A DNA stretch of 64,000 nucleotides from Candidatus Babelota bacterium. Lineage in GTDB: Bacteria > Babelota > Babeliae > Babelales > CAIQNR01. The position numbers and the translations under genes were made by a program. The stretch is from NCBI GenBank assembly GCA_965658655.1, contig CBFHTA010000002.1, forward strand, positions 160,001 to 224,000. Reading direction: 5' to 3'. Positions 1-64,000 of this stretch are shown here, in pieces (positions within the stretch are counted from its first letter, which is position 1; each line of letters begins with the position of its first letter). Below the pieces are notes generated by a model that had not been told where the DNA came from, did no database searches, and was given only the letters and a program-made list of their open reading frames with translations.

Positions 1-313
1 CAGACGAGTGCTTCGTCCTTTAAAAAAAGATGAAACTATCGAGAATGGAGATATTGTTGTTTGGAATGGCCATGTTGCTATGGTAAGTGATGCAAAAAAA
101 GGATTACTCATAGAAGCTCGTTCATACGACAGTGGCTACGGAAAGGTTCATGAGATACCGTATCATGAACAATTAAAAGATATAACATCTACACAAAAAC
201 TAGTTAATGCACATTTTTCAAAACAACGTATTACACGATTAAAAAAAGATGGCACAAAAAATCATTTTGTATATGATTTAGAAATCTTAAAATTATCTAG
301 CTTAAGGCTTTAA
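1..313 (+). CDS. C-terminal part of an NlpC/P60-like cell-wall peptidase (5' truncated by window edge)
   Basis: Frame open from the window start; GDIVVWNGHVAMV...LIEA matches the C-terminal half (GD..., catalytic His) of NlpC/P60 proteins. Confidence 0.6.
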   Translation, partial: RRVLRPLKKDETIENGDIVVWNGHVAMVSDAKKGLLIEARSYDSGYGKVHEIPYHEQLKDITSTQKLVNAHFSKQRITRLKKDGTKNHFVYDLEILKLSSLRL

Positions 314-408
314 CGAATTAGATGCGAAGTCAATAAGAACAATCAGAACGTTATGCTTTTTGCGTAGCTCATGCAGCAAACAGTATTGGTAGTGAGACAA
401 TGAAAAAA

Positions 409-474
409 AATATCCCACTCGTTCTTTTTGATGACAACGGCCAAGACCTGTTAGCAATCAGCGAGTGGGATATT
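409..474. terminator. 13-bp perfect inverted repeat with 40-nt loop between convergent genes; terminator-like
   Basis: aatatcccactcg (409-421) / cgagtgggatatt (462-474); adjacent A-run gives a U-tail on the minus strand just after the 491..1435 stop. Confidence 0.55.
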
Positions 475-490
475 GTTAATTTTTCTACAA

Positions 491-1435
491 TTAATGCTGG
501 TGAACAATAACACGCGATTGGCGTTGATTTGCAGGAATATATTGTTGCAAAATATGCCTTACCGCTTTTAATCTTGCATATTGTTCAAGGGTTTTCATTG
601 CACAATAACTTGCCATATTATACGTTGCAGTATACAACCAAGGGCGTCTAAAGTAGCAGTCTTCTTTAAAGAATAAACCAATAGTTGGTGAGTTACTTAT
701 CCATGAGTTGCTTGCATACTCCTGTAAGATATCTTCTGAATAAAGGGTAATGTCATCTGTAATGAGAACATCACCATCAAGTAACGCTCTTGTATCAGAA
801 TCTTGGTCAATCATTCTTTGAGCAGTAAGCTCTACAATATTGGTGTAAGATTCATACATTTTTAAACGTTTATCAAGTTGCGTAAGTGCAGTATCAACTT
901 TTTTAATTGCTTCAAGAGGAGATGCATTTTGCTCAAGACCCATATTAAAAAAAAGCTGTCTTTTTAAAGCTTCTCTACCACCAGGGTAATGGGCAAGTTG
1001 ATTCATTAATTCAGCTGCTGTATCACACTCTGCCCATCTATTTCTTAAAACTAGATTTGTACTTGTATTTTGACGTTTCATTTTTCTTAATTGAACACCA
1101 AAGGTACAATATCGCCAGAGCATTGCACTATGATACAATGCCGCAAAACCATGAGCAGCGAGAGAAATCTTAACAAGATTACTTGGTGCAATTTCTTGAC
1201 CAGCAATTTTAAAAACTTCTTTAGCAGTTCCTTCTACAGATTCAGCGGTAAAAGCTTTATAACCTTTGAAACTAAGATACCCAAGACCAGCATGCGCACT
1301 CCAACCAAAAGCGCCGTAACCCAGTTCTTTGGTTACTCCACAAACAACATCGCCCAAATCAGCAGAGATACCTGCTGGAAGAAGTACCAATAAACTTAAT
1401 AAATATTTTTTATAAGATTTTATAACCATAACCAT
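491..1435 (-). CDS. exported hypothetical protein, paralog of 1704..2531
   Basis: 314-aa ORF with signal peptide (KKYLLSLLVLLPAGISA); C-terminus CAMKTLEQYARLKAVRHILQQYIP aligns with neighbour CTFEVLKQYSRIRAIQRVMEQYLVP. Confidence 0.8.
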   Translation of the reverse strand: MVMVIKSYKKYLLSLLVLLPAGISADLGDVVCGVTKELGYGAFGWSAHAGLGYLSFKGYKAFTAESVEGTAKEVFKIAGQEIAPSNLVKISLAAHGFAALYHSAMLWRYCTFGVQLRKMKRQNTSTNLVLRNRWAECDTAAELMNQLAHYPGGREALKRQLFFNMGLEQNASPLEAIKKVDTALTQLDKRLKMYESYTNIVELTAQRMIDQDSDTRALLDGDVLITDDITLYSEDILQEYASNSWISNSPTIGLFFKEDCYFRRPWLYTATYNMASYCAMKTLEQYARLKAVRHILQQYIPANQRQSRVIVHQH

Positions 1436-1504
1436 TCCCTAACTTTAAGTAGGACAACCTCACATTTCACTTAAACCAGTTTATCAATAAGAGGATAGAC
1501 GTGC

Positions 1505-1538
1505 AAAAGCCCCTGGGCATTTTAAGCTTAGGGGGCTT
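1505..1538 (-). terminator. putative rho-independent terminator
   Basis: aagcccct...gggggctt stem with adjacent A-run, downstream of 1704..2531. Confidence 0.45.
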
Positions 1539-1571
1539 ATTTGCGAGAACTATTCAAGCTTAAAGCGGTAC

Positions 1572-1686
1572 TAAAGCGAGTCGTACATTCGATACAATTT
1601 TTTCATTTTGCTCAAAAATCACTCAGCATGATTCGCTTTACTTCTGATTCATCCCAAGTGGCTTCCTGTAGGTAATTGTATCGAAG
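1572..1686. repeat. REP/MITE-like palindromic intergenic element
   Basis: 12-bp perfect inverted repeat ttcgatacaatt (1588-1599)/aattgtatcgaa (1674-1685), plus a second pair taaagcga (1572-1579)/tcgcttta (1633-1640). Confidence 0.55.
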
Positions 1687-1703
1687 AATCGAGCAACTAC
1701 TTT

Positions 1704-2531
1704 TTATCTAGCTTTAAGATTCAAATTAATAGCTTGAGCCTGCGTAGCTGGAACCAAATATTGCTCCATAACACGTTGAATTGCACGAATACGCGAATAC
1801 TGCTTAAGAACCTCAAAAGTACATTCTGCAGCTTTCTTATGCGTCCAAGTAAACCAATACGGTATACGTGTTCCAAAAGTAGGAGACCAAGTATATTTAA
1901 TATCAATTGGCAAGAGCGTATGATCCATGTACTCATTGAATGCTTTTTCTACAGGAGAAAATCTAAAAGCTGAGAATGTAGATGAAACCAATTGATGATC
2001 AATAATATAATCAGATGTAATCAATTCTTGAGGATTTTTAGCAAAACCTGCCTCACGGGCCATGTTAAGGAGAATAGGAGTGAGAAAAGCATAACTATTA
2101 AGCTCTGCTTGTAATGCAACCAAGGATGAATCAAGCGCATCAGATACTAAAAGATGAAAGTTTGGAGCATTACGATCTATACCTTCTGCTCTGCAGATTT
2201 CTTCTAATAGTTGTTGTCTAAAGGTATCTTTTTCTTTTCTTGTACTCAGTTGAGTAAAGCATCCCCATAATGCGTATCCTGAAGTAAAATCATAAGGAGA
2301 AACCCATACGTTACGCTCACTGAGTGTCCCCACTTTTTTACACATTTGTAGTTCATCTAAACGAGTTCCCATGTTCCACCATTGAGCTACGGTTGTAATA
2401 CCACCAGCACCAAGTGCACCTATTGCAACGGTACTTAACACTTTGCTCGTTGTACTAACCTCTGCTTTTGCTTGCTGTGAAACACACATTAATACACACA
2501 ACAGTGCTCTGCTATACTGTTTTTTAATCAT
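1704..2531 (-). CDS. exported hypothetical protein, paralog of 491..1435
   Basis: 275-aa ORF, signal peptide ending QAKA, hydrophobic segment, shared C-terminal motif. Confidence 0.8.
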   Translation of the reverse strand: MIKKQYSRALLCVLMCVSQQAKAEVSTTSKVLSTVAIGALGAGGITTVAQWWNMGTRLDELQMCKKVGTLSERNVWVSPYDFTSGYALWGCFTQLSTRKEKDTFRQQLLEEICRAEGIDRNAPNFHLLVSDALDSSLVALQAELNSYAFLTPILLNMAREAGFAKNPQELITSDYIIDHQLVSSTFSAFRFSPVEKAFNEYMDHTLLPIDIKYTWSPTFGTRIPYWFTWTHKKAAECTFEVLKQYSRIRAIQRVMEQYLVPATQAQAINLNLKAR

Positions 2532-2595
2532 ATCTATACCCTAAAAAATAAATGTTATTGCTATAATAATAAAGCCCAGAATAACACAGATACCA

Positions 2596-3765
2596 CTATC
2601 CACAAGCGGTTCTGGTCAAAAGCGAACGTTTAAGTTGAGACAAATTTTGAGTATGCCCTATTAACATAAACCCTTTTACATAATTCGATTCAGCATAATG
2701 TACTTTTTGATAATATTCGTCAGTTTGCTCACTTTTAGCATCTGAACTAAATATGCCTGCAACATGAAAAGACAAACCAAAAAAATAGGATGCCGTAATT
2801 AATGTAACACCCCCGTATGGTTGCATATGTTCAACCATATTCGTTCCTGCTCGCATGCCCTGGACCAACGCATCTGGCCACGTACAGCTACGCATTTTCT
2901 TATTGGTAAATTTATCTCTTACTAATGCCACATCACCCGCTGCATAAATATCTGGATTGCTTGTCTGCATCCATTCATTAGTAACAACTGCATAATTATC
3001 TATCTCTAACTTTGCAGATTCGGCAAGAGCTAAATTAGGACGCGCGCCAAGCGCACAAATAACCATATCTGTTTTAAGAGTTGAACCATCAGAAAGTTCA
3101 ACCGAGCATACACCATTATCTTTTGAAACTATTTTATTAATCATTACATCAAAACAAAAATCAACATTATGTTGGCGTGCTTTATTTTGAATAAATTCTG
3201 CGCCTGCGGCATCTGTCTGCCGACTCAACACTTGTGTGTTTTTATCTACAATTGTTACCGGTAACTTATAATACGTTAATGCATCTGCACACTCAAGACC
3301 ACTTAATCCGGCACCAATAATTGTTATATGCTTAACGTCTTGTTGTTCGATCCAATCTTTTATTCTCTGTGTATCGTTCAAAGTATAAAACGGAAACACA
3401 CCCGCTGTATCTTTGCCTTCAATCGGTGGAATATGCAGCGTACCACCAACTCCAAGTAACAGTTTTGTGTAGGCAATGCTAGAACCGTCTGCACACGTTA
3501 TCTGTTTGTTATTAACATTAATAGCAGTAACTTTAGTATTAAGTTTAAGTTCTATGTTGTTCTTAGTAAAAAAATCTTGCGGCTTGGTATACATCTTCTC
3601 AAGCGGCTTTTCGTGATTTAAGTACTCAACTAAAAAACATTTATTATACGGAAACTCTTGCTCGTCAGACACACAAATAATACGTGCATCTTTTTCGAGT
3701 TGACGCAATTTCGTTAGCGCGCCCATGCCTGCTGCTGAAGTTCCAATAATTACATACGTTTTCAT
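2596..3765 (-). CDS. FAD-dependent NAD(P)H oxidoreductase (rubredoxin reductase/NirB N-terminal-like)
   Basis: IIGTSAAG FAD motif, IIGAGLSGLE NAD motif, TSNPDIYAAGD motif. Confidence 0.9.
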   Translation of the reverse strand: MKTYVIIGTSAAGMGALTKLRQLEKDARIICVSDEQEFPYNKCFLVEYLNHEKPLEKMYTKPQDFFTKNNIELKLNTKVTAINVNNKQITCADGSSIAYTKLLLGVGGTLHIPPIEGKDTAGVFPFYTLNDTQRIKDWIEQQDVKHITIIGAGLSGLECADALTYYKLPVTIVDKNTQVLSRQTDAAGAEFIQNKARQHNVDFCFDVMINKIVSKDNGVCSVELSDGSTLKTDMVICALGARPNLALAESAKLEIDNYAVVTNEWMQTSNPDIYAAGDVALVRDKFTNKKMRSCTWPDALVQGMRAGTNMVEHMQPYGGVTLITASYFFGLSFHVAGIFSSDAKSEQTDEYYQKVHYAESNYVKGFMLIGHTQNLSQLKRSLLTRTACG

Positions 3766-3782
3766 AAAACCTTTGCGTTATT

Positions 3783-3856
3783 TGCGCCCGACAGGAATCG
3801 AACCTGTGGCCTACAGATTAGGAATCTGTCGCTCTATCCTACTGAGCTACGGGCAC
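3783..3856 (-). tRNA. tRNA-Arg(CCT); CCA not encoded
   Basis: Reverse complement folds as a cloverleaf: gtgcccg acceptor, anticodon arm acaga-ttCCTaa-tctgt, T-loop ggttcgattcc. Confidence 0.95.
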
Positions 3857-3905
3857 AATACTTATAGAGCAACAGTTTACTTGATTTGTTCTGCGAAGCA
3901 AATTG

Positions 3906-6900
3906 TTAGAAATTCACCTGGCCACCCTTAACACGAACACGGCTTACATCTTTGCTAAGGTTTCTAAGATTTCTAATATTCCCTCGTTCTTTTCTCGTTC
4001 CCTCTGTATACCCCTGGTACAGATCATTTATTCTTTCTTTCTGCTGCCCAGTCAAGCGATTATAATAATCTTTTCCTCGAAGATCATCTAAGCTTCTGCC
4101 TCTTTCTTGATACTTTTTTGCTCTACCAAGTGTTTTGTTCCAATCATTCGTATTTTTTCTTTGTTTTCTTTTTTCCATGTTCAGGCGTTCTGGATCTGTG
4201 TCAAGATTGTATAGAGACTCTTGTTGTACCTCTTCGGGGCTCATACCACTAATCTGATTAAGCATATCTCTTTGAGGATCTGTAGTGCTCTTTCCTCCAC
4301 TACCAACACTGGTTTCTGACTGTCCTGCAAGAGACGAACTATCATAGTCAGGAACTGTATCATCTTGAGATTCAGGATCCTCACTCCATGACTTATTACC
4401 CGACAATTGATCTGATAATAAGTTACTACTTGCTTCAATACGCGCTTGCTTTGCTTTATTTAAATCTGCTTCAATACGCACTTGCTCTGCTGCGGATTGT
4501 TTTCCTTTATATCCCGATTGGTTTTCTTGCCATCTCTTAAAATTCTCGCCTTTTGCACCGCCATACCTATCTTCCATTCCAGGAGTCTGAACAAAACTAG
4601 AATCAGACTGTGCTGGCTGCGAATCACTTTCTGAAACCCAATCTGGCCTTAGATAATACTTACCTGCAAGATTAATACCATTCTGAGAAGCATACTCTCG
4701 TGTCTCAGTATAAAGTTCTTTTAATTTAGGATTATCTTTAAGTAATTGGCTAGCATCTGCAGTATTTATCTGTTCCATTAAACTGCCAATTTTAGCAACG
4801 GTGTATTCATCTTTTCCATCTTGCTTAATAGTTGCAAGACGACTTTCCAAAAAATCTAATGTTACATTTTTCAGTAGATCCTTAACCTGATCTATTTCAC
4901 CTTGTTCTAACTGACCACTATTACCTTCAAGGAAACTTTCTAATTCTCGTTTTAGTTTACTCAATGCTTTATTTTTTGTTTCAAAATCTCCATAATCTCC
5001 ATTTTTGATATCTTCAAATCGTTGGTTAAAGTCCTGTACTTTTTTTGTACGAGCCTGCTTTGATGCTTCTTGTTGACGCGCAAGAGCTTCTTCTTGTTCT
5101 CGTTGCTGCCTACGATACTCCTCTTGCGTTCTAGTAGCTTCTTCTTGTATTTTTTGCTTTCTAGTAGCTTCTTCTTGCTTTTTCCTAGCAGCTTCTTTTT
5201 CCCTTGATAATCGCTCTTGATTTAGTTTCTCCCTTGCTGTGCTTTCTTGTTTTATACGATTATCAAAATCATCTAACTCTTTTTGAGATACATTAAGGAT
5301 GTTTTGAGATTCATCTATCTGATCTTTAAACTGGTTGTTATTCTTATAAAAATTAAGTTGACCACTAGCACTGTCTACTTTTGCCTGTAAGCGCTTACGC
5401 TGCTCTTGAATGTCTCCCCATTGGTCAACTCGAAGTGTTCCATTCTTATATGCACTGCTATCCATAGCTCTTTGTATGTTTTCAAAACGTTCACCACTCA
5501 CCAAACCTCCTTCTAATTTATTTCTTAAAAGTGATAAATCGTATTTTTGTTGCTTGGTAGTATATTCTCCTTTACGAAGACGACTTTCTACCTGTTGCAA
5601 TCGCTCTTCAGTTGCGTCAGGACCACTTTTACCCAAGTCTTTTGAAACAGAAAGTGAATTAATCCAATTGTTAATTTGTTCTTGTAAGGATTCCCCATTT
5701 TTTTGTTTTTTTGTATACCAGTCAGGTGGATCTTGCTCATAAGTAGTTTGTATTTCTTGTAAACGAACCATTTCTTCTTTTGGATCTAAACCAGCAGTTT
5801 GATTTAAACCAGAACGAATATGCTTATTTAAGTTTTCTGAACGCTCAATTGGATTTGTAGATCTAGATTTTTTCATAAATTCATCTCTTAGACGATCTAA
5901 ATCTTCAAGGGAACTCTTTACCCTACTTTCCTGGGCGTCGCGTAGCGTATCAGCATTCTTTTGATTATCTTCAGAATCAGCAATCTCTTGCGCTTCACGT
6001 AAACTTTTCATTGAAGCATGATTCATCATGTTACTAGAAGGCTCTTCCACCAAAAGAGTTGCTGCTAAAGCATTCTCTTCTTTAACTCTCTGCTCTTCTC
6101 TGCGATCAGCCTCTCCATGAATAAGTGAGTGCCAATCAGAATCTTTTTTTGATGAATCAGTAGTAGCCCACTGATTAACACGATCCCTTAAATTTCCGTA
6201 AGCATCTGTGACGCCATTTTTCAATTCATCAATACCACTCGAAATCCCAGCAAGAGTGTCCGATTGCCCTTCGCGTGTTGAAACACGGCGTGCCAAGTTA
6301 CTCAATCTGTTCAACGTCTCTGCATCAGGAGTATAAACTCCTGCTTTTATACCATCAACACCCGCTTGAGCATATTGCCTTAACCCTTCAACTCCATCTT
6401 TAATTTGACGTTTCAAACCATCACTTGTGTGTTTTGTCCAATTATTTAATCTATCTTTTATCGTTTGCATATGATCATTAACAACTTGTGTTGTACTTCG
6501 CATATTAGTTCTACGTGATTCCAATTGTTTTATCACACTGCTTAACTTTTTAATCTTATCGTCATATTCCGGTTTAGTTAGATCAGTTTTTTTCAATTCA
6601 TATTCAAGATTTTCTGCTTCTGCCGATAATGCATATATCTCTTTGCGTGTTTTTCCTCCACCCCAATAATCATTAAATCGATCTGCCCAGGTTTTCAATA
6701 CCCCCTTTTTTTCATTATTATTAAAATTATCACTAAAGCCTACCTGATCACCGTCATACGTAACACTTTTACCTCTAAACACCTTGTTGTTTAATTCTCC
6801 AAGGTTGAGACCTCTTTCTGCTTCTTTTGTTGTCATTGGACTTTTATTATCATCACCTACACTAATGCTAGAGGTTGTACCAATATCTGTGCCAGTTATA

Positions 6901-7172
6901 GCTTTTGGTGCTTTTGCTGATGAAGCTTTACCCGAAAATTGCCACCACTTACGATGACTCTGAGACTGCTCCCCTGATTGGCTCGATAACTCGCCATAGT
7001 TTTCGCTAAGATCTCCTTTATTACCCTCTATTTCTGCTTCCTCTGAAGATTGTTCTGGGCCATCAGCTGAAGTAATAGCAGGATCTACAGGTGCCTTAAC
7101 TGGAGCATCCATAGAAAACACTGGTGAAATATTTATTAACAAAACGATTAATAATACTTTGAAACTCTTCAT
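3906..7172 (-). CDS. large exported coiled-coil/low-complexity protein (candidate effector)
   Basis: 1088-aa ORF; signal peptide MKSFKVLLIVLLINISPVFS; Q/E/K/R-rich heptads and QEEATR repeats. Confidence 0.85.
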   Translation of the reverse strand: MKSFKVLLIVLLINISPVFSMDAPVKAPVDPAITSADGPEQSSEEAEIEGNKGDLSENYGELSSQSGEQSQSHRKWWQFSGKASSAKAPKAITGTDIGTTSSISVGDDNKSPMTTKEAERGLNLGELNNKVFRGKSVTYDGDQVGFSDNFNNNEKKGVLKTWADRFNDYWGGGKTRKEIYALSAEAENLEYELKKTDLTKPEYDDKIKKLSSVIKQLESRRTNMRSTTQVVNDHMQTIKDRLNNWTKHTSDGLKRQIKDGVEGLRQYAQAGVDGIKAGVYTPDAETLNRLSNLARRVSTREGQSDTLAGISSGIDELKNGVTDAYGNLRDRVNQWATTDSSKKDSDWHSLIHGEADRREEQRVKEENALAATLLVEEPSSNMMNHASMKSLREAQEIADSEDNQKNADTLRDAQESRVKSSLEDLDRLRDEFMKKSRSTNPIERSENLNKHIRSGLNQTAGLDPKEEMVRLQEIQTTYEQDPPDWYTKKQKNGESLQEQINNWINSLSVSKDLGKSGPDATEERLQQVESRLRKGEYTTKQQKYDLSLLRNKLEGGLVSGERFENIQRAMDSSAYKNGTLRVDQWGDIQEQRKRLQAKVDSASGQLNFYKNNNQFKDQIDESQNILNVSQKELDDFDNRIKQESTAREKLNQERLSREKEAARKKQEEATRKQKIQEEATRTQEEYRRQQREQEEALARQQEASKQARTKKVQDFNQRFEDIKNGDYGDFETKNKALSKLKRELESFLEGNSGQLEQGEIDQVKDLLKNVTLDFLESRLATIKQDGKDEYTVAKIGSLMEQINTADASQLLKDNPKLKELYTETREYASQNGINLAGKYYLRPDWVSESDSQPAQSDSSFVQTPGMEDRYGGAKGENFKRWQENQSGYKGKQSAAEQVRIEADLNKAKQARIEASSNLLSDQLSGNKSWSEDPESQDDTVPDYDSSSLAGQSETSVGSGGKSTTDPQRDMLNQISGMSPEEVQQESLYNLDTDPERLNMEKRKQRKNTNDWNKTLGRAKKYQERGRSLDDLRGKDYYNRLTGQQKERINDLYQGYTEGTRKERGNIRNLRNLSKDVSRVRVKGGQVNF

Positions 7173-7277
7173 TCTTTCCCCTTTTTTAAATGTCTCTTAC
7201 TGAAAATACAAGATGGATAAAGGTATTGTGAAGAAATTCAAGGAAGAAAGAAACATTTAAGCTAAGAGTAAAGGCTT

Positions 7278-8990
7278 TTAGCAGCCACCTCCACCGCCTC
7301 CGCCGCCTCCGCTGCCGGCACCTCCTCCTCCAGATCCACCACCAAATCCAGAACTTGATCCTGGTGCACTAGCATTAACACTAGAAGAGAGCGATGAATT
7401 TAAATTATTAGCAAAAGAACCAGAAGAAAAGTGAGAAGAACTAAATCCACCATGATGGTAATACCAAACAGGATGATACGGTTTTCCTGCGGCTTCAAGA
7501 CGTTCAAAGACTGGTGAAAAGTTTTTAGTCCACTGGTCTTCTACACCAAGCGCCATGGCGTACGGTAAATACTTTTCGTACAACTCGGGAGTTCGTTCTG
7601 GTGGAGTACTAATGTATTTCATGCGTGGCACTTCAGCAGATTCAAGATACAGTTTAAAACCGGCAATATGATCTCGAATCTCGAACCCTTCTTTGGTGTA
7701 AGACCGTGTAGAATAGGTGAGAAGAGCTAACCCAATCCCCCCTGGAATAGCAAAGTAAAACGCTTCTGGAGAATGGGTTACCGATGAAAGCGCGGCCGCT
7801 ATAATCATGACAACGATATAAAGCACAAAGGGAACAATAAAATAACCCAAAAGTAATAGTTTATCGAGCTTCTTTCTATAATATTTTCTTGTATATTCAA
7901 GACTTTTTGTTGTCTCTTCTGATCGAGAACTATTAAGCGTTATTTTTTTGTTTCCCGCAAACAGCTTTATTAACATCTTGTAGTAAAATTCATTATTGGG
8001 AAGATTTTTCAGTTCTAATTCATACGTTTTAGAAAAATAAGAAAGAATACCTTTTTTTAAACTAATACCAATGCATTGCTGCACACCCATATTAACCAAG
8101 TCGGCTGCAAACCCTTCTGTTTTAAAACCTCTGTTTACAAAATAATTAACCATACCAGGAGTAAAGTCTTTGGGTGGTTCAAATAAAGGAATAATCGGTT
8201 TTTTGGAATCTTCTTTTTGAGTACGATCATACAAGTACCAAGCGCATATACTCATTAACAAAGAGATAACAATAAGAAAAACCCAACCCAAATGATCATA
8301 AAAACTCCACCACATTTTCTGTAATACAGAGGGTGGCGTAATAGAACCTTTTGGCATACCAATAACAATACTAAATGCTTGTCGAGGACGCAGATTGCGT
8401 GTACAAATAAATTCAATAGTATGGTGGTCTACAATTCTTGTTCTAAAAGCTTTTTTATATGAACCTTGTGAACCAGCATAAGCCGTATATTTAATCTGAT
8501 CGGTTGTTACGCCCTCAGGCAAATGAACCGTTGCAGAAGATACATCAATAGGAAACATCCAGTCGCCACCAACCACATTCCAATACAATTCATCACTGTT
8601 TTTAAAGAAACCAATATGTCGACCAACCATATAAGAAAGTTCAAAGATGTGCGAGCCATACCTTAGCCAGCTGCCGTCTCGCATGTACATACGAATACCC
8701 CGAGAAAGATACTCTGTATCCCAAGTTGAAAGAGATTTTTCACCACGCTTTATACTCTTAAGACTGAACGGAGTTTTGAACCATGAAATACCTGACCTGT
8801 AACACAAAGGAAAATCTCGATAAATTCCTTTGCGAATATTTTTACCTTGGGCACACACTTTAATTGTTTCTGTTACGTCTAACCATCCGTCTTTACGAAT
8901 CGTAATATCAGAATGATAGTTAGTAATAGCTTCGCGCGCATTAAGACTCAATGCAACAGTAAAGAACAAACCAAAAAAGAGTTTTTTCAT
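7278..8990 (-). CDS. DUF2207 membrane protein
   Basis: EAITNYHSDITI..DG.LDVTETI, ELYWNVVG.DW.FPI, YEKYLPYAMALGV, Gly-rich tail; typical partner of lemA; ATG start at 8990 preferred over TTG 9002. Confidence 0.9.
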   Translation of the reverse strand: MKKLFFGLFFTVALSLNAREAITNYHSDITIRKDGWLDVTETIKVCAQGKNIRKGIYRDFPLCYRSGISWFKTPFSLKSIKRGEKSLSTWDTEYLSRGIRMYMRDGSWLRYGSHIFELSYMVGRHIGFFKNSDELYWNVVGGDWMFPIDVSSATVHLPEGVTTDQIKYTAYAGSQGSYKKAFRTRIVDHHTIEFICTRNLRPRQAFSIVIGMPKGSITPPSVLQKMWWSFYDHLGWVFLIVISLLMSICAWYLYDRTQKEDSKKPIIPLFEPPKDFTPGMVNYFVNRGFKTEGFAADLVNMGVQQCIGISLKKGILSYFSKTYELELKNLPNNEFYYKMLIKLFAGNKKITLNSSRSEETTKSLEYTRKYYRKKLDKLLLLGYFIVPFVLYIVVMIIAAALSSVTHSPEAFYFAIPGGIGLALLTYSTRSYTKEGFEIRDHIAGFKLYLESAEVPRMKYISTPPERTPELYEKYLPYAMALGVEDQWTKNFSPVFERLEAAGKPYHPVWYYHHGGFSSSHFSSGSFANNLNSSLSSSVNASAPGSSSGFGGGSGGGGAGSGGGGGGGGGC

Positions 8991-9002
8991 GGCACTTCCC
9001 AA

Positions 9003-9551
9003 CTAGAATTTTACGTTGGGATTATTTCTTTCTTCTGGATCAACTTCAAAGAATGGAAGTACACTAAACCCAGTCATACGCGCAATAAGAGACGAGGGAA
9101 ACATTTGAACAGTCATATTAAAGTCTCGTGTTGCACCATTATAGTAACGACGCGCAAGTTGAATGTCTGTTTCTATATGGGCAAGTGTTCTTTGAAGTTC
9201 TAAAAAGTTAGTATTTGCTTTAAGTTCTGGATAACTTTCTGCAACAGCAAATAAAGTTTTAAGTGCGCCCCCCAAAGAGGCGTCTGCTGCCGCTTTACCT
9301 TCTATACCTTGAGCATTAATCGCTTTTGTTCTCGCAAGAGTTACCTTTTCGAACAGTTCAGTTTCATGCTTTGCGTACCCTTTTACTGTTTCTACTAAAT
9401 TGGGAATAAGATCATAACGACGTTTAAGTTGCACATCAATGCCACTCCACGCTTCTTCTGTCATATTCTTAAGACGTACTAATTTGTTATAAACACCCAC
9501 AGTATAGAGTGCTCCGAGAGCAAGCAAAATTAATATAATCCAAGCAATCAT
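9003..9551 (-). CDS. lemA: LemA family protein
   Basis: N-terminal TM; EAWSGIDVQLKRRYDLIPNLVETVKGYAKHE and AVAESYPELKAN signatures. Confidence 0.95.
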   Translation of the reverse strand: MIAWIILILLALGALYTVGVYNKLVRLKNMTEEAWSGIDVQLKRRYDLIPNLVETVKGYAKHETELFEKVTLARTKAINAQGIEGKAAADASLGGALKTLFAVAESYPELKANTNFLELQRTLAHIETDIQLARRYYNGATRDFNMTVQMFPSSLIARMTGFSVLPFFEVDPEERNNPNVKF

Positions 9552-9840
9552 AATCGTATCCTCTCTGTTACGACGTTAATAATTGTTTATCATTACACTT
9601 TTTTGTCGATCTGGTCAATGAATTGGCGTTTTTAAACTACTTATATACCACTCACCGTGGATCGCTCAAGAGGCACTTGTTTCCCCCTAAGAACGCAAGA
9701 CATACACTTACACTTTAATCGATTTCTAAAAAAACGATAACCCAGTGCCTGGAGCCTATTCCGTGGCTAAGACCACCTGCGCTTTGCAGCAAAGACTTTT
9801 TACTTAATAAACTATTATGTATAAAAAATAGAATGAAGAA

Positions 9841-9917
9841 TGGTGCGCCTGGCAGGACTCGAACCTGCAACCAACGGATTCGAAGTCCGGTACTCTATCC
9901 AATTGAGCTACAGGCGC
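9841..9917 (-). tRNA. tRNA-Arg(TCG)
   Basis: Reverse complement gcgcctg...ccgga-ctTCGaa-tccgt...ggttcgagtcc...caggcgc-a-cca. Confidence 0.95.
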
Positions 9918-10102
9918 ATAATATATAGAATACTGCAAAATCTTAGACAGAGCAATCTGAAACTTACTTATCTTCCAGTCCTAAAGTCGACCACTCAACT
10001 AAACCAGGGTATTTGAGTCACCTTGACGAACAGCTTCATGTTTAACAGAGCGCCCTCTACTTCATTATCCTGAGCAGGATGAAAGTTGTTTTATACAAAA
10101 CC

Positions 10103-10813
10103 TTAATCGCGCCCAAGTAACCTATACAAAAACGCTTGATCATCGCCTGCTAAATAACCGAATGGTACTAAACCGCTCTCTCCCAAAGATTCTTTTAGAA
10201 TGCGGTCTCCCTCTTCATTCACAACAACATCATTGAATGCTGCTGCTCCCGGCTCTCTTAAATCTTTGTCGGCTGAAGAAGATGCTGCGGTACTCTTTCT
10301 ATCTTCAAAACCTTTTTTACAAGTCTTTATTTTTTTCAAAAAACATTTTGATGTATGAGTCTTAAACATATCTGGCCTCATATAACTACCTTTGCAGTAA
10401 GAACAAAAATAACTGGGACTAGCACCGTGCTTTTTACTTTTTTCCACATGCCTTTTAACCTCATCTGGTCGTGCAAAAGAATTATTACATTTAAGGCACC
10501 CAAACCTAATTTTTAATTTCTTTAAGGCCATAACTTCAGCATTATGTTTTCTTGAAAATTGTTTTTCTCCTACGCTCCATGTCCTTGTACGTGGAACGTA
10601 AGTTAACAGTTCTTGAGCTTTCTTCTTATAATTATCTTCTGTTAAGCCTTTATCGTAAGGCAGCAATAAATTATATCCATCCATTTCATAAGACATATAT
10701 TCAGAATGAGATTGCGTTTTTTTTCCCTCTAAAGGAATATTTGCAGCCGAAATGTTAGTAATAGATAAAATAATTCCACTAAAAATAATAAAAAAACTGT
10801 TTTTATTCTGCAT
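10103..10813 (-). CDS. exported C2H2/C2HC zinc-finger protein
   Basis: Signal peptide ending NISA; CLKC-x12-H-x6-H and CSYC-x12-H-x3-C; Lys-rich. Confidence 0.8.
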   Translation of the reverse strand: MQNKNSFFIIFSGIILSITNISAANIPLEGKKTQSHSEYMSYEMDGYNLLLPYDKGLTEDNYKKKAQELLTYVPRTRTWSVGEKQFSRKHNAEVMALKKLKIRFGCLKCNNSFARPDEVKRHVEKSKKHGASPSYFCSYCKGSYMRPDMFKTHTSKCFLKKIKTCKKGFEDRKSTAASSSADKDLREPGAAAFNDVVVNEEGDRILKESLGESGLVPFGYLAGDDQAFLYRLLGRD

Positions 10814-10912
10814 TAAAAATTGCTTTCTTTAGTTGTTGCTGATCTTCCACTGAATCATCCTTACCCTCTGCTTTATTATTCTGAGTAGGATGAAAGTTTT
10901 TATACGAAAACC

Positions 10913-11635
10913 TTAATCACGCTCCAGTGAACTATCCAAAAACGCTGGGTCATCGCCTTCTAAATAACCGAATGATACTAAACCGCTCTCTCCCAAAAAT
11001 TCTTTTAGAATGCAATTTGCCTTTTCATTCAAAAAAACATCATTGAATGCTGCTGCTCCCGGCTCTCTTGAATCTTTGTCAGCCGAAGAAGGTGCTGCAG
11101 CGCCCTCTCCATCTTCCATTTGTTTTTCTAAAGTATCTTTTTTTCCCCAACAGCACTCTTTTTTATGCCCCTGAAGAAGATCTTCTCTCCAAAACTTCTT
11201 GTTACAGTCACCACAACAATAGCTGGGTTTACAGCCATACTTCCGACTTCTTGAAACATGCGTTGCAAGCTTACTTACTTCTGAAAAAGACTCATCACAA
11301 AAAAGGCACCCAAACCTAACCCCTAAATCTCTTAATACCACTATTTTAGCTTGCTTTTTTTCTGTGTATTCTTTTTTTCCTGCTCGCCATTTTTTTGTAT
11401 GTGGATTTTGTGTTACTAGCTTGTTAGCTTTATCTTTATAATTATGGATTGTTAATCTTTTGCCGCAAGGCAGCAATACATTATACTTTGGCTTTTTATG
11501 AACCACATATCCCTCAACTCTCATTGTTTTTTGCTGTAGAGGAGGATGAATAAAAGGTATATTTGCAGCCGAAATGTTCATACTAGATAACATAATTCCA
11601 CTAACAATAATAAAAAAACTGTTTTTATTCTGCAT
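10913..11635 (-). CDS. exported zinc-finger protein, tandem paralog of 10103..10813
   Basis: Same signal peptide MQNKNSFFII.SGI.LS..NISA; CLFC-x12-H and CGDC-x12-H-x3-C; shared C-terminal ~55 aa. Confidence 0.8.
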   Translation of the reverse strand: MQNKNSFFIIVSGIMLSSMNISAANIPFIHPPLQQKTMRVEGYVVHKKPKYNVLLPCGKRLTIHNYKDKANKLVTQNPHTKKWRAGKKEYTEKKQAKIVVLRDLGVRFGCLFCDESFSEVSKLATHVSRSRKYGCKPSYCCGDCNKKFWREDLLQGHKKECCWGKKDTLEKQMEDGEGAAAPSSADKDSREPGAAAFNDVFLNEKANCILKEFLGESGLVSFGYLEGDDPAFLDSSLERD

Positions 11636-12386
11636 TAAGAATTATCTCCTCTAGCTGTTTTTTATCTTTCATTAAATTATCCTCCAGTTCATGGTTGAGT
11701 TGACGATGCAATAGTTGCAACTCTTTACACTGTTTGCTTGGTTTTCTCTGTAAAAATGTACTAATTATATTTTGATGTTCTATAGTTTCTACGTGATCTT
11801 GATAACTCTCTCTACTAGCATAAGAAAAAAAAGTTCCTAAAGACAAACTGCACTCAAGACATTCCCTCTTTTTTCCTTTTAGCTTTCTGCCTTTTTGGAT
11901 TAATGATATTAACTTTTTATGGGTGGAGACCGAAACTTTCTGTGCGGGACCATCTTTGCCTTTTTTCACTCCCAATCCGTTATTCATTACTGAATTAACA
12001 AGAGCACCTTTACATTCTTTTTCTATATGTCTATAACATTTCCCATACCTATCAAAAAGACACTTACAAGACTTACACTTCCAACTGGTCAAATGACTCT
12101 CTACATGAGCATTGATTCCGCTTTTTGCCATTCCTTTACCTTGTCTACCCAAAGATAAAGTGCAATCCGGCCAAAGACACTCGTATCTACCTTCACCATA
12201 AGGCTCTATCCACTTGTCTACGCCTTCGACTAATCCACATAATGGCTTTCTTGTAATGTTATCTATCTTGACCATTAAGTTTCTTCTATCCCTGTATGCG
12301 CGTGAATATTCACATTTCTCATTTTTATCTGCTGCCCCTACTGATGATTGATTAATACATAAAAATAAAAGAACTATCCGCTTCAT
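11625..12386 (-). CDS. exported multi-zinc-finger protein
   Basis: ATG 12386 after ggaagg; signal-like N-terminus; YECLWPDC...HVESH, CKSC-x12-H-x4-C, CLEC...HVETIEH; KGRKLKGKKR basic patch. Confidence 0.75.
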   Translation of the reverse strand: MKRIVLLFLCINQSSVGAADKNEKCEYSRAYRDRRNLMVKIDNITRKPLCGLVEGVDKWIEPYGEGRYECLWPDCTLSLGRQGKGMAKSGINAHVESHLTSWKCKSCKCLFDRYGKCYRHIEKECKGALVNSVMNNGLGVKKGKDGPAQKVSVSTHKKLISLIQKGRKLKGKKRECLECSLSLGTFFSYASRESYQDHVETIEHQNIISTFLQRKPSKQCKELQLLHRQLNHELEDNLMKDKKQLEEIILNAE

Positions 12387-12662
12387 ATGCGCCTTCCACA
12401 AATAAAATTACATTATTTTTGTGCATAGACTTTCCATGCGTTATATAGATATAAAACATTTTATTTTATACGCAACACTAAAGGATAATTCAATACTCTA
12501 AGCAAGTCGCTTCTTATAGCACAAACAAAAATCATGGTGCTCATAAGCAACGTAATGAATCATATTGCCCTCACTTTAGACATTTAGCCACAACCTGAAT
12601 GTAAATACTAGTGGATGTCACCTTGATTCTTTAGTAATTCTAATTCTCCTCCCTATTGACTA

Positions 12663-13229
12663 TTATCTTTTATGTGCCATTTCTCGAGAAGTAGCAAATC
12701 CACTATAAGAAGTATAAAAAGGACCTTTCAAAGATTGCTGCCACCCGTCAACCTCATGATGTTGAGAAGCTATATGTGAAGCCATTTTTTCATAATTACT
12801 ACGGGTCTCTTTGCACACAGCACACTGAGTTTTTCCATATTTTAACATCTCAACATTGCATCTCAAAGAGGTTCTTAACCTATCTTGTTCTGTTATTGTT
12901 AATAACTTTAAAGATGCACCATCTTGTTTATAAGCATACTCAAAAATATCATCCGATACGCGTGCACCAATTAATGCAACTTTCTTCGTTTTACCACGCG
13001 CTTTCTTAGATACACTTTTCTGAGCTCCTGAATCATTACTAGATTTGTTTTTATTTAAACCGGATTCTCTTTTTAATCTTGCTTCTTCTTTCTTTTTTAC
13101 ATCAAGCATTTCAGCCATTATAGAAACTACGCTTTTTTCTCTATCAGTAAGAACAGCTTGAGTACCTCCAGACATAACAGATACTGTCACCAAGCTTAAA
13201 CCCATAAAAAATACTAATTTCTTACTCAT
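12663..13229 (-). CDS. exported single C2H2 zinc-finger protein
   Basis: Signal peptide MSKKLVFFMGLSLVTVSVMS; basic KKARGKTKK; CAVC-x12-H-x4-H. Confidence 0.75.
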   Translation of the reverse strand: MSKKLVFFMGLSLVTVSVMSGGTQAVLTDREKSVVSIMAEMLDVKKKEEARLKRESGLNKNKSSNDSGAQKSVSKKARGKTKKVALIGARVSDDIFEYAYKQDGASLKLLTITEQDRLRTSLRCNVEMLKYGKTQCAVCKETRSNYEKMASHIASQHHEVDGWQQSLKGPFYTSYSGFATSREMAHKR

Positions 13230-13445
13230 TTTGATTCTTCTCCATATTGACTATTTGTAAAACAACAAGATTAAGTCTAACAAGAAAGCCTATCCCGTCA
13301 ACTAATTAGCTTATTCAAGCATAAAAGTAAATAAGGTTAAAATGACTTTATGTGTAATTTAACATAAGTATAAATACAACCTTTTGACGACATGTACCCC
13401 AGGGTCTATACTTATAGAAGGTGTTTAAATCGATTGGGGGATACC

Positions 13446-14057
13446 ATGTTGAGTGAAAAAAATCTTATTCGCGACGGATTGTGTTTAGTTGTTTTGGTGT
13501 TTTTAGTACGCCATGTATTTACGCAACAATATATTAAACACGCATCAAAAAGAACGCTCGCAAAACATGCTGTAAATATACAAATGAAAAAAATTAAAGC
13601 TAGTGTTTCTAACACTGCTTCAAAAGTGAAAAAGCATGTTAAAAAAGGGGTGCGTACTACCATCAATTCAAAACAAGCTCAACTAGAAGAACATACTAGT
13701 GCTTTATTACAACAACTTAAAAATGCACAAGAAGCCCTTGATAAAACAGATCTTTTAACAGACAAAGAACGCACAACATTAGCACTCGACATTAAAACCA
13801 TTCGCTCTCATATTGAACACATAAAAAAAGAATCTTCTAAAGAACCTCACGAGTTGGGATTGCTCTCTGGACCAGCGTTAACAACAGCTAAAGAAGTACA
13901 CAAACGCAGCTTGGATAAAAAGCTATTACAAGCTACAAACAACACCAGCTTTGTTCTTTTAACCCTATACAACGAAATATTGGGACAGGACAAAAAAATA
14001 AACCCCGCAACATCTGTGTCACAAGGTTTACAACGTAATCAATCACTACTTATTTAA
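13446..14057 (+). CDS. membrane-anchored coiled-coil hypothetical protein
   Basis: ORF 13392..14057; ATG 13446 follows a G-rich RBS; one N-terminal hydrophobic helix. Confidence 0.75.
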   Translation: MLSEKNLIRDGLCLVVLVFLVRHVFTQQYIKHASKRTLAKHAVNIQMKKIKASVSNTASKVKKHVKKGVRTTINSKQAQLEEHTSALLQQLKNAQEALDKTDLLTDKERTTLALDIKTIRSHIEHIKKESSKEPHELGLLSGPALTTAKEVHKRSLDKKLLQATNNTSFVLLTLYNEILGQDKKINPATSVSQGLQRNQSLLI

Positions 14058-14162
14058 TTTAGTTATCATCTGAAAGTTGCTGGCTTTCTTGGCTCAGCGT
14101 ATCCGTTACTTCCTGATTTGCTGCACTTCCAAAGTTTCTTCTACCGGTCGTATTTTTTTAGT

Positions 14163-16133
14163 TTACTCGTCAAGGTCATCTGGGTCATACGGCTCATAAT
14201 TTAAATCATCTTGCATACCATGTTTTGGACCTTCAACCTCTGTCTGCTCGGGTGTAAAAATATTATTTCTAGCTTCATTTTCAGCTTCTAACTTCTTCTG
14301 CGCTGCCTCCATATCTTTTGCCCGGTTGCTTTTGATTCTTGCTTCATCAGGTCTCTTTAAAAATGATTGAAATTCTTTTTCTTCTTCCTCTTCATTCAGG
14401 ACTCTATCACCATCATCATCATCGCTTCTACCATTACCTTCCATCTCACTCAAAGCACGATCCATCTCGTTAGGATCGAAATCATTAGGATCGACATCAT
14501 TATCATCGGTACTACTTGAACCTTGTTCCCCTAAATCTAAAATATTACCATCGGTGCTACTTTCATTTCTATCGAAATTACCAAGATTTAAAGTTTGAGA
14601 ACCATCATCGTCATCGTCATCATCGTCGTCATCCCAGTCATCCTCTTCGCCATCATCGTCGTCATCCCAGTCATCCTCTTCGCCATCATCATCGTCATCA
14701 TTATTGCTGCTATTAGACACATTTTCAGGTGCCTGATTGCGATCACGAAGAGCATTTTTCAGGCCTTCAGCAAGAATATCACTATAGCTATCAACAGTTG
14801 CAGCGTCTGAATAAGGTGTTAACAACTCTTGTGCTTTTGTTTCAAGTTTATCCACTTTCTTACTTAACGACTTTCGAGAACGATTATCTTCAGGTAACTT
14901 TTGAATTTTTTCTTTAAGACCATCAACTCTTAATCGTAGCATTTCATCTTTTATGTCTCGTACCTTTATACGAAGTTGTGCATCATTCGGACGAGCCTTT
15001 TGTTTAGCCTCTACATCTGTAAGTTCTATTTGCTTTACACTAATAGATTCCGCTGTTTCTGGTGATATATTGTATATGGTGGCATTACGCTGAGCACCTT
15101 CAACCATCTCTTCTTGTTTTCTCAATGCACTATCAATATCTGAATTAAGATTCTCAACAGAAGTAAAAAGCTTTTCTCTTTTTTTATCAACCGCATCAGC
15201 GGCATCTCTACCAACTTTCCCTAATGTTTTGCCACTCTTTCTTTCTTCAATTTCACGATCAAGGCGAGCAATACCCCCTTTTTCAAGAGCACCTTGACTT
15301 ACCTTGCCATACTCTCTTAAACGACCTTCAATTGTATCCAAATCTGCATCTGTTCTTGCTCTGTCTATTTCCCTTGAAAAACTATCAACATTATTGGCAT
15401 CTCTCCCACTCCGGGTCCACGTACTTTCTGTTAATTTCTTACCATCTGTCTCTTCTCGAAGTACTTGGTTTGCACGATCTTCAAAATTTTGTAGTTGTTT
15501 CTCAACAAGAGCTTTTTGTTCTTCTGTAGGATTGTCTTCTTGTACCCATTGATCTATTCTCTTATTAATCTCATTAACTTTTTCTCTAATTACACCTAAT
15601 GATGACTCTGAAGTATCTCTCACTACACCAGTCCATGAAGAATCTATAAAATTAGACGATTGTTCTATTTCTTTAACAAAATCTTCAGCTTTTACAGAGT
15701 TATCCACATTTTTAGCTTCTTCAATTCTTCCCCTGTCACTTTCAAATTCTAGTCCACGCTCAGAACTTATAGCATCCGTAGCAACCTGTTCATTTGCACT
15801 TTCTTGCTCACTACCTTCCTCTAAACTCGAAGTTCCACCTTGCGCAACGTCCTGTAAACTTTCTAAAGATGTTGAACTTCCTGACGGGAAATCCACCATT
15901 CCTTCATCTGAAGATGTACGTGAAGGATTTTCATACAAACTTTCTGTATCATCATCATCATGATCAGGATCTACATTTTCGGGATCATCTTGCTCGCTAT
16001 CAGAATCACCAGTCTGTCTAGTTATATCAGTAGATACATCATGGTCTGGGGCAACGTCAATACCATCCATCGACCATAGAGCAATTGAAGTACTTAATAA
16101 TAAAAATAAAAGTAAACGAATATTTTTTTTCAC
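14163..16133 (-). CDS. exported acidic coiled-coil protein with WASP-like central/acidic motif
   Basis: 656 aa; signal peptide; DILAEGLKNALRDRNQA followed by (DDDDDGEEDDW)x2. Confidence 0.85.
   Translation of the reverse strand: MKKNIRLLLFLLLSTSIALWSMDGIDVAPDHDVSTDITRQTGDSDSEQDDPENVDPDHDDDDTESLYENPSRTSSDEGMVDFPSGSSTSLESLQDVAQGGTSSLEEGSEQESANEQVATDAISSERGLEFESDRGRIEEAKNVDNSVKAEDFVKEIEQSSNFIDSSWTGVVRDTSESSLGVIREKVNEINKRIDQWVQEDNPTEEQKALVEKQLQNFEDRANQVLREETDGKKLTESTWTRSGRDANNVDSFSREIDRARTDADLDTIEGRLREYGKVSQGALEKGGIARLDREIEERKSGKTLGKVGRDAADAVDKKREKLFTSVENLNSDIDSALRKQEEMVEGAQRNATIYNISPETAESISVKQIELTDVEAKQKARPNDAQLRIKVRDIKDEMLRLRVDGLKEKIQKLPEDNRSRKSLSKKVDKLETKAQELLTPYSDAATVDSYSDILAEGLKNALRDRNQAPENVSNSSNNDDDDDGEEDDWDDDDDGEEDDWDDDDDDDDDDGSQTLNLGNFDRNESSTDGNILDLGEQGSSSTDDNDVDPNDFDPNEMDRALSEMEGNGRSDDDDGDRVLNEEEEEKEFQSFLKRPDEARIKSNRAKDMEAAQKKLEAENEARNNIFTPEQTEVEGPKHGMQDDLNYEPYDPDDLDE
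14618..14683. repeat. 33-bp perfect tandem repeat x2 encoding GEEDDWDDDDD
   Basis: catcatcgtcgtcatcccagtcatcctcttcgc at 14618-14650 and 14651-14683. Confidence 0.9.
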
Positions 16134-16142
16134 AACAAATCC

Positions 16143-16994
16143 CTACTTGCGTAAAACATACCTCTTAAACCACTCCTGCGCTAATTCTTCTGCCTTCTTT
16201 TCATTCTTTTTATATAAAGCTTGACCAGTTTTTTTTGCATTCTTAATAAACTCATCTTTAAATCTTTCTTTAATTCTCTTAGCTTCGATACTATTTGCCC
16301 AACTTTCTTTACCAGCCTGATCTATAATACCTTCTTGAGCAGCTTCCCAATAAGGGGTATTTGCAGCGCCACTTACAATAGCACGTATACCAGATGCATC
16401 GCGTTTATCTTCAATATATTGCGACAGTGCTTTTACATCATCTGGATGAAATTGAGACAAAGGTAAAAGCGCCTCTACCATTGCTTTTGGATCTTTGTTA
16501 AATTCATCATCTATAAATCTTTGCCATTCTCCTCTATCTTTTGCACTTAATAATCCAACAGTGTCGTCTCCAACTTGCGTTGCATTATTTAACATTGCTT
16601 TATCTGCTTTTAGTTGTTCTTTTGCACTATCTTTACCGAGCGCACGGTTCACCATAGAAGAAGCTTTACTGGTATAACTTGTGACAAGATGATCTCCAAG
16701 CAGAACCGCCCCATCAACAACTGTATTTACGACTGGAACATCTAGGTCATTTTCATAGGGACTAGGTGAATCAACATTTAGTTTTTTTCTTGGAGGCGGA
16801 GGTGGACCATACATTTCTGGTTCACTATACTCCACTGGTCTTGGTTCTGGACCATATACAGGAAGAACCGGGCGAAACTCTTGACTACGTTCATTTGAAT
16901 TGTACACTTTATCGTATGAACCTGATTGTAGTAAAAGAGGAACCATACTCACAAAAGCAAACAGGATCAAACCTATACATACCTTTTTATTCAT
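16143..16994 (-). CDS. exported proline-rich hypothetical protein
   Basis: Signal/anchor N-terminus; YGPEPRP and YGPPPPPRK motifs. Confidence 0.8.
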   Translation of the reverse strand: MNKKVCIGLILFAFVSMVPLLLQSGSYDKVYNSNERSQEFRPVLPVYGPEPRPVEYSEPEMYGPPPPPRKKLNVDSPSPYENDLDVPVVNTVVDGAVLLGDHLVTSYTSKASSMVNRALGKDSAKEQLKADKAMLNNATQVGDDTVGLLSAKDRGEWQRFIDDEFNKDPKAMVEALLPLSQFHPDDVKALSQYIEDKRDASGIRAIVSGAANTPYWEAAQEGIIDQAGKESWANSIEAKRIKERFKDEFIKNAKKTGQALYKKNEKKAEELAQEWFKRYVLRK

Positions 16995-17047
16995 AATTCC
17001 TCTCCTCTTTTAATACTACTTAACCTTTTATGTATTCAATCTCACTT

Positions 17048-18550
17048 TTATTGATGTCTATTATAATACTCCATTAATGTTTGCTTGCTATAAACTCCAG
17101 TATCAGGAATGCCACTCCATCCTTGTCCATTTTTTGGATCTGAAGAAGGATCTCTTTTAAGTTTATTTGCTATAACAGCATAATGATTTAACCATTCCCT
17201 ATCCTTCAAAGACAATGCTCCAAATTCCTTTCCCACACGCGTAGGAAGAGGTAATCCTGGAAGCGATGAAGCTTTCCTTATTGGTACTAAGAGATCTGTA
17301 TCTGATTCAGAAGCAACTGGAGTTGTTTGGTATCCAGTAGTGGAAGTCGCTGACAATTGCATACCTGGTTGCAAAAAAGCTGGAGTTTTTTTAGAAGCCG
17401 GTGGTGGTGGTGCCATTCCAGTTCTACCAGTCGGAAGGTCATCAAATACTCCTAGCGCTGCTTGTCCTGATTGCGAACTATAACCTGTAGATATGCTCGG
17501 TTGATACAATGATCCAGGTCCTGGTTGTTCTGGTTGTGGACCATACTCTGCAGGTCTTCTTCTTAACGCTCCTGAATTTTGTCCTCCTGGAGCTGCTTGT
17601 CCTGATTGCGTTGACAATTGAGACTTTACACCAAACCATTTTAATGCTCTATTAATCCCTTCTCTAGCAGCCATATCTGCACCTGATTTAAGATCCCCTT
17701 TAATATCTTTATAAATCTCTCTACCTAAACCTCCAGTTTCTTTACCAATTTGAGTATTTGATGCCCATTGTGCACCTTGTTGAAAACGTTCTCTAGCAGC
17801 ACCCCAGTTACTTGATGTGTTTGAATTTTCAGTAACAGCATTCAGCACTTGCTTCTGCTCTTCCAGTGAGAAATCAAAGAAACCTTTAACCCGTGCTAAT
17901 TGTGCACCTGTATAACCTTTCTCTTTGACATAGTATTGTATCCATTGCTGCACAAGATTTTCTTCTTGTGGATCAACTGAAGTTGAGCTCGCAGTAGAAC
18001 TTACTGCAGAATTAGTAGCAGTTATTTGAGATGTATTTGCACCACTATTTCTCTGTTGTAACGATGCGTAAAAGGAAAGAGTTGTTTGATCTGATAAACT
18101 TAAACTTTGATAATTTGGTTCTGCTTTTAACTGGTCAACTGATATGTTATTTTGAGCAATAAACTGCTTCCATTGCTCCAATTCAGCTGGACTTAAATTT
18201 CCATCATCACTCTCATAACCAGAGCTCTGATCTAATAGATTTTGTTGATCAGCACTTGTTTGGAATCCAGATTGAGAAGCACTTTGATAATTAAGCAAAT
18301 CATTCTGTTGTTCAGGAGTAAAGCTATCAAAACCATCTTCTTGTGCTACGTCATAACCTTTATTATTATCTATCCAATCTTTCCAAGGCTGTGTTGCTGG
18401 ATCACTAGCAACCTGTGGCGCTTCTAGCGATGCTCCTTGATATGTACTAGCACCTTGTAAAAATTCGGGTCCAGAACCAGCTTGCCCATCGGTAACCCCA
18501 ACAAGGGTCAAGATTGCTAACACCAAACATGTCATATTTAACTTTTTCAT
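17048..18550 (-). CDS. exported Q/S/P-rich protein with three short Trp-containing repeats
   Basis: ATG 18550 after ggagga RBS; signal peptide ending GQA; WKDWID/WKQFIA/WIQYYV modules; APPPPA. Confidence 0.8.
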   Translation of the reverse strand: MKKLNMTCLVLAILTLVGVTDGQAGSGPEFLQGASTYQGASLEAPQVASDPATQPWKDWIDNNKGYDVAQEDGFDSFTPEQQNDLLNYQSASQSGFQTSADQQNLLDQSSGYESDDGNLSPAELEQWKQFIAQNNISVDQLKAEPNYQSLSLSDQTTLSFYASLQQRNSGANTSQITATNSAVSSTASSTSVDPQEENLVQQWIQYYVKEKGYTGAQLARVKGFFDFSLEEQKQVLNAVTENSNTSSNWGAARERFQQGAQWASNTQIGKETGGLGREIYKDIKGDLKSGADMAAREGINRALKWFGVKSQLSTQSGQAAPGGQNSGALRRRPAEYGPQPEQPGPGSLYQPSISTGYSSQSGQAALGVFDDLPTGRTGMAPPPPASKKTPAFLQPGMQLSATSTTGYQTTPVASESDTDLLVPIRKASSLPGLPLPTRVGKEFGALSLKDREWLNHYAVIANKLKRDPSSDPKNGQGWSGIPDTGVYSKQTLMEYYNRHQ

Positions 18551-18653
18551 AGGTCTTCCTCCATTATTAGACCAAAACATTATTACTATCTGAAATATTA
18601 ACATGCCAGATAAGTAAAAAACAAGAAAAATATTAAAAAATCTTATTGTAAGC

Positions 18654-19397
18654 TTATTTAGAAGCTATTTTCCGAACAAAATAAGCTAGAAATTCTTTGT
18701 TTCCAGTAGTACCAACAATAGGAGAGTCAATGAGCCCTAAAAGATCGAAACCACGTTCAATAATGCCATTTGTTACTCTCTGAGTAACCTCTTTATGAAC
18801 ATCTTCTTCTTTAATAACACCTTTTTTGCCTACTTGATCTCTATGTGCTTCGAATTGTGGTTTAATCAAAACAATAAGCTTCCCGTCTGGTTTAAGGAGT
18901 GCAGTAACTGTATCCATTACTTTAAGTAATGAGATAAAAGAAAGGTCGAGAGTAATAAGATCAACAAGCTCCCCTACTTCTTTAAGATGCCTGAAGTTAG
19001 TTCGCTCCATTGTCTGAACGCGTGGATTTGTACGTACTTTCTCGTGAACCTGACCATAACCAACATCTACCCCATAAATACGCTTAACCCCACGTTGTAA
19101 TAAACAGTCCGAAAACCCTCCGGTAGAAAGACCAGCATCTACCACTACTAAGTCGGTAACATCAACGTTAAAATGATCAAGCGCACCTTCAAGTTTAAAA
19201 CCAGCGCGCCCCACATATTTAGGTTCTGTCTGATCAAGAATGATGATGTCGTCTGGCTTTACTAATGTACCAGACTTGCTCTCAACCCGATCGTTTACCT
19301 TAACTTTACCCTGCATAATAAAGCCCTGAACCTGATTACGTGTAAGATGTGGATACATTTCTTGTATCCGTTTATCTAAACGTTCCTTATGAATCAC
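18654..19397 (-). CDS. tlyA: TlyA family RNA 2'-O-methyltransferase
   Basis: S4 domain (KERLD), YVGRAGFKL, DAGLSTGGFSDCLLQRG, DLSFISL, LIKPQFEA, GNKEFL. Confidence 0.95.
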   Translation of the reverse strand: MIHKERLDKRIQEMYPHLTRNQVQGFIMQGKVKVNDRVESKSGTLVKPDDIIILDQTEPKYVGRAGFKLEGALDHFNVDVTDLVVVDAGLSTGGFSDCLLQRGVKRIYGVDVGYGQVHEKVRTNPRVQTMERTNFRHLKEVGELVDLITLDLSFISLLKVMDTVTALLKPDGKLIVLIKPQFEAHRDQVGKKGVIKEEDVHKEVTQRVTNGIIERGFDLLGLIDSPIVGTTGNKEFLAYFVRKIASK

Positions 19398-19399
19398 GC

Positions 19400-21031
19400 T
19401 TACTCACCGCCTTTCTCTTTCAAGCTCTTTTGTAGATCCTGAATAAAAGGAGATAAAGGATAACGATAAGTACGTGACAATCGTTGCTCATCTGTTAATG
19501 CATCTTTAGCATTGACTACAAAAACAGCACCTTCTGAAGTTTTAAAGACTATTCTTTTCTTTCTTACTGCTTTTCTTAATTCAGTACGCAAGTCTTTCAT
19601 ATTAGATACTTTAGTACCATTAATCTCTTCTATAATAGCTCCCGGTTGAATAACCACTAACCGATCAACCAACGAACTTGGCATAACATGCGTTACAATA
19701 AGCGCTGGTTCCATTTGATGCTTAAACTCTGCGTATTTAATAAGAGCCGGTGCATGAGACAAAAGTGTTTGTACAAGATTTAAATTCAATGGTTGGAATA
19801 ACATACCACTAAAGATCTCGTAATCTAATGGATCTTCCCCCACAATCACTTTTTTAACTGGTGCATCATCTACATAATTAAATTTGAACGAAATATTTTT
19901 TTGCTTACCATTTCGATACAGAAGCAATGTAATATCTTGCCCTTCTTCCCAACGAGTAATAAAGTCCATAAAAGAAAGCTTTTCTTCATTCCAAGGCACC
20001 TTTAAATCACCATATTCATCAATTGGCAACCCATTCACTTCGTAAATCATATCGCCACTTTTTACCCCTGATTTGGCAAGGGGACCATTCGGATGAACCT
20101 CAATAACATAACAACCACTTGGTACCGGATTACCCAAATGCTTTGCTAAATCATAGCTTCCATTACCAACCAATACACCTAAGAAAGGACGACGTAATAC
20201 TTTTCTTGTACGTAAATCATTACATATCATTTTCAATTCATTAACCGGAATAATGTACCCAACATTTTGTGCGCTTACAATTCCTGCTACAGAAACACCA
20301 ATAACTTCTCCATTCAAGTTCAATGCAGGGCCACCAGAACTTCCGGGGTTAATAGGAGACGAAATTTGAATTAAATATTTACCACCCAAATGCTCTCTTC
20401 CACTTACTACACCAGAAGTACTCTTTAATGATGCTTGCCCTAAAGGATAACCTAATGCAAGTACTTCATCAGCACGATGAAGCAAATCTGAATCACCCAG
20501 TTTTAAGAACGGAAGTTGATCTGTTCCTAAAACACGTTTAATCATTTCTTTACCTTGTGGAGTAATACGGAGCAATGCCAAATCTCGCTCTGGAGCTTTA
20601 CCTAAAACTTCTACTGGAATAATCGCTTTCCCCATAGATGGAATTTTAATCCAAACAGATTGCGCTTGATTAACTACATGCATGTTAGTGACTATTTCAC
20701 CCTTATCACTAATAAAAAAACCGCTTCCAAAGCCACCACCTTGAGCAGGTGTTTCGTATGGTTTTAATATATTAATTTCAGCTGTTTGAGCAATAACCTG
20801 AACTACTGTATCTTTTGCCAATGACTGCACTTTTGCCCACGGTTGAGCCGACACCATTTTCTCTACAACTTTAACCTCTCCTTTGGGCCTATAGTCATAC
20901 CTCATTGTTCCACTAAGTGCCGCAAGAGAACGTGATAATTCTTTTTGGTTTTCGTAACCTACATACAAGAAACAACCAAAAACTAACACTACCGCAAGTA
21001 TCAAAATTCTTTTTAAGAAGCGCATATTCAT
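19400..21031 (-). CDS. HtrA/DegP-like trypsin serine protease with PDZ domains
   Basis: GSGFFI, TNMHVV (His), RDLALL (Asp), INPGSSGGP (Ser); two PDZ-like regions; N-terminal TM. Confidence 0.9.
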   Translation of the reverse strand: MNMRFLKRILILAVVLVFGCFLYVGYENQKELSRSLAALSGTMRYDYRPKGEVKVVEKMVSAQPWAKVQSLAKDTVVQVIAQTAEINILKPYETPAQGGGFGSGFFISDKGEIVTNMHVVNQAQSVWIKIPSMGKAIIPVEVLGKAPERDLALLRITPQGKEMIKRVLGTDQLPFLKLGDSDLLHRADEVLALGYPLGQASLKSTSGVVSGREHLGGKYLIQISSPINPGSSGGPALNLNGEVIGVSVAGIVSAQNVGYIIPVNELKMICNDLRTRKVLRRPFLGVLVGNGSYDLAKHLGNPVPSGCYVIEVHPNGPLAKSGVKSGDMIYEVNGLPIDEYGDLKVPWNEEKLSFMDFITRWEEGQDITLLLYRNGKQKNISFKFNYVDDAPVKKVIVGEDPLDYEIFSGMLFQPLNLNLVQTLLSHAPALIKYAEFKHQMEPALIVTHVMPSSLVDRLVVIQPGAIIEEINGTKVSNMKDLRTELRKAVRKKRIVFKTSEGAVFVVNAKDALTDEQRLSRTYRYPLSPFIQDLQKSLKEKGGE

Positions 21032-21115
21032 GGAGTATATCCCCGGTTAAAGATTCAAAAATCCTCTATCAGTTTACTCTTTTTACCAAGCTTGGGAAGG
21101 GCAGAAAAAAAATAA

Positions 21116-22711
21116 TTACGCCCCTAAAAGCTCTTGTACTAATGGTGTAATTTGATAATTAAACGACTGGGAAAGGCGTTTTTCATCTTGTAACATCTGT
21201 TGTGTATCTAAGATAATTAAATTATCATCTTTTGTTTTGAATGTAGTAAATTCACGATCCTTTGAAAGTGTCAATGCTTGGCGAGCATCTTTGAGACAAG
21301 ATACTTTATGATCATTAATCTTTACTACAATGTCTCCCACTCCAATAGCCCGTGTCTGCTGAGCGCATGAAGTTGCAAAAACTTGTGTAACAATAAGAGC
21401 AGGAACCTCTCTATGCGCTTCTTCAAAAGTATAAGAACCTAGTGAATCAGCAACAGCAGGTAACTGTTGCGCCACTTCTGGATCTCTGAAAAAACTCACC
21501 AAGTTCAACGAAAGATCTTGCAATAAAACACCACCAACAATTTCGTAATCTATAGCATCATAGGGAACATACTTCCAGTTAACTGGAGGCTCTTCTGGGC
21601 AATGAACCAATCCTTTAAATATTTTTTTCACCCCATTCCTATACACTTCTAATTCAATAGGACTATTAAGAGGAAGCGAAGACATATAGTCAGACACGCT
21701 CATTCGATCATTTTGTCCTGAAATCTTAACAGTTCCGTATACATCAGCAGCATACCCATTAACACGATATAACATGTCACCTGCTTGCAAACCCAAAATA
21801 TGTAACAAACCATGCTCATGTATTTGTGTTAAGTAACAACCACTCGGAGTCGGATTATTAAAAAAACGTGCAAGTTCATCACCTGAAGCATAACAATAAC
21901 GAGCGCCTAGGTAAGGCTTTCTAACAAGAGACGATTTTAGCATATCATTTTGAATTAATTTAAACTCTGCAATAGGAAGTGCATAACCAATATTCTGAGC
22001 ATTCACGTTTCCTGCAGTGTTAATACCAACAACTTCACCTTGCTTGTTGAGTGTGGGTCCACCAGAACTTCCTGGATTAATTGGTGTGCTCACTTGAATA
22101 CAACGCGATTCTACCAGTCTGCCCCTACCGGTTGTAATAGTTATATGCTCTCTTCCACTCACAACACCCGTACAACTTTTTAGAGCTTCTTGACCCAACG
22201 GAAACCCTAAAGCAAGTAACTCATCTGAACGTTCAATTTTATCTGAATCACCAAATACTAAATACGGTACGAATGTGTTTATATCTTTAATAAGAGCGCA
22301 ATCTTCGGGAGAAATTTGTAAAAGCGCAAGATCTCGTTCAGGACACACACTTTTAATTGTTACTTCAATCATTTTTTTACCGAATAAAAGAGGCATTTGA
22401 ATCCCCACATTCAATGCACCTGCTACCACATGGTAATTGGTAAGAAGCAAACCATCTTCACTAATCAAAAACCCCGAACCTCTACCTTCTTCACTTTCCA
22501 TTCGATACGGTTTCACAACATTAGGCTCTACACCATAAGAAAAAACTTGAACTACTGCATGCTCAGATTCTTTTTGAATCTCATACCAAGTTCTATCATT
22601 TTTAGTTGGCCCCCTTAAAATAGCGCTCAAAGAACCTAACGAATACACAAGTCCCGGGCAACCAATCAAAAAACCAAAAATAATCACTTTCTTAAGAGAA
22701 GAACTTTTCAT
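21116..22711 (-). CDS. HtrA/DegP-like trypsin serine protease with PDZ domains (paralog)
   Basis: GSGFLI, TNYHVV, RDLALL, INPGSSGGP; collinear with the neighbour. Confidence 0.9.
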   Translation of the reverse strand: MKSSSLKKVIIFGFLIGCPGLVYSLGSLSAILRGPTKNDRTWYEIQKESEHAVVQVFSYGVEPNVVKPYRMESEEGRGSGFLISEDGLLLTNYHVVAGALNVGIQMPLLFGKKMIEVTIKSVCPERDLALLQISPEDCALIKDINTFVPYLVFGDSDKIERSDELLALGFPLGQEALKSCTGVVSGREHITITTGRGRLVESRCIQVSTPINPGSSGGPTLNKQGEVVGINTAGNVNAQNIGYALPIAEFKLIQNDMLKSSLVRKPYLGARYCYASGDELARFFNNPTPSGCYLTQIHEHGLLHILGLQAGDMLYRVNGYAADVYGTVKISGQNDRMSVSDYMSSLPLNSPIELEVYRNGVKKIFKGLVHCPEEPPVNWKYVPYDAIDYEIVGGVLLQDLSLNLVSFFRDPEVAQQLPAVADSLGSYTFEEAHREVPALIVTQVFATSCAQQTRAIGVGDIVVKINDHKVSCLKDARQALTLSKDREFTTFKTKDDNLIILDTQQMLQDEKRLSQSFNYQITPLVQELLGA

Positions 22712-22811
22712 ACTGGCCCTTGTAACCCCGCATTTGGGAGTTTTTTAAAAACTGTGGTAGACTAGCTTTTTTAGAAATTTATGAGAACACAATTCAGTTA
22801 AGGATAGTAAC

Positions 22812-24134
22812 ATGAAAACCTCTCAAACGCCACCTACCCTTGAAGACATCGTTTCACTCTGTAAGAGGCGAGGATTCATCTTTCCTGCAGCAGATATCTA
22901 CGGCGGAATCAATGGTATATACGATGTAGGACACTTTGGCGTATTGATGAAGCGTAACATAAGAAATTTATGGCTTTCTTCATTAAATAACCCTATGGGA
23001 CCAATTGTAGAAATTGAAGGATCTCTCTTAGGACCAGAGGCAATGTGGAAGGCGTCGGGGCATGTTGAAGGGTTTCATGATCCTATGGTGGATTGTAAAA
23101 ATTGCAAACGTCGTTTTAGAGCCGATGAGCTTGATCTAGAAAAAGTTTGCCAAGTTTGCGGAATAAAAGATTGGACCGATATTCGCGAATTTAACATGAT
23201 GTTTAAAACACAATTAGGAGCAATGGAAGATGCCTCTGCAAGAGCATATCTTCGCCCTGAAACTGCTCAAGCAATCTTCGTTAACTTTAAAAATATTATG
23301 TCTACCAATCGTGCTAAGATCCCTTTTGGCATTGCGCAAATTGGTAAAGCTTTTAGAAATGAAATTACACCAAAACAATTTCTCTTTAGAATGCGTGAGT
23401 TCGAGCAAATGGAACTCGAATGGTTCTGCAAACCAGACACTGCAGAGAAAACACTTGAGTATTGGATAAAACATCGTTTGGACTTCTATAAGTTCTTAGG
23501 TGTTAACGAAGAAAAAATAAGAATTCACCAACATGCAAAAGAAGAATTAGCACATTACTCTACCGCATGTTCAGACATTGAATATGAATTTCCTTTTGGA
23601 TGGAAAGAACTAGAAGGTATTGCTCACCGTGGTTGTTACGACCTTTCTCAACACACAAAACACTCAGGAAAAGAATTAACTGTTTACGATGACGAAAAGA
23701 AAGAATCATATACTCCACACGTAGTTGAATCTTCTGTAGGTGTAGACAGACTCTTCTTAACACTTTTATGTGATGCGTATTGTGTAGACGAAGTGGAAGG
23801 TGAAAAACGAACAGTACTTAAACTAAATCCTCTTGTGGCACCTTATACTGTTGCTTTTATGCCATTAACTAACAAGTTATCCGAACCAACATTTAAACTT
23901 TTTGCTCACTACAAACAACAAGGGTTAAACGTTGAGTTTGATCAATCAGGATCAATCGGTAAACGTTACCGTCGTCAAGATGAGATTGGAACGCCTTTTT
24001 GCGTAACTTTTGATTTTGAGACAGAACAAGATGGTTGCGTTACTGTGCGCGATCGTGATACGACAAAACAAGAACGTATAGAAGTAGGAAAGCTCACAAA
24101 TTATATTAATGAGCAGATTAAAGCAAAAATATAA
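22812..24134 (+). CDS. glyQS: glycine--tRNA ligase, homodimeric type
   Basis: LCKRRGFIFP, YLRPETAQ, IGKAFRNEITP..FLFRMREFEQME, GSIGKRYRRQDEIGTP. Confidence 0.97.
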   Translation: MKTSQTPPTLEDIVSLCKRRGFIFPAADIYGGINGIYDVGHFGVLMKRNIRNLWLSSLNNPMGPIVEIEGSLLGPEAMWKASGHVEGFHDPMVDCKNCKRRFRADELDLEKVCQVCGIKDWTDIREFNMMFKTQLGAMEDASARAYLRPETAQAIFVNFKNIMSTNRAKIPFGIAQIGKAFRNEITPKQFLFRMREFEQMELEWFCKPDTAEKTLEYWIKHRLDFYKFLGVNEEKIRIHQHAKEELAHYSTACSDIEYEFPFGWKELEGIAHRGCYDLSQHTKHSGKELTVYDDEKKESYTPHVVESSVGVDRLFLTLLCDAYCVDEVEGEKRTVLKLNPLVAPYTVAFMPLTNKLSEPTFKLFAHYKQQGLNVEFDQSGSIGKRYRRQDEIGTPFCVTFDFETEQDGCVTVRDRDTTKQERIEVGKLTNYINEQIKAKI

Positions 24135-24144
24135 AAGGGAAGAT

Positions 24145-24753
24145 GTGATACAAGCAATTCCGGGGCTACGTTGGACAGCAAGTTGGGTGCGAAAACTGTA
24201 TGACTGGATGGGCTCATTTGTAGATTCTCCCTACGGGTCCTGGATTTTGGCAGCATTCTTTTTTATTGAAGCGGTTTTCTTTTTTCCTTCAGACCCGCTT
24301 CTTATTTTGTTCTGTGTAGAAAAACAACGTAAAGCTTTATACTATGCAACAATAGCAACTCTTGCTTCTGTTTTAGGTGGCATAGCTGGTTACTATATTG
24401 GATATTCGGTGTTTGCAATCATTGGAAAAAAGCTCGTAAGTATTTTTTCTACGCAAGCTACATTTGATCGTTTGTGTGAACAATATCGCTTGTATCAAAA
24501 TTGGGCGGTGTTAGTCGCTGGATTTACACCCCTACCCTACAAACTAGTTACACTTACCGCTGGATTTTGCAAACTTCCTTTGTTGCCCTTTATCATGTGC
24601 TCTTTCATTGCACGTGGCGCTCGATTTTATTTAGTAGGAGGCGTCATTTATATTTGGGGTGGTAAAATTAAAACATACATTGATGAGTACTTCAATACTT
24701 TACTTATGATCTTTGTAGCGCTCGTCATTTTGACGGTTGTTGTACTTAAATAA
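24145..24753 (+). CDS. YqaA/DedA (VTT domain) membrane protein
   Basis: FIEAVFFFPSDPLL, ASVLGG..GY.IG, AGFTPLPYKL, RGARF; GTG 24145 has an RBS (ORF track starts at 24109). Confidence 0.9.
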   Translation: MIQAIPGLRWTASWVRKLYDWMGSFVDSPYGSWILAAFFFIEAVFFFPSDPLLILFCVEKQRKALYYATIATLASVLGGIAGYYIGYSVFAIIGKKLVSIFSTQATFDRLCEQYRLYQNWAVLVAGFTPLPYKLVTLTAGFCKLPLLPFIMCSFIARGARFYLVGGVIYIWGGKIKTYIDEYFNTLLMIFVALVILTVVVLK

Positions 24754-24778
24754 TAACGTAATGGTTTTATGAGGTAAC

Positions 24779-26110
24779 ATGGCCTTGAAAAGAATGCAAT
24801 TTTTTTCTCCTAGCAGAACAATTTTTCTCTCTATTGTTACTGCAATTCTGCTAGGAACGTTTTTGCTGGCACTGCCTATGTCTCAGACACGGCCTTTGCC
24901 ACTCATAGATGTGTTTTTTACCGCGACATCTGCAACTACTGTAACGGGATTGTTAACCATTCCAATCGACAGTTTTACGCACATCGGTCTTTGTGTCATT
25001 ATGTTTTTAATACAGATTGGTGGGCTTGGCCTTATTACCTTAACACTCTTTGTGGTATCTCTCTTTACCAACCTTGGTTTAGGAACACAGGTAATGGCTG
25101 GAGAAATGCTAGACTTAGAATCATGGAAAGACACGCGTAAGATCTTGTTTTTTGTTATTTTAATTACCTTCACCTTTGAAGCACTTGGGGCGATTTTTGT
25201 TTTTCAAACTCTACGCAATGATTTTTCTGCCTTCGATTCTGTTTTCTTTTCTATTTTTCATGCAATCTCGTCATTTTGCAATGCAGGAATGACCCCCTTT
25301 AAAGAGGGTATGATTCTTTTCAACCACAACTACAACATGCTTTTAACAACCGCTTTTTTAATGATTGCAGGAGGAATTGGTTTTATCACCTGGCGAGAGC
25401 TTATAACAAAATGGAACCCTTTTAAGAAAACACCAAAACATCGAACCCTCCAAACCCGTATTGTTCTCTATTATTATTTCTTCTTAATATTTGTTAATAC
25501 TGTTGTTTTTTGGCTTTTGGAACACGATAATACTTTTGAGACCATGAGCCTCCCCTTACAACTTATTCAATCTTTTTTTACTTCCGTAACTGTAAGGAGC
25601 GGAGGTTATTTATCGGTGTATCCCAATGATATGGAACATGCATCACTCTTTTCTATGATGGTTAACGCCTTTATTGGTTCGGCTCCAGGCTCTACTGGAA
25701 GTGGTATAAAAGTAACCACTATGGCAATCTTTTTAGCAACTATCAATGCTGCTGTATTTAATCAATCATCAGTCGATTTACGAGGAAGAAGAGTCATGAA
25801 AGACCAAGTGTATCGTGCTTTAGCAATTGTTGCTTTGAGTATGGCCTGGATTGTAATTGTAACTTTTTGTTTATTAATTACAGAAAAAACTTGGAACTTT
25901 TTAGATATAGCATTCGAAACAATTTCTGCTTTTTCTACGCTGGGAGCGTCTTTGGGAATTACACCATATCTTTCTATTGTAGGGAAAATTCTTATTGCAT
26001 GCACCATGTTTATTGGTCGTGTTGGTTCTTTAACCCTTATGATTGCGCTGCGTCCACAAGTTGAAAAAACTGGATTCGCTTATCCAGAAGAACGTGTCAT
26101 GATAACGTAA
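24779..26110 (+). CDS. ktrB: KtrB/TrkH potassium uptake membrane subunit
   Basis: SATTVTGL, IQIGGLG, SSFCNAG, PGSTGSGIKVTT, FETISAFSTLG, MFIGRVG pore loops. Confidence 0.92.
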   Translation: MALKRMQFFSPSRTIFLSIVTAILLGTFLLALPMSQTRPLPLIDVFFTATSATTVTGLLTIPIDSFTHIGLCVIMFLIQIGGLGLITLTLFVVSLFTNLGLGTQVMAGEMLDLESWKDTRKILFFVILITFTFEALGAIFVFQTLRNDFSAFDSVFFSIFHAISSFCNAGMTPFKEGMILFNHNYNMLLTTAFLMIAGGIGFITWRELITKWNPFKKTPKHRTLQTRIVLYYYFFLIFVNTVVFWLLEHDNTFETMSLPLQLIQSFFTSVTVRSGGYLSVYPNDMEHASLFSMMVNAFIGSAPGSTGSGIKVTTMAIFLATINAAVFNQSSVDLRGRRVMKDQVYRALAIVALSMAWIVIVTFCLLITEKTWNFLDIAFETISAFSTLGASLGITPYLSIVGKILIACTMFIGRVGSLTLMIALRPQVEKTGFAYPEERVMIT

Positions 26111-26122
26111 CGAGGTATAAAT

Positions 26123-26767
26123 ATGAAAGTTGGTGTTATTGGTTTAGGAAGATTTGGTTATAGTGTTGCAACTACACTATCCGAAAAAGGCATTGAAGTC
26201 TTGGCCATTGATAGTAATGAAGACATTATTTCATCTATTCGTGATTCTGTAACCCAAGCTGTATGCGCAAAAATAACAGATGAAAATTCTTTACGATCTG
26301 TAGGCGCAGACGAAATGGATACCATTATTGTAGCTATGGGTGAAAACTTTGCACAGTCTATCCTGATAACTGCACTGCTCAAGAAACGCCTACAGGTTTC
26401 TCGCGTTATTACTCGTAGTATTAACAATATTCATCGCGAGATTGTAACACTCATTGGAGCAGACGAAACTATTATTCCAGAAGAAGATATTGGAGTGCGG
26501 CTGGCAGAACAAATTAGTTCTCCTTTCTCACAGTTCTTTCGTCTTACTGCACAATTTTCTGTGAGCCAATTAGAAGCTCCACCAAGTTTTATTGGTATTC
26601 AAGTCAATAGTCTAGAAATATTTAAAAACTATAAAGTACGTTGTATTGCTCTGAAAGAGGGAGAGACTTTTGCACCAATCGACCCTGAATACGTCATTAA
26701 AGAAGATGATATGCTTTTGATGGCTGGTCGGGAAGACGATCTCAAGAAGATTGCACGACTCTCATAA
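26123..26767 (+). CDS. ktrA: KtrA/TrkA potassium uptake NAD-binding subunit
   Basis: VIGLGRFG Rossmann (RCK) motif; operon with ktrB. Confidence 0.92.
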   Translation: MKVGVIGLGRFGYSVATTLSEKGIEVLAIDSNEDIISSIRDSVTQAVCAKITDENSLRSVGADEMDTIIVAMGENFAQSILITALLKKRLQVSRVITRSINNIHREIVTLIGADETIIPEEDIGVRLAEQISSPFSQFFRLTAQFSVSQLEAPPSFIGIQVNSLEIFKNYKVRCIALKEGETFAPIDPEYVIKEDDMLLMAGREDDLKKIARLS

Positions 26768-26799
26768 AAAACAAAGTCTCATAAAAAAGGAGAAGTAGT

Positions 26800-27786
26800 A
26801 TGCTATTAGGTAGTGGTTTATTTTGTTGTTTTATTTCTATTCTAACCTACTCAGTTTACATGGTTGCTCTTAAACCGGTAAAACACAGAATACTTACTCT
26901 TTTTTGGATAAACTGCGTTGCTTATCTGGGCTACATAACCATTTACTTTTTTCGCAAGCTTCATCTTGAACACGATGTACGAGCACTTGAACAATTACTT
27001 TTTACATTCACCCTATCTAACGTACCCCTTTATATTTTAATGGCATGTTTTTTCGTTGGATCATTTGTATTATTGAATTACTTAATGGATCATTTTGAAA
27101 TCTCCTTAATCACTCCTGTTACCGAAATCAGCATTCTTTTTACCACAATTGGCTACCTTTTACTCGGTAATCCTTTTTCTTGGATTGTAATGCTGAGCGT
27201 AAGCATTATTTTTATAGGAGCTATTACATCGGGTATGAAAACACTCTCTCTAGCCAACCCATTTAAAGATCTTAAACGAATTCCTCGCACACTGATTGCT
27301 GGAGGCACCCTTCAAGCATTTTTTGAATCAAGCGCCATGCTTATAACTTTTTTATGTACCCATCAAACCAATGTAAATAAAGCAATTTTCAACTTTTTAA
27401 ATATTGCATTTAAAAACATTTATGATGTTCCTTTTTCATTTCACCAGCCTTTCTATTACAACGTTGGAGTAAGATTTTTCATTGTTCTTATCTTTACGCT
27501 TTATCTGCTCATTCACAAAAAATATCGAATGGAAATTATTACCCACCCATTTGAAAATACTCAAAACACACTTACTCTAAGTCTTGTTTTTCTTATTTCA
27601 ATTGTTGCTTATCAAACGGCTTATCAAGATATACCAGACAAGAATGTTTTAGTTGCTTTACGTAAATTAACTATTCCTACTATTTTATTTATTAGTTACT
27701 ACACATTAGGTGAGCGAATAACACGTCCAAAACTTATTGGGTGTATTATAATTGTTCTAGGAGGAATGCTAAGCTTAACCGTGTAA
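26800..27786 (+). CDS. EamA/DMT-superfamily transporter
   Basis: About 10 TM helices; C-terminal LGERITRPKLIGCIIIVLGG DMT signature. Confidence 0.75.
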   Translation: MLLGSGLFCCFISILTYSVYMVALKPVKHRILTLFWINCVAYLGYITIYFFRKLHLEHDVRALEQLLFTFTLSNVPLYILMACFFVGSFVLLNYLMDHFEISLITPVTEISILFTTIGYLLLGNPFSWIVMLSVSIIFIGAITSGMKTLSLANPFKDLKRIPRTLIAGGTLQAFFESSAMLITFLCTHQTNVNKAIFNFLNIAFKNIYDVPFSFHQPFYYNVGVRFFIVLIFTLYLLIHKKYRMEIITHPFENTQNTLTLSLVFLISIVAYQTAYQDIPDKNVLVALRKLTIPTILFISYYTLGERITRPKLIGCIIIVLGGMLSLTV

Positions 27787-27808
27787 TTGTTTATAGGGAA
27801 ATAATGCT

Positions 27809-28792
27809 ATGATGTCTTTATTCAATTTTTCTATCGCATTTAGTTTTGTAGTTCTATCGAGCCTTGCTGCCGTTATTTTAAAACAAGCGCCCAAAAAAAA
27901 CATTTTAGTTTTGTGGACAATGCTCATCATGTTTTTTCTCGCACATGTTGCATTTATTATTCTAAAAATACAAAGTGGTATGACTCTTTACCAAACTATT
28001 CTGTTTATTCTTCCTCTATACACAGATAATATTCCTTTTTATCTTATACGAGGAGGATCCATTATATTTGGAAATGTTTTAATTTTCTATTTACTAAATA
28101 ACTTCCCCGTTTCTAAAGTTATCCTTGTGCTACAACTGGCAATTCCTATTTCAGCTATCTGTTTTACCTTACTTGGCAACCCCATTACATGGAATGCTAT
28201 TTTGGGAACGGTGATTGTAACTATTGGAGCCCTTATCTCTGGATTCAAAAAATTTGAATTTCCGAATGTATTTAAACCTCTTTTAGAAATCCCCCCTAAA
28301 CTTTATATCATTGGTCTTTTAAAGGCATCTGCGCGTGTATTGGGGTCATTAATCCTCTTTATTCTTTCAACTCGAACAACAGAAACCGTTGCGCTACACC
28401 ATATTCTTAAACATTCTTTATTTTTTGATTTAACGCATCTTACTTTCTATACCACACTTGACTACGCTATTGGTATGGCCCCATGGATTTTAACTACCTA
28501 TTTCCTTTACTTCTTTCTGATTGAAAAAGTGCGATGGGGTGATATGACAGAGTATGCAAACAAACACACTCAATTAATACTCCTAAATGGCACAGTTATG
28601 TCTTTCAGTTATATAGCGTATGCCTATGCGTTTGGACATATAAAAGATAAATTTTTAATGTCTGTTATGGGGAAATGCCAAATTCCTTTAACACTTATAT
28701 TTGCTGTTTATCTGTTAAACGAAAAAATAACTTTCCCTCAAAAAATAGCTACTGTCTTTATTTTAGCTGGAGGCGCCATTAGCATTTTGTAA
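27809..28792 (+). CDS. EamA/DMT-superfamily transporter (paralog)
   Basis: About 10 TMs; LLNEKITFPQKIATVFILAGG; shares GA.ISGFK.FEFPN.FKPLL.IP with the next gene. Confidence 0.75.
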   Translation: MMSLFNFSIAFSFVVLSSLAAVILKQAPKKNILVLWTMLIMFFLAHVAFIILKIQSGMTLYQTILFILPLYTDNIPFYLIRGGSIIFGNVLIFYLLNNFPVSKVILVLQLAIPISAICFTLLGNPITWNAILGTVIVTIGALISGFKKFEFPNVFKPLLEIPPKLYIIGLLKASARVLGSLILFILSTRTTETVALHHILKHSLFFDLTHLTFYTTLDYAIGMAPWILTTYFLYFFLIEKVRWGDMTEYANKHTQLILLNGTVMSFSYIAYAYAFGHIKDKFLMSVMGKCQIPLTLIFAVYLLNEKITFPQKIATVFILAGGAISIL

Positions 28793-28807
28793 AAAAAGGA
28801 AAATGTA

Positions 28808-29791
28808 ATGATTTCATTGTGGCATATCGGTTGTATTTTTTCAGGAATTTTTTCCTATATCTTTTTTAATATCCAAATAAAAAAAGCTCACTCCACAACA
28901 TTCACCTGTTTGAGTTCCTACATTTGTGCTAATGTCTTATTCTTTTTGGTATTTTTCATACAAAAATGGGCAACTACAGGATCTTTTCATAACGCAAGCT
29001 CACATTTAGGAAAAATCTTTTGTACAGATATACTTTGGAGTATTATAGGAAGTCTTATCCTGCTATTAATGTCCATTATATTTGCACACTTACTCGAGAA
29101 CTATCCCGTTTCAAACGTAACAATGGTGCTTCAACTCGGTGTGCCCATTAGTTCTTTTGGTTATTATCTAGTAGGCAATATAGCTTCTCCTTCACAATTC
29201 ACAGGAATCATCATCATTACCCTAGGAGCAATTATTTCTGGCTTTAAACAATTTGAATTTCCTAATATTTTCAAACCGCTCCTCTCTATCCCTTTAACAT
29301 TGTATGCTTTAGGAATTTTACGTAGCATTATTTCTTCAATGGGAAAAATTGTAGTTTTTATTGTTTCACAAAAAACAACCCAAACTCTCGATTTTCATCA
29401 TCTAATCAATAACTTTGATGACTTTTCCCCTGTGTCTAATGTATTTGAGGTTGCACTAGATTTTGTAGTAGGACGTAGTCCCTTTCTAATTTTTACTTTT
29501 ATTTTATACATACTTTATCTGGAACAATTTTCTTTTAAAAATATTATTAAAAAAACCAAACAAGATGCTTACTCTATTATTACAGCAGGATTATTAATAA
29601 GTATTTATACCGGACTCTATTATTACGTCTTCCAAACAATCGAACACAAATCTGTACTCTCTGCTCTTAATAAATTTAAAATACCATTTACCGTTATCAT
29701 CGCCAGCTTCGTATTAAAGGAAAAAATTAATTTCCCCAAAAAAGTTGCCACCTTTTTAATTGTAGCAGGAGGTCTCTTAGCAGCTTTATAA
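28808..29791 (+). CDS. EamA/DMT-superfamily transporter (paralog)
   Basis: About 10 TMs; VLKEKINFPKKVATFLIVAGG. Confidence 0.75.
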   Translation: MISLWHIGCIFSGIFSYIFFNIQIKKAHSTTFTCLSSYICANVLFFLVFFIQKWATTGSFHNASSHLGKIFCTDILWSIIGSLILLLMSIIFAHLLENYPVSNVTMVLQLGVPISSFGYYLVGNIASPSQFTGIIIITLGAIISGFKQFEFPNIFKPLLSIPLTLYALGILRSIISSMGKIVVFIVSQKTTQTLDFHHLINNFDDFSPVSNVFEVALDFVVGRSPFLIFTFILYILYLEQFSFKNIIKKTKQDAYSIITAGLLISIYTGLYYYVFQTIEHKSVLSALNKFKIPFTVIIASFVLKEKINFPKKVATFLIVAGGLLAAL

Positions 29792-29887
29792 AAATTTTTT
29801 AACAAAGGTTTTTATTGTATTTGTATACTATGCAAAGAAACAGAAATCATATGAATAAGTTCTATTATCTTCTTCAAAAATACAAAT

Positions 29888-29915
29888 AAAAAAAGCACCG
29901 ATTTCTCGGTGCTTT
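29888..29915 (-). terminator. rho-independent terminator after rplU (possibly bidirectional)
   Basis: aaagcaccga-tttc-tcggtgcttt stem with A-run. Confidence 0.8.
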
Positions 29916-29939
29916 AAATTTTTATACTGAATAACTTAC

Positions 29940-30332
29940 TTACTCAGCTGACTTTTCAGTTGCTTTTTTTGGAGCTGTCTTTTTAGGAGCAGTTCCAGCA
30001 CCCAAAGATTCGATGCGAATAACCGTCAAACACTGTCTGTGTCCTTTTTTAACACGAGACTTCTTACGACGTTTAAATCTGAAAATGGTTAATTTAGGTC
30101 CTTTTGTTTGTTTAACAATAGACGCCTTAATTGCACCTGTGAGTGTCGGCTGACCGATTTCAAACTTATCGTCAGCGAGCTTGCGAAAGAGAACATCGCT
30201 AAATTCAACGGTATCACCATCTTGTCCAGAAAGCTTTTCTACCGCAATTGTTTTTCCTTCGATGGCTTGGTATTGTTTACCACCTGTTTGGAAAATAGCG
30301 TATCGCTCAAACTCAGTTGTTTGTGCTGCCAT
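29940..30332 (-). CDS. rplU: 50S ribosomal protein L21
   Basis: YAIFQTGGKQY and KRRKKSRVKKGHRQ signatures; Lys/Ala-rich tail. Confidence 0.97.
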   Translation of the reverse strand: MAAQTTEFERYAIFQTGGKQYQAIEGKTIAVEKLSGQDGDTVEFSDVLFRKLADDKFEIGQPTLTGAIKASIVKQTKGPKLTIFRFKRRKKSRVKKGHRQCLTVIRIESLGAGTAPKKTAPKKATEKSAE

Positions 30333-30513
30333 GCTTATATCCTTGCATTATAACTGATTAAAATATAACCCATAAAGAGGTTCTATACTATCAGAGAACG
30401 GTCTTTTTGTCTCGTTTTTTATTGAATATCCCACCCTCTTGCTTTTTTTTAGCCAATTAGGTAAGTTTGTGAACTTATTTTAGGGCTCATTTATACTTCA
30501 GAGGTTGAAAGCT

Positions 30514-31767
30514 ATGAAAAGAATTTTAACACTAAATAAGCTCATTTTAACTCTCATGGTCATTACTTCACCCCTCTACGCAACCATTAATACTCAAATA
30601 AATAAAACCATAGAACTTCTTAAAGAAACCGACCGTGCTCTTGAAGGCTGGTCAAAATTACAATATAAATGGCTTTGGTCAAAAAAGGACCAAGAGGCAA
30701 CAATAAGCTCATCCTGCCTGAAACTTAAAAGAACTCAGCAGGAGCTCGCTACAACCCTGGCAAGGCTCAATTCTAACCCAGAACAAGACCATAAAGCCGT
30801 TTTAAGAGAAAGCGCTGCTCATATAAAGCAATATGCTCCTCCCTCCTATTTCAGAAGAAATGGGATTCGTTACGCTACTGTAGCAGTAGGTTTAATGGGT
30901 AGTGCCTATTTTCTTTCTAGAAATGGATATGATGACGAAGGGCAACATATAGTAGAAAATTTTTATACGCATCACATTACAGAACCCATAATCAATATGT
31001 ATAACATTCTAACTAATAAAAATGTGAATCCTATAGTTTTAAAACAAGATCCAAAAGCCGCTCTTAAGTATATTGAACGAAAAACTAATCTTGATATTGA
31101 AAACGCAAAACGAGATCCTCGGTTAAAAGAAGTAGCCGCTAGTTGTTTAGATATTACTATTCCTGTAGAAGAAATCCCTCAAAAAGACAAAATTGCTTTC
31201 TCAAAAGCAAAAAGAACCTTTCACACTATTCGCCTTGCTGAACAAGTTGATCAATTTACGTGGATGGATGTGCTTAGCATCAAAATACCCGAAGATTTAA
31301 AGCATACTATTGAAAGTACTAACACAGTAGTCGAATGGGTTGATATAGAAAAAATGTTTCTTGCAAAGAAACTAGAAGAAATATCAAAAAAGCTTAACTT
31401 AACAATTGAATTCTTGGCAGCCACTCCCGCACTCGTTGGGTCGTATTTCTGTTTAAAATCGATAGGAAAATATTTTACCCATTATAAAGTAAATATCAGA
31501 TACAAACCATTAAAAAAAATACTTATTAAGCTACAACTACAACACAATCAAGAGCGATACACAAACCTCCCCTCTCCTGCAGTAAAAGGAATGAACATCT
31601 ATTGGTTGTCACAACTTAAAGAAGCCATACCTCACATTCCTGTAGTTGACCGCACAGCTTATAGCGAGTACCTAGAACGACTCGAAGATAACACATTACA
31701 ACCAAAACAGAAGATAACCATTATTGAAAACATGCTCCGAGATATTTCCTGTTTACAACAAATATAA
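30514..31767 (+). CDS. exported protein resembling eukaryotic NCA2/DGS1 family
   Basis: Signal peptide ending PLYA; PSYFRRNGIRYATVAVGL, FYTHHITEPI, FLAATPAL, NMLRDISCL recall NCA2/DGS1 motifs (recognised by eye). Confidence 0.65.
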   Translation: MKRILTLNKLILTLMVITSPLYATINTQINKTIELLKETDRALEGWSKLQYKWLWSKKDQEATISSSCLKLKRTQQELATTLARLNSNPEQDHKAVLRESAAHIKQYAPPSYFRRNGIRYATVAVGLMGSAYFLSRNGYDDEGQHIVENFYTHHITEPIINMYNILTNKNVNPIVLKQDPKAALKYIERKTNLDIENAKRDPRLKEVAASCLDITIPVEEIPQKDKIAFSKAKRTFHTIRLAEQVDQFTWMDVLSIKIPEDLKHTIESTNTVVEWVDIEKMFLAKKLEEISKKLNLTIEFLAATPALVGSYFCLKSIGKYFTHYKVNIRYKPLKKILIKLQLQHNQERYTNLPSPAVKGMNIYWLSQLKEAIPHIPVVDRTAYSEYLERLEDNTLQPKQKITIIENMLRDISCLQQI

Positions 31768-32343
31768 TTATAAAGCTTTTTTTAGTAATTGCGCAATTGG
31801 TTCATACTTAAGTTGTTTTGCAAGTTCAAAGGCACTCATATGTTGCACTTCCTGTTGATTGTCTAATTTAAATTCACCCTTAGTGTTTTGCTTTGCACCG
31901 CGCTTAAGCAACTCCTGCACACCGCTTTGGTCTGCTTTAGAAACTGCAAGCATTAAAGCTGTATGGCCAGATTCTGTTGTGGTGTTAACATCTGCACCCT
32001 TTTCAATAGCTTCAAATGCCGCTGCTAAATTTTTTGCCTCTAAAGCATCGAGTAAATCTTGTTCCAAAACTAGGTTGTTCAACTTTTGCTTTAATGCTTC
32101 ATCAGTAAAAACCAATGACGTTTTAGCACGTAATAATGTTGCATATAAACGAGGAGACACTTGCTTTGAACGCTCAAAGAGATTGGCTTTTTTGCCTTGA
32201 GGAACAAAGGTAATATAGTTAACAAAATCTGCTCGGCTTGGTGCCTTATCGGCAAGTTTATTAACCTGTCTAATTAAAATTTCTTCTGAACGAGCCTGCA
32301 CACTTACAGAACACACAAAAAATATAAGAAAAAAGCGCTTCAT
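31768..32343 (-). CDS. exported ankyrin-repeat protein
   Basis: Signal peptide ending VQA; KGADVNTTTESGHTALMLAV...LLKRGA. Confidence 0.85.
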   Translation of the reverse strand: MKRFFLIFFVCSVSVQARSEEILIRQVNKLADKAPSRADFVNYITFVPQGKKANLFERSKQVSPRLYATLLRAKTSLVFTDEALKQKLNNLVLEQDLLDALEAKNLAAAFEAIEKGADVNTTTESGHTALMLAVSKADQSGVQELLKRGAKQNTKGEFKLDNQQEVQHMSAFELAKQLKYEPIAQLLKKAL

Positions 32344-32377
32344 AGTACCCTCTTTTAATTATTTACTTATCAGACTC

Positions 32378-32938
32378 TTACTTATCTTTCTTTTTCTTAG
32401 ACTTTTTCTTTTTAGCATCTTTAGCTTTTTTATGATTTGCTTGAAGAACCTTCAAAGACTTTAAAGAAAGACTATTACTCTTTTTAGGAGCCTTCATTAC
32501 ACTATTGGTAACTTTCACTCCAACATCTTTAACAAGTAGATTCACAACTCTAGCTGCTTGCGCGGGAGTCTTAGATTGTAAAGCTCCTATTAAAACACTT
32601 TCTTTACTCTTTTTTGAAACATGTCTCATTAGAATCTTAAGAGTATCTACCTGACCTGCTTGTGCTGCTAGTGTAGCCGCTTTTTTATAGTTTCCTGGAG
32701 TTATTTCACTTCCATAATTTTTAATAAGAGCCGCTAAAACCTGATTGCTGCCTTGTTGAGCTGCATACTCTAAAACTGATTTACCTGCAATTTGCGTCTT
32801 AATGCCGTTGTGAGCATTAAGATATCCTATTACCCCTGTTGGTTGATTTTCTAAAATAGATTGTTCAATCTGCTTCTTAGAAACTGCGTGCACCCCGGTA
32901 CTTAAGACTAGTAAGCTTATTGCTATTATTTTTTTCAT
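32378..32938 (-). CDS. exported degenerate ankyrin-repeat protein with basic tail
   Basis: Signal peptide ending VHA; GKSVLEYAAQQG, LAAQAGQVDTLKIL; KKKKSKKKKDK tail. Confidence 0.75.
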   Translation of the reverse strand: MKKIIAISLLVLSTGVHAVSKKQIEQSILENQPTGVIGYLNAHNGIKTQIAGKSVLEYAAQQGSNQVLAALIKNYGSEITPGNYKKAATLAAQAGQVDTLKILMRHVSKKSKESVLIGALQSKTPAQAARVVNLLVKDVGVKVTNSVMKAPKKSNSLSLKSLKVLQANHKKAKDAKKKKSKKKKDK

Positions 32939-32956
32939 TTTTATTTTCCTCTCTTT

Positions 32957-33466
32957 TTAATTATGAAAGTCATGCTTCCATGCCGTATCAACCATTCTCT
33001 TATGAAATTTTTTAGGTTCATATACCCCTCTACGAGAATAGCATCTGTTATATGTACGCTTATAAGCCTTTATAAGACGTGCAGCTGCTTCAACCGCATT
33101 AAGAGACACATGATTTGTTTTAGTAAGATCTGTACCCACATCAACTAGCCATTGTGTAACTTCTGGTTGTCCATAGCTCACCGCATGCATAAGTGCATTC
33201 TTACCTGTTCTATCATGTGCATTAACAAGCAACAACTTCTCTTCAGGTGTTGCTAAGGAATAATATTTTTCACGCATACCAGCAAGATTCCCTTCTTGAG
33301 CATCTTTAAACCATTTTACCTTTTTGGGGGTAGATTGAGACATCTGCACAACCTCATGCTTTAATTGTGAGTAATAATCAAGCGTTTTAGCTGCACGAAA
33401 ATAAGAAGCCTTTAAACAAGGTCCACCCAAAAAAAGTAATGTTACTAATAACCTCTTCATCTTCAC
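32957..33466 (-). CDS. exported ankyrin-repeat protein
   Basis: Signal peptide ending LKA; VNAHDRTGKNALMHAVSYGQPEVTQWLVDVG. Confidence 0.8.
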   Translation of the reverse strand: MKMKRLLVTLLFLGGPCLKASYFRAAKTLDYYSQLKHEVVQMSQSTPKKVKWFKDAQEGNLAGMREKYYSLATPEEKLLLVNAHDRTGKNALMHAVSYGQPEVTQWLVDVGTDLTKTNHVSLNAVEAAARLIKAYKRTYNRCYSRRGVYEPKKFHKRMVDTAWKHDFHN

Positions 33467-33659
33467 TCCTCAAATTCAATACAAAATTTTTTAAATAAAT
33501 TCTTCCCTTTAGAGTAAGAACGGTGATGGTTTACTGACTTATTTTCAAGAATACCATTCTGTTTTACATCAACCATTCCATTTTCCTTACAGTTGGTTTT
33601 CACGGTTCTTTTTCTCAACTTTCCTTTTTTTAGCAATCATTTTTTCTGTTATATAATTT

Positions 33660-34340
33660 TTATTTGCGCTTGATATAATTTTTAAGAATTTTTATAACTT
33701 CATGCAGTTTACGCATTACTGCTTTATGATTTTTTTCAAACTGCTTCGGAGGGTGACTATTCAAGTCTTTCTCATAAGAAGCCTTAACTGTTTTTAATAG
33801 ATCATGAAAACTTCTATTAACCTTTATTTTTCCACTTTCCAACAACTTTCTTAAAACTTCAGGATGAGCTCCCACGGCGGCTAATGCAAGTGGAGTATAT
33901 CCTTGAGAATTAACTACGTTTACATCCGCACCTTTTTTCAAAAGTAACTTAACAATACTCTTTTGATTATTCATAACAGCCCATAATAATGGTGTCATTT
34001 TATAACTACCCACCACATTTACTGGTTCTTTATCATTGATTAATAATGTTGCAATTTTATTATAAGCTTGAATATCTCTACCTTCAGTAGCGTTCATACA
34101 AGCATAAAGCAAGGCTGTATTACCACTACTATCTTTTAGACCTGGAAAAAAATTTGTTTTTAAAAGCCGCTTAACTTTAGGAACTTTACCTAACATAGCC
34201 GCCTTGATAAGCTTCTTACCGTTCGCTATAGCAACATCTTTTTTAGATTTAATAACATTTTTATTTTTATCTAACAAATCGAATGCACCGGCATTAAAAC
34301 TTACACCACCTAGAACAAACAATAATAATAGTTTTTTCAT
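33660..34340 (-). CDS. exported ankyrin-repeat protein
   Basis: Signal peptide ending AGA; GNTALLYA, MTPLLWAV...LLKKGADVN, GYTPLALAA. Confidence 0.9.
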   Translation of the reverse strand: MKKLLLLFVLGGVSFNAGAFDLLDKNKNVIKSKKDVAIANGKKLIKAAMLGKVPKVKRLLKTNFFPGLKDSSGNTALLYACMNATEGRDIQAYNKIATLLINDKEPVNVVGSYKMTPLLWAVMNNQKSIVKLLLKKGADVNVVNSQGYTPLALAAVGAHPEVLRKLLESGKIKVNRSFHDLLKTVKASYEKDLNSHPPKQFEKNHKAVMRKLHEVIKILKNYIKRK

Positions 34341-34352
34341 TTATCTCTCCAT

Positions 34353-36419
34353 TTAAACTTGATTAATATTAGGGAAATTTTGTAAAATTATTTCTTTTCC
34401 CTCTTCTTCTAAATCTGAAGATTGTAGATAATCAAAAATAAACTGTGCCATTTCTTTATCTTTTTCTACATCTAAAGACTTGATTACTCTCATAATTCCT
34501 AAACTTTTATTTTTTATAAGTTCTTTAAGAATTTCTTGATTTTCATCAAGAGTTATACGTACAACATCCTTTATCAACTTTTCTTGCAAACGCCCCATTC
34601 CCTTTAATCCTAGTTTTTTTCTCATAGATCTTATTTTGTTAAAATCTAAAAATAACATAAGCATGTTAAGATCATTTTTTTTAACAACCTTTCTTATAGA
34701 GCTTGCTGATGGATATACATTGTACAGTAACAATTGCAATACTATATCTTGTTTATCTTGAATGACTGCTTCTTCTAAAATCTCACTTGCTGGACATTTA
34801 GATGCTAGAGCCTGGAGCAAATTCAGATCATCTCTAGAAATTACTTCTGAAACTAAATCAGTACAATCATCATTATTAATAATTAATGATTGTAATACTT
34901 TTGAAGATAAAGCACTTAATACTTTTGCTGGTACATCTATGTTACCCGTCTTAAAAGAAGAACTTTCTAATACTTGTGACAAAAACCTCTCTTTACTCTC
35001 AAAACCCAAACTATTGAACTCTGTATCATCCATTTTTAATGCTTCATTAACTACAGGAACCAAAAAAGCGGTCAAAGAAAAATATGGATTGTTATTTGAA
35101 AAATCAATCATTTTTTTCAAATAAGGTTTAATTTTCTCTATTTCACTAGAGTCTTTTTTGAATCGGATTTTTGAATGCATTGAATCAAAAACCCATTCAG
35201 CATGTATTTCATAATCTTGAGAAGAATCTTTTATACCAACCTCTACAAAAGAACGCATGTTATCTTTTATATCAACCCCTACAAGGTCATCTAATACAGG
35301 TTCTGAAATAAGCTTAAGATCAATTTTACGAACATCAGAAGAAAGATGTTCCCCAAATGATTCAAATGTGTCTGTTTTTAAACCAAATAAATAATTTAAC
35401 ATATCTAATGAATTTTTAGCATTACTTTCTAATTCATATCCATCGTGACAATATTTAATCCCTTTAATACCAGAAACTAAATTCATAAATTCATTTTTTG
35501 CGTTATCATAGTAATTAAAATTATTAAATCTTTTATATTTCTCAATAAATGCTTTTAATTCAAAGTTAATATTAATCCCAGGAGGCAAAAGAGAGATATC
35601 AAGTTCTTTTTTAATAGGATTATATAATAGCATATTAATAAATCCCCATAATGCTTGCTCCACACAAATAGCTACTTTATGATTGTTATAATCTGCATAT
35701 AATTGCTGTCGTGGGATTAATTTTTGATAATAATTCAATTGACTATTAATGAGTAGCGAAACAACTTGCTCTGAATCTGCATTGTCAAATGATAATTGTT
35801 CATCTAATAAGTTAGTTTTCTGAGGTACAATTTCTAAACTAGTTAATCCCTTTATATAATCGGATAAATTTTGTGAATTTTCACTCATTGCCATTGCAAA
35901 CATAGCAAGTATATGATCTCTTTCTTTAGAAGGTATTTTATTTAATAATGCTACAAATTCTCTTATCTTCTTTTTAAAACCCTTAAATTTCAATCCTTTT
36001 TCTTTATGTAGCGCACGCCATTCTTCCCCTATATCAGACGCTAAAAAATCCTCAACATCAATATTTTCAATCTGAGCCTTTACAAATGCACCAAACAATT
36101 TTGGAGTTATAGAATAAAAAGGATTACTTGGTCGAGCTGTCTTTCGTAATCGACTATCCAAACAATTAAAAAGTAAATGTGCTAATCGACCACGATCAGT
36201 TGGGGTATCCCCTTCTCCCTCACTATATATTGCCTTCCCCCATTCACCTTCTAAGCCTATCAATCCTACTAATGGAGAATACATCTTTTTATCATCAGGT
36301 AATGATGTAAATAAATTACCACTATATAAATGACGTTGAGATGCCCAATCAGCTGTTTGCACAGGCAAAACAATTAAAAAAGCCACCAATAAAAAGAAAA
36401 AGCGTTTTGATATTTCCAT
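34353..36419 (-). CDS. large exported protein with conserved Cys/His core and degenerate helical repeats; paralog of 52651..54282
   Basis: ATG 36419 gives a signal peptide ending VQTA; AICVEQALW..INMLLYN, MNLVSGI, YELESN..N.L..LNYLF shared with the paralog. Confidence 0.8.
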   Translation of the reverse strand: MEISKRFFFLLVAFLIVLPVQTADWASQRHLYSGNLFTSLPDDKKMYSPLVGLIGLEGEWGKAIYSEGEGDTPTDRGRLAHLLFNCLDSRLRKTARPSNPFYSITPKLFGAFVKAQIENIDVEDFLASDIGEEWRALHKEKGLKFKGFKKKIREFVALLNKIPSKERDHILAMFAMAMSENSQNLSDYIKGLTSLEIVPQKTNLLDEQLSFDNADSEQVVSLLINSQLNYYQKLIPRQQLYADYNNHKVAICVEQALWGFINMLLYNPIKKELDISLLPPGININFELKAFIEKYKRFNNFNYYDNAKNEFMNLVSGIKGIKYCHDGYELESNAKNSLDMLNYLFGLKTDTFESFGEHLSSDVRKIDLKLISEPVLDDLVGVDIKDNMRSFVEVGIKDSSQDYEIHAEWVFDSMHSKIRFKKDSSEIEKIKPYLKKMIDFSNNNPYFSLTAFLVPVVNEALKMDDTEFNSLGFESKERFLSQVLESSSFKTGNIDVPAKVLSALSSKVLQSLIINNDDCTDLVSEVISRDDLNLLQALASKCPASEILEEAVIQDKQDIVLQLLLYNVYPSASSIRKVVKKNDLNMLMLFLDFNKIRSMRKKLGLKGMGRLQEKLIKDVVRITLDENQEILKELIKNKSLGIMRVIKSLDVEKDKEMAQFIFDYLQSSDLEEEGKEIILQNFPNINQV

Positions 36420-36426
36420 TTTCAAC

Positions 36427-36679
36427 CTACAATTTATTATATTGAACTCCATTATCTTTATAAAATAAACTATAACCAATTCTGGCAATAAAAATCAACG
36501 ATCTTGTATCTCTAAGCTTATTTTGACTCCATTTAAGCCTAATCATTAAAAACAATTTTAGGTTCCACATTTCTTTTACAATTTTTGCCAGTTCTGTGGC
36601 TAATATAAGATTTTCATCAGCACCTATTAGCACTGAACTAAAAGAACAAAGGGGGGAGAAAAGACTTATGGAGCTTCAT
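36427..36679 (-). pseudogene. possible small frameshifted gene remnant
   Basis: ATG 36679 joins ORF 36427..36633 if one C is removed from the C6 run (G6 at 36651-36656 on +). Confidence 0.3.
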
Positions 36680-36724
36680 AAAATGAAATTTGTTAATGTA
36701 AAAAACAGATGTCGTCAATGCACC

Positions 36725-39262
36725 TTACTCTTTAAAACTCCATAACACATCAAACGCTTTTTTAGGTGATAGGTTTTCAAAATCAAGTGATTTTAATTTC
36801 TCTAATTGTTCTTTTACTGCAGCAAGTTCTGTACGCAACACTGTTAGTTCTTGGTTTGATTCTTTTTGCACAGGAATAAATGTCGATTGTTGCAGGGAAA
36901 GTTCTTGAACCACCTGACGGGCACGGGTAATAACCGCTTCTGGCAAGTGTGCCAAGTGAGCAACATCTAAACCAAAGCTACCGTTGGCAACACCACGTTC
37001 TATTTTATGCAAAAACACAATACCATCGTTAGTCTTTTTACTTGCGGCGTAATAACTTGCAATACCATTAAATTTTTCTGGCAGCGTTGTTAGTTCATGA
37101 TAATGCGTAGCAAACAAACAGCGAGCTTTTACCTGTGTATAAAGATATTCAATAACTGCTTGTGCAATAGCAAGGCCATCGAATGTGCTTGTGCCACGAC
37201 CCACTTCGTCTAAAATAACTAAACTATTTTGCGTAGCATACTGACAAATATGTGCGGTTTCTTCCATCTCTACCAAGAACGTACTTTTACCTTCTGCAAC
37301 GTTATCTGAAGCGCCAATACGAGTAAAAATTCTATCCAGTAAAGGTAACTGTGCCGATTCCACAGGAATAAACGATCCACATTGCGCCATAATACTCAGC
37401 TGTGCAACTTGTCGTAAGTAGGTCGATTTACCGCCCATGTTTGGTCCGGTAATTACCCATAGAGATTGCTCATCAGTTAAATCTGTGTTGTTAGGAATAA
37501 AACTTGAGCCTAACTTCTGTTCTATCACCGGATGTTTACCATCAGCAATTTTTATGTCTCGATTACTACTTATTTCTGGACGTGTATACCCACGTTCATA
37601 AGCACATACACCAAACGAAACCAGTGCATCTAATTGCCCAAGCGCATGGGCCAATTTACGTAGTTGAGAAACATGCGGACGAACCTGTTGCTTTACAGTA
37701 TCAAAAAGTTCATGTTCAAGTTGATCGCACTGCGCACGTGCTGTCATAATCTCTTGTTGCAAGGTTTGTAATTGTGGATACGTATACCGTTCTTTTGCAA
37801 CCAATGTTTGCCTGCGAATATACCCTTCTGGAACCAAATGTAAGTTTGGCTTAGTAACTTCTATGTAGTATCCTTGCACATTATTATATCTAATTTTTAA
37901 CGAACTAATTCCTGTTGCTTCTTGCTCTTCTTTTTCAAGTCTTAAAATTGCTTGCTGACTATTATTAACTAGATCCCGATACCTATCTAGTTGCTCATTA
38001 AAGCCTACTTTAATCGTCCAATCTGTTGTGCTATCAGTATTAAGCGCACCACATAAAAACTGGCATAACTCTGTAAACTCTGAACAATGCGAACCAAGTG
38101 TATGTAATAACGCGGCGGTATTAGAAAGTTGTTTTTTAATAGCAGGAATTGCGCAAAGTGTACGTTGCAAATGTACATAATCATGCAACGAACCTCTACC
38201 CAATGCAATACGCCCAATCACTCGCTCTGCGTCTCCAATTGAACGTAATTGTTTATACAGTTCTTGTGTAGTTACATGGTCTGTTTTTAAATACTGCACT
38301 GCATCTAAACGATGCTCTATCATTGTCTTATTGAGCAACGGGCGTACTAACCATTTTTTTAATGTTCGGGAACCCATGGCTGTTGCAGCAGTATCTAACA
38401 ACGCAAACAACGTGTTGCTTCTCCCGCCATCTTGATTGTTTTTAACCAATTCTAGATTACGTTGTGTTGCAAGATCGAGCACCATAAAATCATCCGGCTG
38501 ATACAAATGAAGCTGTGTGAATTCAGACAATGCGGCTTGATTATTTTTCTTTAAATATGCATGGAATGTACTGAGTGCTTTTTCTAGCGCCTTATTAGTA
38601 GTAATACTTTCCTGAACTGTTGACTGAAGCTGCTTTTGTGCCCAATCCTGCATATCATCACTAGGCATCACAGAGCTAACAAAGTACCCCTGTTTTTTAA
38701 ATACCTGAGAAAACATCTTGGTGGTATCATCATCTGGCAATAAAATTTCATCTGGAAAAAAACGTGCAAGCTCAGACTCTAAAACCTTTGAAGAACCCGC
38801 ATCAAAGGTAGTTGCATATAATTGCGCAGTTAAAAGTTCACCAAACAAAAGTGCCCATTTATTTTGTACTGCTACAAAAGACATTACATAGGACGCAGAT
38901 TTATCGTCAAGCAACTTAGCATCGGTAAGTGTACCAGGAGTCAACACTTGCGTAACACCACGCTTTACAATGGTGCCAGGCTTTGGTGGCTCAAGTTGCT
39001 CACAAATCACCACACAAAAACCACCCTTAACAAGTTTAGTTAAATAATGATCAAGCGCGTGAACAGGAACGCCACATAGTGGAATATCTTCACCCTTCTC
39101 TTTACCGCGCTTAGTTAACGCAATACCAAGAAAAGAAGCTGCGTTTTTAGCGTCATCAAAAAAAAGTTCGAAAAAATCCCCTACTTGGAAAAATATTAAT
39201 GCATCAGGATACTGATCTTTGATTACATGATACTGTTGCATCAATGGAGTAGGTTTCTTCAT
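36725..39262 (-). CDS. mutS: DNA mismatch repair protein MutS
   Basis: TPLMQQY, FQVGDFFELF, TGPNMGGKSTYLRQ, STFLVEM, DEVGRGTST, FATHYHEL. Confidence 0.98.
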   Translation of the reverse strand: MKKPTPLMQQYHVIKDQYPDALIFFQVGDFFELFFDDAKNAASFLGIALTKRGKEKGEDIPLCGVPVHALDHYLTKLVKGGFCVVICEQLEPPKPGTIVKRGVTQVLTPGTLTDAKLLDDKSASYVMSFVAVQNKWALLFGELLTAQLYATTFDAGSSKVLESELARFFPDEILLPDDDTTKMFSQVFKKQGYFVSSVMPSDDMQDWAQKQLQSTVQESITTNKALEKALSTFHAYLKKNNQAALSEFTQLHLYQPDDFMVLDLATQRNLELVKNNQDGGRSNTLFALLDTAATAMGSRTLKKWLVRPLLNKTMIEHRLDAVQYLKTDHVTTQELYKQLRSIGDAERVIGRIALGRGSLHDYVHLQRTLCAIPAIKKQLSNTAALLHTLGSHCSEFTELCQFLCGALNTDSTTDWTIKVGFNEQLDRYRDLVNNSQQAILRLEKEEQEATGISSLKIRYNNVQGYYIEVTKPNLHLVPEGYIRRQTLVAKERYTYPQLQTLQQEIMTARAQCDQLEHELFDTVKQQVRPHVSQLRKLAHALGQLDALVSFGVCAYERGYTRPEISSNRDIKIADGKHPVIEQKLGSSFIPNNTDLTDEQSLWVITGPNMGGKSTYLRQVAQLSIMAQCGSFIPVESAQLPLLDRIFTRIGASDNVAEGKSTFLVEMEETAHICQYATQNSLVILDEVGRGTSTFDGLAIAQAVIEYLYTQVKARCLFATHYHELTTLPEKFNGIASYYAASKKTNDGIVFLHKIERGVANGSFGLDVAHLAHLPEAVITRARQVVQELSLQQSTFIPVQKESNQELTVLRTELAAVKEQLEKLKSLDFENLSPKKAFDVLWSFKE

Positions 39263-39277
39263 ACATGTAAAAATACC

Positions 39278-39311
39278 AAAAAAAAAACGGTCCTACAAAT
39301 AAGGACCGTTT
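39278..39311 (-). terminator. rho-independent terminator
   Basis: aacggtcct-acaaata-aggaccgtt stem with a long A-run (U-tail on minus), after 39395..39823. Confidence 0.8.
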
Positions 39312-39394
39312 AAGAAATGTTAAAAATACTTTTACTATCATCTAAACTTTACAATATCCAAAGATTTGCGTGCTCTATCTTCTCTGAATAATAC

Positions 39395-39823
39395 TTAAAT
39401 CTTAGTTGCCGCTTTATGCTCTTGTTCACTACCTGTATCATCACTCAAAAAATGATACGCATCACGTCTTTTTTGTTTGACTGGATCTTCCATAGTTTCA
39501 CAAACTTTTGTGCCAACATCTGACAAAATACCTACACCAGAATTAATTATATGGAAAAAATCATCTCGAGATGGTAAACTATTGGTAATATGTGCTACTG
39601 TCTCTTGAACACCTTCTGGAACTACTGAAAGATCTTCTGAGTTGTTTGCAGTTGGCTTAGATTTTTTAAGTTTGGCTAAAATCTTTACTCCCTGCTCTAT
39701 TTGTTCTGCTGTCGGTAATAGAGATTGTACCACTTTACTATCAAAACCATTCCTTTCCATAGCATCAAGTGAAATACACATCGTTAAAAGAATGAAAACC
39801 ACATTTATTTTGTTCATATTCAT
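39395..39823 (-). CDS. small exported hypothetical protein
   Basis: Signal peptide ending SLDA followed by ME; internal LLPT.EQ/SLPS.DD repeat. Confidence 0.75.
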   Translation of the reverse strand: MNMNKINVVFILLTMCISLDAMERNGFDSKVVQSLLPTAEQIEQGVKILAKLKKSKPTANNSEDLSVVPEGVQETVAHITNSLPSRDDFFHIINSGVGILSDVGTKVCETMEDPVKQKRRDAYHFLSDDTGSEQEHKAATKI

Positions 39824-40184
39824 ATAATGCCCTTCTGGTAATTAAAAACTATTTAGACGTCTATTTATAGGATTTTCTATCTGTAATATACAAATGTTAC
39901 ATTCCCTACTGAATAACGTCAAGTAGTCGATTTTCCAAACTTTATAATAATAAAATTAAAAATTTCTAGACTAAATCACTGTTGTAATTTATTTATTCAG
40001 AAACCAAACAATATTTCTAATACATTTTTTATCGTCATATAAGCAACTTTAGGTACTTCACCAAATCCATGAACGAATCAATTCCACATTCCGTGAACTG
40101 GTGCTATAATAGATATAAATAATAGTGATAAAATAAATTATTGGCATTTATTGTTATAAATAGAATTTAAGTCAAAGGCTCCTA

Positions 40185-40976
40185 ATGAAATTAAACGTAT
40201 TCGTCGCATTAACCGGTTTATGCTCACGCCGTAAGGCTATTGAGCTTATTAAGATGGGTGACATTACCGTAAATCATTGGGATGTCCGTAAACCTTCTTA
40301 TGAAATTCAAGAAAAAGATACCATTAGATATAAGAAAAAAGTACTTAAAATAAGTCCCGACAAGCCTGTGTATATTGCTATGAATAAGCCTGTTGGTGTA
40401 GTTACTACCCTTAAAGACACTCATAATAGACCTACCATCGTAAGCCTATTAGACAAAGAAATTAAAACACGGGTATTTCCTATCGGCCGCTTAGATACTC
40501 ACACCACCGGAATTATTCTTTTGACTAACGATGGAGAACTAGCAAATAAGCTTGCGCATCCAAAGTATAAAGTTAAAAAGGTGTATCAAATTACCCTAGA
40601 CAAAGCTGTAAAAGATTCTGATATTGCCAAGATTAAAAAAGGTATTCGTCTTAAAGATGGTTTAATTAAGCTCGACCACGTTGAGCAAAGCTACAATAAA
40701 GCCAAGGTGAAAGTAACGTTACACAGCGGTAGAACACGCATTGTTCGACGAATTTTTGAATCTTTAGGGTATACCCCTCAAAAGCTTGAACGTATTAATT
40801 TTGCCGGTATTTCTAAGCGCGGTTTAGCTCAAGGTGAATGGCGCGATTTACGACGAGTTGAAATTGTTAAACTTAAAAAAGACAATCCTGTAACAATTGA
40901 ACCGGTCAAAAAAGAAACACCACCTAAAAGAACGTATAAACCTAGAGTTAAAAAACGCTCGGTAATTAAAAAATAA
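40185..40976 (+). CDS. rRNA pseudouridine synthase (RsuA/RluB family)
   Basis: S4 domain (CSRRKA), MNKPVGVVTT, IGRLD catalytic Asp, LLTNDG. Confidence 0.93.
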   Translation: MKLNVFVALTGLCSRRKAIELIKMGDITVNHWDVRKPSYEIQEKDTIRYKKKVLKISPDKPVYIAMNKPVGVVTTLKDTHNRPTIVSLLDKEIKTRVFPIGRLDTHTTGIILLTNDGELANKLAHPKYKVKKVYQITLDKAVKDSDIAKIKKGIRLKDGLIKLDHVEQSYNKAKVKVTLHSGRTRIVRRIFESLGYTPQKLERINFAGISKRGLAQGEWRDLRRVEIVKLKKDNPVTIEPVKKETPPKRTYKPRVKKRSVIKK

Positions 40977-40978
40977 GC
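40860..40978 (+). repeat. pseudouridine synthase 3' tail, copied at 42684-42739
   Basis: 40860-40895 = 42684-42719 (36 bp) and 40959-40978 = 42720-42739 (20 bp), both exact. Confidence 0.95.
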
Positions 40979-41002
40979 CCAAAATTAGCTCTGGGAGAGG
41001 TG

Positions 41003-41030
41003 TTGATAAATTCCTAAAAGGAACTATACT
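41003..41030 (+). promoter_or_regulatory. putative sigma70 promoter
   Basis: TTGATA-16 bp-TATACT upstream of 41070. Confidence 0.45.
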
Positions 41031-41069
41031 TATTTCAATTAGAATTTAAGAAAAATGGAGATTGCGATT

Positions 41070-42737
41070 ATGTATAGAAAGTTTCTAGGGTTATTGTTTA
41101 TAAGCATTGCGATTCAACCACTTAATGGAATGCAACAAATAATTCGTGGGACTATTCGTACTGGAACACAGGTTTTGCGTCAACAAGTTGAACGCAAAAT
41201 TCCACATACACCCCAATCACTACCAATACAAACAGCTGCTCTTACTACTGCACGTAATACACAATCTGGAAACAATCACCAAAAAAAATCATGGATTCCT
41301 CATTTTGCTGGTACAACAGGAATTGCCGCAGTATCTGTAGCTTTTGCAAATATACATGATACAGATAAAGAAAATTCATTTTATATAAAAAATATTATTG
41401 CTTTAATAGATCTAGGTATTTTACCGAAAAAAACTAACCGGAAATTAACAGATCAAGTTTTAGATTATTGTTTTGCAAATCACACACTTCATACATTAGA
41501 TCCCAATTTTTTGTATACTGCCATGCTATTTAAAACAAAATATGAAGTTTTATCTCTTAATGAACTCAATTATTACTGTTCTAATTTAGATAAATTAAAA
41601 TTATTACCCTATCAATCCTTTGATGCTTTACTCAATTCTGCTTATTGGCATAAAGAAAAATTCCCCTCTCTAATGGAAGCATTCACTTACTATTATACCA
41701 CTCAACAAATACAAGAATTAGATTTCGCCCTCACTCATCTCACTGAAGAAGAAAAAAAATTCTTCCTTCAAACTGACATCTTCACTCAATCAATAACACC
41801 TACAAGTCAACAGATTAAAACTAGTTTAACACAAGATTTCAAATCTTATAGAAACTATAATCCAGAAGCTGAAATGATCTATCGAAATATTGTTCTTAAT
41901 CATCCTGAAACTAAAGAACTTGCTGTTATGATTAACGATTTTTCTCATCAAAAATACCAAGAAAATAAAATTACTTTCTTTCATGGACAATCTTGGAAAT
42001 GGAATCTTTACGAAACAGTTTTTAACAGACTTACACAATATTTAGGAAAAGAAGTACAAGAAACTTTTAAATTTCCGAGATATACATCACAAATTACCCA
42101 AGAACAAGCAGATAGAATTCATAGAACAGGGGTAAATGAAAAAAATTCTCCTGATAGAGAACACATTCTTTTTACTAATCTTTGTCTTTTTGATAATCGT
42201 GCCCCCTCTAACTCTATGTTTTACTTTTTAAACAACTTTGATCAAAAACATAAAGAAGCATTTGATTTACATTCTACAATTGAAGGAATCGTAGACTTAT
42301 TCAAACAATACGATTTAGAACAAGAAGCTAGAAAAGTTATCTCTAAAAATAAATCTATTTTGAAATCAATTTTTGAACTTCATCAACAAGCGTCACCAGA
42401 ACGAGGCACTATATTAAGTATTTCTATTCCAGAAGCACTCGTCCCCTCTGTTGTTTACAGCACCTATATGGGGCCTGGATACAGAGGAAGCACAGAGGTT
42501 GCAATAGAAGCAGCTAAAAATTGGTCTAAAAAATATAAATATGAAGAATATGTAATTGTACTTGGTCCACTATTTACTTCTGCTCAAAAAGCAAAAGAAG
42601 AAGGAATCGAAATACACTCCTGGAACGTTGCCAACCCCGATCTCATAACAAAACGAGATAAGCTTATTGATAAAATTATTCAAGAAATTGTTAAACTTAA
42701 AAAAGACAATCCTGTAACATCGGTAATTAAAAAATAA
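41070..42737 (+). CDS. exported hypothetical protein whose C-terminus is copied from the upstream pseudouridine synthase
   Basis: Signal peptide MYRKFLGLLFISIAIQPLNG; ends EIVKLKKDNPVTSVIKK*; ORF track starts at 41055. Confidence 0.85.
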   Translation: MYRKFLGLLFISIAIQPLNGMQQIIRGTIRTGTQVLRQQVERKIPHTPQSLPIQTAALTTARNTQSGNNHQKKSWIPHFAGTTGIAAVSVAFANIHDTDKENSFYIKNIIALIDLGILPKKTNRKLTDQVLDYCFANHTLHTLDPNFLYTAMLFKTKYEVLSLNELNYYCSNLDKLKLLPYQSFDALLNSAYWHKEKFPSLMEAFTYYYTTQQIQELDFALTHLTEEEKKFFLQTDIFTQSITPTSQQIKTSLTQDFKSYRNYNPEAEMIYRNIVLNHPETKELAVMINDFSHQKYQENKITFFHGQSWKWNLYETVFNRLTQYLGKEVQETFKFPRYTSQITQEQADRIHRTGVNEKNSPDREHILFTNLCLFDNRAPSNSMFYFLNNFDQKHKEAFDLHSTIEGIVDLFKQYDLEQEARKVISKNKSILKSIFELHQQASPERGTILSISIPEALVPSVVYSTYMGPGYRGSTEVAIEAAKNWSKKYKYEEYVIVLGPLFTSAQKAKEEGIEIHSWNVANPDLITKRDKLIDKIIQEIVKLKKDNPVTSVIKK

Positions 42738-42898
42738 GCTTCGGGTAAAGATTGTCATACTTTCAAATAACTCTATATCTAAATAGTAAAGCAAAACTCA
42801 CACTTTCAAAAAGCAACAAGTCTTGATCATGAAATAAATACCCAAAGCTGAGTTTAAGAAAATAGAACAACTAATACGAGTATTTGCAAAAGATAAGA

Positions 42899-42950
42899 AG
42901 TAAATGAGAATATTTTCAGCACTCTTTTTTAAATCTTTCTCTCATTTACT
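42899..42950. terminator. inverted repeat between convergent genes
   Basis: agtaaatgaga / tctcatttact (11 bp). Confidence 0.35.
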
Positions 42951-43047
42951 GTGCGACAAACCCCACTCAAGAAATTTATTAACTGCCTATGGGGTGGATT
43001 ATAAAAAATATAACGCTAAATATAAAAGTGACGAAAATTAACGTTTC

Positions 43048-45885
43048 TTATTGAATTTCATCCCATGGAATAACTGGTTGCACAAGAGAATAGTTTTCGA
43101 ATAATGGTTCAGAAAGTTTAATACCAAAATACTTAGGTAATGTAACCCGTTCGAGCAATTGTAAGGTGGCAGCAAAATCTTGCTTATTACCTTTACGTGT
43201 TACAATCCATACATCAGGGTCTTTAACCAACATTTCAAGCGTTGCAATAGCACGCACCCATAAACGAATACCATACCATCTCTGAGTATTGCGCTTGACT
43301 GTTTTAACAGTAGATACACTATAAGATTTTTGAGAAACTTGTGACCAAGTATTATGCGATTCTATGAAATCAAATACTTGAGAGCTCGTTAATGCAACGT
43401 TATCAAAGCCATCAGCGTCACATTCCTTTTTGTATTCCATCAAATATTTACGTATTAAGCCACTACGGTTATAATCACAGCCAAATGCATAGAGGCCCCA
43501 ATACGTCTCTGCGGTGTGCCATTGAGTACAATAAGAAACTTCATCTAACGATACCCAATCAACGTCTTTTATACGAACATAATTATTACATAATTGAAGC
43601 GTTCGAGAAAGAAAACGGGGTTTATCTTCAGCCGGTACTCCTGTTTTTTGTAAGCAAACCATTTTATTATTTCTTTCTACCACTGCTACAGGAAGCACCG
43701 AATGTTTTACATTTGGCAAAACAAAGCAACCTTGATCGTATTTCTCCACATATAAAAGGTTACTCAATGCTGCGTACCATTGAGATCGCAAGGCTTTAAA
43801 GAATGGTATAAGTTTTACACTTTCTCGAGATCCCGATTCAAAACTATATAATGGCTTCATATTTGCATGAATGCCAACATCTTTCCACAATTCATTAATC
43901 AATACATTTTCAACATTATATTCAAAAAGATCTGAAACAAATTGAGAGAACTTTACTAATGGATTGAATGAGAATTTCACAAAGGTTTCATAATTTTTAT
44001 CTTGAGCATACTTTTTCACTGCTTCAAACTCTTGGTCAACTTTTTTCTGCGTAATGTCTTGTAAATACAAATCATGCTCTTGTTGAACGCTTTTAACCTC
44101 TTGGAAAAGCTTATCCGTAATGTCTTTATGGGAGAGCGCCACAATATCGCCTTTACTATGCTCTTTAAACAAATTATAAAGAGCTGTACGCAAAAGTGTT
44201 TCACAATAAAGAGCGTCAGCAACTTGTCCTCGAGATTCAGACAATAACTGAAAAAGCTCTGGACCTCGATTAACCAGTGACTTATACAAGCTTTTATCTA
44301 CAAAAAATCCGTCTGGGAAAAGTGCTCGCAGCTGCTGCATCAAGAAATTAATACGCACATTTTCTCGAGAAGAACGAGGATACATACTCAAAAAATCAAC
44401 AAATACTAACTTTTCAATACCAGCTTTTTTACACTTGGTTACCACATCATCCATAAATGATGAATAATACATTGGTAACAATAGACCTTTAGTAAAAAGC
44501 ATCTGTTCCGGATACACCACCTTAAGACCTCGAGAGTGTACACCGTCTAACGGTACTAAACATTTAATATGATGTTGATTTTGTATATCAAAAATAAAAA
44601 GTTGCTCTTCATACTCAAAAGGAATCCATCGAATATTAGACCCAAATAATTTTACGTTTTTTGCATACACATCATACAGACGCATAGGGTTACCTAATGG
44701 CTCTAATAACTTATTCTGAAATCTATCTTGATACGTTTTCGCTTGGTTTTGTACAACAACAGAAAGTTCTTTTTTTTGCGCTTCAAATTCTTTTACACTG
44801 GTTACGTCTACAAATACATGCCCATCTGGTTTGCTCACCCAATGGCTTAATTGCGCCGGCAAATCAAGAATAAAAACATCATCTTGTAGCTGAAACAACG
44901 TACCTCTTTGAGAAGAAGAATTATCAACACGCTCATAATTTTCTATCTGTGAACCATGCCTTGAGTAATTGACTACGTTACCCAAAAGGGTACTTTTACC
45001 TACCCCGTCAACAAAACTACAAAAGATGTAAGCTGTTTTTTTATTATCTCGTGGAGTAAGTGTAGCGGTAAATTGTTTCACAAAATGTTGAGCAGACTCG
45101 GTTACTCTTTGCTCCTGAAATGGCAATACCTCTATAGGATAAGTAATATCGGGTCCCACATACATTTTTTCAATAGGTATGGTAGTGGTCTCTGTTAAGT
45201 GTTTTGCGTAATCAACTGAAAATAAAATATCTTGCGTTGCTAGTACTTCTTGGCCAAAACTTTTCAGTTCTCCTCCATAAAGACGTTCCCAAAATGTTAC
45301 CAGACAATGCAACGTATCCTTTACGTTTCGCTTTTTTATAGTTTCTTCTATTTTATTTCGAGCTTTTAAAACAGCTTCAAAATCTTTACCAAAAGCGTGC
45401 TTCTGGAACAAATAAGCTTTATCATCAAACAATTCCACACGATCAGCGGAAACATGGTCTATCGTTAAAGGCCTGTCTCCAAACCATTGTCGTTGTAGCC
45501 AATTGCAATCTTTTAATAGAAACCCTGTTAAAAATCCAAAAATGTTATGAGCAGGGACAACGCGGCCCTTTTTTGTTTTTAAAGAAATTTCATCGTCAAT
45601 AGGATGAGCATGCATATTTGAATAATAACTTGGTACCCCTTCTTGCTGGTATCCCATAATTACAATACGATCTTGAAGATCAAATCCTGCATCATCCAAA
45701 CGAGACTCTAACTCCTTTAAACAAGCACGTGTTTGGTTCAATAGAAAGGGATGATACTCATGCGTATAACGCCCTTCTGGAGAAAAATCATAGTGAGACA
45801 CAAAGCTTTTAATAAATTTTCTCTGTGGTGATTGTGCAAAAAGAGAGCTCATAAAAACAAGGAGTAATATTATTGTACTTTTCAA
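43048..45885 (-). CDS. large exported protein with P-loop-like motif
   Basis: 945 aa; signal peptide; IFCSFVDGVGKSTLL (Walker A-like), FILDLP (Walker B/G3-like). Confidence 0.75.
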   Translation of the reverse strand: MKSTIILLLVFMSSLFAQSPQRKFIKSFVSHYDFSPEGRYTHEYHPFLLNQTRACLKELESRLDDAGFDLQDRIVIMGYQQEGVPSYYSNMHAHPIDDEISLKTKKGRVVPAHNIFGFLTGFLLKDCNWLQRQWFGDRPLTIDHVSADRVELFDDKAYLFQKHAFGKDFEAVLKARNKIEETIKKRNVKDTLHCLVTFWERLYGGELKSFGQEVLATQDILFSVDYAKHLTETTTIPIEKMYVGPDITYPIEVLPFQEQRVTESAQHFVKQFTATLTPRDNKKTAYIFCSFVDGVGKSTLLGNVVNYSRHGSQIENYERVDNSSSQRGTLFQLQDDVFILDLPAQLSHWVSKPDGHVFVDVTSVKEFEAQKKELSVVVQNQAKTYQDRFQNKLLEPLGNPMRLYDVYAKNVKLFGSNIRWIPFEYEEQLFIFDIQNQHHIKCLVPLDGVHSRGLKVVYPEQMLFTKGLLLPMYYSSFMDDVVTKCKKAGIEKLVFVDFLSMYPRSSRENVRINFLMQQLRALFPDGFFVDKSLYKSLVNRGPELFQLLSESRGQVADALYCETLLRTALYNLFKEHSKGDIVALSHKDITDKLFQEVKSVQQEHDLYLQDITQKKVDQEFEAVKKYAQDKNYETFVKFSFNPLVKFSQFVSDLFEYNVENVLINELWKDVGIHANMKPLYSFESGSRESVKLIPFFKALRSQWYAALSNLLYVEKYDQGCFVLPNVKHSVLPVAVVERNNKMVCLQKTGVPAEDKPRFLSRTLQLCNNYVRIKDVDWVSLDEVSYCTQWHTAETYWGLYAFGCDYNRSGLIRKYLMEYKKECDADGFDNVALTSSQVFDFIESHNTWSQVSQKSYSVSTVKTVKRNTQRWYGIRLWVRAIATLEMLVKDPDVWIVTRKGNKQDFAATLQLLERVTLPKYFGIKLSEPLFENYSLVQPVIPWDEIQ

Positions 45886-46568
45886 ATATCCTCCAGTTTT
45901 CGTTTCTCCGATATAAGCATTTGAAAGATATCTTGATAGCTTTTAAGAGATGCTCCATAACGAGCCTCATATTGAGAACCATGTAAACGCTCATAAACAA
46001 GATAAAGCTCAAACAGTGTTTTTTGTGCTTTTCTTTTATACCCTACAAAATCAGTATGACCACAATTTAACGCAGCATTATTAATACGCTCAATATAATC
46101 TGCCGCAAGTCGATCGAAGTAAAAAGCATAAAAATCATAAAAAGCATATTGAATACCATACTGTTTTGCATAATCAAAAATAGAAATATACCCCTTGGGT
46201 AAAGAACGCTGAAGCAAGTAAGTCACTGCATCTTCTTTTACATCTACAAAAAAACTAGAAAAAAACGCATCATAGACCTGACATTGATCAATAATTTCAC
46301 CTCTATGCTTATGCTCAGAATAAAGATGTTCTGATACAGCAATACAATAATGTGGTTTTTTTATTACTGCTTTAACAAAGAACGGCAATGCTTGCTTGAA
46401 TTCTGAAAGATGCATATCTAAAAACATAGGAATCACCCAAGATGGTTCAATAACATATGCATCTACTTGATCTACAAAAAGATCATAAAGAGACGGTCGA
46501 TCTTGTGTTTGAGCAGGAGTATGCATCATAATTGCACACGCAAGAATGAACGACCACCTCTCTATCAT
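45882..46568 (-). CDS. exported hypothetical protein
   Basis: 228-aa ORF, signal-like N-terminus, 4-bp overlap with the downstream gene. Confidence 0.75.
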   Translation of the reverse strand: MIERWSFILACAIMMHTPAQTQDRPSLYDLFVDQVDAYVIEPSWVIPMFLDMHLSEFKQALPFFVKAVIKKPHYCIAVSEHLYSEHKHRGEIIDQCQVYDAFFSSFFVDVKEDAVTYLLQRSLPKGYISIFDYAKQYGIQYAFYDFYAFYFDRLAADYIERINNAALNCGHTDFVGYKRKAQKTLFELYLVYERLHGSQYEARYGASLKSYQDIFQMLISEKRKLEDI

Positions 46569-46574
46569 GTTAAT

Positions 46575-47639
46575 CTATATTTCTTTTGTAAAAGGAGAGC
46601 CAACTTCATCAAAAATATCTTCTCGTGCCGCATGTTCATTTACACAGAAACTATCTTGTTCTGACCGTAAACGCTCTCTGAACGATTTAATGTATACAGG
46701 AATTTCCGCATACTTAGATGAGTCGTCTAACATTGCCTGTAATTCTGAAGAGAACAGACCAACATGACGATACATATATATCGCAGATGCCTTCATCTGA
46801 ATACTGCATCCAACGTTAAGAGTTTTCACTTTATCTGCTTGATACTCCATGAATGCAATTACACGCGCTAGCTGTTTAACTAAAGCGTCTGCTGTCCAAA
46901 TCATAGATTTTTTTTGGTGCCCTCTATCTTCTTCGTCTGTTGCAAGCGGCAATAACTCTGCTGCTCTTTCTAAATCGTTAAAATAAGAAACTGCTTGTGT
47001 CTGACTCGTAACAAACCAATGAAAATCAGCATCATGATAAAAGTGTTCACCAATTCTCTCTACCTGGTTTCCCCAATAGTTAAAGAGACGAGCAATAGGG
47101 CGAGGAAGCGGCAGCACACCACTAACAACCAAAACACCCATCTGAATAACCGCGTTGTGCCCAATCATCTTACCAGTATTCCAAATATTACGCCCCCAAG
47201 CCTGCAAAAGCGTAGGAGGGGGTGTTGCTTTGGGAGCAGTTGAGTCAATACCAAGCTGCTTATTTATTCGGGATACTTGCTGCATTATTTCTTGGCTAAA
47301 GATACGTGTTAATTCAGTATTTTCTTTAATAAGAGGAATATTCTTATTGTTATCTTGAGTAAGCGGTTTATCAACTACAACAGGAGTATGGAAAGCATAC
47401 CAACCACCAGCAGCAATAACCGCTACTGTTGCGCAATTTATAACCATTCGATCATATCGATTACGAATGAGTTGCTGAGTAATTCTAGCCTTATGTAAAT
47501 CAACTAAGCGTCGATTAATTTTACTAATAGCAGTAGGAAGTTTTTGAATTGCATCTTTTGGTTCAGCAAAACAAGAAGTAAACACCAAAGAAATTAGTGT
47601 AAAATGCGTTATATATCGTTTTAAAGTATTCATGCTCAT
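46575..47639 (-). CDS. exported/membrane hypothetical protein
   Basis: 354-aa ORF, signal peptide plus two hydrophobic segments. Confidence 0.75.
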   Translation of the reverse strand: MSMNTLKRYITHFTLISLVFTSCFAEPKDAIQKLPTAISKINRRLVDLHKARITQQLIRNRYDRMVINCATVAVIAAGGWYAFHTPVVVDKPLTQDNNKNIPLIKENTELTRIFSQEIMQQVSRINKQLGIDSTAPKATPPPTLLQAWGRNIWNTGKMIGHNAVIQMGVLVVSGVLPLPRPIARLFNYWGNQVERIGEHFYHDADFHWFVTSQTQAVSYFNDLERAAELLPLATDEEDRGHQKKSMIWTADALVKQLARVIAFMEYQADKVKTLNVGCSIQMKASAIYMYRHVGLFSSELQAMLDDSSKYAEIPVYIKSFRERLRSEQDSFCVNEHAAREDIFDEVGSPFTKEI

Positions 47640-47647
47640 TTCCCTTA

Positions 47648-48532
47648 TTAATAATTAGGATACGGAGAACCATAAGGATTTGTGTAACTGTTGCCAGAGT
47701 TTTCTCGCTGTACAGTCAACTGCCCTACAGCATCTCTACCCGCAGAAGCTGTATTTGGATCAACCAAGGTTGCCACATGCTCAAAAGCATCACAAGTGCT
47801 ACTCATCATGCGTTTAACACGATCTTTATCAAGAGATGAAATCTGCTTAACATTTTGAGTGTAAGTAACAATTTCTTCTAAGTACGTTTTAAGTTCTTCT
47901 AGATAAAAAGCTATTTCTTCGTAGTATTCTGCATTGTTCTTATTAATTGTGGTCTTATGATAACGATAATATTTTAAATGAGCATTCAAACATTTAATTA
48001 TAAAATTACACTGTGTTTGTATGTGGGTTGCATATTCTTGCCAATGATCATCTAGCATTGCTTCTTCATTGTCGTCTTGATCAATAAGACGCAATCTTTT
48101 CTCTCTGCTTAAGTCCACAACCGTTGTTTGCTTTGTTAAGGGAGAAAGCGATTTCATAATACGTGCACGCCACAGAATTAATTTATTCCATGAAAGCGAC
48201 TCTCCACCATAACGTATAAATTCATAATATCTGCAAAGTCTTCTTGTTGGAACACGAACAATATCAATAGTTCCATTGAAAAATCCTTTGTTTTGTTTTT
48301 CTAATTCAGAAAGAACTACATAGACTCCAAAAATAGAAGCTGCTGCTTTCCCTGTCTCACCTTGCTCTTTAAGAACGTTTATAACAATTCCTGCTGCACC
48401 TAGGCCCATAATATGTTTTGCAAAATCACCTAACTCCGCACCCCCTGCAGGCAGCTGATTAGAACTTGCTACACAAGAAAAAAATAATGTGAAACAAAGA
48501 AAATATGAAAATAATTTATTGGAATAAATCAC
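47648..48532 (-). CDS. exported/membrane hypothetical protein
   Basis: 294-aa ORF, GTG start after ggag, signal peptide. Confidence 0.75.
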   Translation of the reverse strand: MIYSNKLFSYFLCFTLFFSCVASSNQLPAGGAELGDFAKHIMGLGAAGIVINVLKEQGETGKAAASIFGVYVVLSELEKQNKGFFNGTIDIVRVPTRRLCRYYEFIRYGGESLSWNKLILWRARIMKSLSPLTKQTTVVDLSREKRLRLIDQDDNEEAMLDDHWQEYATHIQTQCNFIIKCLNAHLKYYRYHKTTINKNNAEYYEEIAFYLEELKTYLEEIVTYTQNVKQISSLDKDRVKRMMSSTCDAFEHVATLVDPNTASAGRDAVGQLTVQRENSGNSYTNPYGSPYPNY

Positions 48533-48632
48533 GTAGAAATCTCCCTAATACCCTTAAAATACACCATTTCAGATACATTTAGTGTAGCAAAAAGGGCAAA
48601 AAATGCAATCCAAAGCTTGTTTTGGGCTTGTT

Positions 48633-49073
48633 TTAAGCTTCTAGGATAATGGTTGTTGGGCCATCGTTAATAAGCTCAACTGCCATCTCAGCTCCAAATT
48701 TTCCAGTTGCCACTTTATTGGGATGAGCTTGAGTCACTTCCTTAACAAATGTATTAAAAAGTTCTTCTGCCTTACCTGGTTCCATAGCATCTACAAAAGA
48801 AGGTCTGTTACCTTTCCTCGTATTTGCATAAAGGGTAAATTGAGAAATAAGAAGAATTTCTCCCCCAAAGTCTGCAATGTTAAGATTCATAGGTTTATGC
48901 TCATCGGGAAAGATTCTAAGCTTTAAAAGACGACCGGCCAAGTTTTTGACCGTTTCCAGCGTGTCTTCATGGGTAAGGCCCACAAGCACCATCATGCCCT
49001 TGCCAATCTCTCCAATAACCTGACCATCCACTTTTACATTCGAATTGTGTACTCTTTGAATAACTAATTTCAT
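48633..49073 (-). CDS. dtd: D-aminoacyl-tRNA deacylase
   Basis: MKLVIQRV, SQFTL, KGNRPSF, TGKFGAEM.V.LINDGP. Confidence 0.97.
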   Translation of the reverse strand: MKLVIQRVHNSNVKVDGQVIGEIGKGMMVLVGLTHEDTLETVKNLAGRLLKLRIFPDEHKPMNLNIADFGGEILLISQFTLYANTRKGNRPSFVDAMEPGKAEELFNTFVKEVTQAHPNKVATGKFGAEMAVELINDGPTTIILEA

Positions 49074-49136
49074 TTCTTACTTTCTATCCTATTTAAAATA
49101 TCTTTCCTAATAGGATAACGAGTAAAAGGAAAAACT

Positions 49137-49575
49137 CTAACCTTCTCTATACAAACGAATTTTTTCGCTTTCAACTTCAAGAATAATTTTATTGGGTCTT
49201 TCTTTGTGCAATCGAAACCATGCAGAGATCATGTTCAAAAACTCATTCACCGTTGTTTTGTATGCATTTGGATCTGGATATTCATCAAAATCTGGATCAA
49301 CAAACCATCCAATTAAAACAAAATTACCTTCTTTTTGTTGTTTAAATACTACCTTGTACTTATCAATACTCTTTCTTGCTTCTAATATCTTTTTAACAAC
49401 TTCTTGTCTTGTCCAATCGGAAGGAAAGAATGTAGACCATTTTGGTTCTTTTCCAAACATTCCCCATTTAAACTTATATACACCATTTTTATCTTGAACC
49501 ATTTCTAAAATTTCTATGGGTTGGCCCAAAAACTTTTTATTTTTAAAATTTGTCTTTTTCAAATCATGATGCCAA
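49137..49575 (-). pseudogene. orphan EndoU toxin-tip fragment fused to an immunity-gene C-terminal fragment
   Basis: WHHDLKK...STFFPSDWTRQEVVKKILEARK homologous to ~50270-50516; tail resembles the C-terminus of 49718..50158; no proper 5' end. Confidence 0.75.
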
Positions 49576-49663
49576 GCCGTCTTGGCCCCTCCTTCGCATA
49601 AAGCTTTCGCGCGCGCGGCAAGGCGGAGTTTATCCTGAGCAAAGTCGAAGGGCCGGACACGGC
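49576..49663. mobile_element. GC-rich MITE/REP-like insert
   Basis: GC-rich ~88 bp; imperfect terminal inverted repeats gccgtcttggccc / gggccggacacggc; sits exactly where toxin homology stops. Confidence 0.55.
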
Positions 49664-49717
49664 CATTTTTTTAAAGGAAAACATTCTGAGAGAGAATCAA
49701 CTTTACCCGCTTAGCCC

Positions 49718-50158
49718 CTAATCAAGAACATCTTCTCCAGCAAGATTTTTTGTAGGTGCATCTTCTGCATACACACGAATATTATTATCATCTGATAATT
49801 CAAGAGTAATACGATTCTTATCTTCTCCATAAGCCCATATCCATTGCTTTATTCCATTCAAAAGTTTTTCTTTTGGAATAACAACAGAAGGAGGTTCTTC
49901 GGGTGCATATTCATACCCTATAAGAATATTGTTCCTTTCAAATTCACAGTCAAACATATTCGTTGCAAACGGAGTATTTTTTTTAATTCTCTCAAGCATT
50001 CGAGCTGTTTCTTCAGGATTCCCCACTATACCATCTAAAAACAACTGCATTAAAGTTCCAGCTTTTGTATCTGACCCCTGCCATATGTGATAACAATATT
50101 TTCCTTTTGTTTCACTAGAAACAGGATAAAAAGTCTTTGTACATACCGATTTCTTCAT
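49718..50158 (-). CDS. putative cognate immunity protein
   Basis: 146-aa ORF without signal peptide, 9 bp downstream of the toxin stop; partial homolog within the orphan module. Confidence 0.7.
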   Translation of the reverse strand: MKKSVCTKTFYPVSSETKGKYCYHIWQGSDTKAGTLMQLFLDGIVGNPEETARMLERIKKNTPFATNMFDCEFERNNILIGYEYAPEEPPSVVIPKEKLLNGIKQWIWAYGEDKNRITLELSDDNNIRVYAEDAPTKNLAGEDVLD

Positions 50159-50167
50159 ATTTACCTT

Positions 50168-51733
50168 TTAAAATTCAGGATAAATTGTAATTATATTTTT
50201 TTTATGTTTATCCACTATAAAACTAATTTTAATACCCTCTTTAGTAAAACCAGATCTAATAAATCGCCCACTGTCTTGTTTCACAAAGGGTGCTTTATAT
50301 TTTTCAATATTCTTTCTTGCTTCTAATATCTTTTTAACAACTTCTTGGCGAGTCCAATCAGAAGGGAAAAATGTTGAAGGCTTTGGTCTCTTACCAAACA
50401 TGCTCCACTCAAATTGATAAATTCCGTTCTTACCTTGAACTACATTTAAAATTTCTATAGGATGCCCATGAAACTTTTTATTCTTAAAAATTGTCTTTTT
50501 TAAATCATGATGCCAACCTCCAATAGATCTTTTAACTTCTCCAAACTTAGTGGTGTATGTTTTTATATCTGGCTGAAACAAATGCCTTGGGCGAATGTCT
50601 ATTAACTCTCCTTTGAACTGCATATGCAACAATGCAAGATCTTCTTCTAGTGCAAGCCACTTTGTTGCACTACCTTTTAATGCTGGTACAAGGTTACCAT
50701 GCATTTTAGTAACAGGGTCTTTGGCCTCCATTGCCATTAAATTAAGATATTCACCCATTGTTGGCACAATAATATTAGGTGCACCTTCTACGGCAAAAGA
50801 ATATTCAGATACTTTTTCTGCTGCATCAAGCCATTTGTTTGCATTGTTATATGTATATTTAGAAAATTGCCCGATCGCTCCCATTGCTCTTTCTAACAGC
50901 ACCACTTCAACACCAAATGCTGTTGCGCATCGAATGAAATCATACCGCGGAATAGATCTTACAACCTCTATAACTTCTTCTATCTGCTCTTTATGAGTTA
51001 AAAAACGATTATAAAGTTTTTCGGGATCCATCATTGAATAATAAGAGATAGCACCGCACTCTTTTAGTACATACGCCATTGCACGGGCTGTTTTAACAAT
51101 ACCATGAGCCATTTGCTTTGCTGTTCTTGTAGGGTGCAAGCAAGCATCAACAGTATTAAAAACGCCATCTTTTGCACCATAGGCAACTGCTTTTCCGCAT
51201 TCAAGCAACCCCCAACACACATCGAGCAAGCGACTGGTAAAAAGCACTCCACCCTGCTTATTTGCTTGATGTGCAAGTTCCCCAAGCGAGCCGATTGTAT
51301 CTTGATACTCTTTGTCTACCACAAGATCTGCCGCTTGTGCCTGAATATCTAGAAGCTCTTGATGCAATACATGCTGAAACTCGTTACCTTTGAATTGCTG
51401 ATACTCTTGCCCATTACCATACGTGTTTATAAAGCTTTTTGTTTTTTGAGACAGTGCATAGTTTTTTTTAACTACTTTTGCAGGATCAAAATTCTTAAAC
51501 GCACGCAAACGCCTTTCTTGATGCGCATCTTCAAAGAATTGCCACTCTTCTAGAACATGAACTAAAAGATATTTTTCTTGATACTCAGCACGCCTTTTAG
51601 CACATGCTCGTTCTTCTTTTCTCTGAATCTCCTGTTGCCTTTGTCTTCTTTGCGCTCTTCTTGTTCTTGCTTTTGCAGCTCTCTTTTTTTTTGAGCTGCG
51701 AGAAAACGCAACTGTTGATCTATCTGATCCCAC
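50168..51733 (-). CDS. polymorphic toxin, C-terminal bacterial EndoU nuclease domain (downstream frame of a split gene)
   Basis: RHLF...GGWHHD...KPSTFFPSDW...G..I...ITIYP pattern of bacterial EndoU toxins. Confidence 0.8.
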   Translation of the reverse strand: MGSDRSTVAFSRSSKKKRAAKARTRRAQRRQRQQEIQRKEERACAKRRAEYQEKYLLVHVLEEWQFFEDAHQERRLRAFKNFDPAKVVKKNYALSQKTKSFINTYGNGQEYQQFKGNEFQHVLHQELLDIQAQAADLVVDKEYQDTIGSLGELAHQANKQGGVLFTSRLLDVCWGLLECGKAVAYGAKDGVFNTVDACLHPTRTAKQMAHGIVKTARAMAYVLKECGAISYYSMMDPEKLYNRFLTHKEQIEEVIEVVRSIPRYDFIRCATAFGVEVVLLERAMGAIGQFSKYTYNNANKWLDAAEKVSEYSFAVEGAPNIIVPTMGEYLNLMAMEAKDPVTKMHGNLVPALKGSATKWLALEEDLALLHMQFKGELIDIRPRHLFQPDIKTYTTKFGEVKRSIGGWHHDLKKTIFKNKKFHGHPIEILNVVQGKNGIYQFEWSMFGKRPKPSTFFPSDWTRQEVVKKILEARKNIEKYKAPFVKQDSGRFIRSGFTKEGIKISFIVDKHKKNIITIYPEF

Positions 51734-51900
51734 TTATTGTAAGCACCAGCCATTATGGAAAAAGATACATTTCCCCATTGATTAGAAACATTATCGCTTT
51801 CTTGAGAACCCCAAGGAGTATCAGCCGCAACCCAGTAAGAAAATGTACAAGAGTGTGTTAATAGTAAAAAAATAAAAAGTGAAAATCGCTTAGAATACAC
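51562..51900 (-). CDS. signal-peptide N-terminal part of the toxin gene (upstream frame of the split gene)
   Basis: Signal peptide; overlaps the toxin ORF by 172 bp, with the toxin ORF in the -1 frame; A9 tract at 51684-51692. Confidence 0.65.
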   Translation of the reverse strand: MYSKRFSLFIFLLLTHSCTFSYWVAADTPWGSQESDNVSNQWGNVSFSIMAGAYNKWDQIDQQLRFLAAQKKRELQKQEQEERKEDKGNRRFREKKNEHVLKGVLSIKKNIF

Positions 51901-51901
51901 T

Positions 51902-52414
51902 TCAACCTCCTATCACCCCAAAGCAGTAATTTATCCACTCAAAAGAATAATCTAAAAATTTCACAGCCCAAATAGTACTCACAAATGCTGTTTTTATTAT
52001 ATTGCGTGTTTTGTAAGCAACATAAATAACACCAATGATTTTCCCTACGTCATAGAAAGAAAAGTATTTATTGCCTACACTTTGGTTACAACAATGCGGT
52101 TTACATCCTCTACACCTATAAAAATCTACTTGTGATTTATGTCCATTATGGTCACCATTATGCGCATCAGAATCTTTTGGTTGAACCCTATAATGGCTTT
52201 CATTAGATTTTTCACAAGAATCAAGCTCTGCTGAAACATCAAGTGGCCCATCATCTAAATAGGTATATTGCTCTCCATGGTCATTATACTTATTCATGAA
52301 AACATCTAATGATTCATGATCAGAAGAATCAATCGAGAATAACGATTGCATTGACAGACAAACAAAAACAAGCATCAAGCAAAATCGCCCAGAATGGGCT
52401 TTCAGATAAAACAT
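51902..52414 (-). CDS. exported/membrane hypothetical protein upstream of the toxin
   Basis: 170 aa, signal peptide, CRGC..HCC, C-terminal hydrophobic segments; 1 bp from the next start. Confidence 0.65.
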   Translation of the reverse strand: MFYLKAHSGRFCLMLVFVCLSMQSLFSIDSSDHESLDVFMNKYNDHGEQYTYLDDGPLDVSAELDSCEKSNESHYRVQPKDSDAHNGDHNGHKSQVDFYRCRGCKPHCCNQSVGNKYFSFYDVGKIIGVIYVAYKTRNIIKTAFVSTIWAVKFLDYSFEWINYCFGVIGG

Positions 52415-52526
52415 CGCAGACTCCTCTATAATTAAATCTGCGATATACTACTATGTAAAAAATGAAAAATCAAACCGCCAATACTGTAGTCAAAAGGTGC
52501 AATCCGAGCATTTATTTTTTAATAAC

Positions 52527-52607
52527 CTAGCCCCGCAAAGCTTTACGTAAATATGGTGCTGTTTGGCTTACTTTAGAACGGGCAACTACTTTTGGTTCAC
52601 CCTCTGC
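52527..52607 (-). repeat. diverged copy of uvrA 3' end (last 26 codons plus stop)
   Basis: 72/81 identical to 54391-54471; encodes AEGEPKVVARSKVSQTAPYLRKALRG*. Confidence 0.95.
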
Positions 52608-52650
52608 TCCATGAGCTAATAATAAAGCAACCAAATAGTCACGATCACTT

Positions 52651-54282
52651 TCAATAGCCTTCTGCAATGGGCATTCTTAATTCCATTGTTAAATTTGGAT
52701 TAGCTCCGTACTTTAGCAAAAGTTCACCTATTTCTAAATTTTCGTTATCTAAAGCCCATTGCAAAGGAGTCGATCCATTGTGATCAAAAACATCTACTAT
52801 AGCACCGCGCTCTAATAAAAACTGCACTATTTTTACATTGTCGCTATTTACAGCATGATGCAATGGCATCGCAAAGCCAACCTTAGCATTAATATCAATA
52901 TTTAAACTCAATAAACGATGGATTAAATCTTGATCATTATCTTCAACAGCATTTATCAACAAATTTGCAAAGGATGGAGGAACTAATGCTTCTAAAGATA
53001 TTAATGGGTATCTTTTTTTTAATCTCTCAATAATTTCTAAAAATTCCATAGAAAAAACTTTTTCATCAACCTTAATTTTACGATCAATAGATATCCAAAC
53101 ATGATCAGGGGAAAACTGCCAATCCAATACAGAATCAATACTATTTTTAATTAGAACTTTTACATATATTTTTTTTGATACTAATTCACTCTCTGGTTCT
53201 ATTATTAAAGACATAGCAATAGCACGCCGTTCACTTGAAACCAATTTACCAAAATCTTCAAAACTATTTGCTGATGTGTCAAACAGATAATTTAATAATT
53301 TTAAAGCATTTTGCTCATTACTTTCAAGCGCATAATTTCCTTTAATATAAACTACACCTGGAACATTTGAAACAAGATTCATCCAAGATTGCTTTGCTAA
53401 TTCACTATATCTAGGTACCCGAGGATTTGAATATGTTTCAATAAATGTCTTAAAAGCAGGCAAAACTTCTCTTTTTTTAGAAAGGAGTTCTAAATCTAAT
53501 CTATCTGTTTTCTCGTTGTATAACATAAAATTCACTACAGTCCAAAGCGCATCCTCTCCACAAATCGCCACCTCTTCTTTCCCGTCAAAAGAAGCTCTTA
53601 AATGGCGCATATGCAAAAAATCAAATGTTTTATTTTTTTTACTTATAAGTGTTGCCGCAATTATTTGATCTATATCATTAGTCAAATCACTTAATTCCTG
53701 GTCTGTAAATTGTTGCGGCTCTATTTCAACACCAACCCCTTTTGCATAAGCCGCCAAATCCTTACCATCACGACTTATCAAATACGCAAATGCAGCTATT
53801 ATTCTAGCAGTTTCTTCTTGAGGAACTTTTTTCATTAATTCAATAATTTCTTGAAAAACTTGGTTAAACTTTTTTTTCTTACCCTTTGCATTTTTATGAT
53901 TTTTTTTATATTCATCAAACCATTTTTGTGCTGTTTCTTCAGTTAAATAATCTGATATTGAATTTTCTAAAATTGCTTTATTTAATTCCCCTAACAACAA
54001 ATGACTTGGAGAATTCATAAAATTATATTTTTTTTGAGTTAAACGTAATTCACCATCAAGAACATGTCCCATTTTTTGTATTAAATGTGCAACTTCACTT
54101 TCACCTTCATATGCTTTAACTACATCGCCACTTTCTAAAAATGCCGCTCCCACAACAGGAGATGCTGCCTCTTTACCTTGTTGTTTAAATGGCGTCATTG
54201 TGCCTTTAAGCCATGAAGGATCCATCGCCTGCACGGACGTAATACTAAAACTCAATAATAAAATAAATATTTTGCGAACCAC
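52651..54282 (-). CDS. exported Cys/His-core protein with C-terminal ankyrin repeats (3' end frameshifted)
   Basis: GTG 54282 after aggagg; signal peptide ending VQA; AICGEDALW core; PLHHAV...RGA, TPLQWAL...YGA; a further ankyrin repeat continues in the +1 frame to 52527. Confidence 0.85.
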   Translation of the reverse strand: MVRKIFILLLSFSITSVQAMDPSWLKGTMTPFKQQGKEAASPVVGAAFLESGDVVKAYEGESEVAHLIQKMGHVLDGELRLTQKKYNFMNSPSHLLLGELNKAILENSISDYLTEETAQKWFDEYKKNHKNAKGKKKKFNQVFQEIIELMKKVPQEETARIIAAFAYLISRDGKDLAAYAKGVGVEIEPQQFTDQELSDLTNDIDQIIAATLISKKNKTFDFLHMRHLRASFDGKEEVAICGEDALWTVVNFMLYNEKTDRLDLELLSKKREVLPAFKTFIETYSNPRVPRYSELAKQSWMNLVSNVPGVVYIKGNYALESNEQNALKLLNYLFDTSANSFEDFGKLVSSERRAIAMSLIIEPESELVSKKIYVKVLIKNSIDSVLDWQFSPDHVWISIDRKIKVDEKVFSMEFLEIIERLKKRYPLISLEALVPPSFANLLINAVEDNDQDLIHRLLSLNIDINAKVGFAMPLHHAVNSDNVKIVQFLLERGAIVDVFDHNGSTPLQWALDNENLEIGELLLKYGANPNLTMELRMPIAEGY

Positions 54283-54390
54283 TTTAAACCTCCTTTTTAA
54301 ACTATACTTTTTAAGCATACTCTATATGAGAAGGCATAATAAAGAGTTTTACATCCTAAAGTCATTTGTAAGCTTAAATCCTTAAAACCC

Positions 54391-56955
54391 TTAAGCTCGT
54401 AATGCTTTACGTAAATATGGTGCTGTTTGACTTACTTTTGAACGGGCAACTACTTTTGGTTCACCTTCTGCAACCACAGTTCCACCCTCTGCTCCACCTT
54501 CTGGTCCCATATCAATAATATAATCTGCTGTTTTCAAAACATCTAAATTATGTTCAATAACAAGAACAGAATTACCTTTGGCAACCAGTCGATTTAATAC
54601 TTTGAGCAATTTCTCAATATCGCTTGAGTGCAAACCTGTTGTTGGCTCATCAAGAACATATAATGTTCGAGTCCCTCGTTTTGCTAACTCATTAACGAGT
54701 TTAATACGTTGAGCCTCTCCACCAGAAAGCGTTGTTGAAGATTGAGCTAACTTTAGATAATCAAGACCAACGTCACACAACAACTGCAAACGTTTAATGA
54801 TATTCTTATGTGCAGCAAAAAATTTCATTGCTTCTACGGCTGTCATGTCGAGAACGTCGGCAATGTTCTTTCTTTTATACGTAATTTGCAATGTCTCTTT
54901 ATTGTAGCGCCGCCCCTTACAGGTTTTACAGATCATGGTAACATCGGCCAAAAAGTGCATTTCAACAGTTATGGTTCCATTACCCGAACAATCAAAACAA
55001 CGCCCAACCGGTCTGTTGAAACTGAATCGCCCTGCTTTATAACCACGCACTTGGCTCTCAGGCAACGCTGCAAATAAATTTCTAATTTCGTCAAAAATAC
55101 CTAGATAGGTTGCGGGGTTAGACCGAGAGGATCGACCGATTGGCTTTTGATCAATAACAACTAAAGCATTAACTTGATCACCTCCAACTAAATCTTTTGT
55201 TGGAACTACTCGACGACGATTACCAGTTAGCTCTTGTTCAACAGCCGGAACTAATTCTTCTAACACCAATGAACTTTTACCCGAACCAGAAACTCCTGAT
55301 ATGCCACACAGTACCCCTAACGGAAAACGCACAGTAATATCTTTTAAGTTGTTTTTTTTCGCATGCTTTAAAATTAAATATGCATACGGTGTTCTTCTAA
55401 ACTCAGGTAACTCAATTTTTTTCTTACCACTTAAATAAGCACCAGTCAGAGAATTAGTATCTTTTGTAATTTGATTAGGAGTTCCAATAGCCGTAATGGT
55501 TCCACCATGCACACCAGCCTCTGGACCCATATCAATAAGATAGTCGGCCGCTTTCATAGTATCTTCGTCATGCTCAACAACTACAACTGTGTTGCCTTGA
55601 TCACGTAAACTTTTAAGTGTTTTAATTAAACGGTCGTTGTCTCGTTGATGCAAACCAATACTTGGTTCATCAAGAATATAAAGTACACCACTAAGCGCAG
55701 AACCAATTTGTGTAGCCAATCGAATACGTTGCCCTTCCCCACCAGAAAGTGTTCGTGCCGTTCTATTAAGTGTTAAGTAAGGCAACCCAACATCATCTAA
55801 GAACTGTAATCTTCGGGTAATCTCATTGAGTAACGCCTTAGCTATTTTTTTTGATGTTGCATCTATTTTTATCTTCTTAAACCATTCAAGCGCTTCTTTA
55901 ATAGGCATTTCAGAAATTTGATAAATATTTTTTTTATCAACCTCTACCGCCAAAGCAAATTTGTTTAATCGTTGACCTTTACATTCTTCACACCCTAAGC
56001 GTGTTGCATATTTTTTAAAAAAATCTGGATATTTGGTTTTCCAATAATCTTTATCCCCTTTATCCCACGGCCATTTATTGGTTATCCCTAATCCAGAACA
56101 ACTTTTACATGCACCTACCGGAGAATTAAAAGAAAAAAAACGCGGCTCAAGTTCAGGAAACGCATTACTACATTTAAGACACATGCGCTGGGAAGCATAC
56201 AACTGCTCTTTTTTGCCCGAAACTACCTTAACCAGACCGTCTGAAAGCTGCTCTGCTTTTTCTACCGCCTCTTGAATTCTAGGGCGCTCTTCCTCTTCAA
56301 CCGTTAACGCATCAACTAATACATCAATAGTATGTTTATACGTTTTGCCTAATTTCAGAGCATCTATCTCTTCTACGCTTGAAAATTTGTATTGTTTACC
56401 ATCTATCTCAAATCTATAAAACCCCTGCTGAAAATGATGTTTTAAATCATTTTTAAACTCACCCTTTTGCTCACGAACAATCGGTGCACTAATAACTACC
56501 GACCTATCCTTAAAGAGCGCAAGAATATGATGAGCCATACTTTCTGGAGATTGCGCTCCTACCTTAATAGCACAATCAGGACAATGGGCAACCCCAATAC
56601 GAGCAAAAAGCACCCGTAAGTAATCGTAAATTTCTGTAATAGTTCCAACAGTAGATCGAGGATTTGCCCCAACTGTTTTTTGCTCAATCGCAATGGCTGG
56701 ACACAAACCTTCTATTTGATCAACGTCTGGTTTACGTGCAATACCCAAAAATTGTCGGGCGTAGGCAGACAGCGATTCGGTATACCGACGTTTACCTTCG
56801 GTATATAAAATATCTAAAGCCAAAGAACTTTTCCCCGATCCAGATGGACCAGTAATAACAGTAAACGCTTCTTTTGGAATCTCTACAGAAACGTTTTTAA
56901 GGTTATGTTCACGCGCTCCAGTAACCTTAATCCACGAACGATGTTTCTTCGCCAT
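54391..56955 (-). CDS. uvrA: excinuclease ABC subunit A
   Basis: GAREHNLKN, two GxSGSGKSS Walker A motifs, two LSGGE signatures, zinc-binding CxxC pairs. Confidence 0.98.
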   Translation of the reverse strand: MAKKHRSWIKVTGAREHNLKNVSVEIPKEAFTVITGPSGSGKSSLALDILYTEGKRRYTESLSAYARQFLGIARKPDVDQIEGLCPAIAIEQKTVGANPRSTVGTITEIYDYLRVLFARIGVAHCPDCAIKVGAQSPESMAHHILALFKDRSVVISAPIVREQKGEFKNDLKHHFQQGFYRFEIDGKQYKFSSVEEIDALKLGKTYKHTIDVLVDALTVEEEERPRIQEAVEKAEQLSDGLVKVVSGKKEQLYASQRMCLKCSNAFPELEPRFFSFNSPVGACKSCSGLGITNKWPWDKGDKDYWKTKYPDFFKKYATRLGCEECKGQRLNKFALAVEVDKKNIYQISEMPIKEALEWFKKIKIDATSKKIAKALLNEITRRLQFLDDVGLPYLTLNRTARTLSGGEGQRIRLATQIGSALSGVLYILDEPSIGLHQRDNDRLIKTLKSLRDQGNTVVVVEHDEDTMKAADYLIDMGPEAGVHGGTITAIGTPNQITKDTNSLTGAYLSGKKKIELPEFRRTPYAYLILKHAKKNNLKDITVRFPLGVLCGISGVSGSGKSSLVLEELVPAVEQELTGNRRRVVPTKDLVGGDQVNALVVIDQKPIGRSSRSNPATYLGIFDEIRNLFAALPESQVRGYKAGRFSFNRPVGRCFDCSGNGTITVEMHFLADVTMICKTCKGRRYNKETLQITYKRKNIADVLDMTAVEAMKFFAAHKNIIKRLQLLCDVGLDYLKLAQSSTTLSGGEAQRIKLVNELAKRGTRTLYVLDEPTTGLHSSDIEKLLKVLNRLVAKGNSVLVIEHNLDVLKTADYIIDMGPEGGAEGGTVVAEGEPKVVARSKVSQTAPYLRKALRA

Positions 56956-57108
56956 AACACTTACCCCTAGGTATATTTTGGGATTGATTCAGTAAACTGT
57001 CTTATTGTAGCATATTTTTTTTAAAAATTTGACTTTGCTTTTTGCTTAAAGCTTGGCATACTTAAGTGACCTTGAGCTGCTTTGAGCTTGGTTTAAGGCA
57101 AGTTTGGT

Positions 57109-57185
57109 GGTGGATGTAGCTCAGTTGGTAGAGCACCAGGTTGTGGTTCTGGGGGTCGTGGGTTCAATCCCCATCATCCACCCCA
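57109..57185 (+). tRNA. tRNA-His(GTG) with encoded G-1 and CCA
   Basis: g-gtggatg...ccagg-ttGTGgt-tctgg...ggttcaatcc...catccac-c-cca. Confidence 0.95.
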
Positions 57186-57239
57186 CTAAATTTGACATTA
57201 TAATTCTACAATTTACCTTGTAGACTTAAAGATTTCAGT

Positions 57240-57315
57240 CGGGATGTGGCGCAGTTGGTAGCGCACTCGCTTTGGGAGCGAGGGGTCGCCAGTTCGAGTC
57301 TGGCCATCCCGACCA
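57240..57315 (+). tRNA. tRNA-Pro(TGG)
   Basis: cgggatg...ctcgc-ttTGGga-gcgag...agttcgagtct...catcccg-a-cca. Confidence 0.95.
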
Positions 57316-57635
57316 GTTTTTGCCCTATGGGCTTCTTACCTTTTTAACACTTACATATCCCTCTATGGATTACGCAAGTCAAGACACATACTCTCAAGCT
57401 CTTGAATAATTTTCACAATCACATTCAAGATTTAAAGACCATTTTGTTTTTTCAAACGAAACATTACTCTTATCTCTAAAGACGCTCTTAAATCAATGGT
57501 GATTTCCAATGTTTTCACTTACTTATCGAGAGTTTGCTGCACTATGTAATCATAAGAGAAATATCATTGTAAACTCTTTACCGTATGGCATACTAATAAG
57601 CACTATATTTCACTTTACAATACCGAAAGGCCTCT

Positions 57636-58502
57636 ATGAAAAAAATTCCACTTCTTTTGACACTGTGCTTTCTATTTTCCACTAACCTTTTTACTGCGCA
57701 AGATAGTACATGCTTTATATGCCATAAAAGTAACTTTGATGAACCTGATAAAGCACAAAACAATGACCTATTATTAAAACCAAGAAGCAAAGTAATTCCT
57801 AAGGGATGTACACAAGGCCACTGTTTTCATCTCGATTGCTTCACAGCTAAGACCATTAGAAAAGAAGAAATGATATGCCCTGTAGAAGGTTGTACCTGTA
57901 AAGTTACGCTTCCAATGCGAAAATATTCCAGAAAAAAAACTAAAAATGGCCCCGCAACTCTTGAATGGTTCAAAGACTATGGAATGGTACTGGAATGGAC
58001 AGACCCAGAAACTCACGAAGTTTTTCGGATAGGCCACACCGAAGATAATCCATTACACGTTTGTCCTTTGAAACATTCTGAAGTTAAAACTGATCATGAC
58101 ACTGTCCCACTTCTTACCCTATCGTACGCACGTCGTATGATTTTGGCAGCTCAACATAATGCCCGCGATACTTTAGCAGTAGGGCTTAAAGCCTATACAG
58201 GCTACTCAGTCCCAGGAAAACAACATGCTGTGCTTGTTTTTAACTCTTTAGCAGAAAATGCGCATCCCGAGAACAAACAAATGCTTTGTGCATTGAATAT
58301 TTTCACAACACATCTTAAAAAAGAAATTGAATCAGAGGATCGAGTTCCACAAAAAATATCAGATGAAAAGATTAAAGAGGTGCATCGATTGAGCTCTATG
58401 GGAAGATATGGTATTGACAACCAAGGAAGACATGCCTGTTCCAAAGGAAAAATAAATCGACTCACAGAAAATAATAATGAGGTTTACTTTATTTATCATT
58501 AA
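57636..58502 (+). CDS. exported protein with RING-H2-like zinc finger
   Basis: Signal peptide ending FTA; CFIC...CTQGHCFHLDC...CPVEGC. Confidence 0.75.
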   Translation: MKKIPLLLTLCFLFSTNLFTAQDSTCFICHKSNFDEPDKAQNNDLLLKPRSKVIPKGCTQGHCFHLDCFTAKTIRKEEMICPVEGCTCKVTLPMRKYSRKKTKNGPATLEWFKDYGMVLEWTDPETHEVFRIGHTEDNPLHVCPLKHSEVKTDHDTVPLLTLSYARRMILAAQHNARDTLAVGLKAYTGYSVPGKQHAVLVFNSLAENAHPENKQMLCALNIFTTHLKKEIESEDRVPQKISDEKIKEVHRLSSMGRYGIDNQGRHACSKGKINRLTENNNEVYFIYH

Positions 58503-58514
58503 CGAAAGAGAGCA

Positions 58515-59609
58515 GTGCTTAATATAGATAGACGTTATTTTTATCATTTTGATTGGATAAGCTTAGGTTTAACCGTTGCAATTTCATCCATTGGGTTGGC
58601 TTTTGTATTCAGCTCTACAACTAATGGACATGTTGCGTATTCTATCTTTTTCAAGAAACAATTATTTGGGGTTATCTCTGGGTTTGTTTTGTATTTCATC
58701 TTCTGCTTTTTAGACTTTAGAGCACTCTGCAGAAATGGCTATTTTTTATATTTTGGCATAATTGGTTTATTATTGTTCACTCTTATCAAGGGTAAAATAG
58801 GGATGGGTGCTCAACGATGGATCGATCTAAAGTTTATACGGTTTCAACCTTCTGAAGTAGCAAAACTTTTTTTCCCTGCTTTTTTAACGTATTACTTGTA
58901 TACCGAAAATGATGTCCCCGTCTATCGATTCGATAGTTTTTACCCTATCTTAGGGATTTTAACCATCAGCAGCTTACTTATTTTAAAGCAACCCGACTTA
59001 GGAACCGCTATTGTGTTCTTTGCATCGGGCCTTATCATGCTTTGGCTAGCAGGTATTAGTCCCAAGTTTTTTAAATGGGGGTTACTTGCAGCGTTACTCT
59101 GTGCACCACTTGGTTGGCGCATATTAAAACCGTATCAAAAGAAACGTATTGCTGTATTTTTAGGTGCAGGAGAAAGCCATAAAGAACGATATCAAATTGA
59201 ACAATCTAAAATTGCTATTGGCTCGGGAGGCGTCTGGGGTAAAGGTTTTAGCAAAGGAACACAAAATACATTTTTATTTTTACCCGAAAGTCGGACAGAT
59301 TTCATCTTTTCAGTTATCTGCGAAGAATGGGGTTTTCTAGGCGCCCTGTTTATTCTTTTTCTATACAGTGCATTATTTGCTCGCATTGTTTTACTTCTAC
59401 AAACTGTTAAAACTTTTTTTGCACAATTGCTCGCAGCTGGCCTTCTGGTCTCTATCATGCTCTCTTCTTTTATTAACATTGCCATGATTTCTGGACTATT
59501 ACCAATTGTTGGAATACCACTCCCCTTGATGAGTTACGGTGTAACATCTTTATGGATTACACTGGCAAGCTTAGGATGGGTTCAAGGTATTGTAATGAGA
59601 AAATTTTAG
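58515..59609 (+). CDS. rodA: rod shape-determining protein RodA (SEDS family)
   Basis: GAQRWI, FQPSEVAK, QPDLGTA, QSKIAIGSGG, LPESRTDFIFSV..EEWG, GIPLPLMSYG. Confidence 0.92.
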   Translation: MLNIDRRYFYHFDWISLGLTVAISSIGLAFVFSSTTNGHVAYSIFFKKQLFGVISGFVLYFIFCFLDFRALCRNGYFLYFGIIGLLLFTLIKGKIGMGAQRWIDLKFIRFQPSEVAKLFFPAFLTYYLYTENDVPVYRFDSFYPILGILTISSLLILKQPDLGTAIVFFASGLIMLWLAGISPKFFKWGLLAALLCAPLGWRILKPYQKKRIAVFLGAGESHKERYQIEQSKIAIGSGGVWGKGFSKGTQNTFLFLPESRTDFIFSVICEEWGFLGALFILFLYSALFARIVLLLQTVKTFFAQLLAAGLLVSIMLSSFINIAMISGLLPIVGIPLPLMSYGVTSLWITLASLGWVQGIVMRKF

Positions 59610-59690
59610 ATCGTTAACTGTCTCTTTCATTCTTTTTCATTCTGTTGTAATCTCTCGAACAAGTTTTTATTTTAAAAGGAGTTTCTCAAA

Positions 59691-60701
59691 ATGAACAAAG
59701 CACTTGTTATCTCATTGTTAACCATCATTAACCTCAATGCCCATACTTTTCTGGGATATCATATTAAAAATCGTGTAGGCCTTTCTGCTTGCATTTTAGG
59801 TGAATCAAAAGGAATCACTGAAATGGCTCAAAAAGAGTGTGCCATCTTAACTTATAAATCTGTAAGATCACATCCAGCAACACGTCACCCAGAGCCAAAC
59901 ATTGGTTACATAAGTCAAACAAAGCAACTCACTAACTCATCTCTTGCGACAGGACTTGCCGCAGACACCGACTATAGTCTTATGAAGCCAATTAGCATTG
60001 CCAATTCTTATGGAATAGAAAGCTTACAAGCATCTGAAGTTATTAAAGATATTAAAAAAGCACGAAATATTCTTAAAAAAGATCAATTACTCATTGTTTC
60101 TATTTATCCTCAGGCATATCCAGGAATTTCTCGAGCTCAAGATGCACATTATTTAGCACACCTTGTAAAAGAAGCCGGTGCTCAAGCTATTGAAATCAAT
60201 CTTGCTTGTCCAAACGTACATGAAAAACCCCTATATCAAGATCTAGGAAGATTAAGAGGCATCTGTGAAGAAGCAGTAGCTGGAGGGAAAAATCTTCCTG
60301 TTCTTATAAAAATTGGTTTTATTTCTGATAAAGAAATATTAAAAAATGTAGTTAAAACTGCGGTGAAAGCAGGAATTCGTGGCATTACCAGCATGAATTC
60401 TATTGCTGCAGAAATTTTAAACAACACTAATGATAAATTTTTCTTCCCCGGAAGGCCAGTAGCAGGAGTTTCTGGCGATATTATTCGAGATCTCGCATTA
60501 GAACAAATCAAAACACTAGTCGAAATACGCAAAGAAGAAAATTTAGACTTTGAAATTTCAGGAGTTGGTGGTATTTCTAAACCTGAACATTTTGATTTAT
60601 TCCTTGAAGCAGGTGCAAATGCTGCTCTCAGTGCTACAGGACTGATGCATAATCACGATTTAGTAAAAGAATATATAAATTTTAAAATGCTCACTCATTA
60701 A
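59691..60701 (+). CDS. dihydroorotate dehydrogenase-like FMN enzyme with signal-like N-terminus
   Basis: TYKSV, ANSYG, EINLACPN, PVLIKI, NSI, AGVSG, SGVGGI motifs of class 1 DHODH. Confidence 0.75.
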   Translation: MNKALVISLLTIINLNAHTFLGYHIKNRVGLSACILGESKGITEMAQKECAILTYKSVRSHPATRHPEPNIGYISQTKQLTNSSLATGLAADTDYSLMKPISIANSYGIESLQASEVIKDIKKARNILKKDQLLIVSIYPQAYPGISRAQDAHYLAHLVKEAGAQAIEINLACPNVHEKPLYQDLGRLRGICEEAVAGGKNLPVLIKIGFISDKEILKNVVKTAVKAGIRGITSMNSIAAEILNNTNDKFFFPGRPVAGVSGDIIRDLALEQIKTLVEIRKEENLDFEISGVGGISKPEHFDLFLEAGANAALSATGLMHNHDLVKEYINFKMLTH

Positions 60702-60893
60702 ATCTATAAAACATATAGCAAACGCTAACCCAATACAGAAAAAGTACTTATGTGTATCAATGCATCATCTTTTAAAACCACCACAGTCCTCTCTCTTCTA
60801 GCAATTTGAAGCACAGAAGATCTTTCTTTTGTAGGAGCATTTAAAACCAGCGTTGATCAACTTGCTCTATAATTAAACTCTCAAGCCAGTCAG

Positions 60894-61166
60894 TTATCTA
60901 TTGACTGGCTTTTCTTCTCTCATAATTTGAAGACCATGAAAATAACCTAAAGAAAAACCACTTTCATACTGCTCTGACTTTTTTTCTGATAAAACATATC
61001 CTGCATTTTTCTTTGCAGCTTCAACCCCCTTAATATAACCCACCTTACCTTCTTCAGATAGATTTTTCTTAATAGCGATCCGCCCCTTTTTGTCTTCTGA
61101 TAAATTACCATATGCAACCACAAAATTTGAAATTACTAACAAAAATAAAAATAATGTTTTTTTCAT
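60894..61166 (-). CDS. small exported hypothetical protein
   Basis: 90 aa; signal peptide MKKTLFLFLLVISNFVVA. Confidence 0.65.
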   Translation of the reverse strand: MKKTLFLFLLVISNFVVAYGNLSEDKKGRIAIKKNLSEEGKVGYIKGVEAAKKNAGYVLSEKKSEQYESGFSLGYFHGLQIMREEKPVNR

Positions 61167-61272
61167 TATGAAATGTTTCCTAAAACCTTAACTAACTAAA
61201 CTTTATATAAATTTTATAGAATATCATTTTTAATATAAACTGAAACGAAATCCTTACAGAGAAAGAAATAGC

Positions 61273-62292
61273 ATGGAAGAAAAAGAAATTCTAGACGTTA
61301 TTACGTTACAAGAAACTCCTGAAGAACAACAGTACGATTTTGTACCAAAAAGCTTTGACGAGTACCTTGGCCAAGAAAAACTTAAAGAAAAACTTAAAGT
61401 TTACACCCAAGCAGCCAAGATGAGAAAAGAATCTCTGGACCATCTACTTTTATTTGGACCTCCAGGCCTTGGTAAGACGACGCTTTCTCAAATCATGGCG
61501 CAAGTGATGGGTGTAGGAATAAAAATTTGTTCTGGCCCCATGATGGAGCGCACGGGAGATCTTGTAGCTATTCTTTCTAGTCTTGAGCCGCGCGATATTT
61601 TATTTATCGATGAGATTCACCGTATGCCAACCACAGTAGAAGAAGTTTTATATAGCGCAATGGAGCAATTCAGAATAGATGTGGTCATTGGCCAAGGGGC
61701 CGGAGCTAAATCTATAAACCTTCCTTTGCACCCCTTCACCCTAATTGGCGCAACAACTCAAAGTGGTAAAATCTCTGCTCCACTTCGTAGTCGATTTGGT
61801 ATCAGCGAACGTATTGATTATTACACATTTGAAGAACTTCAAGAAATTATTCTACAAAGCGCCACATTTTTAGAAGTAAAACTTAGCCCAGAAGCTGCAC
61901 TCCGTATTGCTCGCTCTTCACGCGGCACACCTAGAATTGCAAAAAAAATGCTTCGACGTGTTCGTGATTTTGCACAAGTCAAAAATGTACCAATTGCTGA
62001 TGATACTTTGGCTAGAAAAGCTTTATCATTTTTAGGTATCGACGATGATGGATTAAGTACTGTAGATAACATGATTCTTAAAAAAATGATGGAACACTTT
62101 AACGGTGGACCTGTAGGTCTTGAAACATTAGCCTCAATGGTTGGTGAAGATAAAGACACTCTTGAGACGGTTTATGAACCTTATCTACTACGTCAAGGTT
62201 ACCTAGAAAAAACCCCCCGGGGTCGACAAATCACCTACAAGAAGTTACCCTTTTTACAAAAGAAATATTTTGGGCAAACAGCAATTGTCTAA
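61273..62292 (+). CDS. ruvB: Holliday junction branch migration helicase RuvB
   Basis: GPPGLGKTTL, LFIDEIHR, GATT, RGTPRIA, EPYLLRQG. Confidence 0.98.
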   Translation: MEEKEILDVITLQETPEEQQYDFVPKSFDEYLGQEKLKEKLKVYTQAAKMRKESLDHLLLFGPPGLGKTTLSQIMAQVMGVGIKICSGPMMERTGDLVAILSSLEPRDILFIDEIHRMPTTVEEVLYSAMEQFRIDVVIGQGAGAKSINLPLHPFTLIGATTQSGKISAPLRSRFGISERIDYYTFEELQEIILQSATFLEVKLSPEAALRIARSSRGTPRIAKKMLRRVRDFAQVKNVPIADDTLARKALSFLGIDDDGLSTVDNMILKKMMEHFNGGPVGLETLASMVGEDKDTLETVYEPYLLRQGYLEKTPRGRQITYKKLPFLQKKYFGQTAIV

Positions 62293-62313
62293 TAAGCACA
62301 AGGAGTTAAAGCC

Positions 62314-63030
62314 ATGGCAGGTCATTCAAAATGGGCCAACATCAAGCATAAAAAAGCAAAAGAAGACGCAGCACGCGGAAAATCTTTTACTAAACTTGTT
62401 AAAGAAATCACCGTTGTTGCACGTGACGGTGGTGGAGACCCTTCTGGTAATCCTCGACTAAGAACGCTTGTAGACAAAGCAAAACAAATTAATATGCCTC
62501 AAGAAAATATTAAACGTGCAATTCAAAAAGGCACCGGAGAACTTCCTGGTGTTTCTTATGAGCAAATAATGTATGAAGGCTACGGACCAGCAGGAATTGC
62601 TGTTATGCTCGAAGTTTTAACAGACAATAAAAATCGTGCTGTTGCAGCGGTACGAAGTACCTTTACTAAAAAAGGTGGTAATCTTGCAGAAAATGGCTCT
62701 GTCAGCTGGATGTTCTCTCAGAAAGGTGTTATTAAAGCAACAGGCGGCTCACTTTCTGAAGATGAACTTTTAGAAAAACTTTTAGACTTTGATGTAGAAG
62801 ATATTCAAAAAGAAGAAACTCTTTTTTATATCACATGTGACATGAAAGCACTTGATCAAGTTAAGCAAGGTGTAAATCAAGCAAATCTAACCATTGAGAA
62901 TGCCGACATTGAGTGGGTAGCCAAAGACAAAGCTGATCTTTCTGAGAGTGATGCTGAAAAAGCTTATGAATTCTTAGGCGCACTCGAAGCATTAGAAGAT
63001 GTTCAAAATGTTTACTCAAATATTGAATAA
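62314..63030 (+). CDS. yebC: YebC/PmpR family protein
   Basis: MAGHSKWANIKHKK, NPRLR, YEGYGPAG, TDNKNR, DVQNVYSN. Confidence 0.97.
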   Translation: MAGHSKWANIKHKKAKEDAARGKSFTKLVKEITVVARDGGGDPSGNPRLRTLVDKAKQINMPQENIKRAIQKGTGELPGVSYEQIMYEGYGPAGIAVMLEVLTDNKNRAVAAVRSTFTKKGGNLAENGSVSWMFSQKGVIKATGGSLSEDELLEKLLDFDVEDIQKEETLFYITCDMKALDQVKQGVNQANLTIENADIEWVAKDKADLSESDAEKAYEFLGALEALEDVQNVYSNIE

Positions 63031-63103
63031 TTTGACACATTTTTAAGAAGATTTTTTTCGTAAAATCATTTATTTATCTATCATTTCACCTCTTTCTTAA
63101 GGG

Positions 63104-63132
63104 TTGACAAACCACAGGGAGATTTCTAGGGT
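63104..63132 (+). promoter_or_regulatory. putative sigma70 promoter
   Basis: TTGACA-17 bp-TAGGGT upstream of ATG 63169. Confidence 0.5.
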
Positions 63133-63168
63133 AAAATCTAGTATTTTCTTAAAAAAGGAAGGTAGGTA

Positions 63169-64000
63169 ATGAAAGCTCTTTTAAGGGTCATCGCGCTCTC
63201 ACTGTGCGCCCTCTCTGTTTTGCACGCCAATTCCTCTCGTCAATCATCCCCCAATTTTCATTACATGCGTGCACTCTCAAAAACCGATTTTGTATCTTCC
63301 GGTGGTACCACATTAGTAAAAACATTTACTATCTCAAACCCTGGAACATATACTTTAGCCCAAGACATTGGCTATCAAGCACATAACAATAGCACAGCAC
63401 CAGGTGAATCTTGTGCCATCTATATTAACTCAAGTGACGTGGTCCTCGATCTTGGTTCTTTTACTCTCTATAGCAACTCAAATGTTGCAGAAGACTCTGC
63501 AACAAAAGCTATCGATATTAATACTCATAAAGATAACATTATTATTAAAAACGGTAATATTAACGGTTTTAGTGAAACAGGTGTGAATATTCGCTCAAGT
63601 AGTCGAAGTATTCATCTGCAGGATATAGCCATTAACGCTTGTGGTGTATATGGCATTAGTTGTGTAGGAGCGGCAGGAATAGAAAACATTAATGCAGGCA
63701 TATTAATACAAAATTGCCGTGTAACCGATACAACTAGAACAAACAACATGGGAGTACGGATTACCTTTACAGAAAACATTATAATGCAAGATACCTCTGT
63801 TGGATTTGGAAACAATGATACTGCAGGTAGCGAATCGATTGGCATTCTTTTTTCAACTTGCACCAATATACAATGTAATAATGTAAGTTCTGGTGGCCAC
63901 TATGGAGATGGAGCATTCGGATATAAACTCACTGATGTACGCGGTGGAATCTTTGAGAACTGCGTTTCTCAAGGTAATTATGCTATTGATTCTACAAGTA
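63169..64000 (+). CDS. exported right-handed parallel beta-helix repeat protein (3' truncated; absent from ORF track)
   Basis: Manually translated open frame from ATG 63169 after an aggaagg RBS: signal peptide, TISNPGTYTLAQDI...IYINSSDVVLDLG, repeated GI/N/C-rich beta-helix rungs. Confidence 0.8.
   Translation, partial: MKALLRVIALSLCALSVLHANSSRQSSPNFHYMRALSKTDFVSSGGTTLVKTFTISNPGTYTLAQDIGYQAHNNSTAPGESCAIYINSSDVVLDLGSFTLYSNSNVAEDSATKAIDINTHKDNIIIKNGNINGFSETGVNIRSSSRSIHLQDIAINACGVYGISCVGAAGIENINAGILIQNCRVTDTTRTNNMGVRITFTENIIMQDTSVGFGNNDTAGSESIGILFSTCTNIQCNNVSSGGHYGDGAFGYKLTDVRGGIFENCVSQGNYAIDSTS

Follow-up and report, generated by a model that had tools for sequence, protein, structure and literature searches.

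Tandem export-tagged zinc-finger genes in a Babeliales genome: a diverged middle between ends probably homogenised by recombination

Introduction

TAL effectors and nucleomodulins are exported bacterial proteins that combine a variable modular DNA-reading part with an acidic segment. To our knowledge, TAL effectors are the main known examples of bacterial effectors that use a modular code to read host DNA. Ros/MucR proteins are cytoplasmic single-finger regulators.

Known members of the phylum considered here are intracellular parasites of protists, and in one of them, Chromulinavorax, 44% of the proteins carry signal peptides (available part of PMC6561590). For the p44 genes of Anaplasma phagocytophilum, the accessible text describes 113 loci, silent reserve copies and an expression site (PMC1366493). 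In the Dependentiae/Babelota literature searched, which mostly leaves subscription journals outside, an exported C2H2 class is represented only by automatic labels in one supplement: file 2 of PMC4776705 contains nine C2H2 labels in eight rows, covering three of seven genomes, while the word "zinc" does not occur in the main text as available. "C2H2" has no occurrences in the accessible main texts of PMC4209131, PMC6561590 and PMC4776705, and "zinc" is absent from the accessible part of PMC12172432. Zinc-finger enrichment has been described in Kistimonas (PMC12491435, available part).

Here we describe two neighbouring zinc-finger genes, A and B, of a Babeliales genome. An initial annotation had presented them as tandem paralogs with conserved ends and flanks around a hypervariable finger region, and had ascribed this pattern to diversifying selection or to cassette exchange.

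Results

The locus and its setting

The genome is 929 kb in size and 95% complete. Positions below refer to the window, i.e., the whole stretch of 64,000 nucleotides that was analysed; the tRNA and all features of the four genes described next are on the minus strand. Four export-tagged genes with finger motifs follow one another in the order D, C, B, A, the last of them beside a tRNA-Arg(TCG) gene (9841-9917), a fixed landmark at the downstream edge of a variable interval. Gene D (12663-13229) heads the cluster and codes for a basic product with one C2H2-like motif. Gene C (11625-12401) contains three Cys/His motifs resembling fingers; the stop of C and the start of B overlap, and C can be aligned with A and B only at the duplicated 3' end. 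B (10913-11635, 240 aa) and A (10103-10813, 236 aa) stand head to tail and are paralogs with 52% identity. The product of A includes a signal peptide, an N-terminal block with a putative zinc-less relic finger, two zinc fingers and an acidic-aromatic tail; in B the first helix is EVSKLAT, and the second His ligand of finger 1 is changed to Tyr.

The gene at 18654-19397 is presumably tlyA-like, a name given from reading the sequence alone, and the labels of its relatives are largely Babeliales, Dependentiae or TM6. The interval between this gene and tRNA-Arg(TCG) is variable: the tRNA was found downstream, from about 25 nt to 9 kb off, in 52 of the 80 relative loci (counted by hand), and none of these 52 has a finger-motif ORF between the two. 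The cluster can therefore be regarded as a lineage-specific filling of a plastic site. There is no sign of a duplicated tRNA end (att site), as no 12-mer of the tRNA recurs within 5-25 kb, and a scan for promoters and terminators gave about as many as expected by chance (15 vs 13.1). RecA and two secretins are encoded in the genome. Locus DNA was found in two marine plankton runs, both from one study, one of which may be the source, and in short pieces only, uninformative on habitat, in a soil run (X3); no RNA runs with locus DNA are listed.

Uneven divergence of A and B

A and B belong to two tandem paralogous units separated by 810-822 nt from start to start. Each unit consists of the gene and about 50 nt on either side, with the 3' end of gene C among them, and the similarity ends there. 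In the contigs of one marine run, probably the source run, the A and B middles are found at approximately single-copy depth (9.8-12.7), which shows that the tandem was not created by the assembly; a 33-nt tract shared by the units has doubled depth (26) and a shared 34-nt tract has a depth of 15. The tandem zinc-finger paralogs of the initial annotation are thus real, with both ORFs intact.

Divergence along the genes is far from uniform, as the initial annotation had also stated. The best two-breakpoint model gives 64% nucleotide identity over 444 middle columns (10734-10286 in A) and 87% over 361 end columns, with a log-likelihood gain of 29, while the maximum among 200 permutations was 10. 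The signal peptides of A (10745-10813) and B (11567-11635) are of Sec type, judged by eye and by a home-made rule. That of A lies inside the 5' block, where codons 1-26 have 92% nucleotide identity, and the 33-nt identical tract is found here (11606-11638 in B, 10784-10816 in A). The diverged middle covers 10286-10734 in A and 11096-11556 in B, the limits in B being carried over from A by unit offsets. The 3' block comprises the A tail (codons 177-236, 10103-10285) and its counterpart in B (10913-11095), appears private to this pair in the genomes searched, and contains the 34-nt identical tract (11036-11069 in B, 10226-10259 in A). "Nearly identical", as the last ~55 residues had been called, is too strong, since the last 60 codons share only 73% of amino acids and 88% of nucleotides.

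The non-coding flanks had been described as nearly identical as well. This applies to the downstream flank of A (10053-10102), which matches 10864-10912 at 44/48 positions, but not to the sequence upstream of the identical tract (10817-10863), which matches 11639-11685 at only 31/47 positions. Before A the latter region is a non-coding relic of the last codons of gene C (GKDDSVEDQQQLKKAIFNAE vs ELEDNLMKDKKQLEEIILNAE); before B it is coding, being the actual 3' end of gene C.

Silent sites and an internal clock

Pairwise codon maximum likelihood gave dS 0.17 and omega 0.66 for the ends (86 codons); for the middle (codons 27-176, 150 codons) dS was 0.71 and omega 0.87, so dS in the centre is not as low as at the ends. 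A model with equal dS was rejected (p=0.0009), while equal omega was kept (p=0.61), and so was omega=1 (also p=0.61). Counting methods concur (pS 0.14 for the ends vs 0.38 for the middle). As silent and replacement sites shift together, selection at the protein level does not explain the contrast between ends and middle.

The upstream relic can serve as an internal clock. Its 31/47 identity is compatible with dS of 0.53 (p=0.35) and 0.71 (p=0.07) but not 0.17 (p=0.001), and differs from that of the downstream flank (p=0.002). Since the age of the relic fits the middle and not the ends, the middle, which is not hypermutated, represents the baseline, and it is the ends that resemble each other too closely. 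We consider an old tandem duplication with later homogenisation of the ends to be the probable history of the pair, the matching ends being likely due to recombination between the copies and not to functional constraint. This history is read from two sequences, which do not fix the direction and date of conversion, and a faster mutation rate in the middle or import of a diverged allele gives similar numbers. The recombination proposed in the initial annotation is thus retained as a class of cause with its polarity reversed: the ends would have been homogenised, not the middle exchanged.

Selection or a replaced middle

Diversifying selection on DNA-binding specificity could have split the middle while function held the ends. 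We regard this explanation as improbable, because the fourfold dS contrast is beyond the reach of protein selection. Besides, the pre-finger segment and the fingers have diverged alike (38% identity for codons 27-100 and 37% for codons 101-160); the divergence of the finger region noted in the initial annotation is real but extends over all 150 codons of the middle and is not finger-specific. An overall omega near 1 despite clear constraint does imply many fast sites, and M2a puts 35% of sites at omega 6.5, but M2a is not significantly better than M1a (p=0.12; two sequences give little power). All four contacts of finger 1 differ, B having left the Arg/Asp/x/Arg state common to A and to another protein, P0009, and in the TGEKP-linked array of the same genome contact positions change faster than other non-core positions. 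Over both fingers of A and B, base-contact residues have changed at 6/8 positions vs 88/142 of the others (p=0.71), and Arg-1 and Asp2 of finger 2 are kept in both copies, so the base-contact residues of the recognition helices are not especially variable, contrary to what had been suggested. A relative-rate test of A vs B was not significant either (14 vs 9, p=0.40). Diversifying selection may act on top of homogenisation; it is not the source of the A/B pattern.

Equally improbable is that the duplication is young and that a diverged allele, taken from another strain or from a cassette store as in msp2/p44, has since replaced one of the middles. In favour of this, the limits of the mosaic are sharp, and the middle lies between the two identical tracts of 33 and 34 nt. 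However, the upstream relic matches the middle in age, contrary to a young duplication, and no cassette store was found. Searches of the 95% complete genome with tblastn and blastn for a third copy, donor cassettes or further genes with the same arms returned only A and B. Among 219 candidates from 5.8 billion proteins, the homologs of B were only A and B themselves. Sixty relatives and 260 genomes of the phylum gave matches to generic fingers only, and a metagenome scan with the A/B alignment produced 88 pattern matches, of which none was confirmed. The contigs of two low-depth runs of one study show no third middle and gave no firm polymorphic or recombinant allele. In a second sample (run X2), a low-depth contig passes from the B middle into the B-A junction by way of the 33-nt tract. 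This joint is seen in one contig at depth 3, with coverage gaps at both true exits, as a mis-join over short words would look; the apparent recombinant allele is therefore probably such a mis-join and was not used as support. Cassette exchange as the initial annotation had proposed it finds neither other copies of the arms nor a reverse transcriptase in the genome, and a diversity-generating retroelement was rejected, as there is no PF00078 match and adenines of the middle are kept at least as often (0.71) as C and G (0.47-0.56).

Homogenised ends of an old duplication, our preferred reading, have parallels in the same genome. Of its 18 neighbouring paralog pairs profiled for silent divergence, 11 are near saturation throughout. 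The other zinc-finger pair (C1:478541/479337) has a profile like that of A/B, with pS by sixths of 0.09, 0.37, 0.45, 0.52, 0.46 and 0.18 and equal dS rejected (LRT 23.5). An ankyrin-like pair shows a milder version of the same low-ends profile; of the remaining pairs, two belong to arrays, one shows a uniform profile and one is alike solely at the 5' end. A tandem pair in the closest tlyA relative has a common internal block (93-100%) between ends of 53-69%, which means that the patch copied can be something other than the arms. Patchy similarity between paralogs, probably from such homogenisation, is a habit of this lineage.

Maintenance of both genes

Neutral simulation to the observed divergence, with substitutions only and A as a proxy for the ancestor, produced 10.6 stops on average. 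None of the 5000 runs ended with both frames open, and none kept all seven shared zinc ligands (0/5000), which means that both genes have been maintained. A GGAG ribosome-binding motif precedes B and is lacking before A, a point against expression of A.

Fingers and predicted DNA reading

The four helices quoted in the initial annotation were confirmed in A and B. Finger 1 of A (10427-10504) has the ligand pattern C-X2-C-X12-H-X6-H, and its helix RPDEVKR carries Arg-1, Asp2, Glu3 and Arg6, as in finger 1 of EGR1/Zif268; we take these four residues to be the set reading GCG in Zif268. Finger 2 of A (10343-10411; C-X2-C-X12-H-X3-C) has the helix RPDMFKT with Arg-1, Asp2, Met3 and Thr6. In B, finger 1 (11237-11314) has the helix EVSKLAT (Glu, Ser, Lys, Thr) and Tyr in the fourth ligand position, whereas finger 2 (11153-11221; helix REDLLQG) has intact ligands and keeps Arg-1 and Asp2. 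EGR-type contacts (Arg-1, Asp2, Glu/His3, Arg/Thr6) are thus present in A (R-D-E-R and R-D-M-T), and in B only as the R-D of finger 2. Finger 2 of both proteins fits the classical pattern C-X2-4-C-X12-H-X3-5-H/C as C2HC, while finger 1 deviates from it (H-X6-H in A, Tyr in B). The C2H2 fingers of both proteins score below the Pfam cut-off, no Ros/MucR family match was found in either at E<=1, and the segments between the fingers (HGASPSYF in A, YGCKPSYC in B) are not TGEKP-type linkers. Two fingers would confer a specificity of only about 6 bp.

The best PDB matches of the A finger pair are fingers 1-2 of EGR1/Zif268 and WT1 (1p47, 1aay, 4r2e; E 1.6e-5). A model of A residues 40-165, built with A, B and P0009, has a mean pLDDT of 81, with helices at both recognition helices (pLDDT 60-82 there). 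Foldseek with the A model also gave WT1 and Zif268 as top matches, all at E>0.01, with WT1 ranked first though weak (E 0.011). The full-length model of B is poor (mean 39) and unusable beyond residue 85.

A search of 1.84 billion representatives gave 80 matches at E<=0.001, nearly all via the fingers. P0009, a 439-aa protein from an ENA contig with a signal-like start, shares an N-terminal block with A (score 57; 0/2000 shuffles as high). It also carries an intact third finger at a place where neither A nor B has a finger. The corresponding part of A (residues 47-99, 10517-10675) consists of this block (YxLxLP..GL..DNY) followed by a predicted beta-beta-alpha unit, also seen in the model, which lacks Cys/His ligands and aligns with the intact P0009 finger. 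We infer from the model that this zinc-less unit is a relic finger of a three-finger ancestor. Arg/Asp helices like those of A occur in P0009 and in two genes of the relative G008, and B finger 1 therefore looks derived, although the relative-rate test above is not significant. By sequence, the nearest finger pair is that of a hypothetical protein from the fungus Mycena floridula (51% across 51 aa). Sixty finger pairs gave a tree of little resolution (7/57 branches starred, bootstrap unsettled, A and B ungrouped), so no donor of the fingers is claimed.

The tail

The tails are acidic and aromatic (net charge -6 and -8 over 60 aa, 13 W/F/Y/L). They pass a loose rule for acidic/aromatic activation domains and fail a strict one, both rules being purely compositional. 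The initial annotation had suggested here a possible activation or translocation module; the composition agrees with an activation domain by the loose rule only, and no extra constraint marks the tail as a module. A tail query found no match in 260 other genomes of the phylum. The DNA identity of the tails is no evidence of tail function; the pattern of conserved ends is ordinary partial homogenisation of tandem paralogs.

A wider class of export-tagged C2H2 genes

Elsewhere, the genome holds at least six complete export-tagged genes of four to seven TGEKP-linked fingers in an array interrupted by a contig end (on C1/C2, with TGE[KR]P linkers), and also a five-finger pair. There are 25 distinct four-residue codes among the 29 fingers of the array. 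Its contact positions have omega of 1.49-1.76 vs 0.86-1.11 for other non-core positions (p=0.002-0.01); omega above 1 is borderline in the codon model (p=0.12 and 0.036), and recombination among fingers biases such tests. Classical NLS motifs occur in seven of the eight multi-finger array genes, whereas neither A nor B has one by a home-made rule.

PF00096 was found in 21/61 genomes, including 13/15 of the same family and 1/14 controls. A signal-like start is present in 40/43 multi-finger ORFs of relatives vs 320/853 genes of the locus genome (37.5%), by a home-made signal rule, in loci picked by finger score and among kin that are not independent. The strict acidic rule is passed by 10/38 members of the C2H2 class vs 7/170 exported-type proteins of the locus genome, although by only 1/14 of its own C2H2 genes. 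Export-tagged C2H2 genes are a family-wide class.

Discussion

On balance we favour the following account as a whole. An export-tagged C2H2 zinc-finger gene would have been duplicated together with some 50 nt on either flank, the 3' end of gene C among them, which is the extent of the unit observed. The middle, to judge from silent sites and the upstream relic, would record the time since this duplication, while the signal-peptide block and the block of tail and flank would owe their likeness to later copying between the units, through gene conversion or unequal crossover. Selection has preserved both frames and the seven zinc ligands, with most other positions evolving at a near-neutral rate. 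The products may be exported by the Sec route and released into a eukaryotic host. A would then read a GC-rich site in the manner of EGR1 fingers 1-2, that is GCG and an adjoining triplet, whereas the specificity of B, which has a rewritten finger 1 and lacks one ligand, would be changed or weakened.

The export-tagged C2H2 proteins are putative host-DNA-binding effectors. We grade action on host DNA as about even for the class and lower for the degenerate pair A and B, although it is the most likely role predicted for their products. That A and B are instead drifting dispensable exported proteins, or bind RNA or protein, be it in the periplasm or in the cytoplasm of the host, seems the least probable of the alternatives. 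The Sec signal takes proteins only to the periplasm. Omega not different from 1 (p=0.61), the relic finger and the further ligand lost in B, the missing classical NLS, the missing GGAG motif of A and the failure to find A/B orthologs in 60 relatives or 260 phylum genomes would all suit such proteins; but the frames and seven ligands are conserved far past the neutral expectation, A retains a helix with the complete EGR1-type set Arg/Asp/Glu/Arg, and the middle carries a strong positive charge (net +20 in A and +12 in B).

Taken more broadly, Babeliales may have phylum-wide, fast-evolving exported C2H2 mimics of transcription factors, a zinc-finger counterpart of TAL effectors, in which recombination at signal-peptide and tail blocks turns the arrays over while recognition helices diversify, A being an EGR1-like GC-box binder and B its retargeted sister. 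We put this forward as a tentative and rather speculative proposal. It is the gene class, not the conserved ends of A and B, that deserves follow-up. If its C2H2 proteins bind host promoters, they would offer a direct handle on the control of hosts by Dependentiae, and the target sites predicted from the helix codes are open to in vitro tests that need no culture of the organism.

Compared with known systems, A and B share with p44/msp2 of Anaplasma phagocytophilum a variable centre that is flanked by conserved sequence at the 5' and the 3' side (accessible part of PMC1366493). Unlike p44/msp2, they are two full-length genes for which the genome search found no reserve copies. Closer in setting are the tandem effector families of Parachlamydiaceae (PMC4209131) and the ankyrin effectors of Dependentiae (PMC6561590, PMC4776705), which, as far as the available texts go, likewise form lineage-specific tandem arrays with exported eukaryote-like domains and rapid gain and loss in parasites of protists; the domains in these families are F-box, BTB and ankyrin, not C2H2 fingers.

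With the Ros/MucR prokaryotic C2H2 regulators the pair has a bacterial Cys/His zinc finger in common, but A and B differ in their signal peptides and eukaryote-type tandem fingers. The fingers themselves are most like those of EGR1/Zif268 and WT1 (RPDEVKR vs RSDELTR and RPDMFKT vs RSDHLTT in the helices). In contrast to EGR1 and WT1, A is bacterial, carries a signal peptide, has H-X6-H and C2HC spacing, lacks the TGEKP linker, has only two metal-binding fingers and stays below the Pfam cut-offs. From TAL effectors, A and B differ in having C2H2 fingers in place of TAL repeats and a Sec-type rather than a type III signal; in their export tag, modular variable part predicted to read DNA and acidic segment, they would resemble them.

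Zinc-finger genes elsewhere in the genome and in relatives

The strongest candidates for predicted host-DNA-binding effectors are, judging from their sequences, the products of an export-tagged array of Krueppel-type genes with TGEKP linkers, located at C1:520256-521004 and C2:1-3897 on two contigs of the Babeliales genome that contains the window (G000). The array includes at least six complete genes and two cut genes, with 4-7 fingers per gene. Junctions and signal peptides are near-identical among the genes, and the 29 fingers carry 25 distinct helix codes. A KKRK motif is present in five of six array genes. Elsewhere in this genome (C1:478541-479954), two further export-tagged genes, each with five fingers, lie in tandem; their tails contain KRKK and their divergence profile is that of genes A and B, with alike ends and a diverged middle.

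Zinc-finger helices were also found in two export-tagged genes of a relative's genome, G008 (L007:148-2568). Their helices (RNDELTRH, RSDHLTTH, and RSDHLQAH) are KLF/EGR-like; one of the two genes also encodes a stretch of basic residues and ends in an acidic tail. In another relative's locus, two tandem export-tagged genes (L096:2234-8085), read by eye, are fusions in which ankyrin-like repeats and an F-box-like motif accompany four C2H2-like fingers.

Surroundings of the cluster

Large export-tagged orphan genes, acidic or coiled-coil, lie on both sides of the cluster (3906-7172 and 14163-18604, minus strand), one of them including an Asp-rich repeat of 9-12 nt at 14596-14703. Within the relic upstream of gene A, position 10831 is A in the window versus G in the marine plankton run that is its probable source. 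In the closest tlyA relative, the export-tagged orphans that occupy the matching interval (L027:11442-17805) are different ones, and two of them have a near-identical internal block in common. This record is titled Alteromonas, yet its tlyA groups with Babeliales matches.

Other features of the window

A dihydroorotate-dehydrogenase-like gene (59691-60701, plus strand), read by eye, has a signal-peptide-like start. A 101-nt repeat (52507-52607 and 54371-54471, 82%) is a copy of the 3' end of the uvrA-like gene, sited beyond an ankyrin-like gene, and is a further case of duplication taking along the end of a neighbouring gene. The minus strand carries a cassette (49137-51733) resembling a polymorphic toxin, in which an EndoU nuclease gene (50168-51733) that appears export-independent is accompanied by a putative immunity gene (49718-50158). 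The cassette also includes an orphan EndoU tip with 78% DNA identity (49137-49562).

Follow-up and report, generated by a model that had tools for sequence, protein, structure and literature searches.

The open reading frame (ORF) under study raises the question of why a bacterial chromosome should carry a gene resembling NCA2/DGS1, which to our knowledge has been treated as a eukaryote-only mitochondrial protein and whose molecular mechanism is poorly understood. Within the window, i.e., the whole 64,000-nucleotide stretch of Candidatus Babelota DNA that was analysed, the ORF list and translation give an intact frame of 417 amino acids (30514–31767, forward strand), for which two starts were possible, TTG at 30505 and ATG at 30514. 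The ATG is likelier to be the start, given the 9 nt spacing from a Shine-Dalgarno-like AGAGG and the same MK... N-terminus in all six close relatives, and the TTG was rejected on these same two grounds. These six relatives are themselves intact and share 49–52% identity with the 417-residue protein; together with the intact frame they rule out a pseudogene. The GC content of the bin in which the gene lies (30001–32000) is 0.365, the range across the window being 0.28–0.39, and a promoter and terminator scan of positions 30250–31900 gave three promoter-like sites against 5.2 expected, with nothing usable among them.

The initial annotation had proposed NCA2/DGS1 homology from the order of its motifs, and this proposal held when profile methods were applied. 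For the single protein, Pfam NCA2 (PF08637) was the top match (E 0.0014), scoring 18.4 bits and so falling below the gathering cut-off of 20.6; in a six-frame search of the genome the same model gave this protein 13.8 bits, and an E of 0.001 was not reached on the window's genome. Of seven closely related family members, six match PF08637, with a best E of 1.9e-8, and five of the six relatives already bore a precomputed PF08637 label. A family profile searched against 1.84e9 (1.84 billion) proteins found 117 proteins; 109 profile matches were scanned with Pfam, which placed 77 above the NCA2 cut-off (several with full-length domain coverage) and 13 below it, leaving 19 without a match. The matches include the named NCA2 of Diversispora, Aphanomyces, Diphylleia, and Diacronema, and named eukaryotic NCA2 were reached in this library at E-values from 5.5e-7 to 3.4e-5. 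A profile-profile comparison (hhalign) of 25 genome-verified Dependentiae ORFs with 17 eukaryotic NCA2 (16 named, plus P0083, which has a product-name label only) returned a probability of 99.9% and an E of 3.9e-34 over 390 collinear columns. These columns span positions 29–450 of 473 in the Dependentiae profile and 106–642 of 677 in the eukaryotic one and include the sequence that precedes the Pfam domain, so that the collinear architecture is full-length. On these sequence comparisons the ORF is confirmed at the family level as a genuine, but divergent and shortened, NCA2/DGS1-family member within a Dependentiae-specific clade.

It could be argued that the ORF is unrelated to NCA2 and that the resemblance reflects chance or the convergence of helical, low-complexity membrane proteins. 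All-helical proteins may produce spurious profile matches, the Pfam match of the single sequence is sub-threshold, and structure searches yielded generic helical bundles only. Such an explanation would however have to account for 390 collinear columns at an E of 3.9e-34, which include the conserved Pro, Trp, and Gly positions, for 77 of 109 retrieved proteins lying above Pfam's curated cut-off, and for above-cut-off Pfam matches in 54 of the 261 Dependentiae genomes and in none of 14 controls. The hhalign comparison and the genome survey effectively refute it, and the probability left to it is negligible. Other searches added little: an NCBIfam scan of the 417-residue protein gave only a meaningless VapB match (E 0.0076, 16.8 against a cut-off of 60), the best E against PDB sequences, which include no NCA2 structure, was 0.28, the ESM Atlas gave no usable match, and none of 303 pattern matches obtained from the genome contigs with the family alignment was confirmed.

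When the five proposed motifs were checked against the translation, four were found literally: P110-x4-R115-x2-I118-R-Y-x3-AVGL, F150-x3-H154-x3-P158, G359-x3-Y363-x-L-x2-L368, and N406-M-x-R-x3-C-L414. The other, given as F.FLAA.PA, is only approximate, reading I-E-F-L-A-A-T-P-A here with I rather than F as its first letter. The first motif as proposed implies that Trp pairs with I118, but in the alignments the nearly invariant Trp of the family falls on G117 (codon GGG). Position 117, invariably Trp in the eukaryotes and occupied by Trp in 90% or more of the remaining Dependentiae proteins, is Gly in this protein. The remaining eukaryote-invariant residues are present (P110, P158, P305, and G359), with P158 and P305 nearly invariant across a 110-sequence alignment, and the central block, which reads SLERM... 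and LLIQVQK.KVD in eukaryotes, is weakly conserved in the 417-residue protein. That the resemblance goes beyond chance rests on the profile statistics and not on the motifs themselves.

As judged from the alignments and an AlphaFold2 (AF2) model, the eukaryotic architecture is kept, comprising an N-terminal bundle, two hydrophobic segments, a central helical region, and a C-terminal bundle (Table 1). The model is all-helical and confident (pLDDT 91.5). Helices are predicted at residues 4–51, 58–87, and 94–106, with pLDDT mostly above 90, and residues 25–112 align with the part of the eukaryotic proteins that lies ahead of the Pfam domain. A long helix (260–329) contains the second membrane segment candidate, and residues 321–417, where conservation within the family is strongest, are modelled at a pLDDT of about 96–98. 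Foldseek against the PDB, where no NCA2 structure is present, gave no match at E ≤ 0.001 (best XPO1, TM 0.13). The best VIA-align Z over 48,161 chains was 10.4, where roughly 13 is expected by chance for helical models, and the matches were all generic bundles, of three helices for the N-terminal part and four for the C-terminal part (residues 11–112 or 321–416).

Both hydrophobic segments occupy conserved positions. Segment 1 is only weakly hydrophobic, its mean best-18 Kyte-Doolittle hydropathy being 1.12 in 25 Dependentiae and 1.17 in 17 eukaryotic proteins; the corresponding means for segment 2 are 1.59 and 1.96. Basic residues cluster on the N-terminal side of segment 1 and on the C-terminal side of segment 2, a bias common to Dependentiae and eukaryotes. 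Should the N-terminal segment be cleaved and both hydrophobic segments span the inner membrane, this placement would contradict the positive-inside rule, and a purely inner-membrane role is therefore not secure. The signal-like segment itself was found in 31 of 39 Dependentiae ORFs and in none of 15 named eukaryotic NCA2. This agrees with the earlier description of the protein as exported, for which the crude hydropathy test behind these counts is the one line of support. Such a segment says little, since signal peptides are reported on 44% of Chromulinavorax proteins (PMC6561590).

Table 1. Features of the NCA2-like gene and of its neighbourhood (coordinates are those of the window).
Feature	Residues	Coordinates	Strand	Basis
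rplU (ribosomal protein L21), divergent upstream neighbour		29940..30332	-	Pfam Ribosomal_L21p, E 3.9e-30
Shine-Dalgarno-like AGAGG		30500..30504	+	9 nt before ATG 30514, read from sequence; consensus resemblance only
CDS, 417-aa NCA2/DGS1-family protein (P0001), stop codon included		30514..31767	+	ORF translation, relatives, family-level homology
Signal-peptide-like N-terminal segment (MKR, hydrophobic stretch, ...LYA)	1-24	30514..30585	+	Crude hydropathy test
Predicted N-terminal helical bundle with the family's (Y)W46 and L82 (A..LG.L) positions	25-112	30586..30849	+	AF2; hhalign
PS(H/Y)F.R.W..Y family motif, PPSYFRRNGIRY	109-120	30838..30873	+	Alignments; G117 replaces the nearly invariant Trp
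TM1 candidate, moderately hydrophobic	117-137	30862..30924	+	Position kept across both sets (25 proteins from Dependentiae, 17 from eukaryotes)
F...H...P motif (eukaryotic consensus F...WV.EP)	150-158	30961..30987	+	Alignments
Part covered by the Pfam NCA2 match (model positions 154-285 of 289)	291-407	31384..31734	+	Pfam scan
TM2 candidate, LNLTIEFLAATPALVGSYFCLKS, inside a 70-residue helix	294-316	31393..31461	+	Aligned with eukaryotic ELNF.F.A..P segment
Predicted C-terminal helical bundle with G359...Y363, PKQK motif, and NMLR...CL	321-417	31474..31764	+	Alignments; AF2
mutS, convergent downstream anchor		36725..39262	-	Pfam MutS I, III, IV and V

Compared with fungal Nca2 (nuclear control of ATPase 2, PF08637), the bacterial protein is collinear over nearly the whole length and shares the two hydrophobic segments, the charge bias, the conserved Pro/Gly/Tyr positions, and the C-terminal motif block. 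It differs in being 417 residues long rather than about 600–750, lacking roughly the first 100 eukaryotic residues and a long insert before PS..R.W, and also in its added signal-like N-terminus, the Gly at the Trp position, and the sub-cut-off Pfam score. Yeast Nca2 acts in the expression of ATP synthase subunits, a role that could not apply literally in a bacterium.

Using a broad Dependentiae profile, the gene was found in 103 of 261 Dependentiae genomes; the Pfam NCA2 model matched in 64 of these 261 (54 above the cut-off) and in none of the 14 control genomes. Several GTDB families are rich in it, mostly as a single copy (f1, 14/15 genomes; f4, 14/14; f11, 10/10; f13, 5/5; f18, 11/12), and the counts in others are 41/80 (f21), 1/41 (f2), and 0/35 (f17). 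Identity between families is about 20%, which indicates fast evolution of the protein. Across 39 loci of the phylum, rplU adjoins the gene in 19, mutS in 19, and either one in 26, and this usual place between rplU and mutS points to an old and vertically inherited gene. In the window, five inserted ORFs (31768–36488) part it from mutS. Four small signal-bearing ORFs follow it there, two of them with ankyrin repeats. Two NCBI labels, "Alteromonas naphthalenivorans" (P0008, an ortholog from the same genus) and "uncultured Pseudomonadota bacterium" (L023), were rejected as evidence for other phyla, because the same sequences sit in genomes placed in the window's own phylum.

A phylogenetic tree of 38 sequences separated 21 Dependentiae from 17 eukaryotes with UFBoot 100 and SH-aLRT 100, and in a tree of 83 sequences all 15 named eukaryotes fell on one side (SH-aLRT 96). 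The tree is unrooted and its eukaryotic sampling is thin, the 17 comprising 12 fungi, one oomycete, one haptophyte, Diphylleia, and tips P0083 and P0115. Plants, amoebae, and discobids are missing because a further search for homologs, started from protist NCA2, yielded nothing beyond the cluster of the query itself. One ancient inter-domain transfer, in either direction, would fit this clean split. The initial annotation had suggested horizontal transfer, and this idea survives as a single and ancient event, not as a recent one: synteny and family-wide presence rule out recent transfer, the gene being near-universal in f1, f4, f11, f13, and f18, syntenic in 26 of 39 loci, and confined to one clan, which is not the patchy, accessory distribution of a recent acquisition.

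The explanation that we favour, and to which as a whole we give an even chance, combines such a transfer with vertical inheritance and a DGS1-like scaffold role. A single ancient transfer would have taken place between eukaryotes and the ancestor of part of the order, and we infer that its direction was most likely from host to bacterium. The gene would thereafter have passed down vertically while keeping its position on the chromosome (rplU–gene–mutS), and the Sec-type signal-like segment would have been gained in the bacterial lineage and would direct export. The opposite direction, in which NCA2 originated in bacteria resembling Dependentiae and was then acquired by the eukaryotic stem, so that the bacterial form is ancestral and the mitochondrial one derived, appears improbable, although several observations favour it. 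The tree consists of two clans without bacteria nested inside eukaryotes, the midpoint root of the 83-row tree lies inside Dependentiae diversity, divergence among Dependentiae is at least as deep as among the sampled eukaryotes, and no homolog from other prokaryotic groups was found as an outgroup (1.84e9 proteins; 14 control genomes). Against this, midpoint roots are unreliable under unequal rates and that of the 38-row tree falls on the branch between the two groups, and much of the phylum lacks the gene. Published occurrences of NCA2 cover fungi, plants, and the jakobid Andalucia (PMC7865480, PMC7050145), to which the profile search added an oomycete, a haptophyte, and Diphylleia, a breadth suggesting that the last eukaryotic common ancestor already had it. 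The literature also describes Dependentiae as obligate associates of eukaryotes (PMC6561590). If the reverse direction were true, eukaryotic NCA2 would itself descend from a bacterial protein.

With respect to function, the working model is borrowed from Arabidopsis DGS1 (DGD1 SUPPRESSOR 1), reported as the plant ortholog of Nca2 (PMC7865480, PMC7050145). It is described as sitting in the outer membrane, where it forms a bridge from TOM40/20 to MIC60, and as influencing lipid homeostasis and composition (PMC7865480, PMC10069894). Its link to NCA2 is taken from the literature, the alignments covering other eukaryotic members, and its relation to the bacterial protein is therefore indirect. In the preferred host-to-bacterium reading, the protein would most likely be a helical scaffold, anchored in a membrane, at a contact site that keeps two membranes in apposition and lets them exchange lipids, as reported for plant DGS1; the site would be either the double-membrane envelope of the bacterium or the place where it meets host membranes. 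Such a scaffold would serve an organism with relatives reported to have no lipid synthesis, the account of Chromulinavorax in PMC6561590 reporting no evidence of lipid biosynthesis there. The setting differs from that of DGS1: no MIC60-like partner was found in the window's genome, where the Mitofilin model reached 12 bits, which is not significant, and the same model also responded in 6 of the 14 control genomes. We know of no TOM complex in bacteria.

A bolder possibility, also raised by the initial annotation, is that the protein acts in trans as a mimic, leaving the bacterium (e.g., by Sec and outer-membrane vesicles), inserting in the host mitochondrial outer membrane, and replacing NCA2/DGS1 at the TOM-MICOS bridge to recruit or remodel mitochondria. 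The protein is homologous to a mitochondrial outer-membrane protein, it retains the moderately hydrophobic segments and basic flank pattern of the eukaryotic type, and a signal-like N-terminus has been added only in the bacteria. Host-interaction genes often evolve fast, as this one does (about 20% identity between families), and the four small signal-bearing ORFs downstream, two with ankyrin repeats, would also suit this proposal. In Chromulinavorax infection, a host mitochondrion is described as wrapping the replication body, and vesicle release is also described (PMC6561590). Any route by which a helical membrane protein might be secreted into the host is, however, hypothetical; a near-universal, mostly single-copy gene between housekeeping genes resembles a core cellular function more than an accessory effector; and whole families are without it (f2, 1/41; f17, 0/35) despite the host dependence described for members of the phylum (PMC6561590). 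We regard such a mimic as rather unlikely, and its full form, in which an exported stand-in for host NCA2/DGS1 hooks the TOM-MICOS bridge and drives mitochondrial recruitment and wrapping in Dependentiae infections, as somewhat more doubtful again. If true, this would be the first case of a bacterial protein mimicking a component of mitochondrial contact sites. Eukaryotic-like proteins of intracellular bacteria, such as the host-acquired effectors of Legionella, are similar to the Dependentiae protein in that a eukaryotic family occurs in a bacterium living inside eukaryotes, with inter-domain transfer as the likely origin. Those effectors are typically patchy, served by dedicated secretion systems, and often recently acquired, in contrast to the Dependentiae gene, which is ancient, syntenic with rplU/mutS, and near-universal in several families.

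Given its age and size, the bacterial clade offers a second independent evolutionary sample of the parts essential to NCA2/DGS1, the candidates being the two membrane segments, the PS..R.W, F...EP, and C-terminal motifs, and the 417-residue minimal form. Dependentiae depend on host ATP and probably on host lipids, one cultured member reportedly remodels the mitochondrion of its host, and the NCA2-like protein is a concrete candidate for organising their membrane contacts; it also opens a testable question about an early exchange of genes between eukaryotes and the parasites that live in their cells. In the literature searched, NCA2 or PF08637 was not connected in any paper with Dependentiae, TM6, Babela, Babelota, or Vermiphilus. 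Some of the Dependentiae proteins do already bear automatic Pfam labels in databases.

P0001, the 417-aa product of the candidate NCA2/DGS1 gene, had PF08637 (NCA2) as its top Pfam-A match, with residues 291–407 aligned to profile positions 154–285 of 289 (E 0.0014). At the family level the NCA2 match is significant, whereas P0001 alone, at 18.4 bits against a cut-off of 20.6, fails Pfam's own membership rule; an NCBIfam scan of the protein gave nothing meaningful. Among 5.8 billion proteins, a word-indexed search returned six relatives with 49–52% identity to P0001, five carrying a precomputed PF08637 label, and when the seven aligned sequences were scanned singly, six matched NCA2 (best E 1.9e-8). 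The profile of these seven sequences identified 117 proteins at E ≤ 0.001 among 1.84 billion representatives (HMMER). The Pfam scan took 109 of these (omitting seven of 101–388 aa, mostly fragments, and P0006, scanned earlier), with 77 above the NCA2 cut-off, 13 below it and 19 without a match. The highest scores belonged to named eukaryotic proteins, namely an "NCA2-domain-containing protein" of Diversispora epigaea (287.7 bits), a Diphylleia rotans protein (185.8 bits), a cluster with Diacronema lutheri (174.2 bits) and a "Nuclear control of ATPase protein 2" of Aphanomyces (164.3 bits); a JGI protein named "nuclear-control-of-ATPase protein 2" was also among the strongest.

A test free of transitive chaining was provided by hhalign comparison of two separate alignments, one of 25 Dependentiae ORFs (19 cut from genomes of the phylum) and one of 17 eukaryotic NCA2 proteins (of which 16 come from named organisms and P0083 has a JGI product name only). 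The two aligned with a probability of 99.9% (E 3.9e-34) over 390 columns, spanning positions 29–450 of 473 in Dependentiae and 106–642 of 677 in eukaryotes, and the match reaches well upstream of the Pfam domain. Aligned elements include the YW helix, A..LG.L, PS..R.W..Y, F...EP, ELNF..A..P, G...Y and a C-terminal QK...I..M. From these profile comparisons we consider the homology of P0001 to NCA2 established with very little doubt. The observation made in the initial annotation is confirmed and its claim of homology supported.

The coordinates first assigned to the gene are correct, given the spacing of an AGAGG before the start codon and the MK... N-terminus found in all six close relatives (see table). 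Five motifs of the family had been listed in the initial annotation. Four occur literally in P0001 (P110..R115..I118-R-Y...AVGL, F150...H154...P158, G359...Y363.L..L368 and N406-M.R...CL414); the other reads IEFLAATPA and not F.FLAA.PA. The nearly invariant Trp of the family aligns with G117 of P0001, not with I118, and is present in at least 90% of Dependentiae homologs and in 17/17 aligned eukaryotic NCA2 proteins. Either this lineage has genuinely changed the residue at position 117 to Gly or the assembly contains a base error here.

Features of the window discussed in the text
Feature	Coordinates	Strand	Product (aa)	Remarks
ORFs without Pfam match at E ≤ 1e-5	3906–7172; 14163–16133; 43048–45885	-	1088; 656; 945
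HtrA-like serine protease genes	19400–22711	-	543, 531	two in tandem, with PDZ domains
EamA/DMT-type transporter genes	26800–29791	+	328, 327, 327	three tandem paralogs directly upstream of rplU
AGAGG	30500–30504			9 nt from ATG 30514
NCA2-like gene	30505/30514–31767	+	420/417	single long frame (ORF listing, table 11); P0001 begins at ATG 30514
Codon of residue 117	30862–30864	+		Gly (GGG); TGG one base away
Inserted ORFs	31768–36488	-	191, 186, 169, 226; 711	five, between NCA2-like gene and mutS
EndoU-domain ORFs	49137–51733	-	141, 521	two, bacterial EndoU nuclease domains

An AlphaFold2 model of P0001 (110-sequence alignment) is all-helical, with a mean pLDDT of 91.5 and a pTM of 0.70. Helices are predicted at 4–51, 58–87, 94–106, 117–137, 146–166, 180–211 and 223–247, followed by a 70-residue helix (260–329) and a C-terminal bundle (331–415). 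Among solved structures, only generic helical bundles resemble the model. P0001 is a minimal form, without the inserts of its 470–650 aa relatives. Two hydrophobic segments keep their position in Dependentiae and eukaryotes, one after W..Y (residues 117–137; mean best-18 KD 1.12 and 1.17, respectively) and one at ELNF..A..P (residues 294–316; 1.59 and 1.96). Basic residues cluster N-terminal to the first segment in 24/33 Dependentiae and 10/17 eukaryotic proteins (opposite bias in 4 and 1), and C-terminal to the second in 16/33 and 14/17 (opposite bias in 9 and 0). As the flanking charge bias is the same in both groups, a hairpin-like topology seems to be common to them. What distinguishes the bacterial proteins from eukaryotic NCA2 is an N-terminal hydrophobic signal-like segment, scored by a crude hydropathy test and not a signal-peptide predictor, in 31/39 Dependentiae ORFs versus 0/15 eukaryotic proteins; the eight ORFs lacking it mostly have uncertain starts or lie at contig ends.

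Distribution was searched in 261 genomes of the phylum. A narrow genus profile matched 42 of these, the Pfam NCA2 model 64 (54 above cut-off; controls 0/14) and a broad profile of 33 Dependentiae ORFs 103, the last representing 86/189 high-quality genomes and 53/145 genera. Presence is bimodal across GTDB families, the family counts being descriptive and not statistics as related genomes are not independent. The gene is found in f1 (14/15, the sole miss being a 59%-complete genome), f4 (14/14), f11 (10/10), f13 (5/5), f16 (2/2), f18 (11/12) and f21 (41/80), and is essentially missing from f2 (1/41, a weak match), f17 (0/35), f19 (0/8), f8 (0/8), f5 (0/7) and f14 (0/6). Genera g143 and g144 carry two adjacent full-length copies (loci L038, L041 and L043; genomes G247–G258), which represent a tandem duplication within the Dependentiae clade, and some genomes of this set have three NCA2-like matches. 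Two homolog-bearing genomes are labeled at NCBI as an "Alteromonas naphthalenivorans" MAG (P0008, a same-genus ortholog) and an "uncultured Pseudomonadota bacterium" (L023); both labels are probably wrong, since the same sequences sit in genomes assigned to the phylum of the window.

The window, part of a 928,713-bp genome (4 contigs, 95.4% complete), contains bacterial housekeeping genes (rplU, mutS, uvrA, ruvB, ftsW, a class II tRNA synthetase, HtrA-type proteases and TrkH/TrkA), together with ankyrin-repeat ORFs and many ORFs without a Pfam match. Using the L21 and MutS proteins of the window as queries against 39 loci of the phylum with ~1.5-kb flanks, the NCA2-like gene was found to adjoin the L21 gene in 19, mutS in 19 and either in 26. 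These loci span families f1, f9, f11, f13 and f16; neither gene is adjacent in the f21 loci. Upstream of the gene in the window lies rplU, in divergent orientation; mutS, a direct neighbor in many relatives, is convergent but at a distance of 5 kb. Given this conserved neighborhood, the picture is that of an old chromosomal resident and not a recent import. Of the intervening ORFs, the four small ones have signal-like N-termini, two with ankyrin repeats, and the largest has no Pfam family and lies where the GC content of the window is lowest (0.281).

Phylogeny with eukaryotic homologs gave a clean division. An 83-row tree (487 columns; IQ-TREE, PMSF, quick search) comprised 32 genome-verified Dependentiae, 15 named eukaryotic and 36 unlabeled rows picked by strong Pfam score or closeness to P0001. 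All 15 eukaryotes and four unlabeled rows fell on one side (SH-aLRT 96), with all Dependentiae and the other 32 unlabeled rows on the other. In a more careful 38-row tree, from which the longest branches had been dropped (P0083 and P0115 taken as eukaryotic from the 83-row tree, P0111 as Dependentiae by its label "Candidatus Babeliales bacterium"), 21 Dependentiae and 17 eukaryotic rows (12 fungi, one oomycete, one haptophyte, Diphylleia and the unnamed tips P0083 and P0115) were split with UFBoot 100/SH-aLRT 100 and in 100% of 200 bootstrap trees. Within the f1 clade (100/99), P0001 clusters with the ortholog from its own genus (100/99). The topology fits one ancient inter-domain transfer, in keeping with the horizontal transfer first suggested, although the tree is unrooted and does not give its direction. 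Excerpts of published reports place NCA2 in fungi, plants and a jakobid (PMC7865480, PMC7050145), and it was found here in an oomycete, a haptophyte and Diphylleia. With this breadth in eukaryotes and the absence of the gene from much of the phylum, we judge the host-to-bacterium direction to be more likely.

Regarding function, DGS1 is described in excerpts of PMC7865480 and PMC10069894 as an outer-mitochondrial-membrane protein of the MTL lipid-trafficking complex, bridging TOM40/20 to the inner-membrane MIC60, whose mutation changes lipid composition and mitochondrial biogenesis; a link of Andalucia Nca2 to MICOS has been suggested (PMC7050145, in part). By analogy, the Dependentiae protein may be a DGS1-like membrane-contact scaffold in or at the bacterial double-membrane envelope, a reading which we prefer tentatively and with less than even confidence. 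A Mic60-like gene was not found in the genome of the window. According to excerpts of PMC6561590, Chromulinavorax multiplies within a deep invagination of its host's mitochondrion, imports host ATP, shows no evidence of lipid synthesis in the text excerpted, bears signal peptides on 44% of its proteins and has a "mitofilin-like" CDS.

The core-like distribution and housekeeping neighborhood favor the envelope scaffold over an accessory effector. A trans-acting mimic of a host mitochondrial protein, as initially proposed, nevertheless stays a serious candidate, given the modest hydrophobicity of both segments and the retained eukaryote-type charge pattern, which, should the N-terminus be exported, misfits the positive-inside rule. 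We regard such a mimic as somewhat less likely than the scaffold. The remaining probability falls to some role other than these two.

In literature outside most subscription journals, no paper was found to join "Dependentiae" with "NCA2", and "PF08637" occurred in none. For TM6, Babela, Babelota or Vermiphilus, "NCA2" was absent from all of the ten papers listed out of 25 matches; among the 12 matches listed for Babeliales and eukaryotic-like proteins, nothing relevant was present. Because some of these proteins already carry automatic Pfam labels, the novelty is limited to recognizing, within a supposedly eukaryote-only mitochondrial family, a bacterial clade that is large, old and signal-bearing, and does not extend to a new fold or system.

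Elsewhere in the window, no Pfam family was assigned to 24 of the 52 ORFs scanned, the longest of those tabulated being 1088 aa. The EamA/DMT-type trio may form an array for metabolite import, as is typical of bacteria that depend on a host. Tandem HtrA-like proteases and two EndoU-domain ORFs are also present, and endoU is among the putative host-degrading factors listed for Chromulinavorax in an excerpt of PMC6561590.

Follow-up and report, generated by a model that had tools for sequence, protein, structure and literature searches.

Host-dependent bacteria whose reduced genomes lack insertion sequences and integrases are nevertheless set apart from their nearest relatives by a large number of secreted and toxin genes, and the route by which such genomes gain genes is poorly documented. 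The locus analyzed here poses this question in a concrete form. A preliminary description had proposed that, in two cases, an orphan gene behind a housekeeping gene ends in a second copy of the 3' end of that housekeeping gene, and had read this as a systematic route of gene acquisition. How did these second gene ends arise, and do they record the arrival of the genes they flank? The window, a stretch of 64,000 nt on contig CBFHTA010000002.1, is part of a Candidatus Babelota genome (G000; 0.93 Mb, four contigs) assembled from a plankton metagenome. The organism is a marine bacterium with a small genome. An independently assembled genome of the same genus (G001) was used as syntenic reference.

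Duplicated ends of the synthase and uvrA genes

The first core gene encodes an RluB-like pseudouridine synthase of 263 amino acids (40185..40976, plus strand; Pfam PF00849 (PseudoU_synth_2), 8.3e-24, and S4), which is 81% identical to its G001 orthologue, where the tail is full length. Repeat comparison delimits a tail unit comprising the last 39 codons plus 2 nt (40860..40978, plus strand) and a second copy on the same strand at 42684..42739. Positions 40860-40895 are 100% identical to 42684-42719 (36 nt) and positions 40959-40978 to 42720-42739 (20 nt, stop codon TAA included); the second copy thus corresponds to the synthase tail minus 63 internal nucleotides (40896-40958). It closes the reading frame of orphan 1 (41055..42737, plus strand, 560 amino acids) in frame ('...EIVKLKKDNPVTSVIKK*'), which bears out the proposed fusion of synthase tail and stop to this orphan. 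The captured part is short, however. The first seven codons of the second copy overlap the native C-terminal helix of orphan 1, and comparison with homologues identifies 'EIVKLKK' as native to its family, so that only the last ten or so residues and the stop come from the synthase. The joint lies inside a seven-codon chance similarity between the family's own '...LKK' end and 'EIVKLKK' of RluB.

Orphan 1 has a signal-peptide-like N-terminus, as judged by eye, no Pfam match and a conserved C-terminal domain (about residues 270-550). H310, W316, D396, G451, Y468 and A513 are invariant. Its homologues are 85 distant representatives with an identity of 38% or lower, no close homologue was found among 5.8 billion proteins, and within G000 the sole closer relative is a 28% paralogue. 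The predicted model of the C-terminal domain (pLDDT 90.5) gave nothing at E <= 0.001 in Foldseek, while VIA-align against solved structures returned 50 weak rows with a best Z of 4.7, including Exotoxin A (Z 4.3, 132 aligned, rmsd 5.7), diphtheria toxin, ParT, an Xre-RES complex, a PE-like toxin and two CNFy entries. An ADP-ribosyltransferase fold, as in solved ART domains with their catalytic motif, is a tentative candidate for this domain.

The second core gene, uvrA (54391..56955, minus strand, 854 amino acids; Pfam UvrA_inter and ABC_tran), encodes a protein that is 91% identical to its G001 orthologue. Its last 26 codons and stop (54391..54471, minus strand) recur on the same strand at 52527..52607 with nine differences in 81 nt; the repeat appears as a BLAST core of 74 nt at 93% and as 101 nt at 82% in the repeat search. 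Eight of the nine differences fall on third codon positions, a single amino acid is changed and the terminal codon remains a stop (TAA to TAG). Simulated over 84 nt with the joint codon included, random placement yields so few amino acid changes with a probability of 4e-4, and a protein-level genome search recovers the copy as a 25-residue, 100% UvrA match. When the pair is polarised by G001, all seven clear changes lie on the displaced copy.

The claimed repeat of the uvrA tail exists, but it is out of frame and the present sequence contains no fusion. As assembled, orphan 2 (52651..54318, minus strand, 555 amino acids; Pfam Ank families) stops at 52651-52653, 44 nt before the tail copy and in another frame. 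Three-frame translation and alignment to the homologues P0006 (68%, 647 amino acids) and P0007 (49%, 633 amino acids) reveal an out-of-frame continuation (52527..52676, minus strand), in which the UvrA tail directly follows the final ankyrin repeat ('...ECPLQKAIESDRDYLVALLLAHGAEGEPKVVARSKVSQTAPYLRKALRG*'). A frame change at about 52672-52680 separates this part from the rest of orphan 2, and a Logan contig (51866-52694) from another sample, X2, reproduces this sequence without a difference. Since the last ankyrin repeat continues in the frame of the tail, orphan 2 was once fused to it. At the joint a shared GCAGA follows '...LLLAHGA', with ankyrin '...HGA' meeting 'AEG' of UvrA. The homologues continue differently and extend about 35 residues past '...HGAD', whereas the G000 gene is cut exactly at the joint with the UvrA tail. 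Besides the C-terminal ankyrin repeats, orphan 2 has a domain specific to its family and an N-terminus that, by eye, resembles a signal peptide.

The same topology is found at an EndoU toxin locus (49137..51733, minus strand; Pfam EndoU) with a 241-nt repeat at 78%. It comprises a 521-amino-acid toxin, a 146-amino-acid ORF and a 141-amino-acid displaced toxin tip, the latter being 71% identical to the toxin over 86 amino acids (blastp). From its position we take the 146-amino-acid ORF, which has no family match, to be the immunity gene. In G001, the syntenic interval between uvrA and RluB contains neither this block nor the two orphans, and the gaps compare as 526 versus 2076 nt and 304 versus about 1915 nt. 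The suggested look for empty sites in relatives was thus successful for both orphans, although the RluB site in G001 is not clean and holds an unrelated ORF of about 130 amino acids. After the second uvrA tail, conserved G001-syntenic sequence follows within about 50 nt. As to a donor, no close copy was present in the species genomes searched, with none of the 15 family genomes besides G000 closer than 34%. A 240-kb sample of a genome from another genus (G004) contained no case of the pattern, which may therefore be confined to the genus of G000.

Duplicated gene ends across the genome

The genome-wide repeat search proposed earlier yielded further cases. G000 contains 405 direct and 4 inverted local repeats, compared to none in a codon-shuffled genome at the same threshold. 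Forty-five direct-repeat pairs are isolated, and eight of these, classed by inspection, consist of a core-gene end duplicated beyond one or more unrelated genes: RluB, uvrA, dprA, rpsT/ftsI, the heads of dnaE and an FKBP gene, and the tails of a P-loop kinase gene and of a gene for a 237-amino-acid protein. The flanking direct repeats of 37-320 nt are made from the tail or head of the neighboring core gene. A restriction to 3' ends, as originally supposed, is contradicted by the two heads; the dnaE fragment is internal, 50 nt long, and has neither boundary at the gene start. The inserts between the repeats measure 0.3-2.5 kb and hold one or two genes without mobility genes. In seven of the eight loci the repeat copies have diverged. 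In six of the eight, one end of the repeat falls no more than about 25 nt from the end of the core gene, as would be expected because homology between genomes with different neighbors would stop there.

The dprA locus holds three tail copies of 190-320 nt (86% and 83% identical), separated by two different, mutually unrelated ORFs with signal-peptide-like N-termini and followed by rpmF. In G001 this site consists of dprA, one ORF and rpmF, without repeats. The last 15 codons of the functional dprA depart from the states common to the displaced copy and G001; of the 11 sites that differ, 8 show the same state in G001 as in the displaced copy. Judged from the substitutions, the uvrA and dprA patterns would fit alleles that diverged in different lineages, rather than a copy decaying in place. 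At the rpsT/ftsI site, 72-nt repeats surround an Ntox37 toxin and a 97-amino-acid ORF in G000, while G001 carries an independent duplication, in which 87-nt repeats enclose an unrelated 328-amino-acid ORF and the ftsI tail is broken at another point. Different cargo between the same conserved neighbors is found in the two genomes at the rpsT/ftsI, RluB, FKBP and dprA sites.

Real tandem duplications in G000 provide another route to gene-end fragments. A lysS tail (C1 479289-479333) and a DJ-1-like head (C1 479177-479278) lie between two paralogues of 205 amino acids, and on C2 a 79-nt piece of the tail of a convergent gene follows a run of three paralogues. At both loci a second cargo copy is present after the duplicated end.

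That no integrase or transposase lies near the orphans holds across the whole assembly for the families searched (tyrosine recombinase, resolvase, rve and DDE_Tnp_1). The resolvase, rve and DDE_Tnp_1 families gave no match in the assembly, and no dispersed IS-like repeats were found in it. Together with duplications of variable length (37-320 nt) in place of a short fixed target duplication, this argues against transposon or IS insertion as far as the rve and DDE_Tnp_1 families are concerned. A trans-acting recombinase has two Xer-like candidates in the assembly, but both tyrosine recombinases (C2:108488 and C1:519236; open frames of 304 and 311 amino acids) are located outside the window, far from the loci except for one chance neighbor of ftsI, and by size we take them to be XerC/D. 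Nor is there a shared core at the joints: the eight repeat units have none in common, and in pairwise comparison their longest shared words measure 6-11 nt and are A/T-rich. The search for recombination and competence genes was positive, with RecA (1.8e-126), DprA (9.6e-70) and a partial match to a ComEC-like gene (2.3e-22).

Origin of the duplicated ends

In this study, we propose that these loci arose by additive integration through one homologous exchange in a core-gene end and one microhomology joint (single-crossover/Campbell type or homology-facilitated illegitimate recombination, HFIR), a reading to which we give a probability of roughly 0.6. The incoming DNA would be an accessory gene beside a copy of the conserved gene's end, derived from a relative in which this accessory gene adjoins the same core gene. 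Entry would occur by one RecA-type exchange inside the core gene's end, and the other side would be closed illegitimately, where a few bases happen to match. Either the fragment circularizes at the microhomology and then integrates by a single crossover (Campbell or insertion-duplication type), or a linear fragment is anchored by homology on one side and joins the resident tail internally with its other end (HFIR type). Both routes would lead to the same product: core gene, cargo and a second copy of the core-gene end. The core gene would be kept intact and the resident end pushed downstream; where the joint falls inside the coding region of the cargo, the cargo would read into the displaced tail and use its stop.

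The preliminary description had already suggested homologous exchange with an illegitimate joint, or Campbell-type entry of small circles. This proposal gives the best fit to the absence of cargo in G001, the recurrence, the dprA array and the cut ankyrin gene; a donor, a circle or an empty allele within the population was not seen. The flanking direct duplications with their sharp boundaries, their recurrence, the microhomology joint, the truncation of the ankyrin gene there, the lack of the cargo at the relative's sites, and RecA and uptake genes are all observed, and from these we infer a foreign origin of the DNA, its uptake by competence and the above order of events. Some observations are harder to accommodate. 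The 63-nt gap in the downstream copy of the synthase pair (pair 1) means that a pure crossover would either have taken place in the 20-nt segment, a length insufficient for RecA, or require a later in-frame deletion. The dnaE fragment, lacking a boundary at the gene's start, fits additive integration poorly, and so do the uvrA changes, since their location on the displaced copy only is uneven for two sister alleles. The view of the cargo as effectors is a guess from the signal-peptide-like N-termini seen by eye, the ankyrin repeats and the Ntox37 toxin in one cargo.

Among the alternatives, short-patch templated repair survives best, yet we consider it unlikely. Here, a break at the 3' (or 5') end of a pre-existing cargo gene would be mended by copying a few dozen bases from the closest stretch offering microhomology, the neighboring core-gene end, with template switches, and no foreign DNA would be involved. 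Such repair would account for the patchiness of pair 1 (36 nt, a 63-nt skip and 20 nt, all at 100%), the two arbitrary boundaries of the internal 50-nt dnaE piece and the ratio of 405 direct to 4 inverted local repeats, which fits slippage or one-strand template switching. It leaves unexplained the boundary at the core gene's end in six of eight loci, the three long dprA tails (190-320 nt) alternating with different cargo, the third-position bias in uvrA, the functional dprA end being the deviant copy and the lack of the cargo at the G001 sites.

Slightly less probable still is an in-place tandem duplication that starts inside the core-gene end, takes in the cargo and results from unequal exchange at microhomology, the second cargo copy being lost or diverging afterwards. 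While the lysS/DJ-1 and three-paralogue loci demonstrate that G000 makes such duplications, similarity in pairs 1 and 2 ends a few bases from the core-gene stop, and neither displaced tail is followed by a second cargo copy or remnant. At uvrA the explanation is refuted by the ancestral neighbor, i.e., the conserved G001-syntenic sequence, after the copy. The mutually unrelated cargo genes between the dprA tails and the unrelated cargo of G000 and G001 at the same site argue against it as well.

We regard site-specific integration by a trans-acting integrase of a phage, plasmid or lost element, using att sites in gene ends with the element carrying the replacement end, as very improbable. The succession of intact gene, insert and displaced end does match prophages and islands in gene 3' ends, and the genome encodes two tyrosine recombinases; these are, however, the distant, presumed XerC/D proteins, no recombinase is seen on cassette-bearing circles, the eight repeat units lack a common core, at the site shared by G000 and G001 the breakpoints are not the same, inserts amount to one or two genes without mobility functions, and heads are used as well as tails. 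An assembly artefact at short repeats, conceivable for a four-contig genome from a plankton metagenome with Logan contigs that break at the 36-nt repeat and thus cannot phase the pair 1 junctions, is hardly credible given that all four junctions occur, unphased, in contigs of sample X1 at equal depth (9.5, 10.5, 9.8) and three of the four among the listed contigs of X2, that X2 reproduces both the uvrA tail copy and the frame change without a difference, that diverged copies as in seven of eight loci are not produced by collapsing or chimeric joins, and that the independent assembly G001 shows the same architecture.

Under additive integration, the loci would represent a readable footprint of one route of gene gain, combining homology in a conserved neighbor with a microhomology joint. 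This footprint comprises dated copies and arrays, and at one site two species record events independent of each other. Any genome can be screened for it by looking for a core-gene end that recurs on the same strand at a distance of 0.3-5 kb, and such searches could yield rates of integrase-free gene gain. The loci also illustrate how new genes get borrowed stops and C-termini. A bolder extension, which we put forward tentatively and hold to be rather doubtful, is that core-gene ends serve as universal enzyme-free attachment sites in this Dependentiae-like genus. Cargo between two copies of a core-gene end would loop out as a circle via RecA recombination, be taken up by a relative through its competence machinery and re-enter the same core gene by a single crossover. 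If so, secreted proteins and toxin-immunity pairs would circulate integrase-free in genomes that lost classical mobile elements, and the chimeric C-termini would continually supply proteins with new ends.

Comparison with known systems

The topology is known from the displacement of toxin tips in rhs and T6SS loci and from insertion-duplication in the laboratory, and is found here with housekeeping genes as anchors. Minimal mobile elements of Neisseria are cassettes exchanged between conserved flanking genes by transformation; they rely on two-sided homology and are not known to leave a duplication. Similarly, G000 and G001 carry different cargo between the same conserved neighbors without mobility genes, but the G000 loci leave duplicated gene ends. 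In prophages and islands residing in gene 3' ends, the element supplies the replacement end, and an integrase and a fixed att core are needed. The intact core gene and the displaced partial copy at the far side of the insert are shared with such elements, while an adjoining integrase and att core are lacking at the G000 loci and the inserts reach only 0.3-2.5 kb.

In Campbell or insertion-duplication integration, where a circular molecule brings in a short chromosomal segment, intact target, insert and direct duplication of the homologous segment give a topology identical to that of the G000 loci. In a study of E. coli (PMC3240628), 56 of 60 HFIR candidate clones were single-crossover integrations of circles, and 14 sequenced clones had duplicated 109-950 bp of the homologous end. 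In contrast to this laboratory plasmid result, the repeats in G000 are shorter (37-320 nt) and the events are natural, involve housekeeping genes of an uncultured small-genome bacterium and come without an observed circle. HFIR in natural transformation of Acinetobacter, S. pneumoniae and P. stutzeri likewise uses one homologous anchor and a joint at 3-10 bp of microhomology; G000 has RecA and uptake genes, and the joint of pair 2 lies at the shared GCAGA. According to the E. coli study (PMC3240628), classical HFIR usually deletes resident DNA about equal in length to the insert, whereas the G000 loci duplicate resident DNA without deletion.

Displacement in rhs and T6SS toxins offers a natural parallel in architecture. 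The rhs C-terminal displacement model invokes an episomal circle (PMC2935791) and T6SS effector displacement is ascribed to HFIR (PMC5361080); in both, a module arrives with part of the conserved gene attached, the former end is moved downstream and arrays accumulate. The EndoU locus (49137-51733) is an ordinary example of such polymorphic-toxin tip displacement, and the triple dprA tail is the same kind of array. In those described systems, the toxin gene itself serves as the conserved gene, and its active tip is exchanged by displacement. At the G000 loci the anchor is instead an unrelated housekeeping gene (RluB, uvrA, dprA, ftsI, dnaE, FKBP) that lends homology, and the by-product is a chimeric end on the newcomer.

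Results

The RluB-like pseudouridine synthase gene of the window (40185-40976, + strand; S4 and PseudoU_synth_2 domains) is followed on the same strand by an orphan gene, orphan 1 (41055-42737, 560 aa), and, as claimed in the preliminary description, the last RluB codons and the stop recur in frame at the end of the orphan, with the C-terminus ...EIVKLKKDNPVTSVIKK. Two identical + strand segments make up the second copy, one of 36 nt (40860-40895 = 42684-42719) and one of 20 nt including the stop codon (40959-40978 = 42720-42739), without the 63 nt that separate them in RluB. Several relatives of the orphan 1 domain terminate in '...RDALIDEIIxxxxxLKK', so 'EIVKLKK' is native to the orphan and resembles 'VEIVKLKK' of RluB by chance; the RluB of a same-genus comparison genome (G001) has 'VEVVKMMRENAKT' at this position. 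The claim that orphan 1 ends in an RluB tail thus stands for 'DNPVT', 'SVIKK' and the stop, which are, judged from the sequence, the truly borrowed parts, and falls for 'EIVKLKK'. The exchange is accordingly placed by us within the 7-codon similarity of both genes. A conversion in which orphan 1 sequence had overwritten the 36-nt stretch of RluB was rejected as not significant (differences from G001: 13/36 in the stretch vs 165/753 elsewhere; Fisher p = 0.06; 83 of 754 windows equally diverged).

The C-terminal domain of orphan 1 (residues about 270-550) is common to 85 distant representatives, with H310, W316, D396, G451, Y468 and A513 invariant in the family; for the protein itself there was no usable protein-atlas match, and a word-indexed protein search returned orphan 1 alone. 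The domain model is confident (pLDDT 90.5) and includes 'EIVKLKK' in a helix (model residues 244-267), and its last residue block, in which the borrowed end lies, has a mean pLDDT of 53. No clear solved relative was obtained: Foldseek gave nothing at E <= 0.001 for the whole-protein and domain models, and VIA-align gave no Z >= 5 for the domain, several ADP-ribosyltransferase toxins being present among its weak rows (Z 3.8-4.3). For the whole model, the VIA-align rows were discarded because they matched helices of the low-confidence N-terminus in a generic way.

Two metagenome runs of marine plankton, both from one study, contain the window DNA. In one of them, the 36-nt repeat interrupts the contigs (40000-40889, 40866-42713 and 42690-44100), which have similar depths (9.5, 10.5 and 9.8), and all four junctions of the RluB pair are therefore real, which speaks against an assembly artefact, although the unitigs cannot tell which junction follows which. 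No contigs of this run are listed over 50773-54174, from which no inference is drawn, and an apparent joint of 40152 to 54499 was dismissed because one side of 21 nt is too short to mean anything. Separately, one contig of the run matches the window up to 40892, which leaves the last 3 nt of the 36-nt repeat uncovered, and continues with 255 nt of unrelated sequence; it could represent a related strain with another arrangement at the repeat. The assembly as a whole comprises 928,713 bp in 4 contigs (37% G+C, completeness 95%), the window being positions 160001-224000 of contig C2 and genome sizes across relatives in the order being 0.7-1.5 Mb. The end of contig C1 and the start of C2, like the end of C2 and the start of C4, have a tandem-repeat gene family in common, the probable cause of the assembly breaks there. 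The source is treated as an uncultured, probably host-dependent, Dependentiae-like bacterium, a naming that rests on one weak match: the nearest named relative of the RluB-like protein is from a Candidatus Dependentiae genome, at 47% identity.

In the case of uvrA (54391-56955, - strand), a second copy of the last 26 codons and the stop (54391-54471) lies at 52527-52607 and differs at 9 positions, and the genome protein search scores the copy as a 25-residue, 100% UvrA match. The copy had been described as fused to the reading frame of orphan 2, an ankyrin gene (52651-54318, - strand, 555 aa). It is present beyond this gene, but the gene as assembled stops 44 nt before it and in a different frame. 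Read in the frame of the copy, an ankyrin repeat runs directly into the UvrA tail (...ECPLQKAIESDRDYLVALLLAHGAEGEPKVVARSKVSQTAPYLRKALRG and the stop), and a frame change around 52672-52680 separates this reading from the orphan 2 gene. A contig from the second sample spans 51866-52694 with 0 differences, and the frame change is therefore not confined to one assembly. Two homologues, P0006 (68% identity, 647 aa, from a 5.1-kb contig) and P0007 (49%, 633 aa, from a 126-kb contig), extend about 35 residues beyond '...LLLxHGAD', whereas orphan 2 parallels them to '...LLLAHGA' and then switches to UvrA 'EGEPKVV...'; the newcomer has therefore been truncated at the joint, where only GCAGA is shared at the DNA level. 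A search of genome contigs returned no relatives of orphan 2. Within the genome itself, mutS (36725-39262) is closely followed in the same orientation by a 31-34% paralogue (about 35055-36434, -), without a detected copy of the mutS tail, and two further paralogues are located on C1 (about 48893-50629 and 315865-317247).

Between these two sites lies a polymorphic-toxin locus of the EndoU type (49137-51733, - strand), encoding a 521-aa toxin and ORFs of 146 and 141 aa. Over its first 86 residues, the 141-aa ORF matches the EndoU domain of the toxin (residues 411-496) at 71% identity, after which the sequences differ; on visual comparison, it ends much as the 146-aa ORF does in its C-terminal part. 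The 141-aa ORF therefore has the appearance of a displaced toxin tip with an immunity remnant fused to it.

Across the assembly, local repeats are direct in 405 cases and inverted in 4, and a codon-shuffled genome yields 0 at the same threshold. We classed 45 isolated direct-repeat pairs by inspection. The end of a core gene is duplicated beyond one or more unrelated genes in 8/45 rows, and this genome-wide check thus yielded eight insertion-type loci, including both pairs of the window. Gene-end fragments within true tandem duplications account for 3/45 rows and the other 34/45 are mostly equivalent positions of neighbouring paralogues, together with tRNA genes and terminator-like hairpins. 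Two candidates were removed, a pair at C2 12188/14209 that proved to be a remnant of another member of the orphan 1 family, and a 30-nt pair at C1 48237/54949 that is a terminator-like hairpin.

Beyond the two window pairs, tails are repeated at dprA (C2:45950-47050, outside the window), in a P-loop kinase-like gene on C4 (49 nt, 94%, 294 nt between copies) and in a gene for a 237-aa protein (C2:91812-92525), where the repeat follows a 69-aa ORF. At the rpsT/ftsI site, 72-nt copies (92%) at C1 516506 and 517412 (span to 517482) comprise the rpsT stop with its terminator hairpin, which sits inside the coding tail of the convergent PBP/ftsI-like gene, and the final codons of that gene; the insert holds a gene for an Ntox37 toxin (5.7e-15) and a 97-aa ORF whose stop is the copied one. 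Heads are duplicated as well: 50 nt of dnaE (94%, C4) in front of a 693-aa ORF whose start resembles a signal peptide, and 82 nt of an FKBP gene (79%, C4) beyond a GNAT gene. The proposed anchoring at 3' ends describes the repeated tails and has to be widened to gene heads. One repeat boundary lies within about 25 nt of the start or stop of the core gene at 6/8 loci, the exceptions being the dnaE fragment, which is internal, and the dprA unit, which extends 65-117 nt beyond the stop. The eight repeat units have no common core.

The dprA tail with its 3' flank is present in three copies, t1 (46813-47167), t2 (47791-48110, 86%) and t3 (48485-48716, 83%, frameshifted), followed by rpmF. The ORFs between them, of 122 aa and an unrelated 130 aa, have signal-peptide-like starts.

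The comparison genome G001 is 81% identical in RluB and 91% in UvrA, and the uvrA...RluB interval has the same order. Both orphans and the EndoU block are absent from it: RluB and the next conserved gene are 526 nt apart, against 2076 nt in our assembly, and the gap at uvrA is 304 vs about 1915 nt, with orphan 2 also lacking elsewhere in G001 at E <= 1e-20. Of the empty sites to be looked for in relatives, that at RluB lacks the orphan but is not empty: an unrelated ORF of about 130 aa, whose start by eye resembles a signal peptide, lies there next to a full-length RluB tail. Within about 50 nt after the second uvrA tail copy, homology to the G001 region upstream of the next gene is found. At rpsT/ftsI (C46:1160-2440), G001 carries 87-nt direct repeats (91%) around a 328-aa ORF that is unrelated to the genes inserted in our assembly, with a breakpoint deeper in the ftsI tail, and separate events have therefore taken place in the two genomes. 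At dprA it has dprA, one 124-aa ORF and rpmF without a repeat, the order that would be expected in a donor.

A 414-kb sample of G001 contains 117 direct and 13 inverted local repeats; many of the intergenic pairs are copies of a dispersed palindromic element or terminator hairpins and were therefore not counted as insertion scars. The element occurs, e.g., at C2:9635-9678 and C1:78200-78480; one of its 10-mers is present 30 times in the sample and 4 times in all of our assembly, and by eye a copy fills the G001 gap downstream of uvrA. In a genome of another genus (240-kb sample; 17 direct, 2 inverted repeats) no core-end duplication was detected, which says little as about 2 are expected at the density of our assembly.

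Discussion

We propose that these loci arose by additive integration, through a single crossover or an anchored linear fragment, and assign this reading a probability of roughly 0.6. A circle carrying a core-gene end would, upon a single crossover, yield the core gene, the cargo and a second copy of the end; the same product would result if homology anchored a linear fragment and the far end of this fragment were joined within the resident tail. The donor would be a relative with a different neighbour of the shared core gene. The repeat boundary would then fall at the gene end because donor homology stops where the shared gene stops, and the full end would always be kept on the core gene because only insertions that rebuild it survive. 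Repeated entries at one site could build arrays such as that at dprA. The foreign origin and the uptake of the cargo DNA are likewise proposed steps.

The first two dprA copies differ at 2 sites in the first ~150 nt and at 11 in the last 45 nt; of these 11 states, G001 shares 8 with the displaced copy and 2 with the functional gene. As G001 sides with the displaced copy, the foreign-looking end is that of the working gene, namely its last 15 codons. Displacement predicts such an end and in-place duplication does not. The uvrA copies differ at 9/81 nt, of which 8 are third positions, with 1 amino-acid change, the synonymous states GAG, TCT, AGC, GCT, TTG and CGG on the displaced copy, and the stop kept (simulation with random placement over 84 nt, joint codon included: so few amino-acid changes at P = 4e-4). 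In-place decay should not spare amino acids in this way; nor would selection within the ankyrin protein be expected to leave a copy that changed at five times the rate of the native uvrA tail, and the copy is now out of frame. Divergence of both copies as working UvrA ends, each in its own lineage, is the simplest reading (distances: 9 between copies, 18 from copy 1 to G001 and 24 from copy 2 to G001), yet all clearly polarised changes (7/7) fall on the displaced copy, an uneven distribution for two sister alleles.

Counting against additive integration, no donor was found, the RluB pair has its 63-nt gap and 20-nt segment, and the dnaE piece is internal. These same features would be better accommodated by templated repair, which we nevertheless consider unlikely. 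Tandem duplication, slightly less probable again, does operate in this genome, as in the clean case at C1:478496-480145, where a DJ-1-like head is joined to a lysS tail between two 205-aa paralogues with signal-peptide-like starts, but it does not fit the RluB and uvrA pairs since no second cargo copy follows. Homology in a core-gene end combined with an illegitimate joint, as put forward in the preliminary description, remains the best available reading of the mechanism and was strengthened by the checks.

The enzymatic setting had been described as free of integrases and transposases nearby, and this extends to the whole assembly for the families searched (resolvase, rve and DDE_Tnp_1: 0), with no IS-like dispersed repeats. 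Two tyrosine recombinases are encoded (open frames of 304 and 311 aa), which by their size we take to be XerC/D. RecA, DprA and a ComEC-like gene are present.

A limited literature search returned no published account of such core-gene-end duplications in Dependentiae, though one may still be published; a paper retrieved on duplicated 3' ends, direct repeats and horizontal transfer concerns integrase-type islands. In an E. coli study, 56/60 clones that were candidates for homology-facilitated illegitimate recombination (HFIR) are single-crossover integrations of circles, and in 14 sequenced clones the homologous gene end is duplicated over 109-950 bp (PMC3240628). Further papers describe a 'C-terminal displacement' model for rhs, in which an episomal circle recombines by single crossover (PMC2935791), ascribe the displacement of T6SS effector-immunity modules to HFIR (PMC5361080), and report that, among the small variable segments of E. 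coli, S. aureus and S. pyogenes, 10-18% have flanking repeats, mostly <30 bp (PMC2884548). The EndoU locus would be an ordinary displaced toxin tip. In contrast to the rhs and T6SS cases, the anchors here are unrelated housekeeping genes, used at their heads and tails, in a setting where no classical mobile-element enzymes were found. The proposed integration at core-gene ends is testable and not categorically new.

Follow-up and report, generated by a model that had tools for sequence, protein, structure and literature searches.

Prophage e14 (and phage 21) in E. coli icd supplies a substitute 3' end to the gene and leaves a 163-bp pseudo-icd copy behind (PMC6379469, citing Hill et al. 1989). 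C-terminal displacement is also described for rhs, CDI and T6SS effector-immunity loci, for which homology-facilitated illegitimate recombination is the route proposed (PMC5361080). That form of recombination has been described for transformable bacteria and for E. coli conjugation (PMC3240628). With regard to ankyrin-repeat proteins, Chromulinavorax destructans, of the Babeliales, has 98 copies, 78% of them with a signal peptide (PMC6561590). At the level of titles and abstracts, the papers found for Dependentiae/Babeliales on ankyrin gene transfer, uvrA and effector recombination do not describe duplicated core-gene ends. Homology-facilitated illegitimate recombination has reportedly been worked on in Acinetobacter, Streptococcus and Pseudomonas.

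The window, meaning the whole stretch of 64,000 nucleotides that was analysed, belongs to the 928,713-base (0.93 Mb) genome of a Babeliales-type bacterium. The organism is uncultured, parasite-like and marine. In its sister species (G001) the gene order is uvrA, a 161-aa small membrane-protein gene and dtd, with no ankyrin gene between uvrA and dtd and no copy of the uvrA tail within 7.8 kb downstream of uvrA. The 161-aa gene and the 170-aa gene of the window are orthologs, and the 46-nt upstream block common to both is probably the promoter of the latter. Between uvrA and the 170-aa gene, the window carries a 1,864-bp insert, consisting of a spacer, an ankyrin-repeat gene without its natural end and an extra uvrA end (Table 1). 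A promoter-like site was seen in the spacer (54365-54336), but it carries no weight, because the region as a whole contains 10 such sites against 9.5 expected. Plain tandem duplication was considered as a source of the arrangement and rejected, because the ankyrin protein shows no relationship to the 170-aa protein (E = 2.5).

Table 1. Features of the uvrA region, in window coordinates
Feature	Coordinates	Strand	Description and basis
uvrA	54391..56955	(-)	854 aa, intact ORF; Pfam UvrA_inter and two ABC modules; 91% identical to the G001 ortholog
Tail A, end of the working uvrA (final 26 codons plus TAA)	54391..54471	(-)	direct repeat, codon alignment
Spacer, 72 nt, uvrA stop to ankyrin gene start	54319..54390	(-)	unlike the G001 spacer behind uvrA (best local match 16 columns)
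Ankyrin-repeat gene as now read	52651..54318	(-)	555 aa; N-terminal hydrophobic leader, ~440-aa domain, three ankyrin repeats, premature stop
Stretch holding one surplus base (+1 frame break)	52654..52677	(-)	frame reading, X read-through; identical in the run X2 contig
Last kept ankyrin repeat (ECPLQKAIESDRDYLVALLLAHG)	52608..52676	(-)	no longer in the gene's main reading frame; read-through and ortholog alignment
Tail B, displaced copy of the uvrA end (final 26 codons plus TAG)	52527..52607	(-)	joint with the ankyrin gene at 52607/52608
46-nt block upstream of the 170-aa gene	52430..52475	(-)	41/46 identical to the block upstream of the G001 ortholog
170-aa membrane-type protein gene	51902..52414	(-)	ortholog of the gene directly 3' of uvrA in G001; BLASTP E = 3e-11 and synteny

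The present locus resembles e14 in icd in that the housekeeping gene is whole, the displaced 3' end lies beyond the insert as a direct repeat, and both ends encode nearly the same residues. Unlike e14, however, the uvrA insert has no integrase, phage genes or fixed core site and amounts to one truncated cellular gene, and the uvrA repeats start at different codons in this genome and in a distant relative of the same order (G029). With the rhs, CDI and T6SS loci it shares a conserved upstream anchor with new DNA behind it, an old end orphaned downstream and an illegitimate far joint; it differs from them in that the anchor is a DNA-repair gene and not a toxin gene, and in that the cargo offers no alternative end for the anchor and is itself truncated. 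Homology-facilitated illegitimate recombination likewise pairs a homologous end with an illegitimate one formed at a few shared bases, as was probably the case here, whereas the present event is deduced from a scar left in nature, in an organism that has not been cultured, with duplication of recipient sequence, not deletion, as the outcome. The encoded protein is similar to the signal-peptide ankyrin proteins of Babeliales in its N-terminal leader, its C-terminal repeats and its many paralogs in a small genome, and differs from them in a ~440-aa N-terminal domain that matches no Pfam family or solved fold. This kind of event is already known, and the uvrA/ankyrin scar is a further example of it.

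The original prediction had claimed, from the letters of the DNA, that the uvrA tail is duplicated and that the two copies differ almost only at synonymous sites. Both claims were confirmed. A direct repeat (52507-52607 and 54371-54471, spacing 1864) was found whose sequence matches only these two places in the whole 928,713-base genome, and the copied part of UvrA comprises residues 829-854 of 854 only. Tails A and B show nine differences over 81 nt, distributed 0/1/8 over codon positions 1/2/3, and the A/B codon pairs (gaa/gag, tca/tct, agt/agc, gca/gct, tta/ttg, cga/cgg and taa/tag) are exactly those that had been listed, the sole amino-acid change being Ala/Gly (gct/ggc) in the last sense codon. 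The chance of at least eight of nine differences falling at third positions is 0.00097. By Nei-Gojobori counting, there were 7 silent differences (Sd) at 20.3 sites and 1 non-silent difference (Nd) at 57.7 sites (Fisher P = 2.0e-4), all tail counts being small as the tail is only 81 nt long. The resulting values for the tails (dS 0.46, dN 0.018, dN/dS 0.04) compare with dS 1.28, dN 0.063 and dN/dS 0.05 for the whole of uvrA between this genome and G001. Because a freely drifting relic would gather mostly non-silent changes, selection is taken to have acted on both tails, and the earlier proposal that both were selected as real uvrA ends in different strains is well supported by the similarity of the two ratios.

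When the tails were compared with relatives, one of them proved closer to the sister species, in favour of the original prediction, tail A being identical to G001 at six of eight variable sites and tail B clearly so at none. Because of this agreement of tail A, nearly all of the change is placed on the B branch, and the one-sidedness departs from the sharing expected of two equally old alleles at P ~0.03 in a simple count. A shared preference for A/T-ending codons may explain part of this. Codon usage singles out neither tail, G or C standing at the third position in 1/27 codons of tail A and 6/27 of tail B (genome GC3, 27%). The likeness of the tails runs through the stop codon and ends a few bases beyond it. 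The 46-aa tail ORF matched no Pfam family. A degenerate pattern for 16 tail codons, used in searching for a donor or second allele, gave 0 matches in metagenome contigs and 0 in genome contigs, and the C-termini ..ALRA and ..ALRG are both absent from the 15 closest UvrA proteins. Among 80 UvrA-related loci in genome contigs, G001 was the sole close relative; a lineage-specific UvrA stretch found 3 loci in metagenome contigs, the best 63% identical, with the JGI relatives P0013 and P0014 not among them.

The ankyrin gene is recognizable from its C-terminal part, for which Pfam Ank_2 scored 57.2 bits on the 555-aa ORF (cut-off 27.3) and 66.7 bits once the frame break was bridged with an X. Because the 555-aa frame stops at a tga at 52651-52653 and the tail frame is open downward from 52676, one surplus base lies within the stretch given in Table 1, which includes the place where such a base had been predicted. 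Read through with X, the protein runs ...NPNLTMELX, then ECPLQKAIESDRDYLVALLLAHG, and from there directly into EGEPKVVARSKVSQTAPYLRKALRG and the stop, so that the ankyrin continuation and the UvrA C-terminus are joined in one frame, as had been claimed. The continuation was also correctly described as an ankyrin repeat: it aligns with the last-but-one repeat of the orthologs P0002 and P0003 (68% and 49% identical to this gene; 647 and 633 aa), with PLQ.A.E......V.LLL..GA conserved, the best Pfam Ank matches reaching only residue 104 of the read-through and the assignment of this last repeat resting on the ortholog alignment. After '..LLL.(Y/H)GA' the orthologs continue with D(I/V)(E/K)A(I/V)DGKGETAL.VAIRK..., and the uvrA tail stands at the same place here; the cut falls directly after '...HGA', with ~37 codons of the natural end missing by comparison with P0002 and P0003. 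To speak of an 'ankyrin-UvrA fusion' was an overstatement, as only the last 26 of 854 codons are concerned and these stand where the ankyrin gene has lost its natural end. Paralogs in the genome have open frames of 713-784 aa and are only 28-34% identical; no source copy of the gene was found elsewhere in the genome. For the N-terminal domain there was no Pfam family and no usable Atlas match. AlphaFold produced a model of mediocre quality (pLDDT 67.9, pTM 0.46), and Foldseek against the PDB yielded nothing at E <= 0.001. Cys253 and His406 are invariant in six sequences of this domain, from which a papain-like domain might be guessed.

Because the two tails differ as working uvrA alleles do, they are considered to have diverged in two lineages and to have been united by recombination in uvrA. 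The structure is not a functional ankyrin-UvrA fusion but the scar of a gene exchange, and we lean towards the view that tail B records a single such exchange, anchored in uvrA, which united two diverged alleles and had an illegitimate far joint. The same uvrA anchor precedes the insert and heads the displaced piece (tails A and B). The joint reads GGA GCA GAG GGT; uvrA has GCA GAA GGT, and the orthologs have Gly-Ala-Asp there. The two-lineage origin, the mechanism and the microhomology are what we infer from these data. Two uvrA ends would have diverged, each in a working uvrA, in lineages separated by about one third of the distance between the genus's two known species. DNA of one lineage would then have recombined into the other, with a first, homologous crossover inside uvrA and a second, illegitimate joint fusing the ankyrin gene after '...HGA' to uvrA codon 829, probably at a few shared bases (GCAGA, deduced from the Asp codon of the orthologs and not from donor DNA). 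The route may have been homology-facilitated illegitimate recombination or the entry of a circularised fragment by one crossover. Throughout, the working uvrA would have stayed whole while the other uvrA end was displaced, and the ankyrin gene would at first have ended in 26 borrowed uvrA codons before the gain of one base shortened its product to 555 aa.

Were the 26 uvrA codons kept by selection as a working C-terminus of the ankyrin protein, the silent-only differences would be expected, the last ankyrin repeat is indeed in frame with the tail, and a neighbouring 560-aa gene ends, with its frame intact, in a tail borrowed from a core gene. Such a functional fusion is nevertheless very unlikely, as the frame break precedes the tail and recurs in a second sample, the ends of the orthologs are quite different, no special folding was seen in the tail RNA (z +1.6), and constraint on the borrowed residues would have to equal that on UvrA (ratio 0.04 against 0.05). 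Bridging the break by a programmed +1 ribosomal frameshift, so that a full-length ankyrin-UvrA-tail protein results, would suit the facts that at the site both frames are free of stops and that the downstream frame is homologous to the orthologs; the idea is hardly credible, however, as P0002, P0003 and P0004 are single unbroken frames and the break is not conserved, the AGA at the site is a common codon (27% of Arg codons in 556 ORFs), and no known slippery motif was seen by eye. A joining by the assembler of two co-occurring strains at their common uvrA end would be conceivable for a metagenome-derived genome whose tails resemble the alleles of two strains. It is most improbable here, given that the ankyrin/tail B joint and the sequence upstream in uvrA share no more than 13 bases, too few for a k-mer join, that no variant letters were reported at either tail, and that 51866-52694 is matched base for base by an 829-nt contig from another sample of the study (run X2), frame break and joint included. 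On this point too the outcome favours the original prediction. These data are contigs, and hence give no allele frequencies at the break. Among the listed contigs of X1 and X2 there was no cover of ~53806-54339, a stretch that takes in the ankyrin gene's 5' end, and among the listed contigs none bridges tail A and the ankyrin gene, a joint that is without independent support; run X3 contributed nothing.

The direct repeats flanking the insert, together with the insert at the uvrA end of the distant relative G029, would also be expected if an integrase-driven element had once inserted at the uvrA 3' end, supplying a substitute end in the manner of e14 in icd, and the insert were what is left of it. 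We regard this as highly improbable: the insert holds the ankyrin ORF only, with no recombinase or phage gene within its 1,864 bp; the genome has only two tyrosine recombinases (C2:108488 and C1:519236), both outside the window, in a search confined to PF00589; the repeat starts at codon 829 here but at ~770 in G029; and the same pattern occurs at other core genes. A different order of events deserves more attention, although we consider it rather unlikely, namely that the ankyrin gene and an identical copy of the uvrA end were placed within one genome and that a diverged allele later replaced the 3' part of the working uvrA, with a tract ending at the edge of the core gene. The silent-only pattern is accounted for equally well in this way. 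A pseudouridine-synthase case in the window has the same architecture with 36 + 21 identical nt, which shows that such an architecture can arise without any allelic divergence, and in G029 the coding tail is ~90% identical while the 180 nt past the stop are 97-100% identical, as would suit a replacement tract ending at the uvrA stop. Against it, two events are needed where one suffices, the genome holds no source copy of the ankyrin gene, and the differences at the present locus run through the stop codon with the likeness ending just after it, so that no tract boundary is visible. The original claim that the effector came by inter-strain transfer and not by local duplication is no more than plausible, a local event with allelic replacement fitting equally. 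One uvrA-anchored recombination with another lineage is needed whether transfer or the local event came first.

Four tail copies were found in this genome, those of uvrA, the pseudouridine synthase, a penicillin-binding protein and a class II tRNA synthetase, the cases having been chosen by eye among 56 downstream and 60 upstream matches that were mostly tandem paralog arrays. The pseudouridine-synthase tail (57 identical bases) forms the end of the inserted 560-aa gene, and neither the spacer after this copy nor that after the synthase gene resembles G001. Both sister species have kept a tail copy between the penicillin-binding-protein gene and rpsT, with different cargo. The tRNA-synthetase copy lies inside a local tandem duplication and has two changes, both non-silent. 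In G029, a 90-codon uvrA tail copy stands behind an inserted AAA-ATPase gene, with 23 silent versus 2 non-silent codon changes between the tails (Fisher P = 1e-14). A fragment beside uvrA was found in 0/41 family genomes with a foreign 119-aa query, which would miss short tails. Two weak tail-copy candidates, considered as ORF lists only, were set aside (C2:91812-92525 and C4:35098-35658). Because of the four tail copies, the uvrA case in G029 and the penicillin-binding-protein/rpsT spot, the data fit the tentative idea that in this Babeliales lineage core-gene 3' ends might be regular, integrase-free landing places for genes of secreted proteins or toxins, anchored by homology, leaving a tail copy and often lending a C-terminus.

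Uncultured intracellular bacteria of protists have large and fast-changing sets of secreted ankyrin and toxin genes, the turnover of which is hardly known. A displaced gene end with almost all-silent differences is rare direct evidence that DNA is exchanged with related lineages and that a core gene serves as the homologous anchor. The scoring of silent against non-silent changes in short copies of core-gene ends also offers a scalable test by which imported DNA can be told from local duplication without a donor genome. These genes evidently tolerate a replaced C-terminus, which fits export through an N-terminal signal.

Behind the ankyrin-repeat gene that follows uvrA in the genome under study (G000; 928,713 bases in 4 contigs, estimated 95% complete), the end of uvrA is present a second time. 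The direct repeat (52507-52607 versus 54371-54471, spacing 1864) was found by repeat search, and a whole-genome search with the uvrA tail gave matches at these two places only. The window corresponds to C2:160001-224000 of this genome. UvrA relatives P0037, P0047, P0048 and P0082 carry the name 'Candidatus Babeliales bacterium'; going by these names, the organism is taken for an uncultured member of Babeliales (Dependentiae). The features concerned are collected in the table.

Features of the uvrA region and of the comparison loci. Positions are those of the window unless prefixed (G000, genome under study; G001, sister-species genome; G029, distant relative of the same order; C, contig; L, locus)
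Feature	Position	Strand	Remarks
Two tRNA-like sequences	57112-57295	+	130 nt apart, directly upstream of uvrA; found as a repeat family
uvrA	54391-56955	-	854 aa; ORF, confirmed by Pfam
Tail A	54391-54471	-	last 26 codons and TAA of working uvrA
Spacer, uvrA to ankyrin ORF		-	72 nt; ORF order
Ankyrin-repeat ORF	52651-54318	-	555 aa; Pfam ankyrin repeats at residues 454-544
N-terminal domain of ankyrin protein	52984-54318	-	about 440 aa
46-aa ORF	end at 52527	-	next frame after ankyrin ORF; ORF order
Tail B	52527-52607	-	displaced copy, 26 codons and TAG
Spacer, 46-aa ORF to 170-aa gene		-	112 nt; ORF order
170-aa gene	51902-52414	-	ORF
EndoU toxin locus	49137-51733	-	
Pseudouridine synthase gene	40185-40976	+	ends ...EIVKLKKDNPVT(21 residues)SVIKK, stop
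Inserted next gene, 560 aa	41055-42737	+	no Pfam family; ends ...DKIIQEIVKLKKDNPVTSVIKK, stop
Ankyrin-family paralog	34353-36488		
Ankyrin-family paralog	G000:C1:48284-50614		
Penicillin-binding-protein tail loci	G000:C1:516506-519176; G001:C46		L137 1995-4677; L138 280-3240
Zinc-finger genes and synthetase	G000:C1:476500-480600		L139
Split AAA-ATPase insert	G029:C1:514000-526000		L034 3475-10220

The 555-aa frame stops at tga (52651-52653) and the tail frame is uninterrupted from 52676 on, which places one surplus base within 52654-52677. With X at the break, the read-through is ...LLLKYGANPNLTMELXCPLQKAIESDRDYLVALLLAHGA followed by EGEPKVVARSKVSQTAPYLRKALRG and the stop. A search of 5.8 billion proteins (7999 candidates scored, 7 of them matching at E <= 1e-5) yielded the orthologs P0002 (68% identical, 647 aa), P0003 (49%, 633 aa) and P0004 (35%, 701 aa), all alignable across the break. 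Beyond '..LLL.(Y/H)GA', another ~37 residues follow in them, beginning D(I/V)(E/K)A(I/V)DGKGETAL.VAIRK...; in the window's gene, that place is taken by the uvrA tail. It was therefore determined that the continuation past the break is genuine ankyrin-gene sequence, that the gene is cut exactly where the uvrA repeat begins, and that the break in the frame is a defect of later or separate origin. The original prediction of an ankyrin repeat continuing past the surplus base, in frame with the uvrA tail, was thus borne out by the read-through and the orthologs; its reading as an ankyrin-UvrA fusion overstates the case, which is no domain fusion, only 26 of the 854 uvrA codons being present. A programmed frameshift was rejected, since no break occurs in the orthologs and AGA is frequently used as a codon in this genome. 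The N-terminal domain recurs in three paralogs of the genome (28-34% identity), whose open frames are 713-784 aa long; in the sister-species genome, the best match to the ankyrin protein was to the repeats alone. The first 450 residues of the ORF had no Pfam match, and no match to the N-terminal domain was seen in Pfam, Atlas or PDB folds. Cys253, Glu255, Trp259, Asn263 and His406 of this domain are invariant in 6 sequences, and the predicted model places the Cys at a helix start; a thiol-protease-like activity would be no more than conjecture.

Codon-by-codon comparison of the two tails returned the same list of codon pairs as originally described: there are silent differences in six sense codons, TAA versus TAG as stop, and GCT (Ala) in tail A versus GGC (Gly) in tail B as last sense codon. 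The 9 base differences over 81 nt (26 codons plus stop) fall 0, 1 and 8 at codon positions 1, 2 and 3, with a probability of 0.00097 for at least 8 of 9 at third positions, although the counts are small and cover 81 nt only. By the Nei-Gojobori method, 7 differences in 20.3 silent sites and 1 in 57.7 non-silent sites gave dS 0.46 and dN 0.018 (Fisher P = 2.0e-4, on the same small counts). As whole uvrA of the genome under study and its sister species gave dS 1.28 and dN 0.063, the tail ratio (0.04) matches that of working orthologs (0.05), and the silent distance between the tails is about one third of that between the species. Had one copy drifted freely after a local duplication, at least roughly half of its changes should be non-silent. 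Neither tail RNA folded better than shuffled sequences (z +1.6 for tail B, +0.4 for tail A).

In the sister species, whose uvrA is 91% identical, the order is uvrA, a 161-aa gene and dtd, the 161-aa protein being an ortholog of the 170-aa protein (BLASTP E = 3e-11, 27% identity). No copy of its own uvrA tail, nor of tail A or B, was found there within 7.8 kb downstream of uvrA. From this arrangement, two extras lie between uvrA and dtd in the genome under study, namely a 1,864-bp piece and the EndoU toxin cluster. The latter, without counterpart at that place in the sister species, encodes a 521-aa protein (EndoU domain at the C-terminus), next a 146-aa ORF, and then a 141-aa ORF that starts with a partial EndoU-domain copy (222 nt, 81% identical) and whose end resembles, by eye, that of the 146-aa ORF; the 141-aa ORF looks like an orphan toxin/immunity chimera. 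The spacer behind tail B ends in a 46-nt block identical at 41 of 46 positions to the block before the 161-aa gene, and the spacer behind tail A has no likeness to the sister-species spacer. Since the block adjoins the 170-aa gene, it shows a conserved promoter region and is no proof of a constant linkage of tail B to that gene. Tail A is the nearer to the relative's allele, the sister species having its state at 6 of the 8 variable sites (GAA, TCA, AGT, TTA, GCT, TAA) and clearly that of tail B at none; therefore, nearly all change occurred on the B branch. The refuting condition set originally, with neither tail closer than the other to alleles of relatives, was thus not borne out. This nearness does not tell which tail is resident, sister alleles being equally far from the outgroup and codons ending in A/T being favoured in both genomes (GC3 27% in the genome under study).

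DNA of the window is contained in marine plankton metagenome runs, one of which (X1) is the possible origin of the assembly. In a run from another sample of the same study (X2), 44% of sampled words were present, and an 829-nt contig matched 51866-52694 with 0 differences and no gap, reaching from the frame break through the ankyrin/tail-B joint and tail B into the first part of the 170-aa gene; the tail A/ankyrin joint lies outside it. As the contigs are consensus sequences at a depth of about 4 from one study, this support is moderate. The ankyrin/tail-B joint has at most 13 bases in common with uvrA sequence, too few to mislead an assembler. Together, these observations argue, with moderate support, against an assembly chimera.

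A batch search used the tails of 665 ORFs as queries, and four comparison cases were selected from it by eye, so that their count is a minimum and not a rate. In G029, the last 90 uvrA codons recur 1.9 kb behind uvrA, past an AAA-ATPase insert that is split into ORFs of 398 and 136 aa. Identity between the copies is 92% over 451 nt, which comprise the tail, the spacer and the start (~50 nt) of the following gene; 23 tail codons differ silently and 2 non-silently (Fisher P = 1e-14), and identity between the two AAA proteins is only 27.5%. A uvrA-tail fragment beside uvrA was found in 2 of 31 genomes in one survey and in 0 of 41 in a second, which was blind to short tails. The end of the 560-aa gene carries 36 + 21 bases identical to the pseudouridine-synthase tail with a 63-nt gap, its homologs end ~10 residues past the conserved ID.II / joint, and the gene is missing at this place in the sister species; this gene is chimeric and intact, and is built like the ankyrin case, its tails without divergence. 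The last ~17 codons and stop of a penicillin-binding-protein gene (C1) recur 906 nt downstream, beside convergent rpsT, the two being separated by an inserted toxin gene (Ntox37) and a small ORF on the opposite strand; at the same place, the sister species has an 87-nt tail copy (91%) with a different cargo, a 328-aa gene. The copied penicillin-binding-protein tail contains a hairpin between runs of A and T (z -2.8; 2 of 200 shuffles fold as well) and may be kept as a terminator. A class II tRNA-synthetase tail is repeated between two tandem zinc-finger genes, 48% identical and convergent to the synthetase; both zinc-finger products are of the eukaryote C2H2 type, 205 aa long and equipped with a signal peptide, and the tail was duplicated together with the zinc-finger repeat unit. 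This copy arose by plain local duplication; its coding part has two changes, neither of them silent (Ile/Thr and a lost stop).

The simplest path to the uvrA structure would be a single exchange with DNA from a related lineage, in which a first, homologous crossover would fall in or beside uvrA and a second, illegitimate joint would connect the ankyrin gene (Gly-Ala-Asp, GGA GCA GAY in orthologs) to uvrA (GCA GAA GGT). The product would be the same if a circularised tail-bearing fragment underwent one crossover with the chromosomal tail. With a homologous crossover in uvrA, tail A could have come with the ankyrin gene; with one downstream, tail B could equally have come with the 170-aa gene. 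This one-event recombination is judged slightly more probable than not. Local insertion followed by allelic replacement of the uvrA 3' part is the main rival, though an unlikely one; it is favoured by the undiverged tails of the identically built pseudouridine-synthase case and by the sharp change of identity that G029 shows at the uvrA stop, but requires two events. Since both readings include a uvrA-anchored exchange with another lineage, such an exchange is itself probable. The original claim that both tails evolved as uvrA ends in different strains is well supported by a silent pattern like that of working uvrA, whereas arrival of the effector by transfer is plausible, with local insertion as its rival. 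The metagenome/genome contig and protein collections searched yielded neither a donor nor a second allele. Plain tandem duplication around uvrA was rejected on comparison of the ankyrin and 170-aa proteins, as was an integrative element, the insert being one ORF and the two tyrosine recombinase genes of the genome both lying outside the window.

The uvrA case resembles the displaced toxin ends of T6SS and rhs loci, for which the same recombination logic is proposed in PMC5361080. In outcome it is also like the pseudo-icd copy left by e14, as described in PMC6379469, but differs in lacking an integrase. According to PMC6561590, Babeliales encode rec and ruv recombination functions, and most of their ankyrin proteins are exported by N-terminal signal peptides; given such export, a replaced C-terminus would be tolerable.
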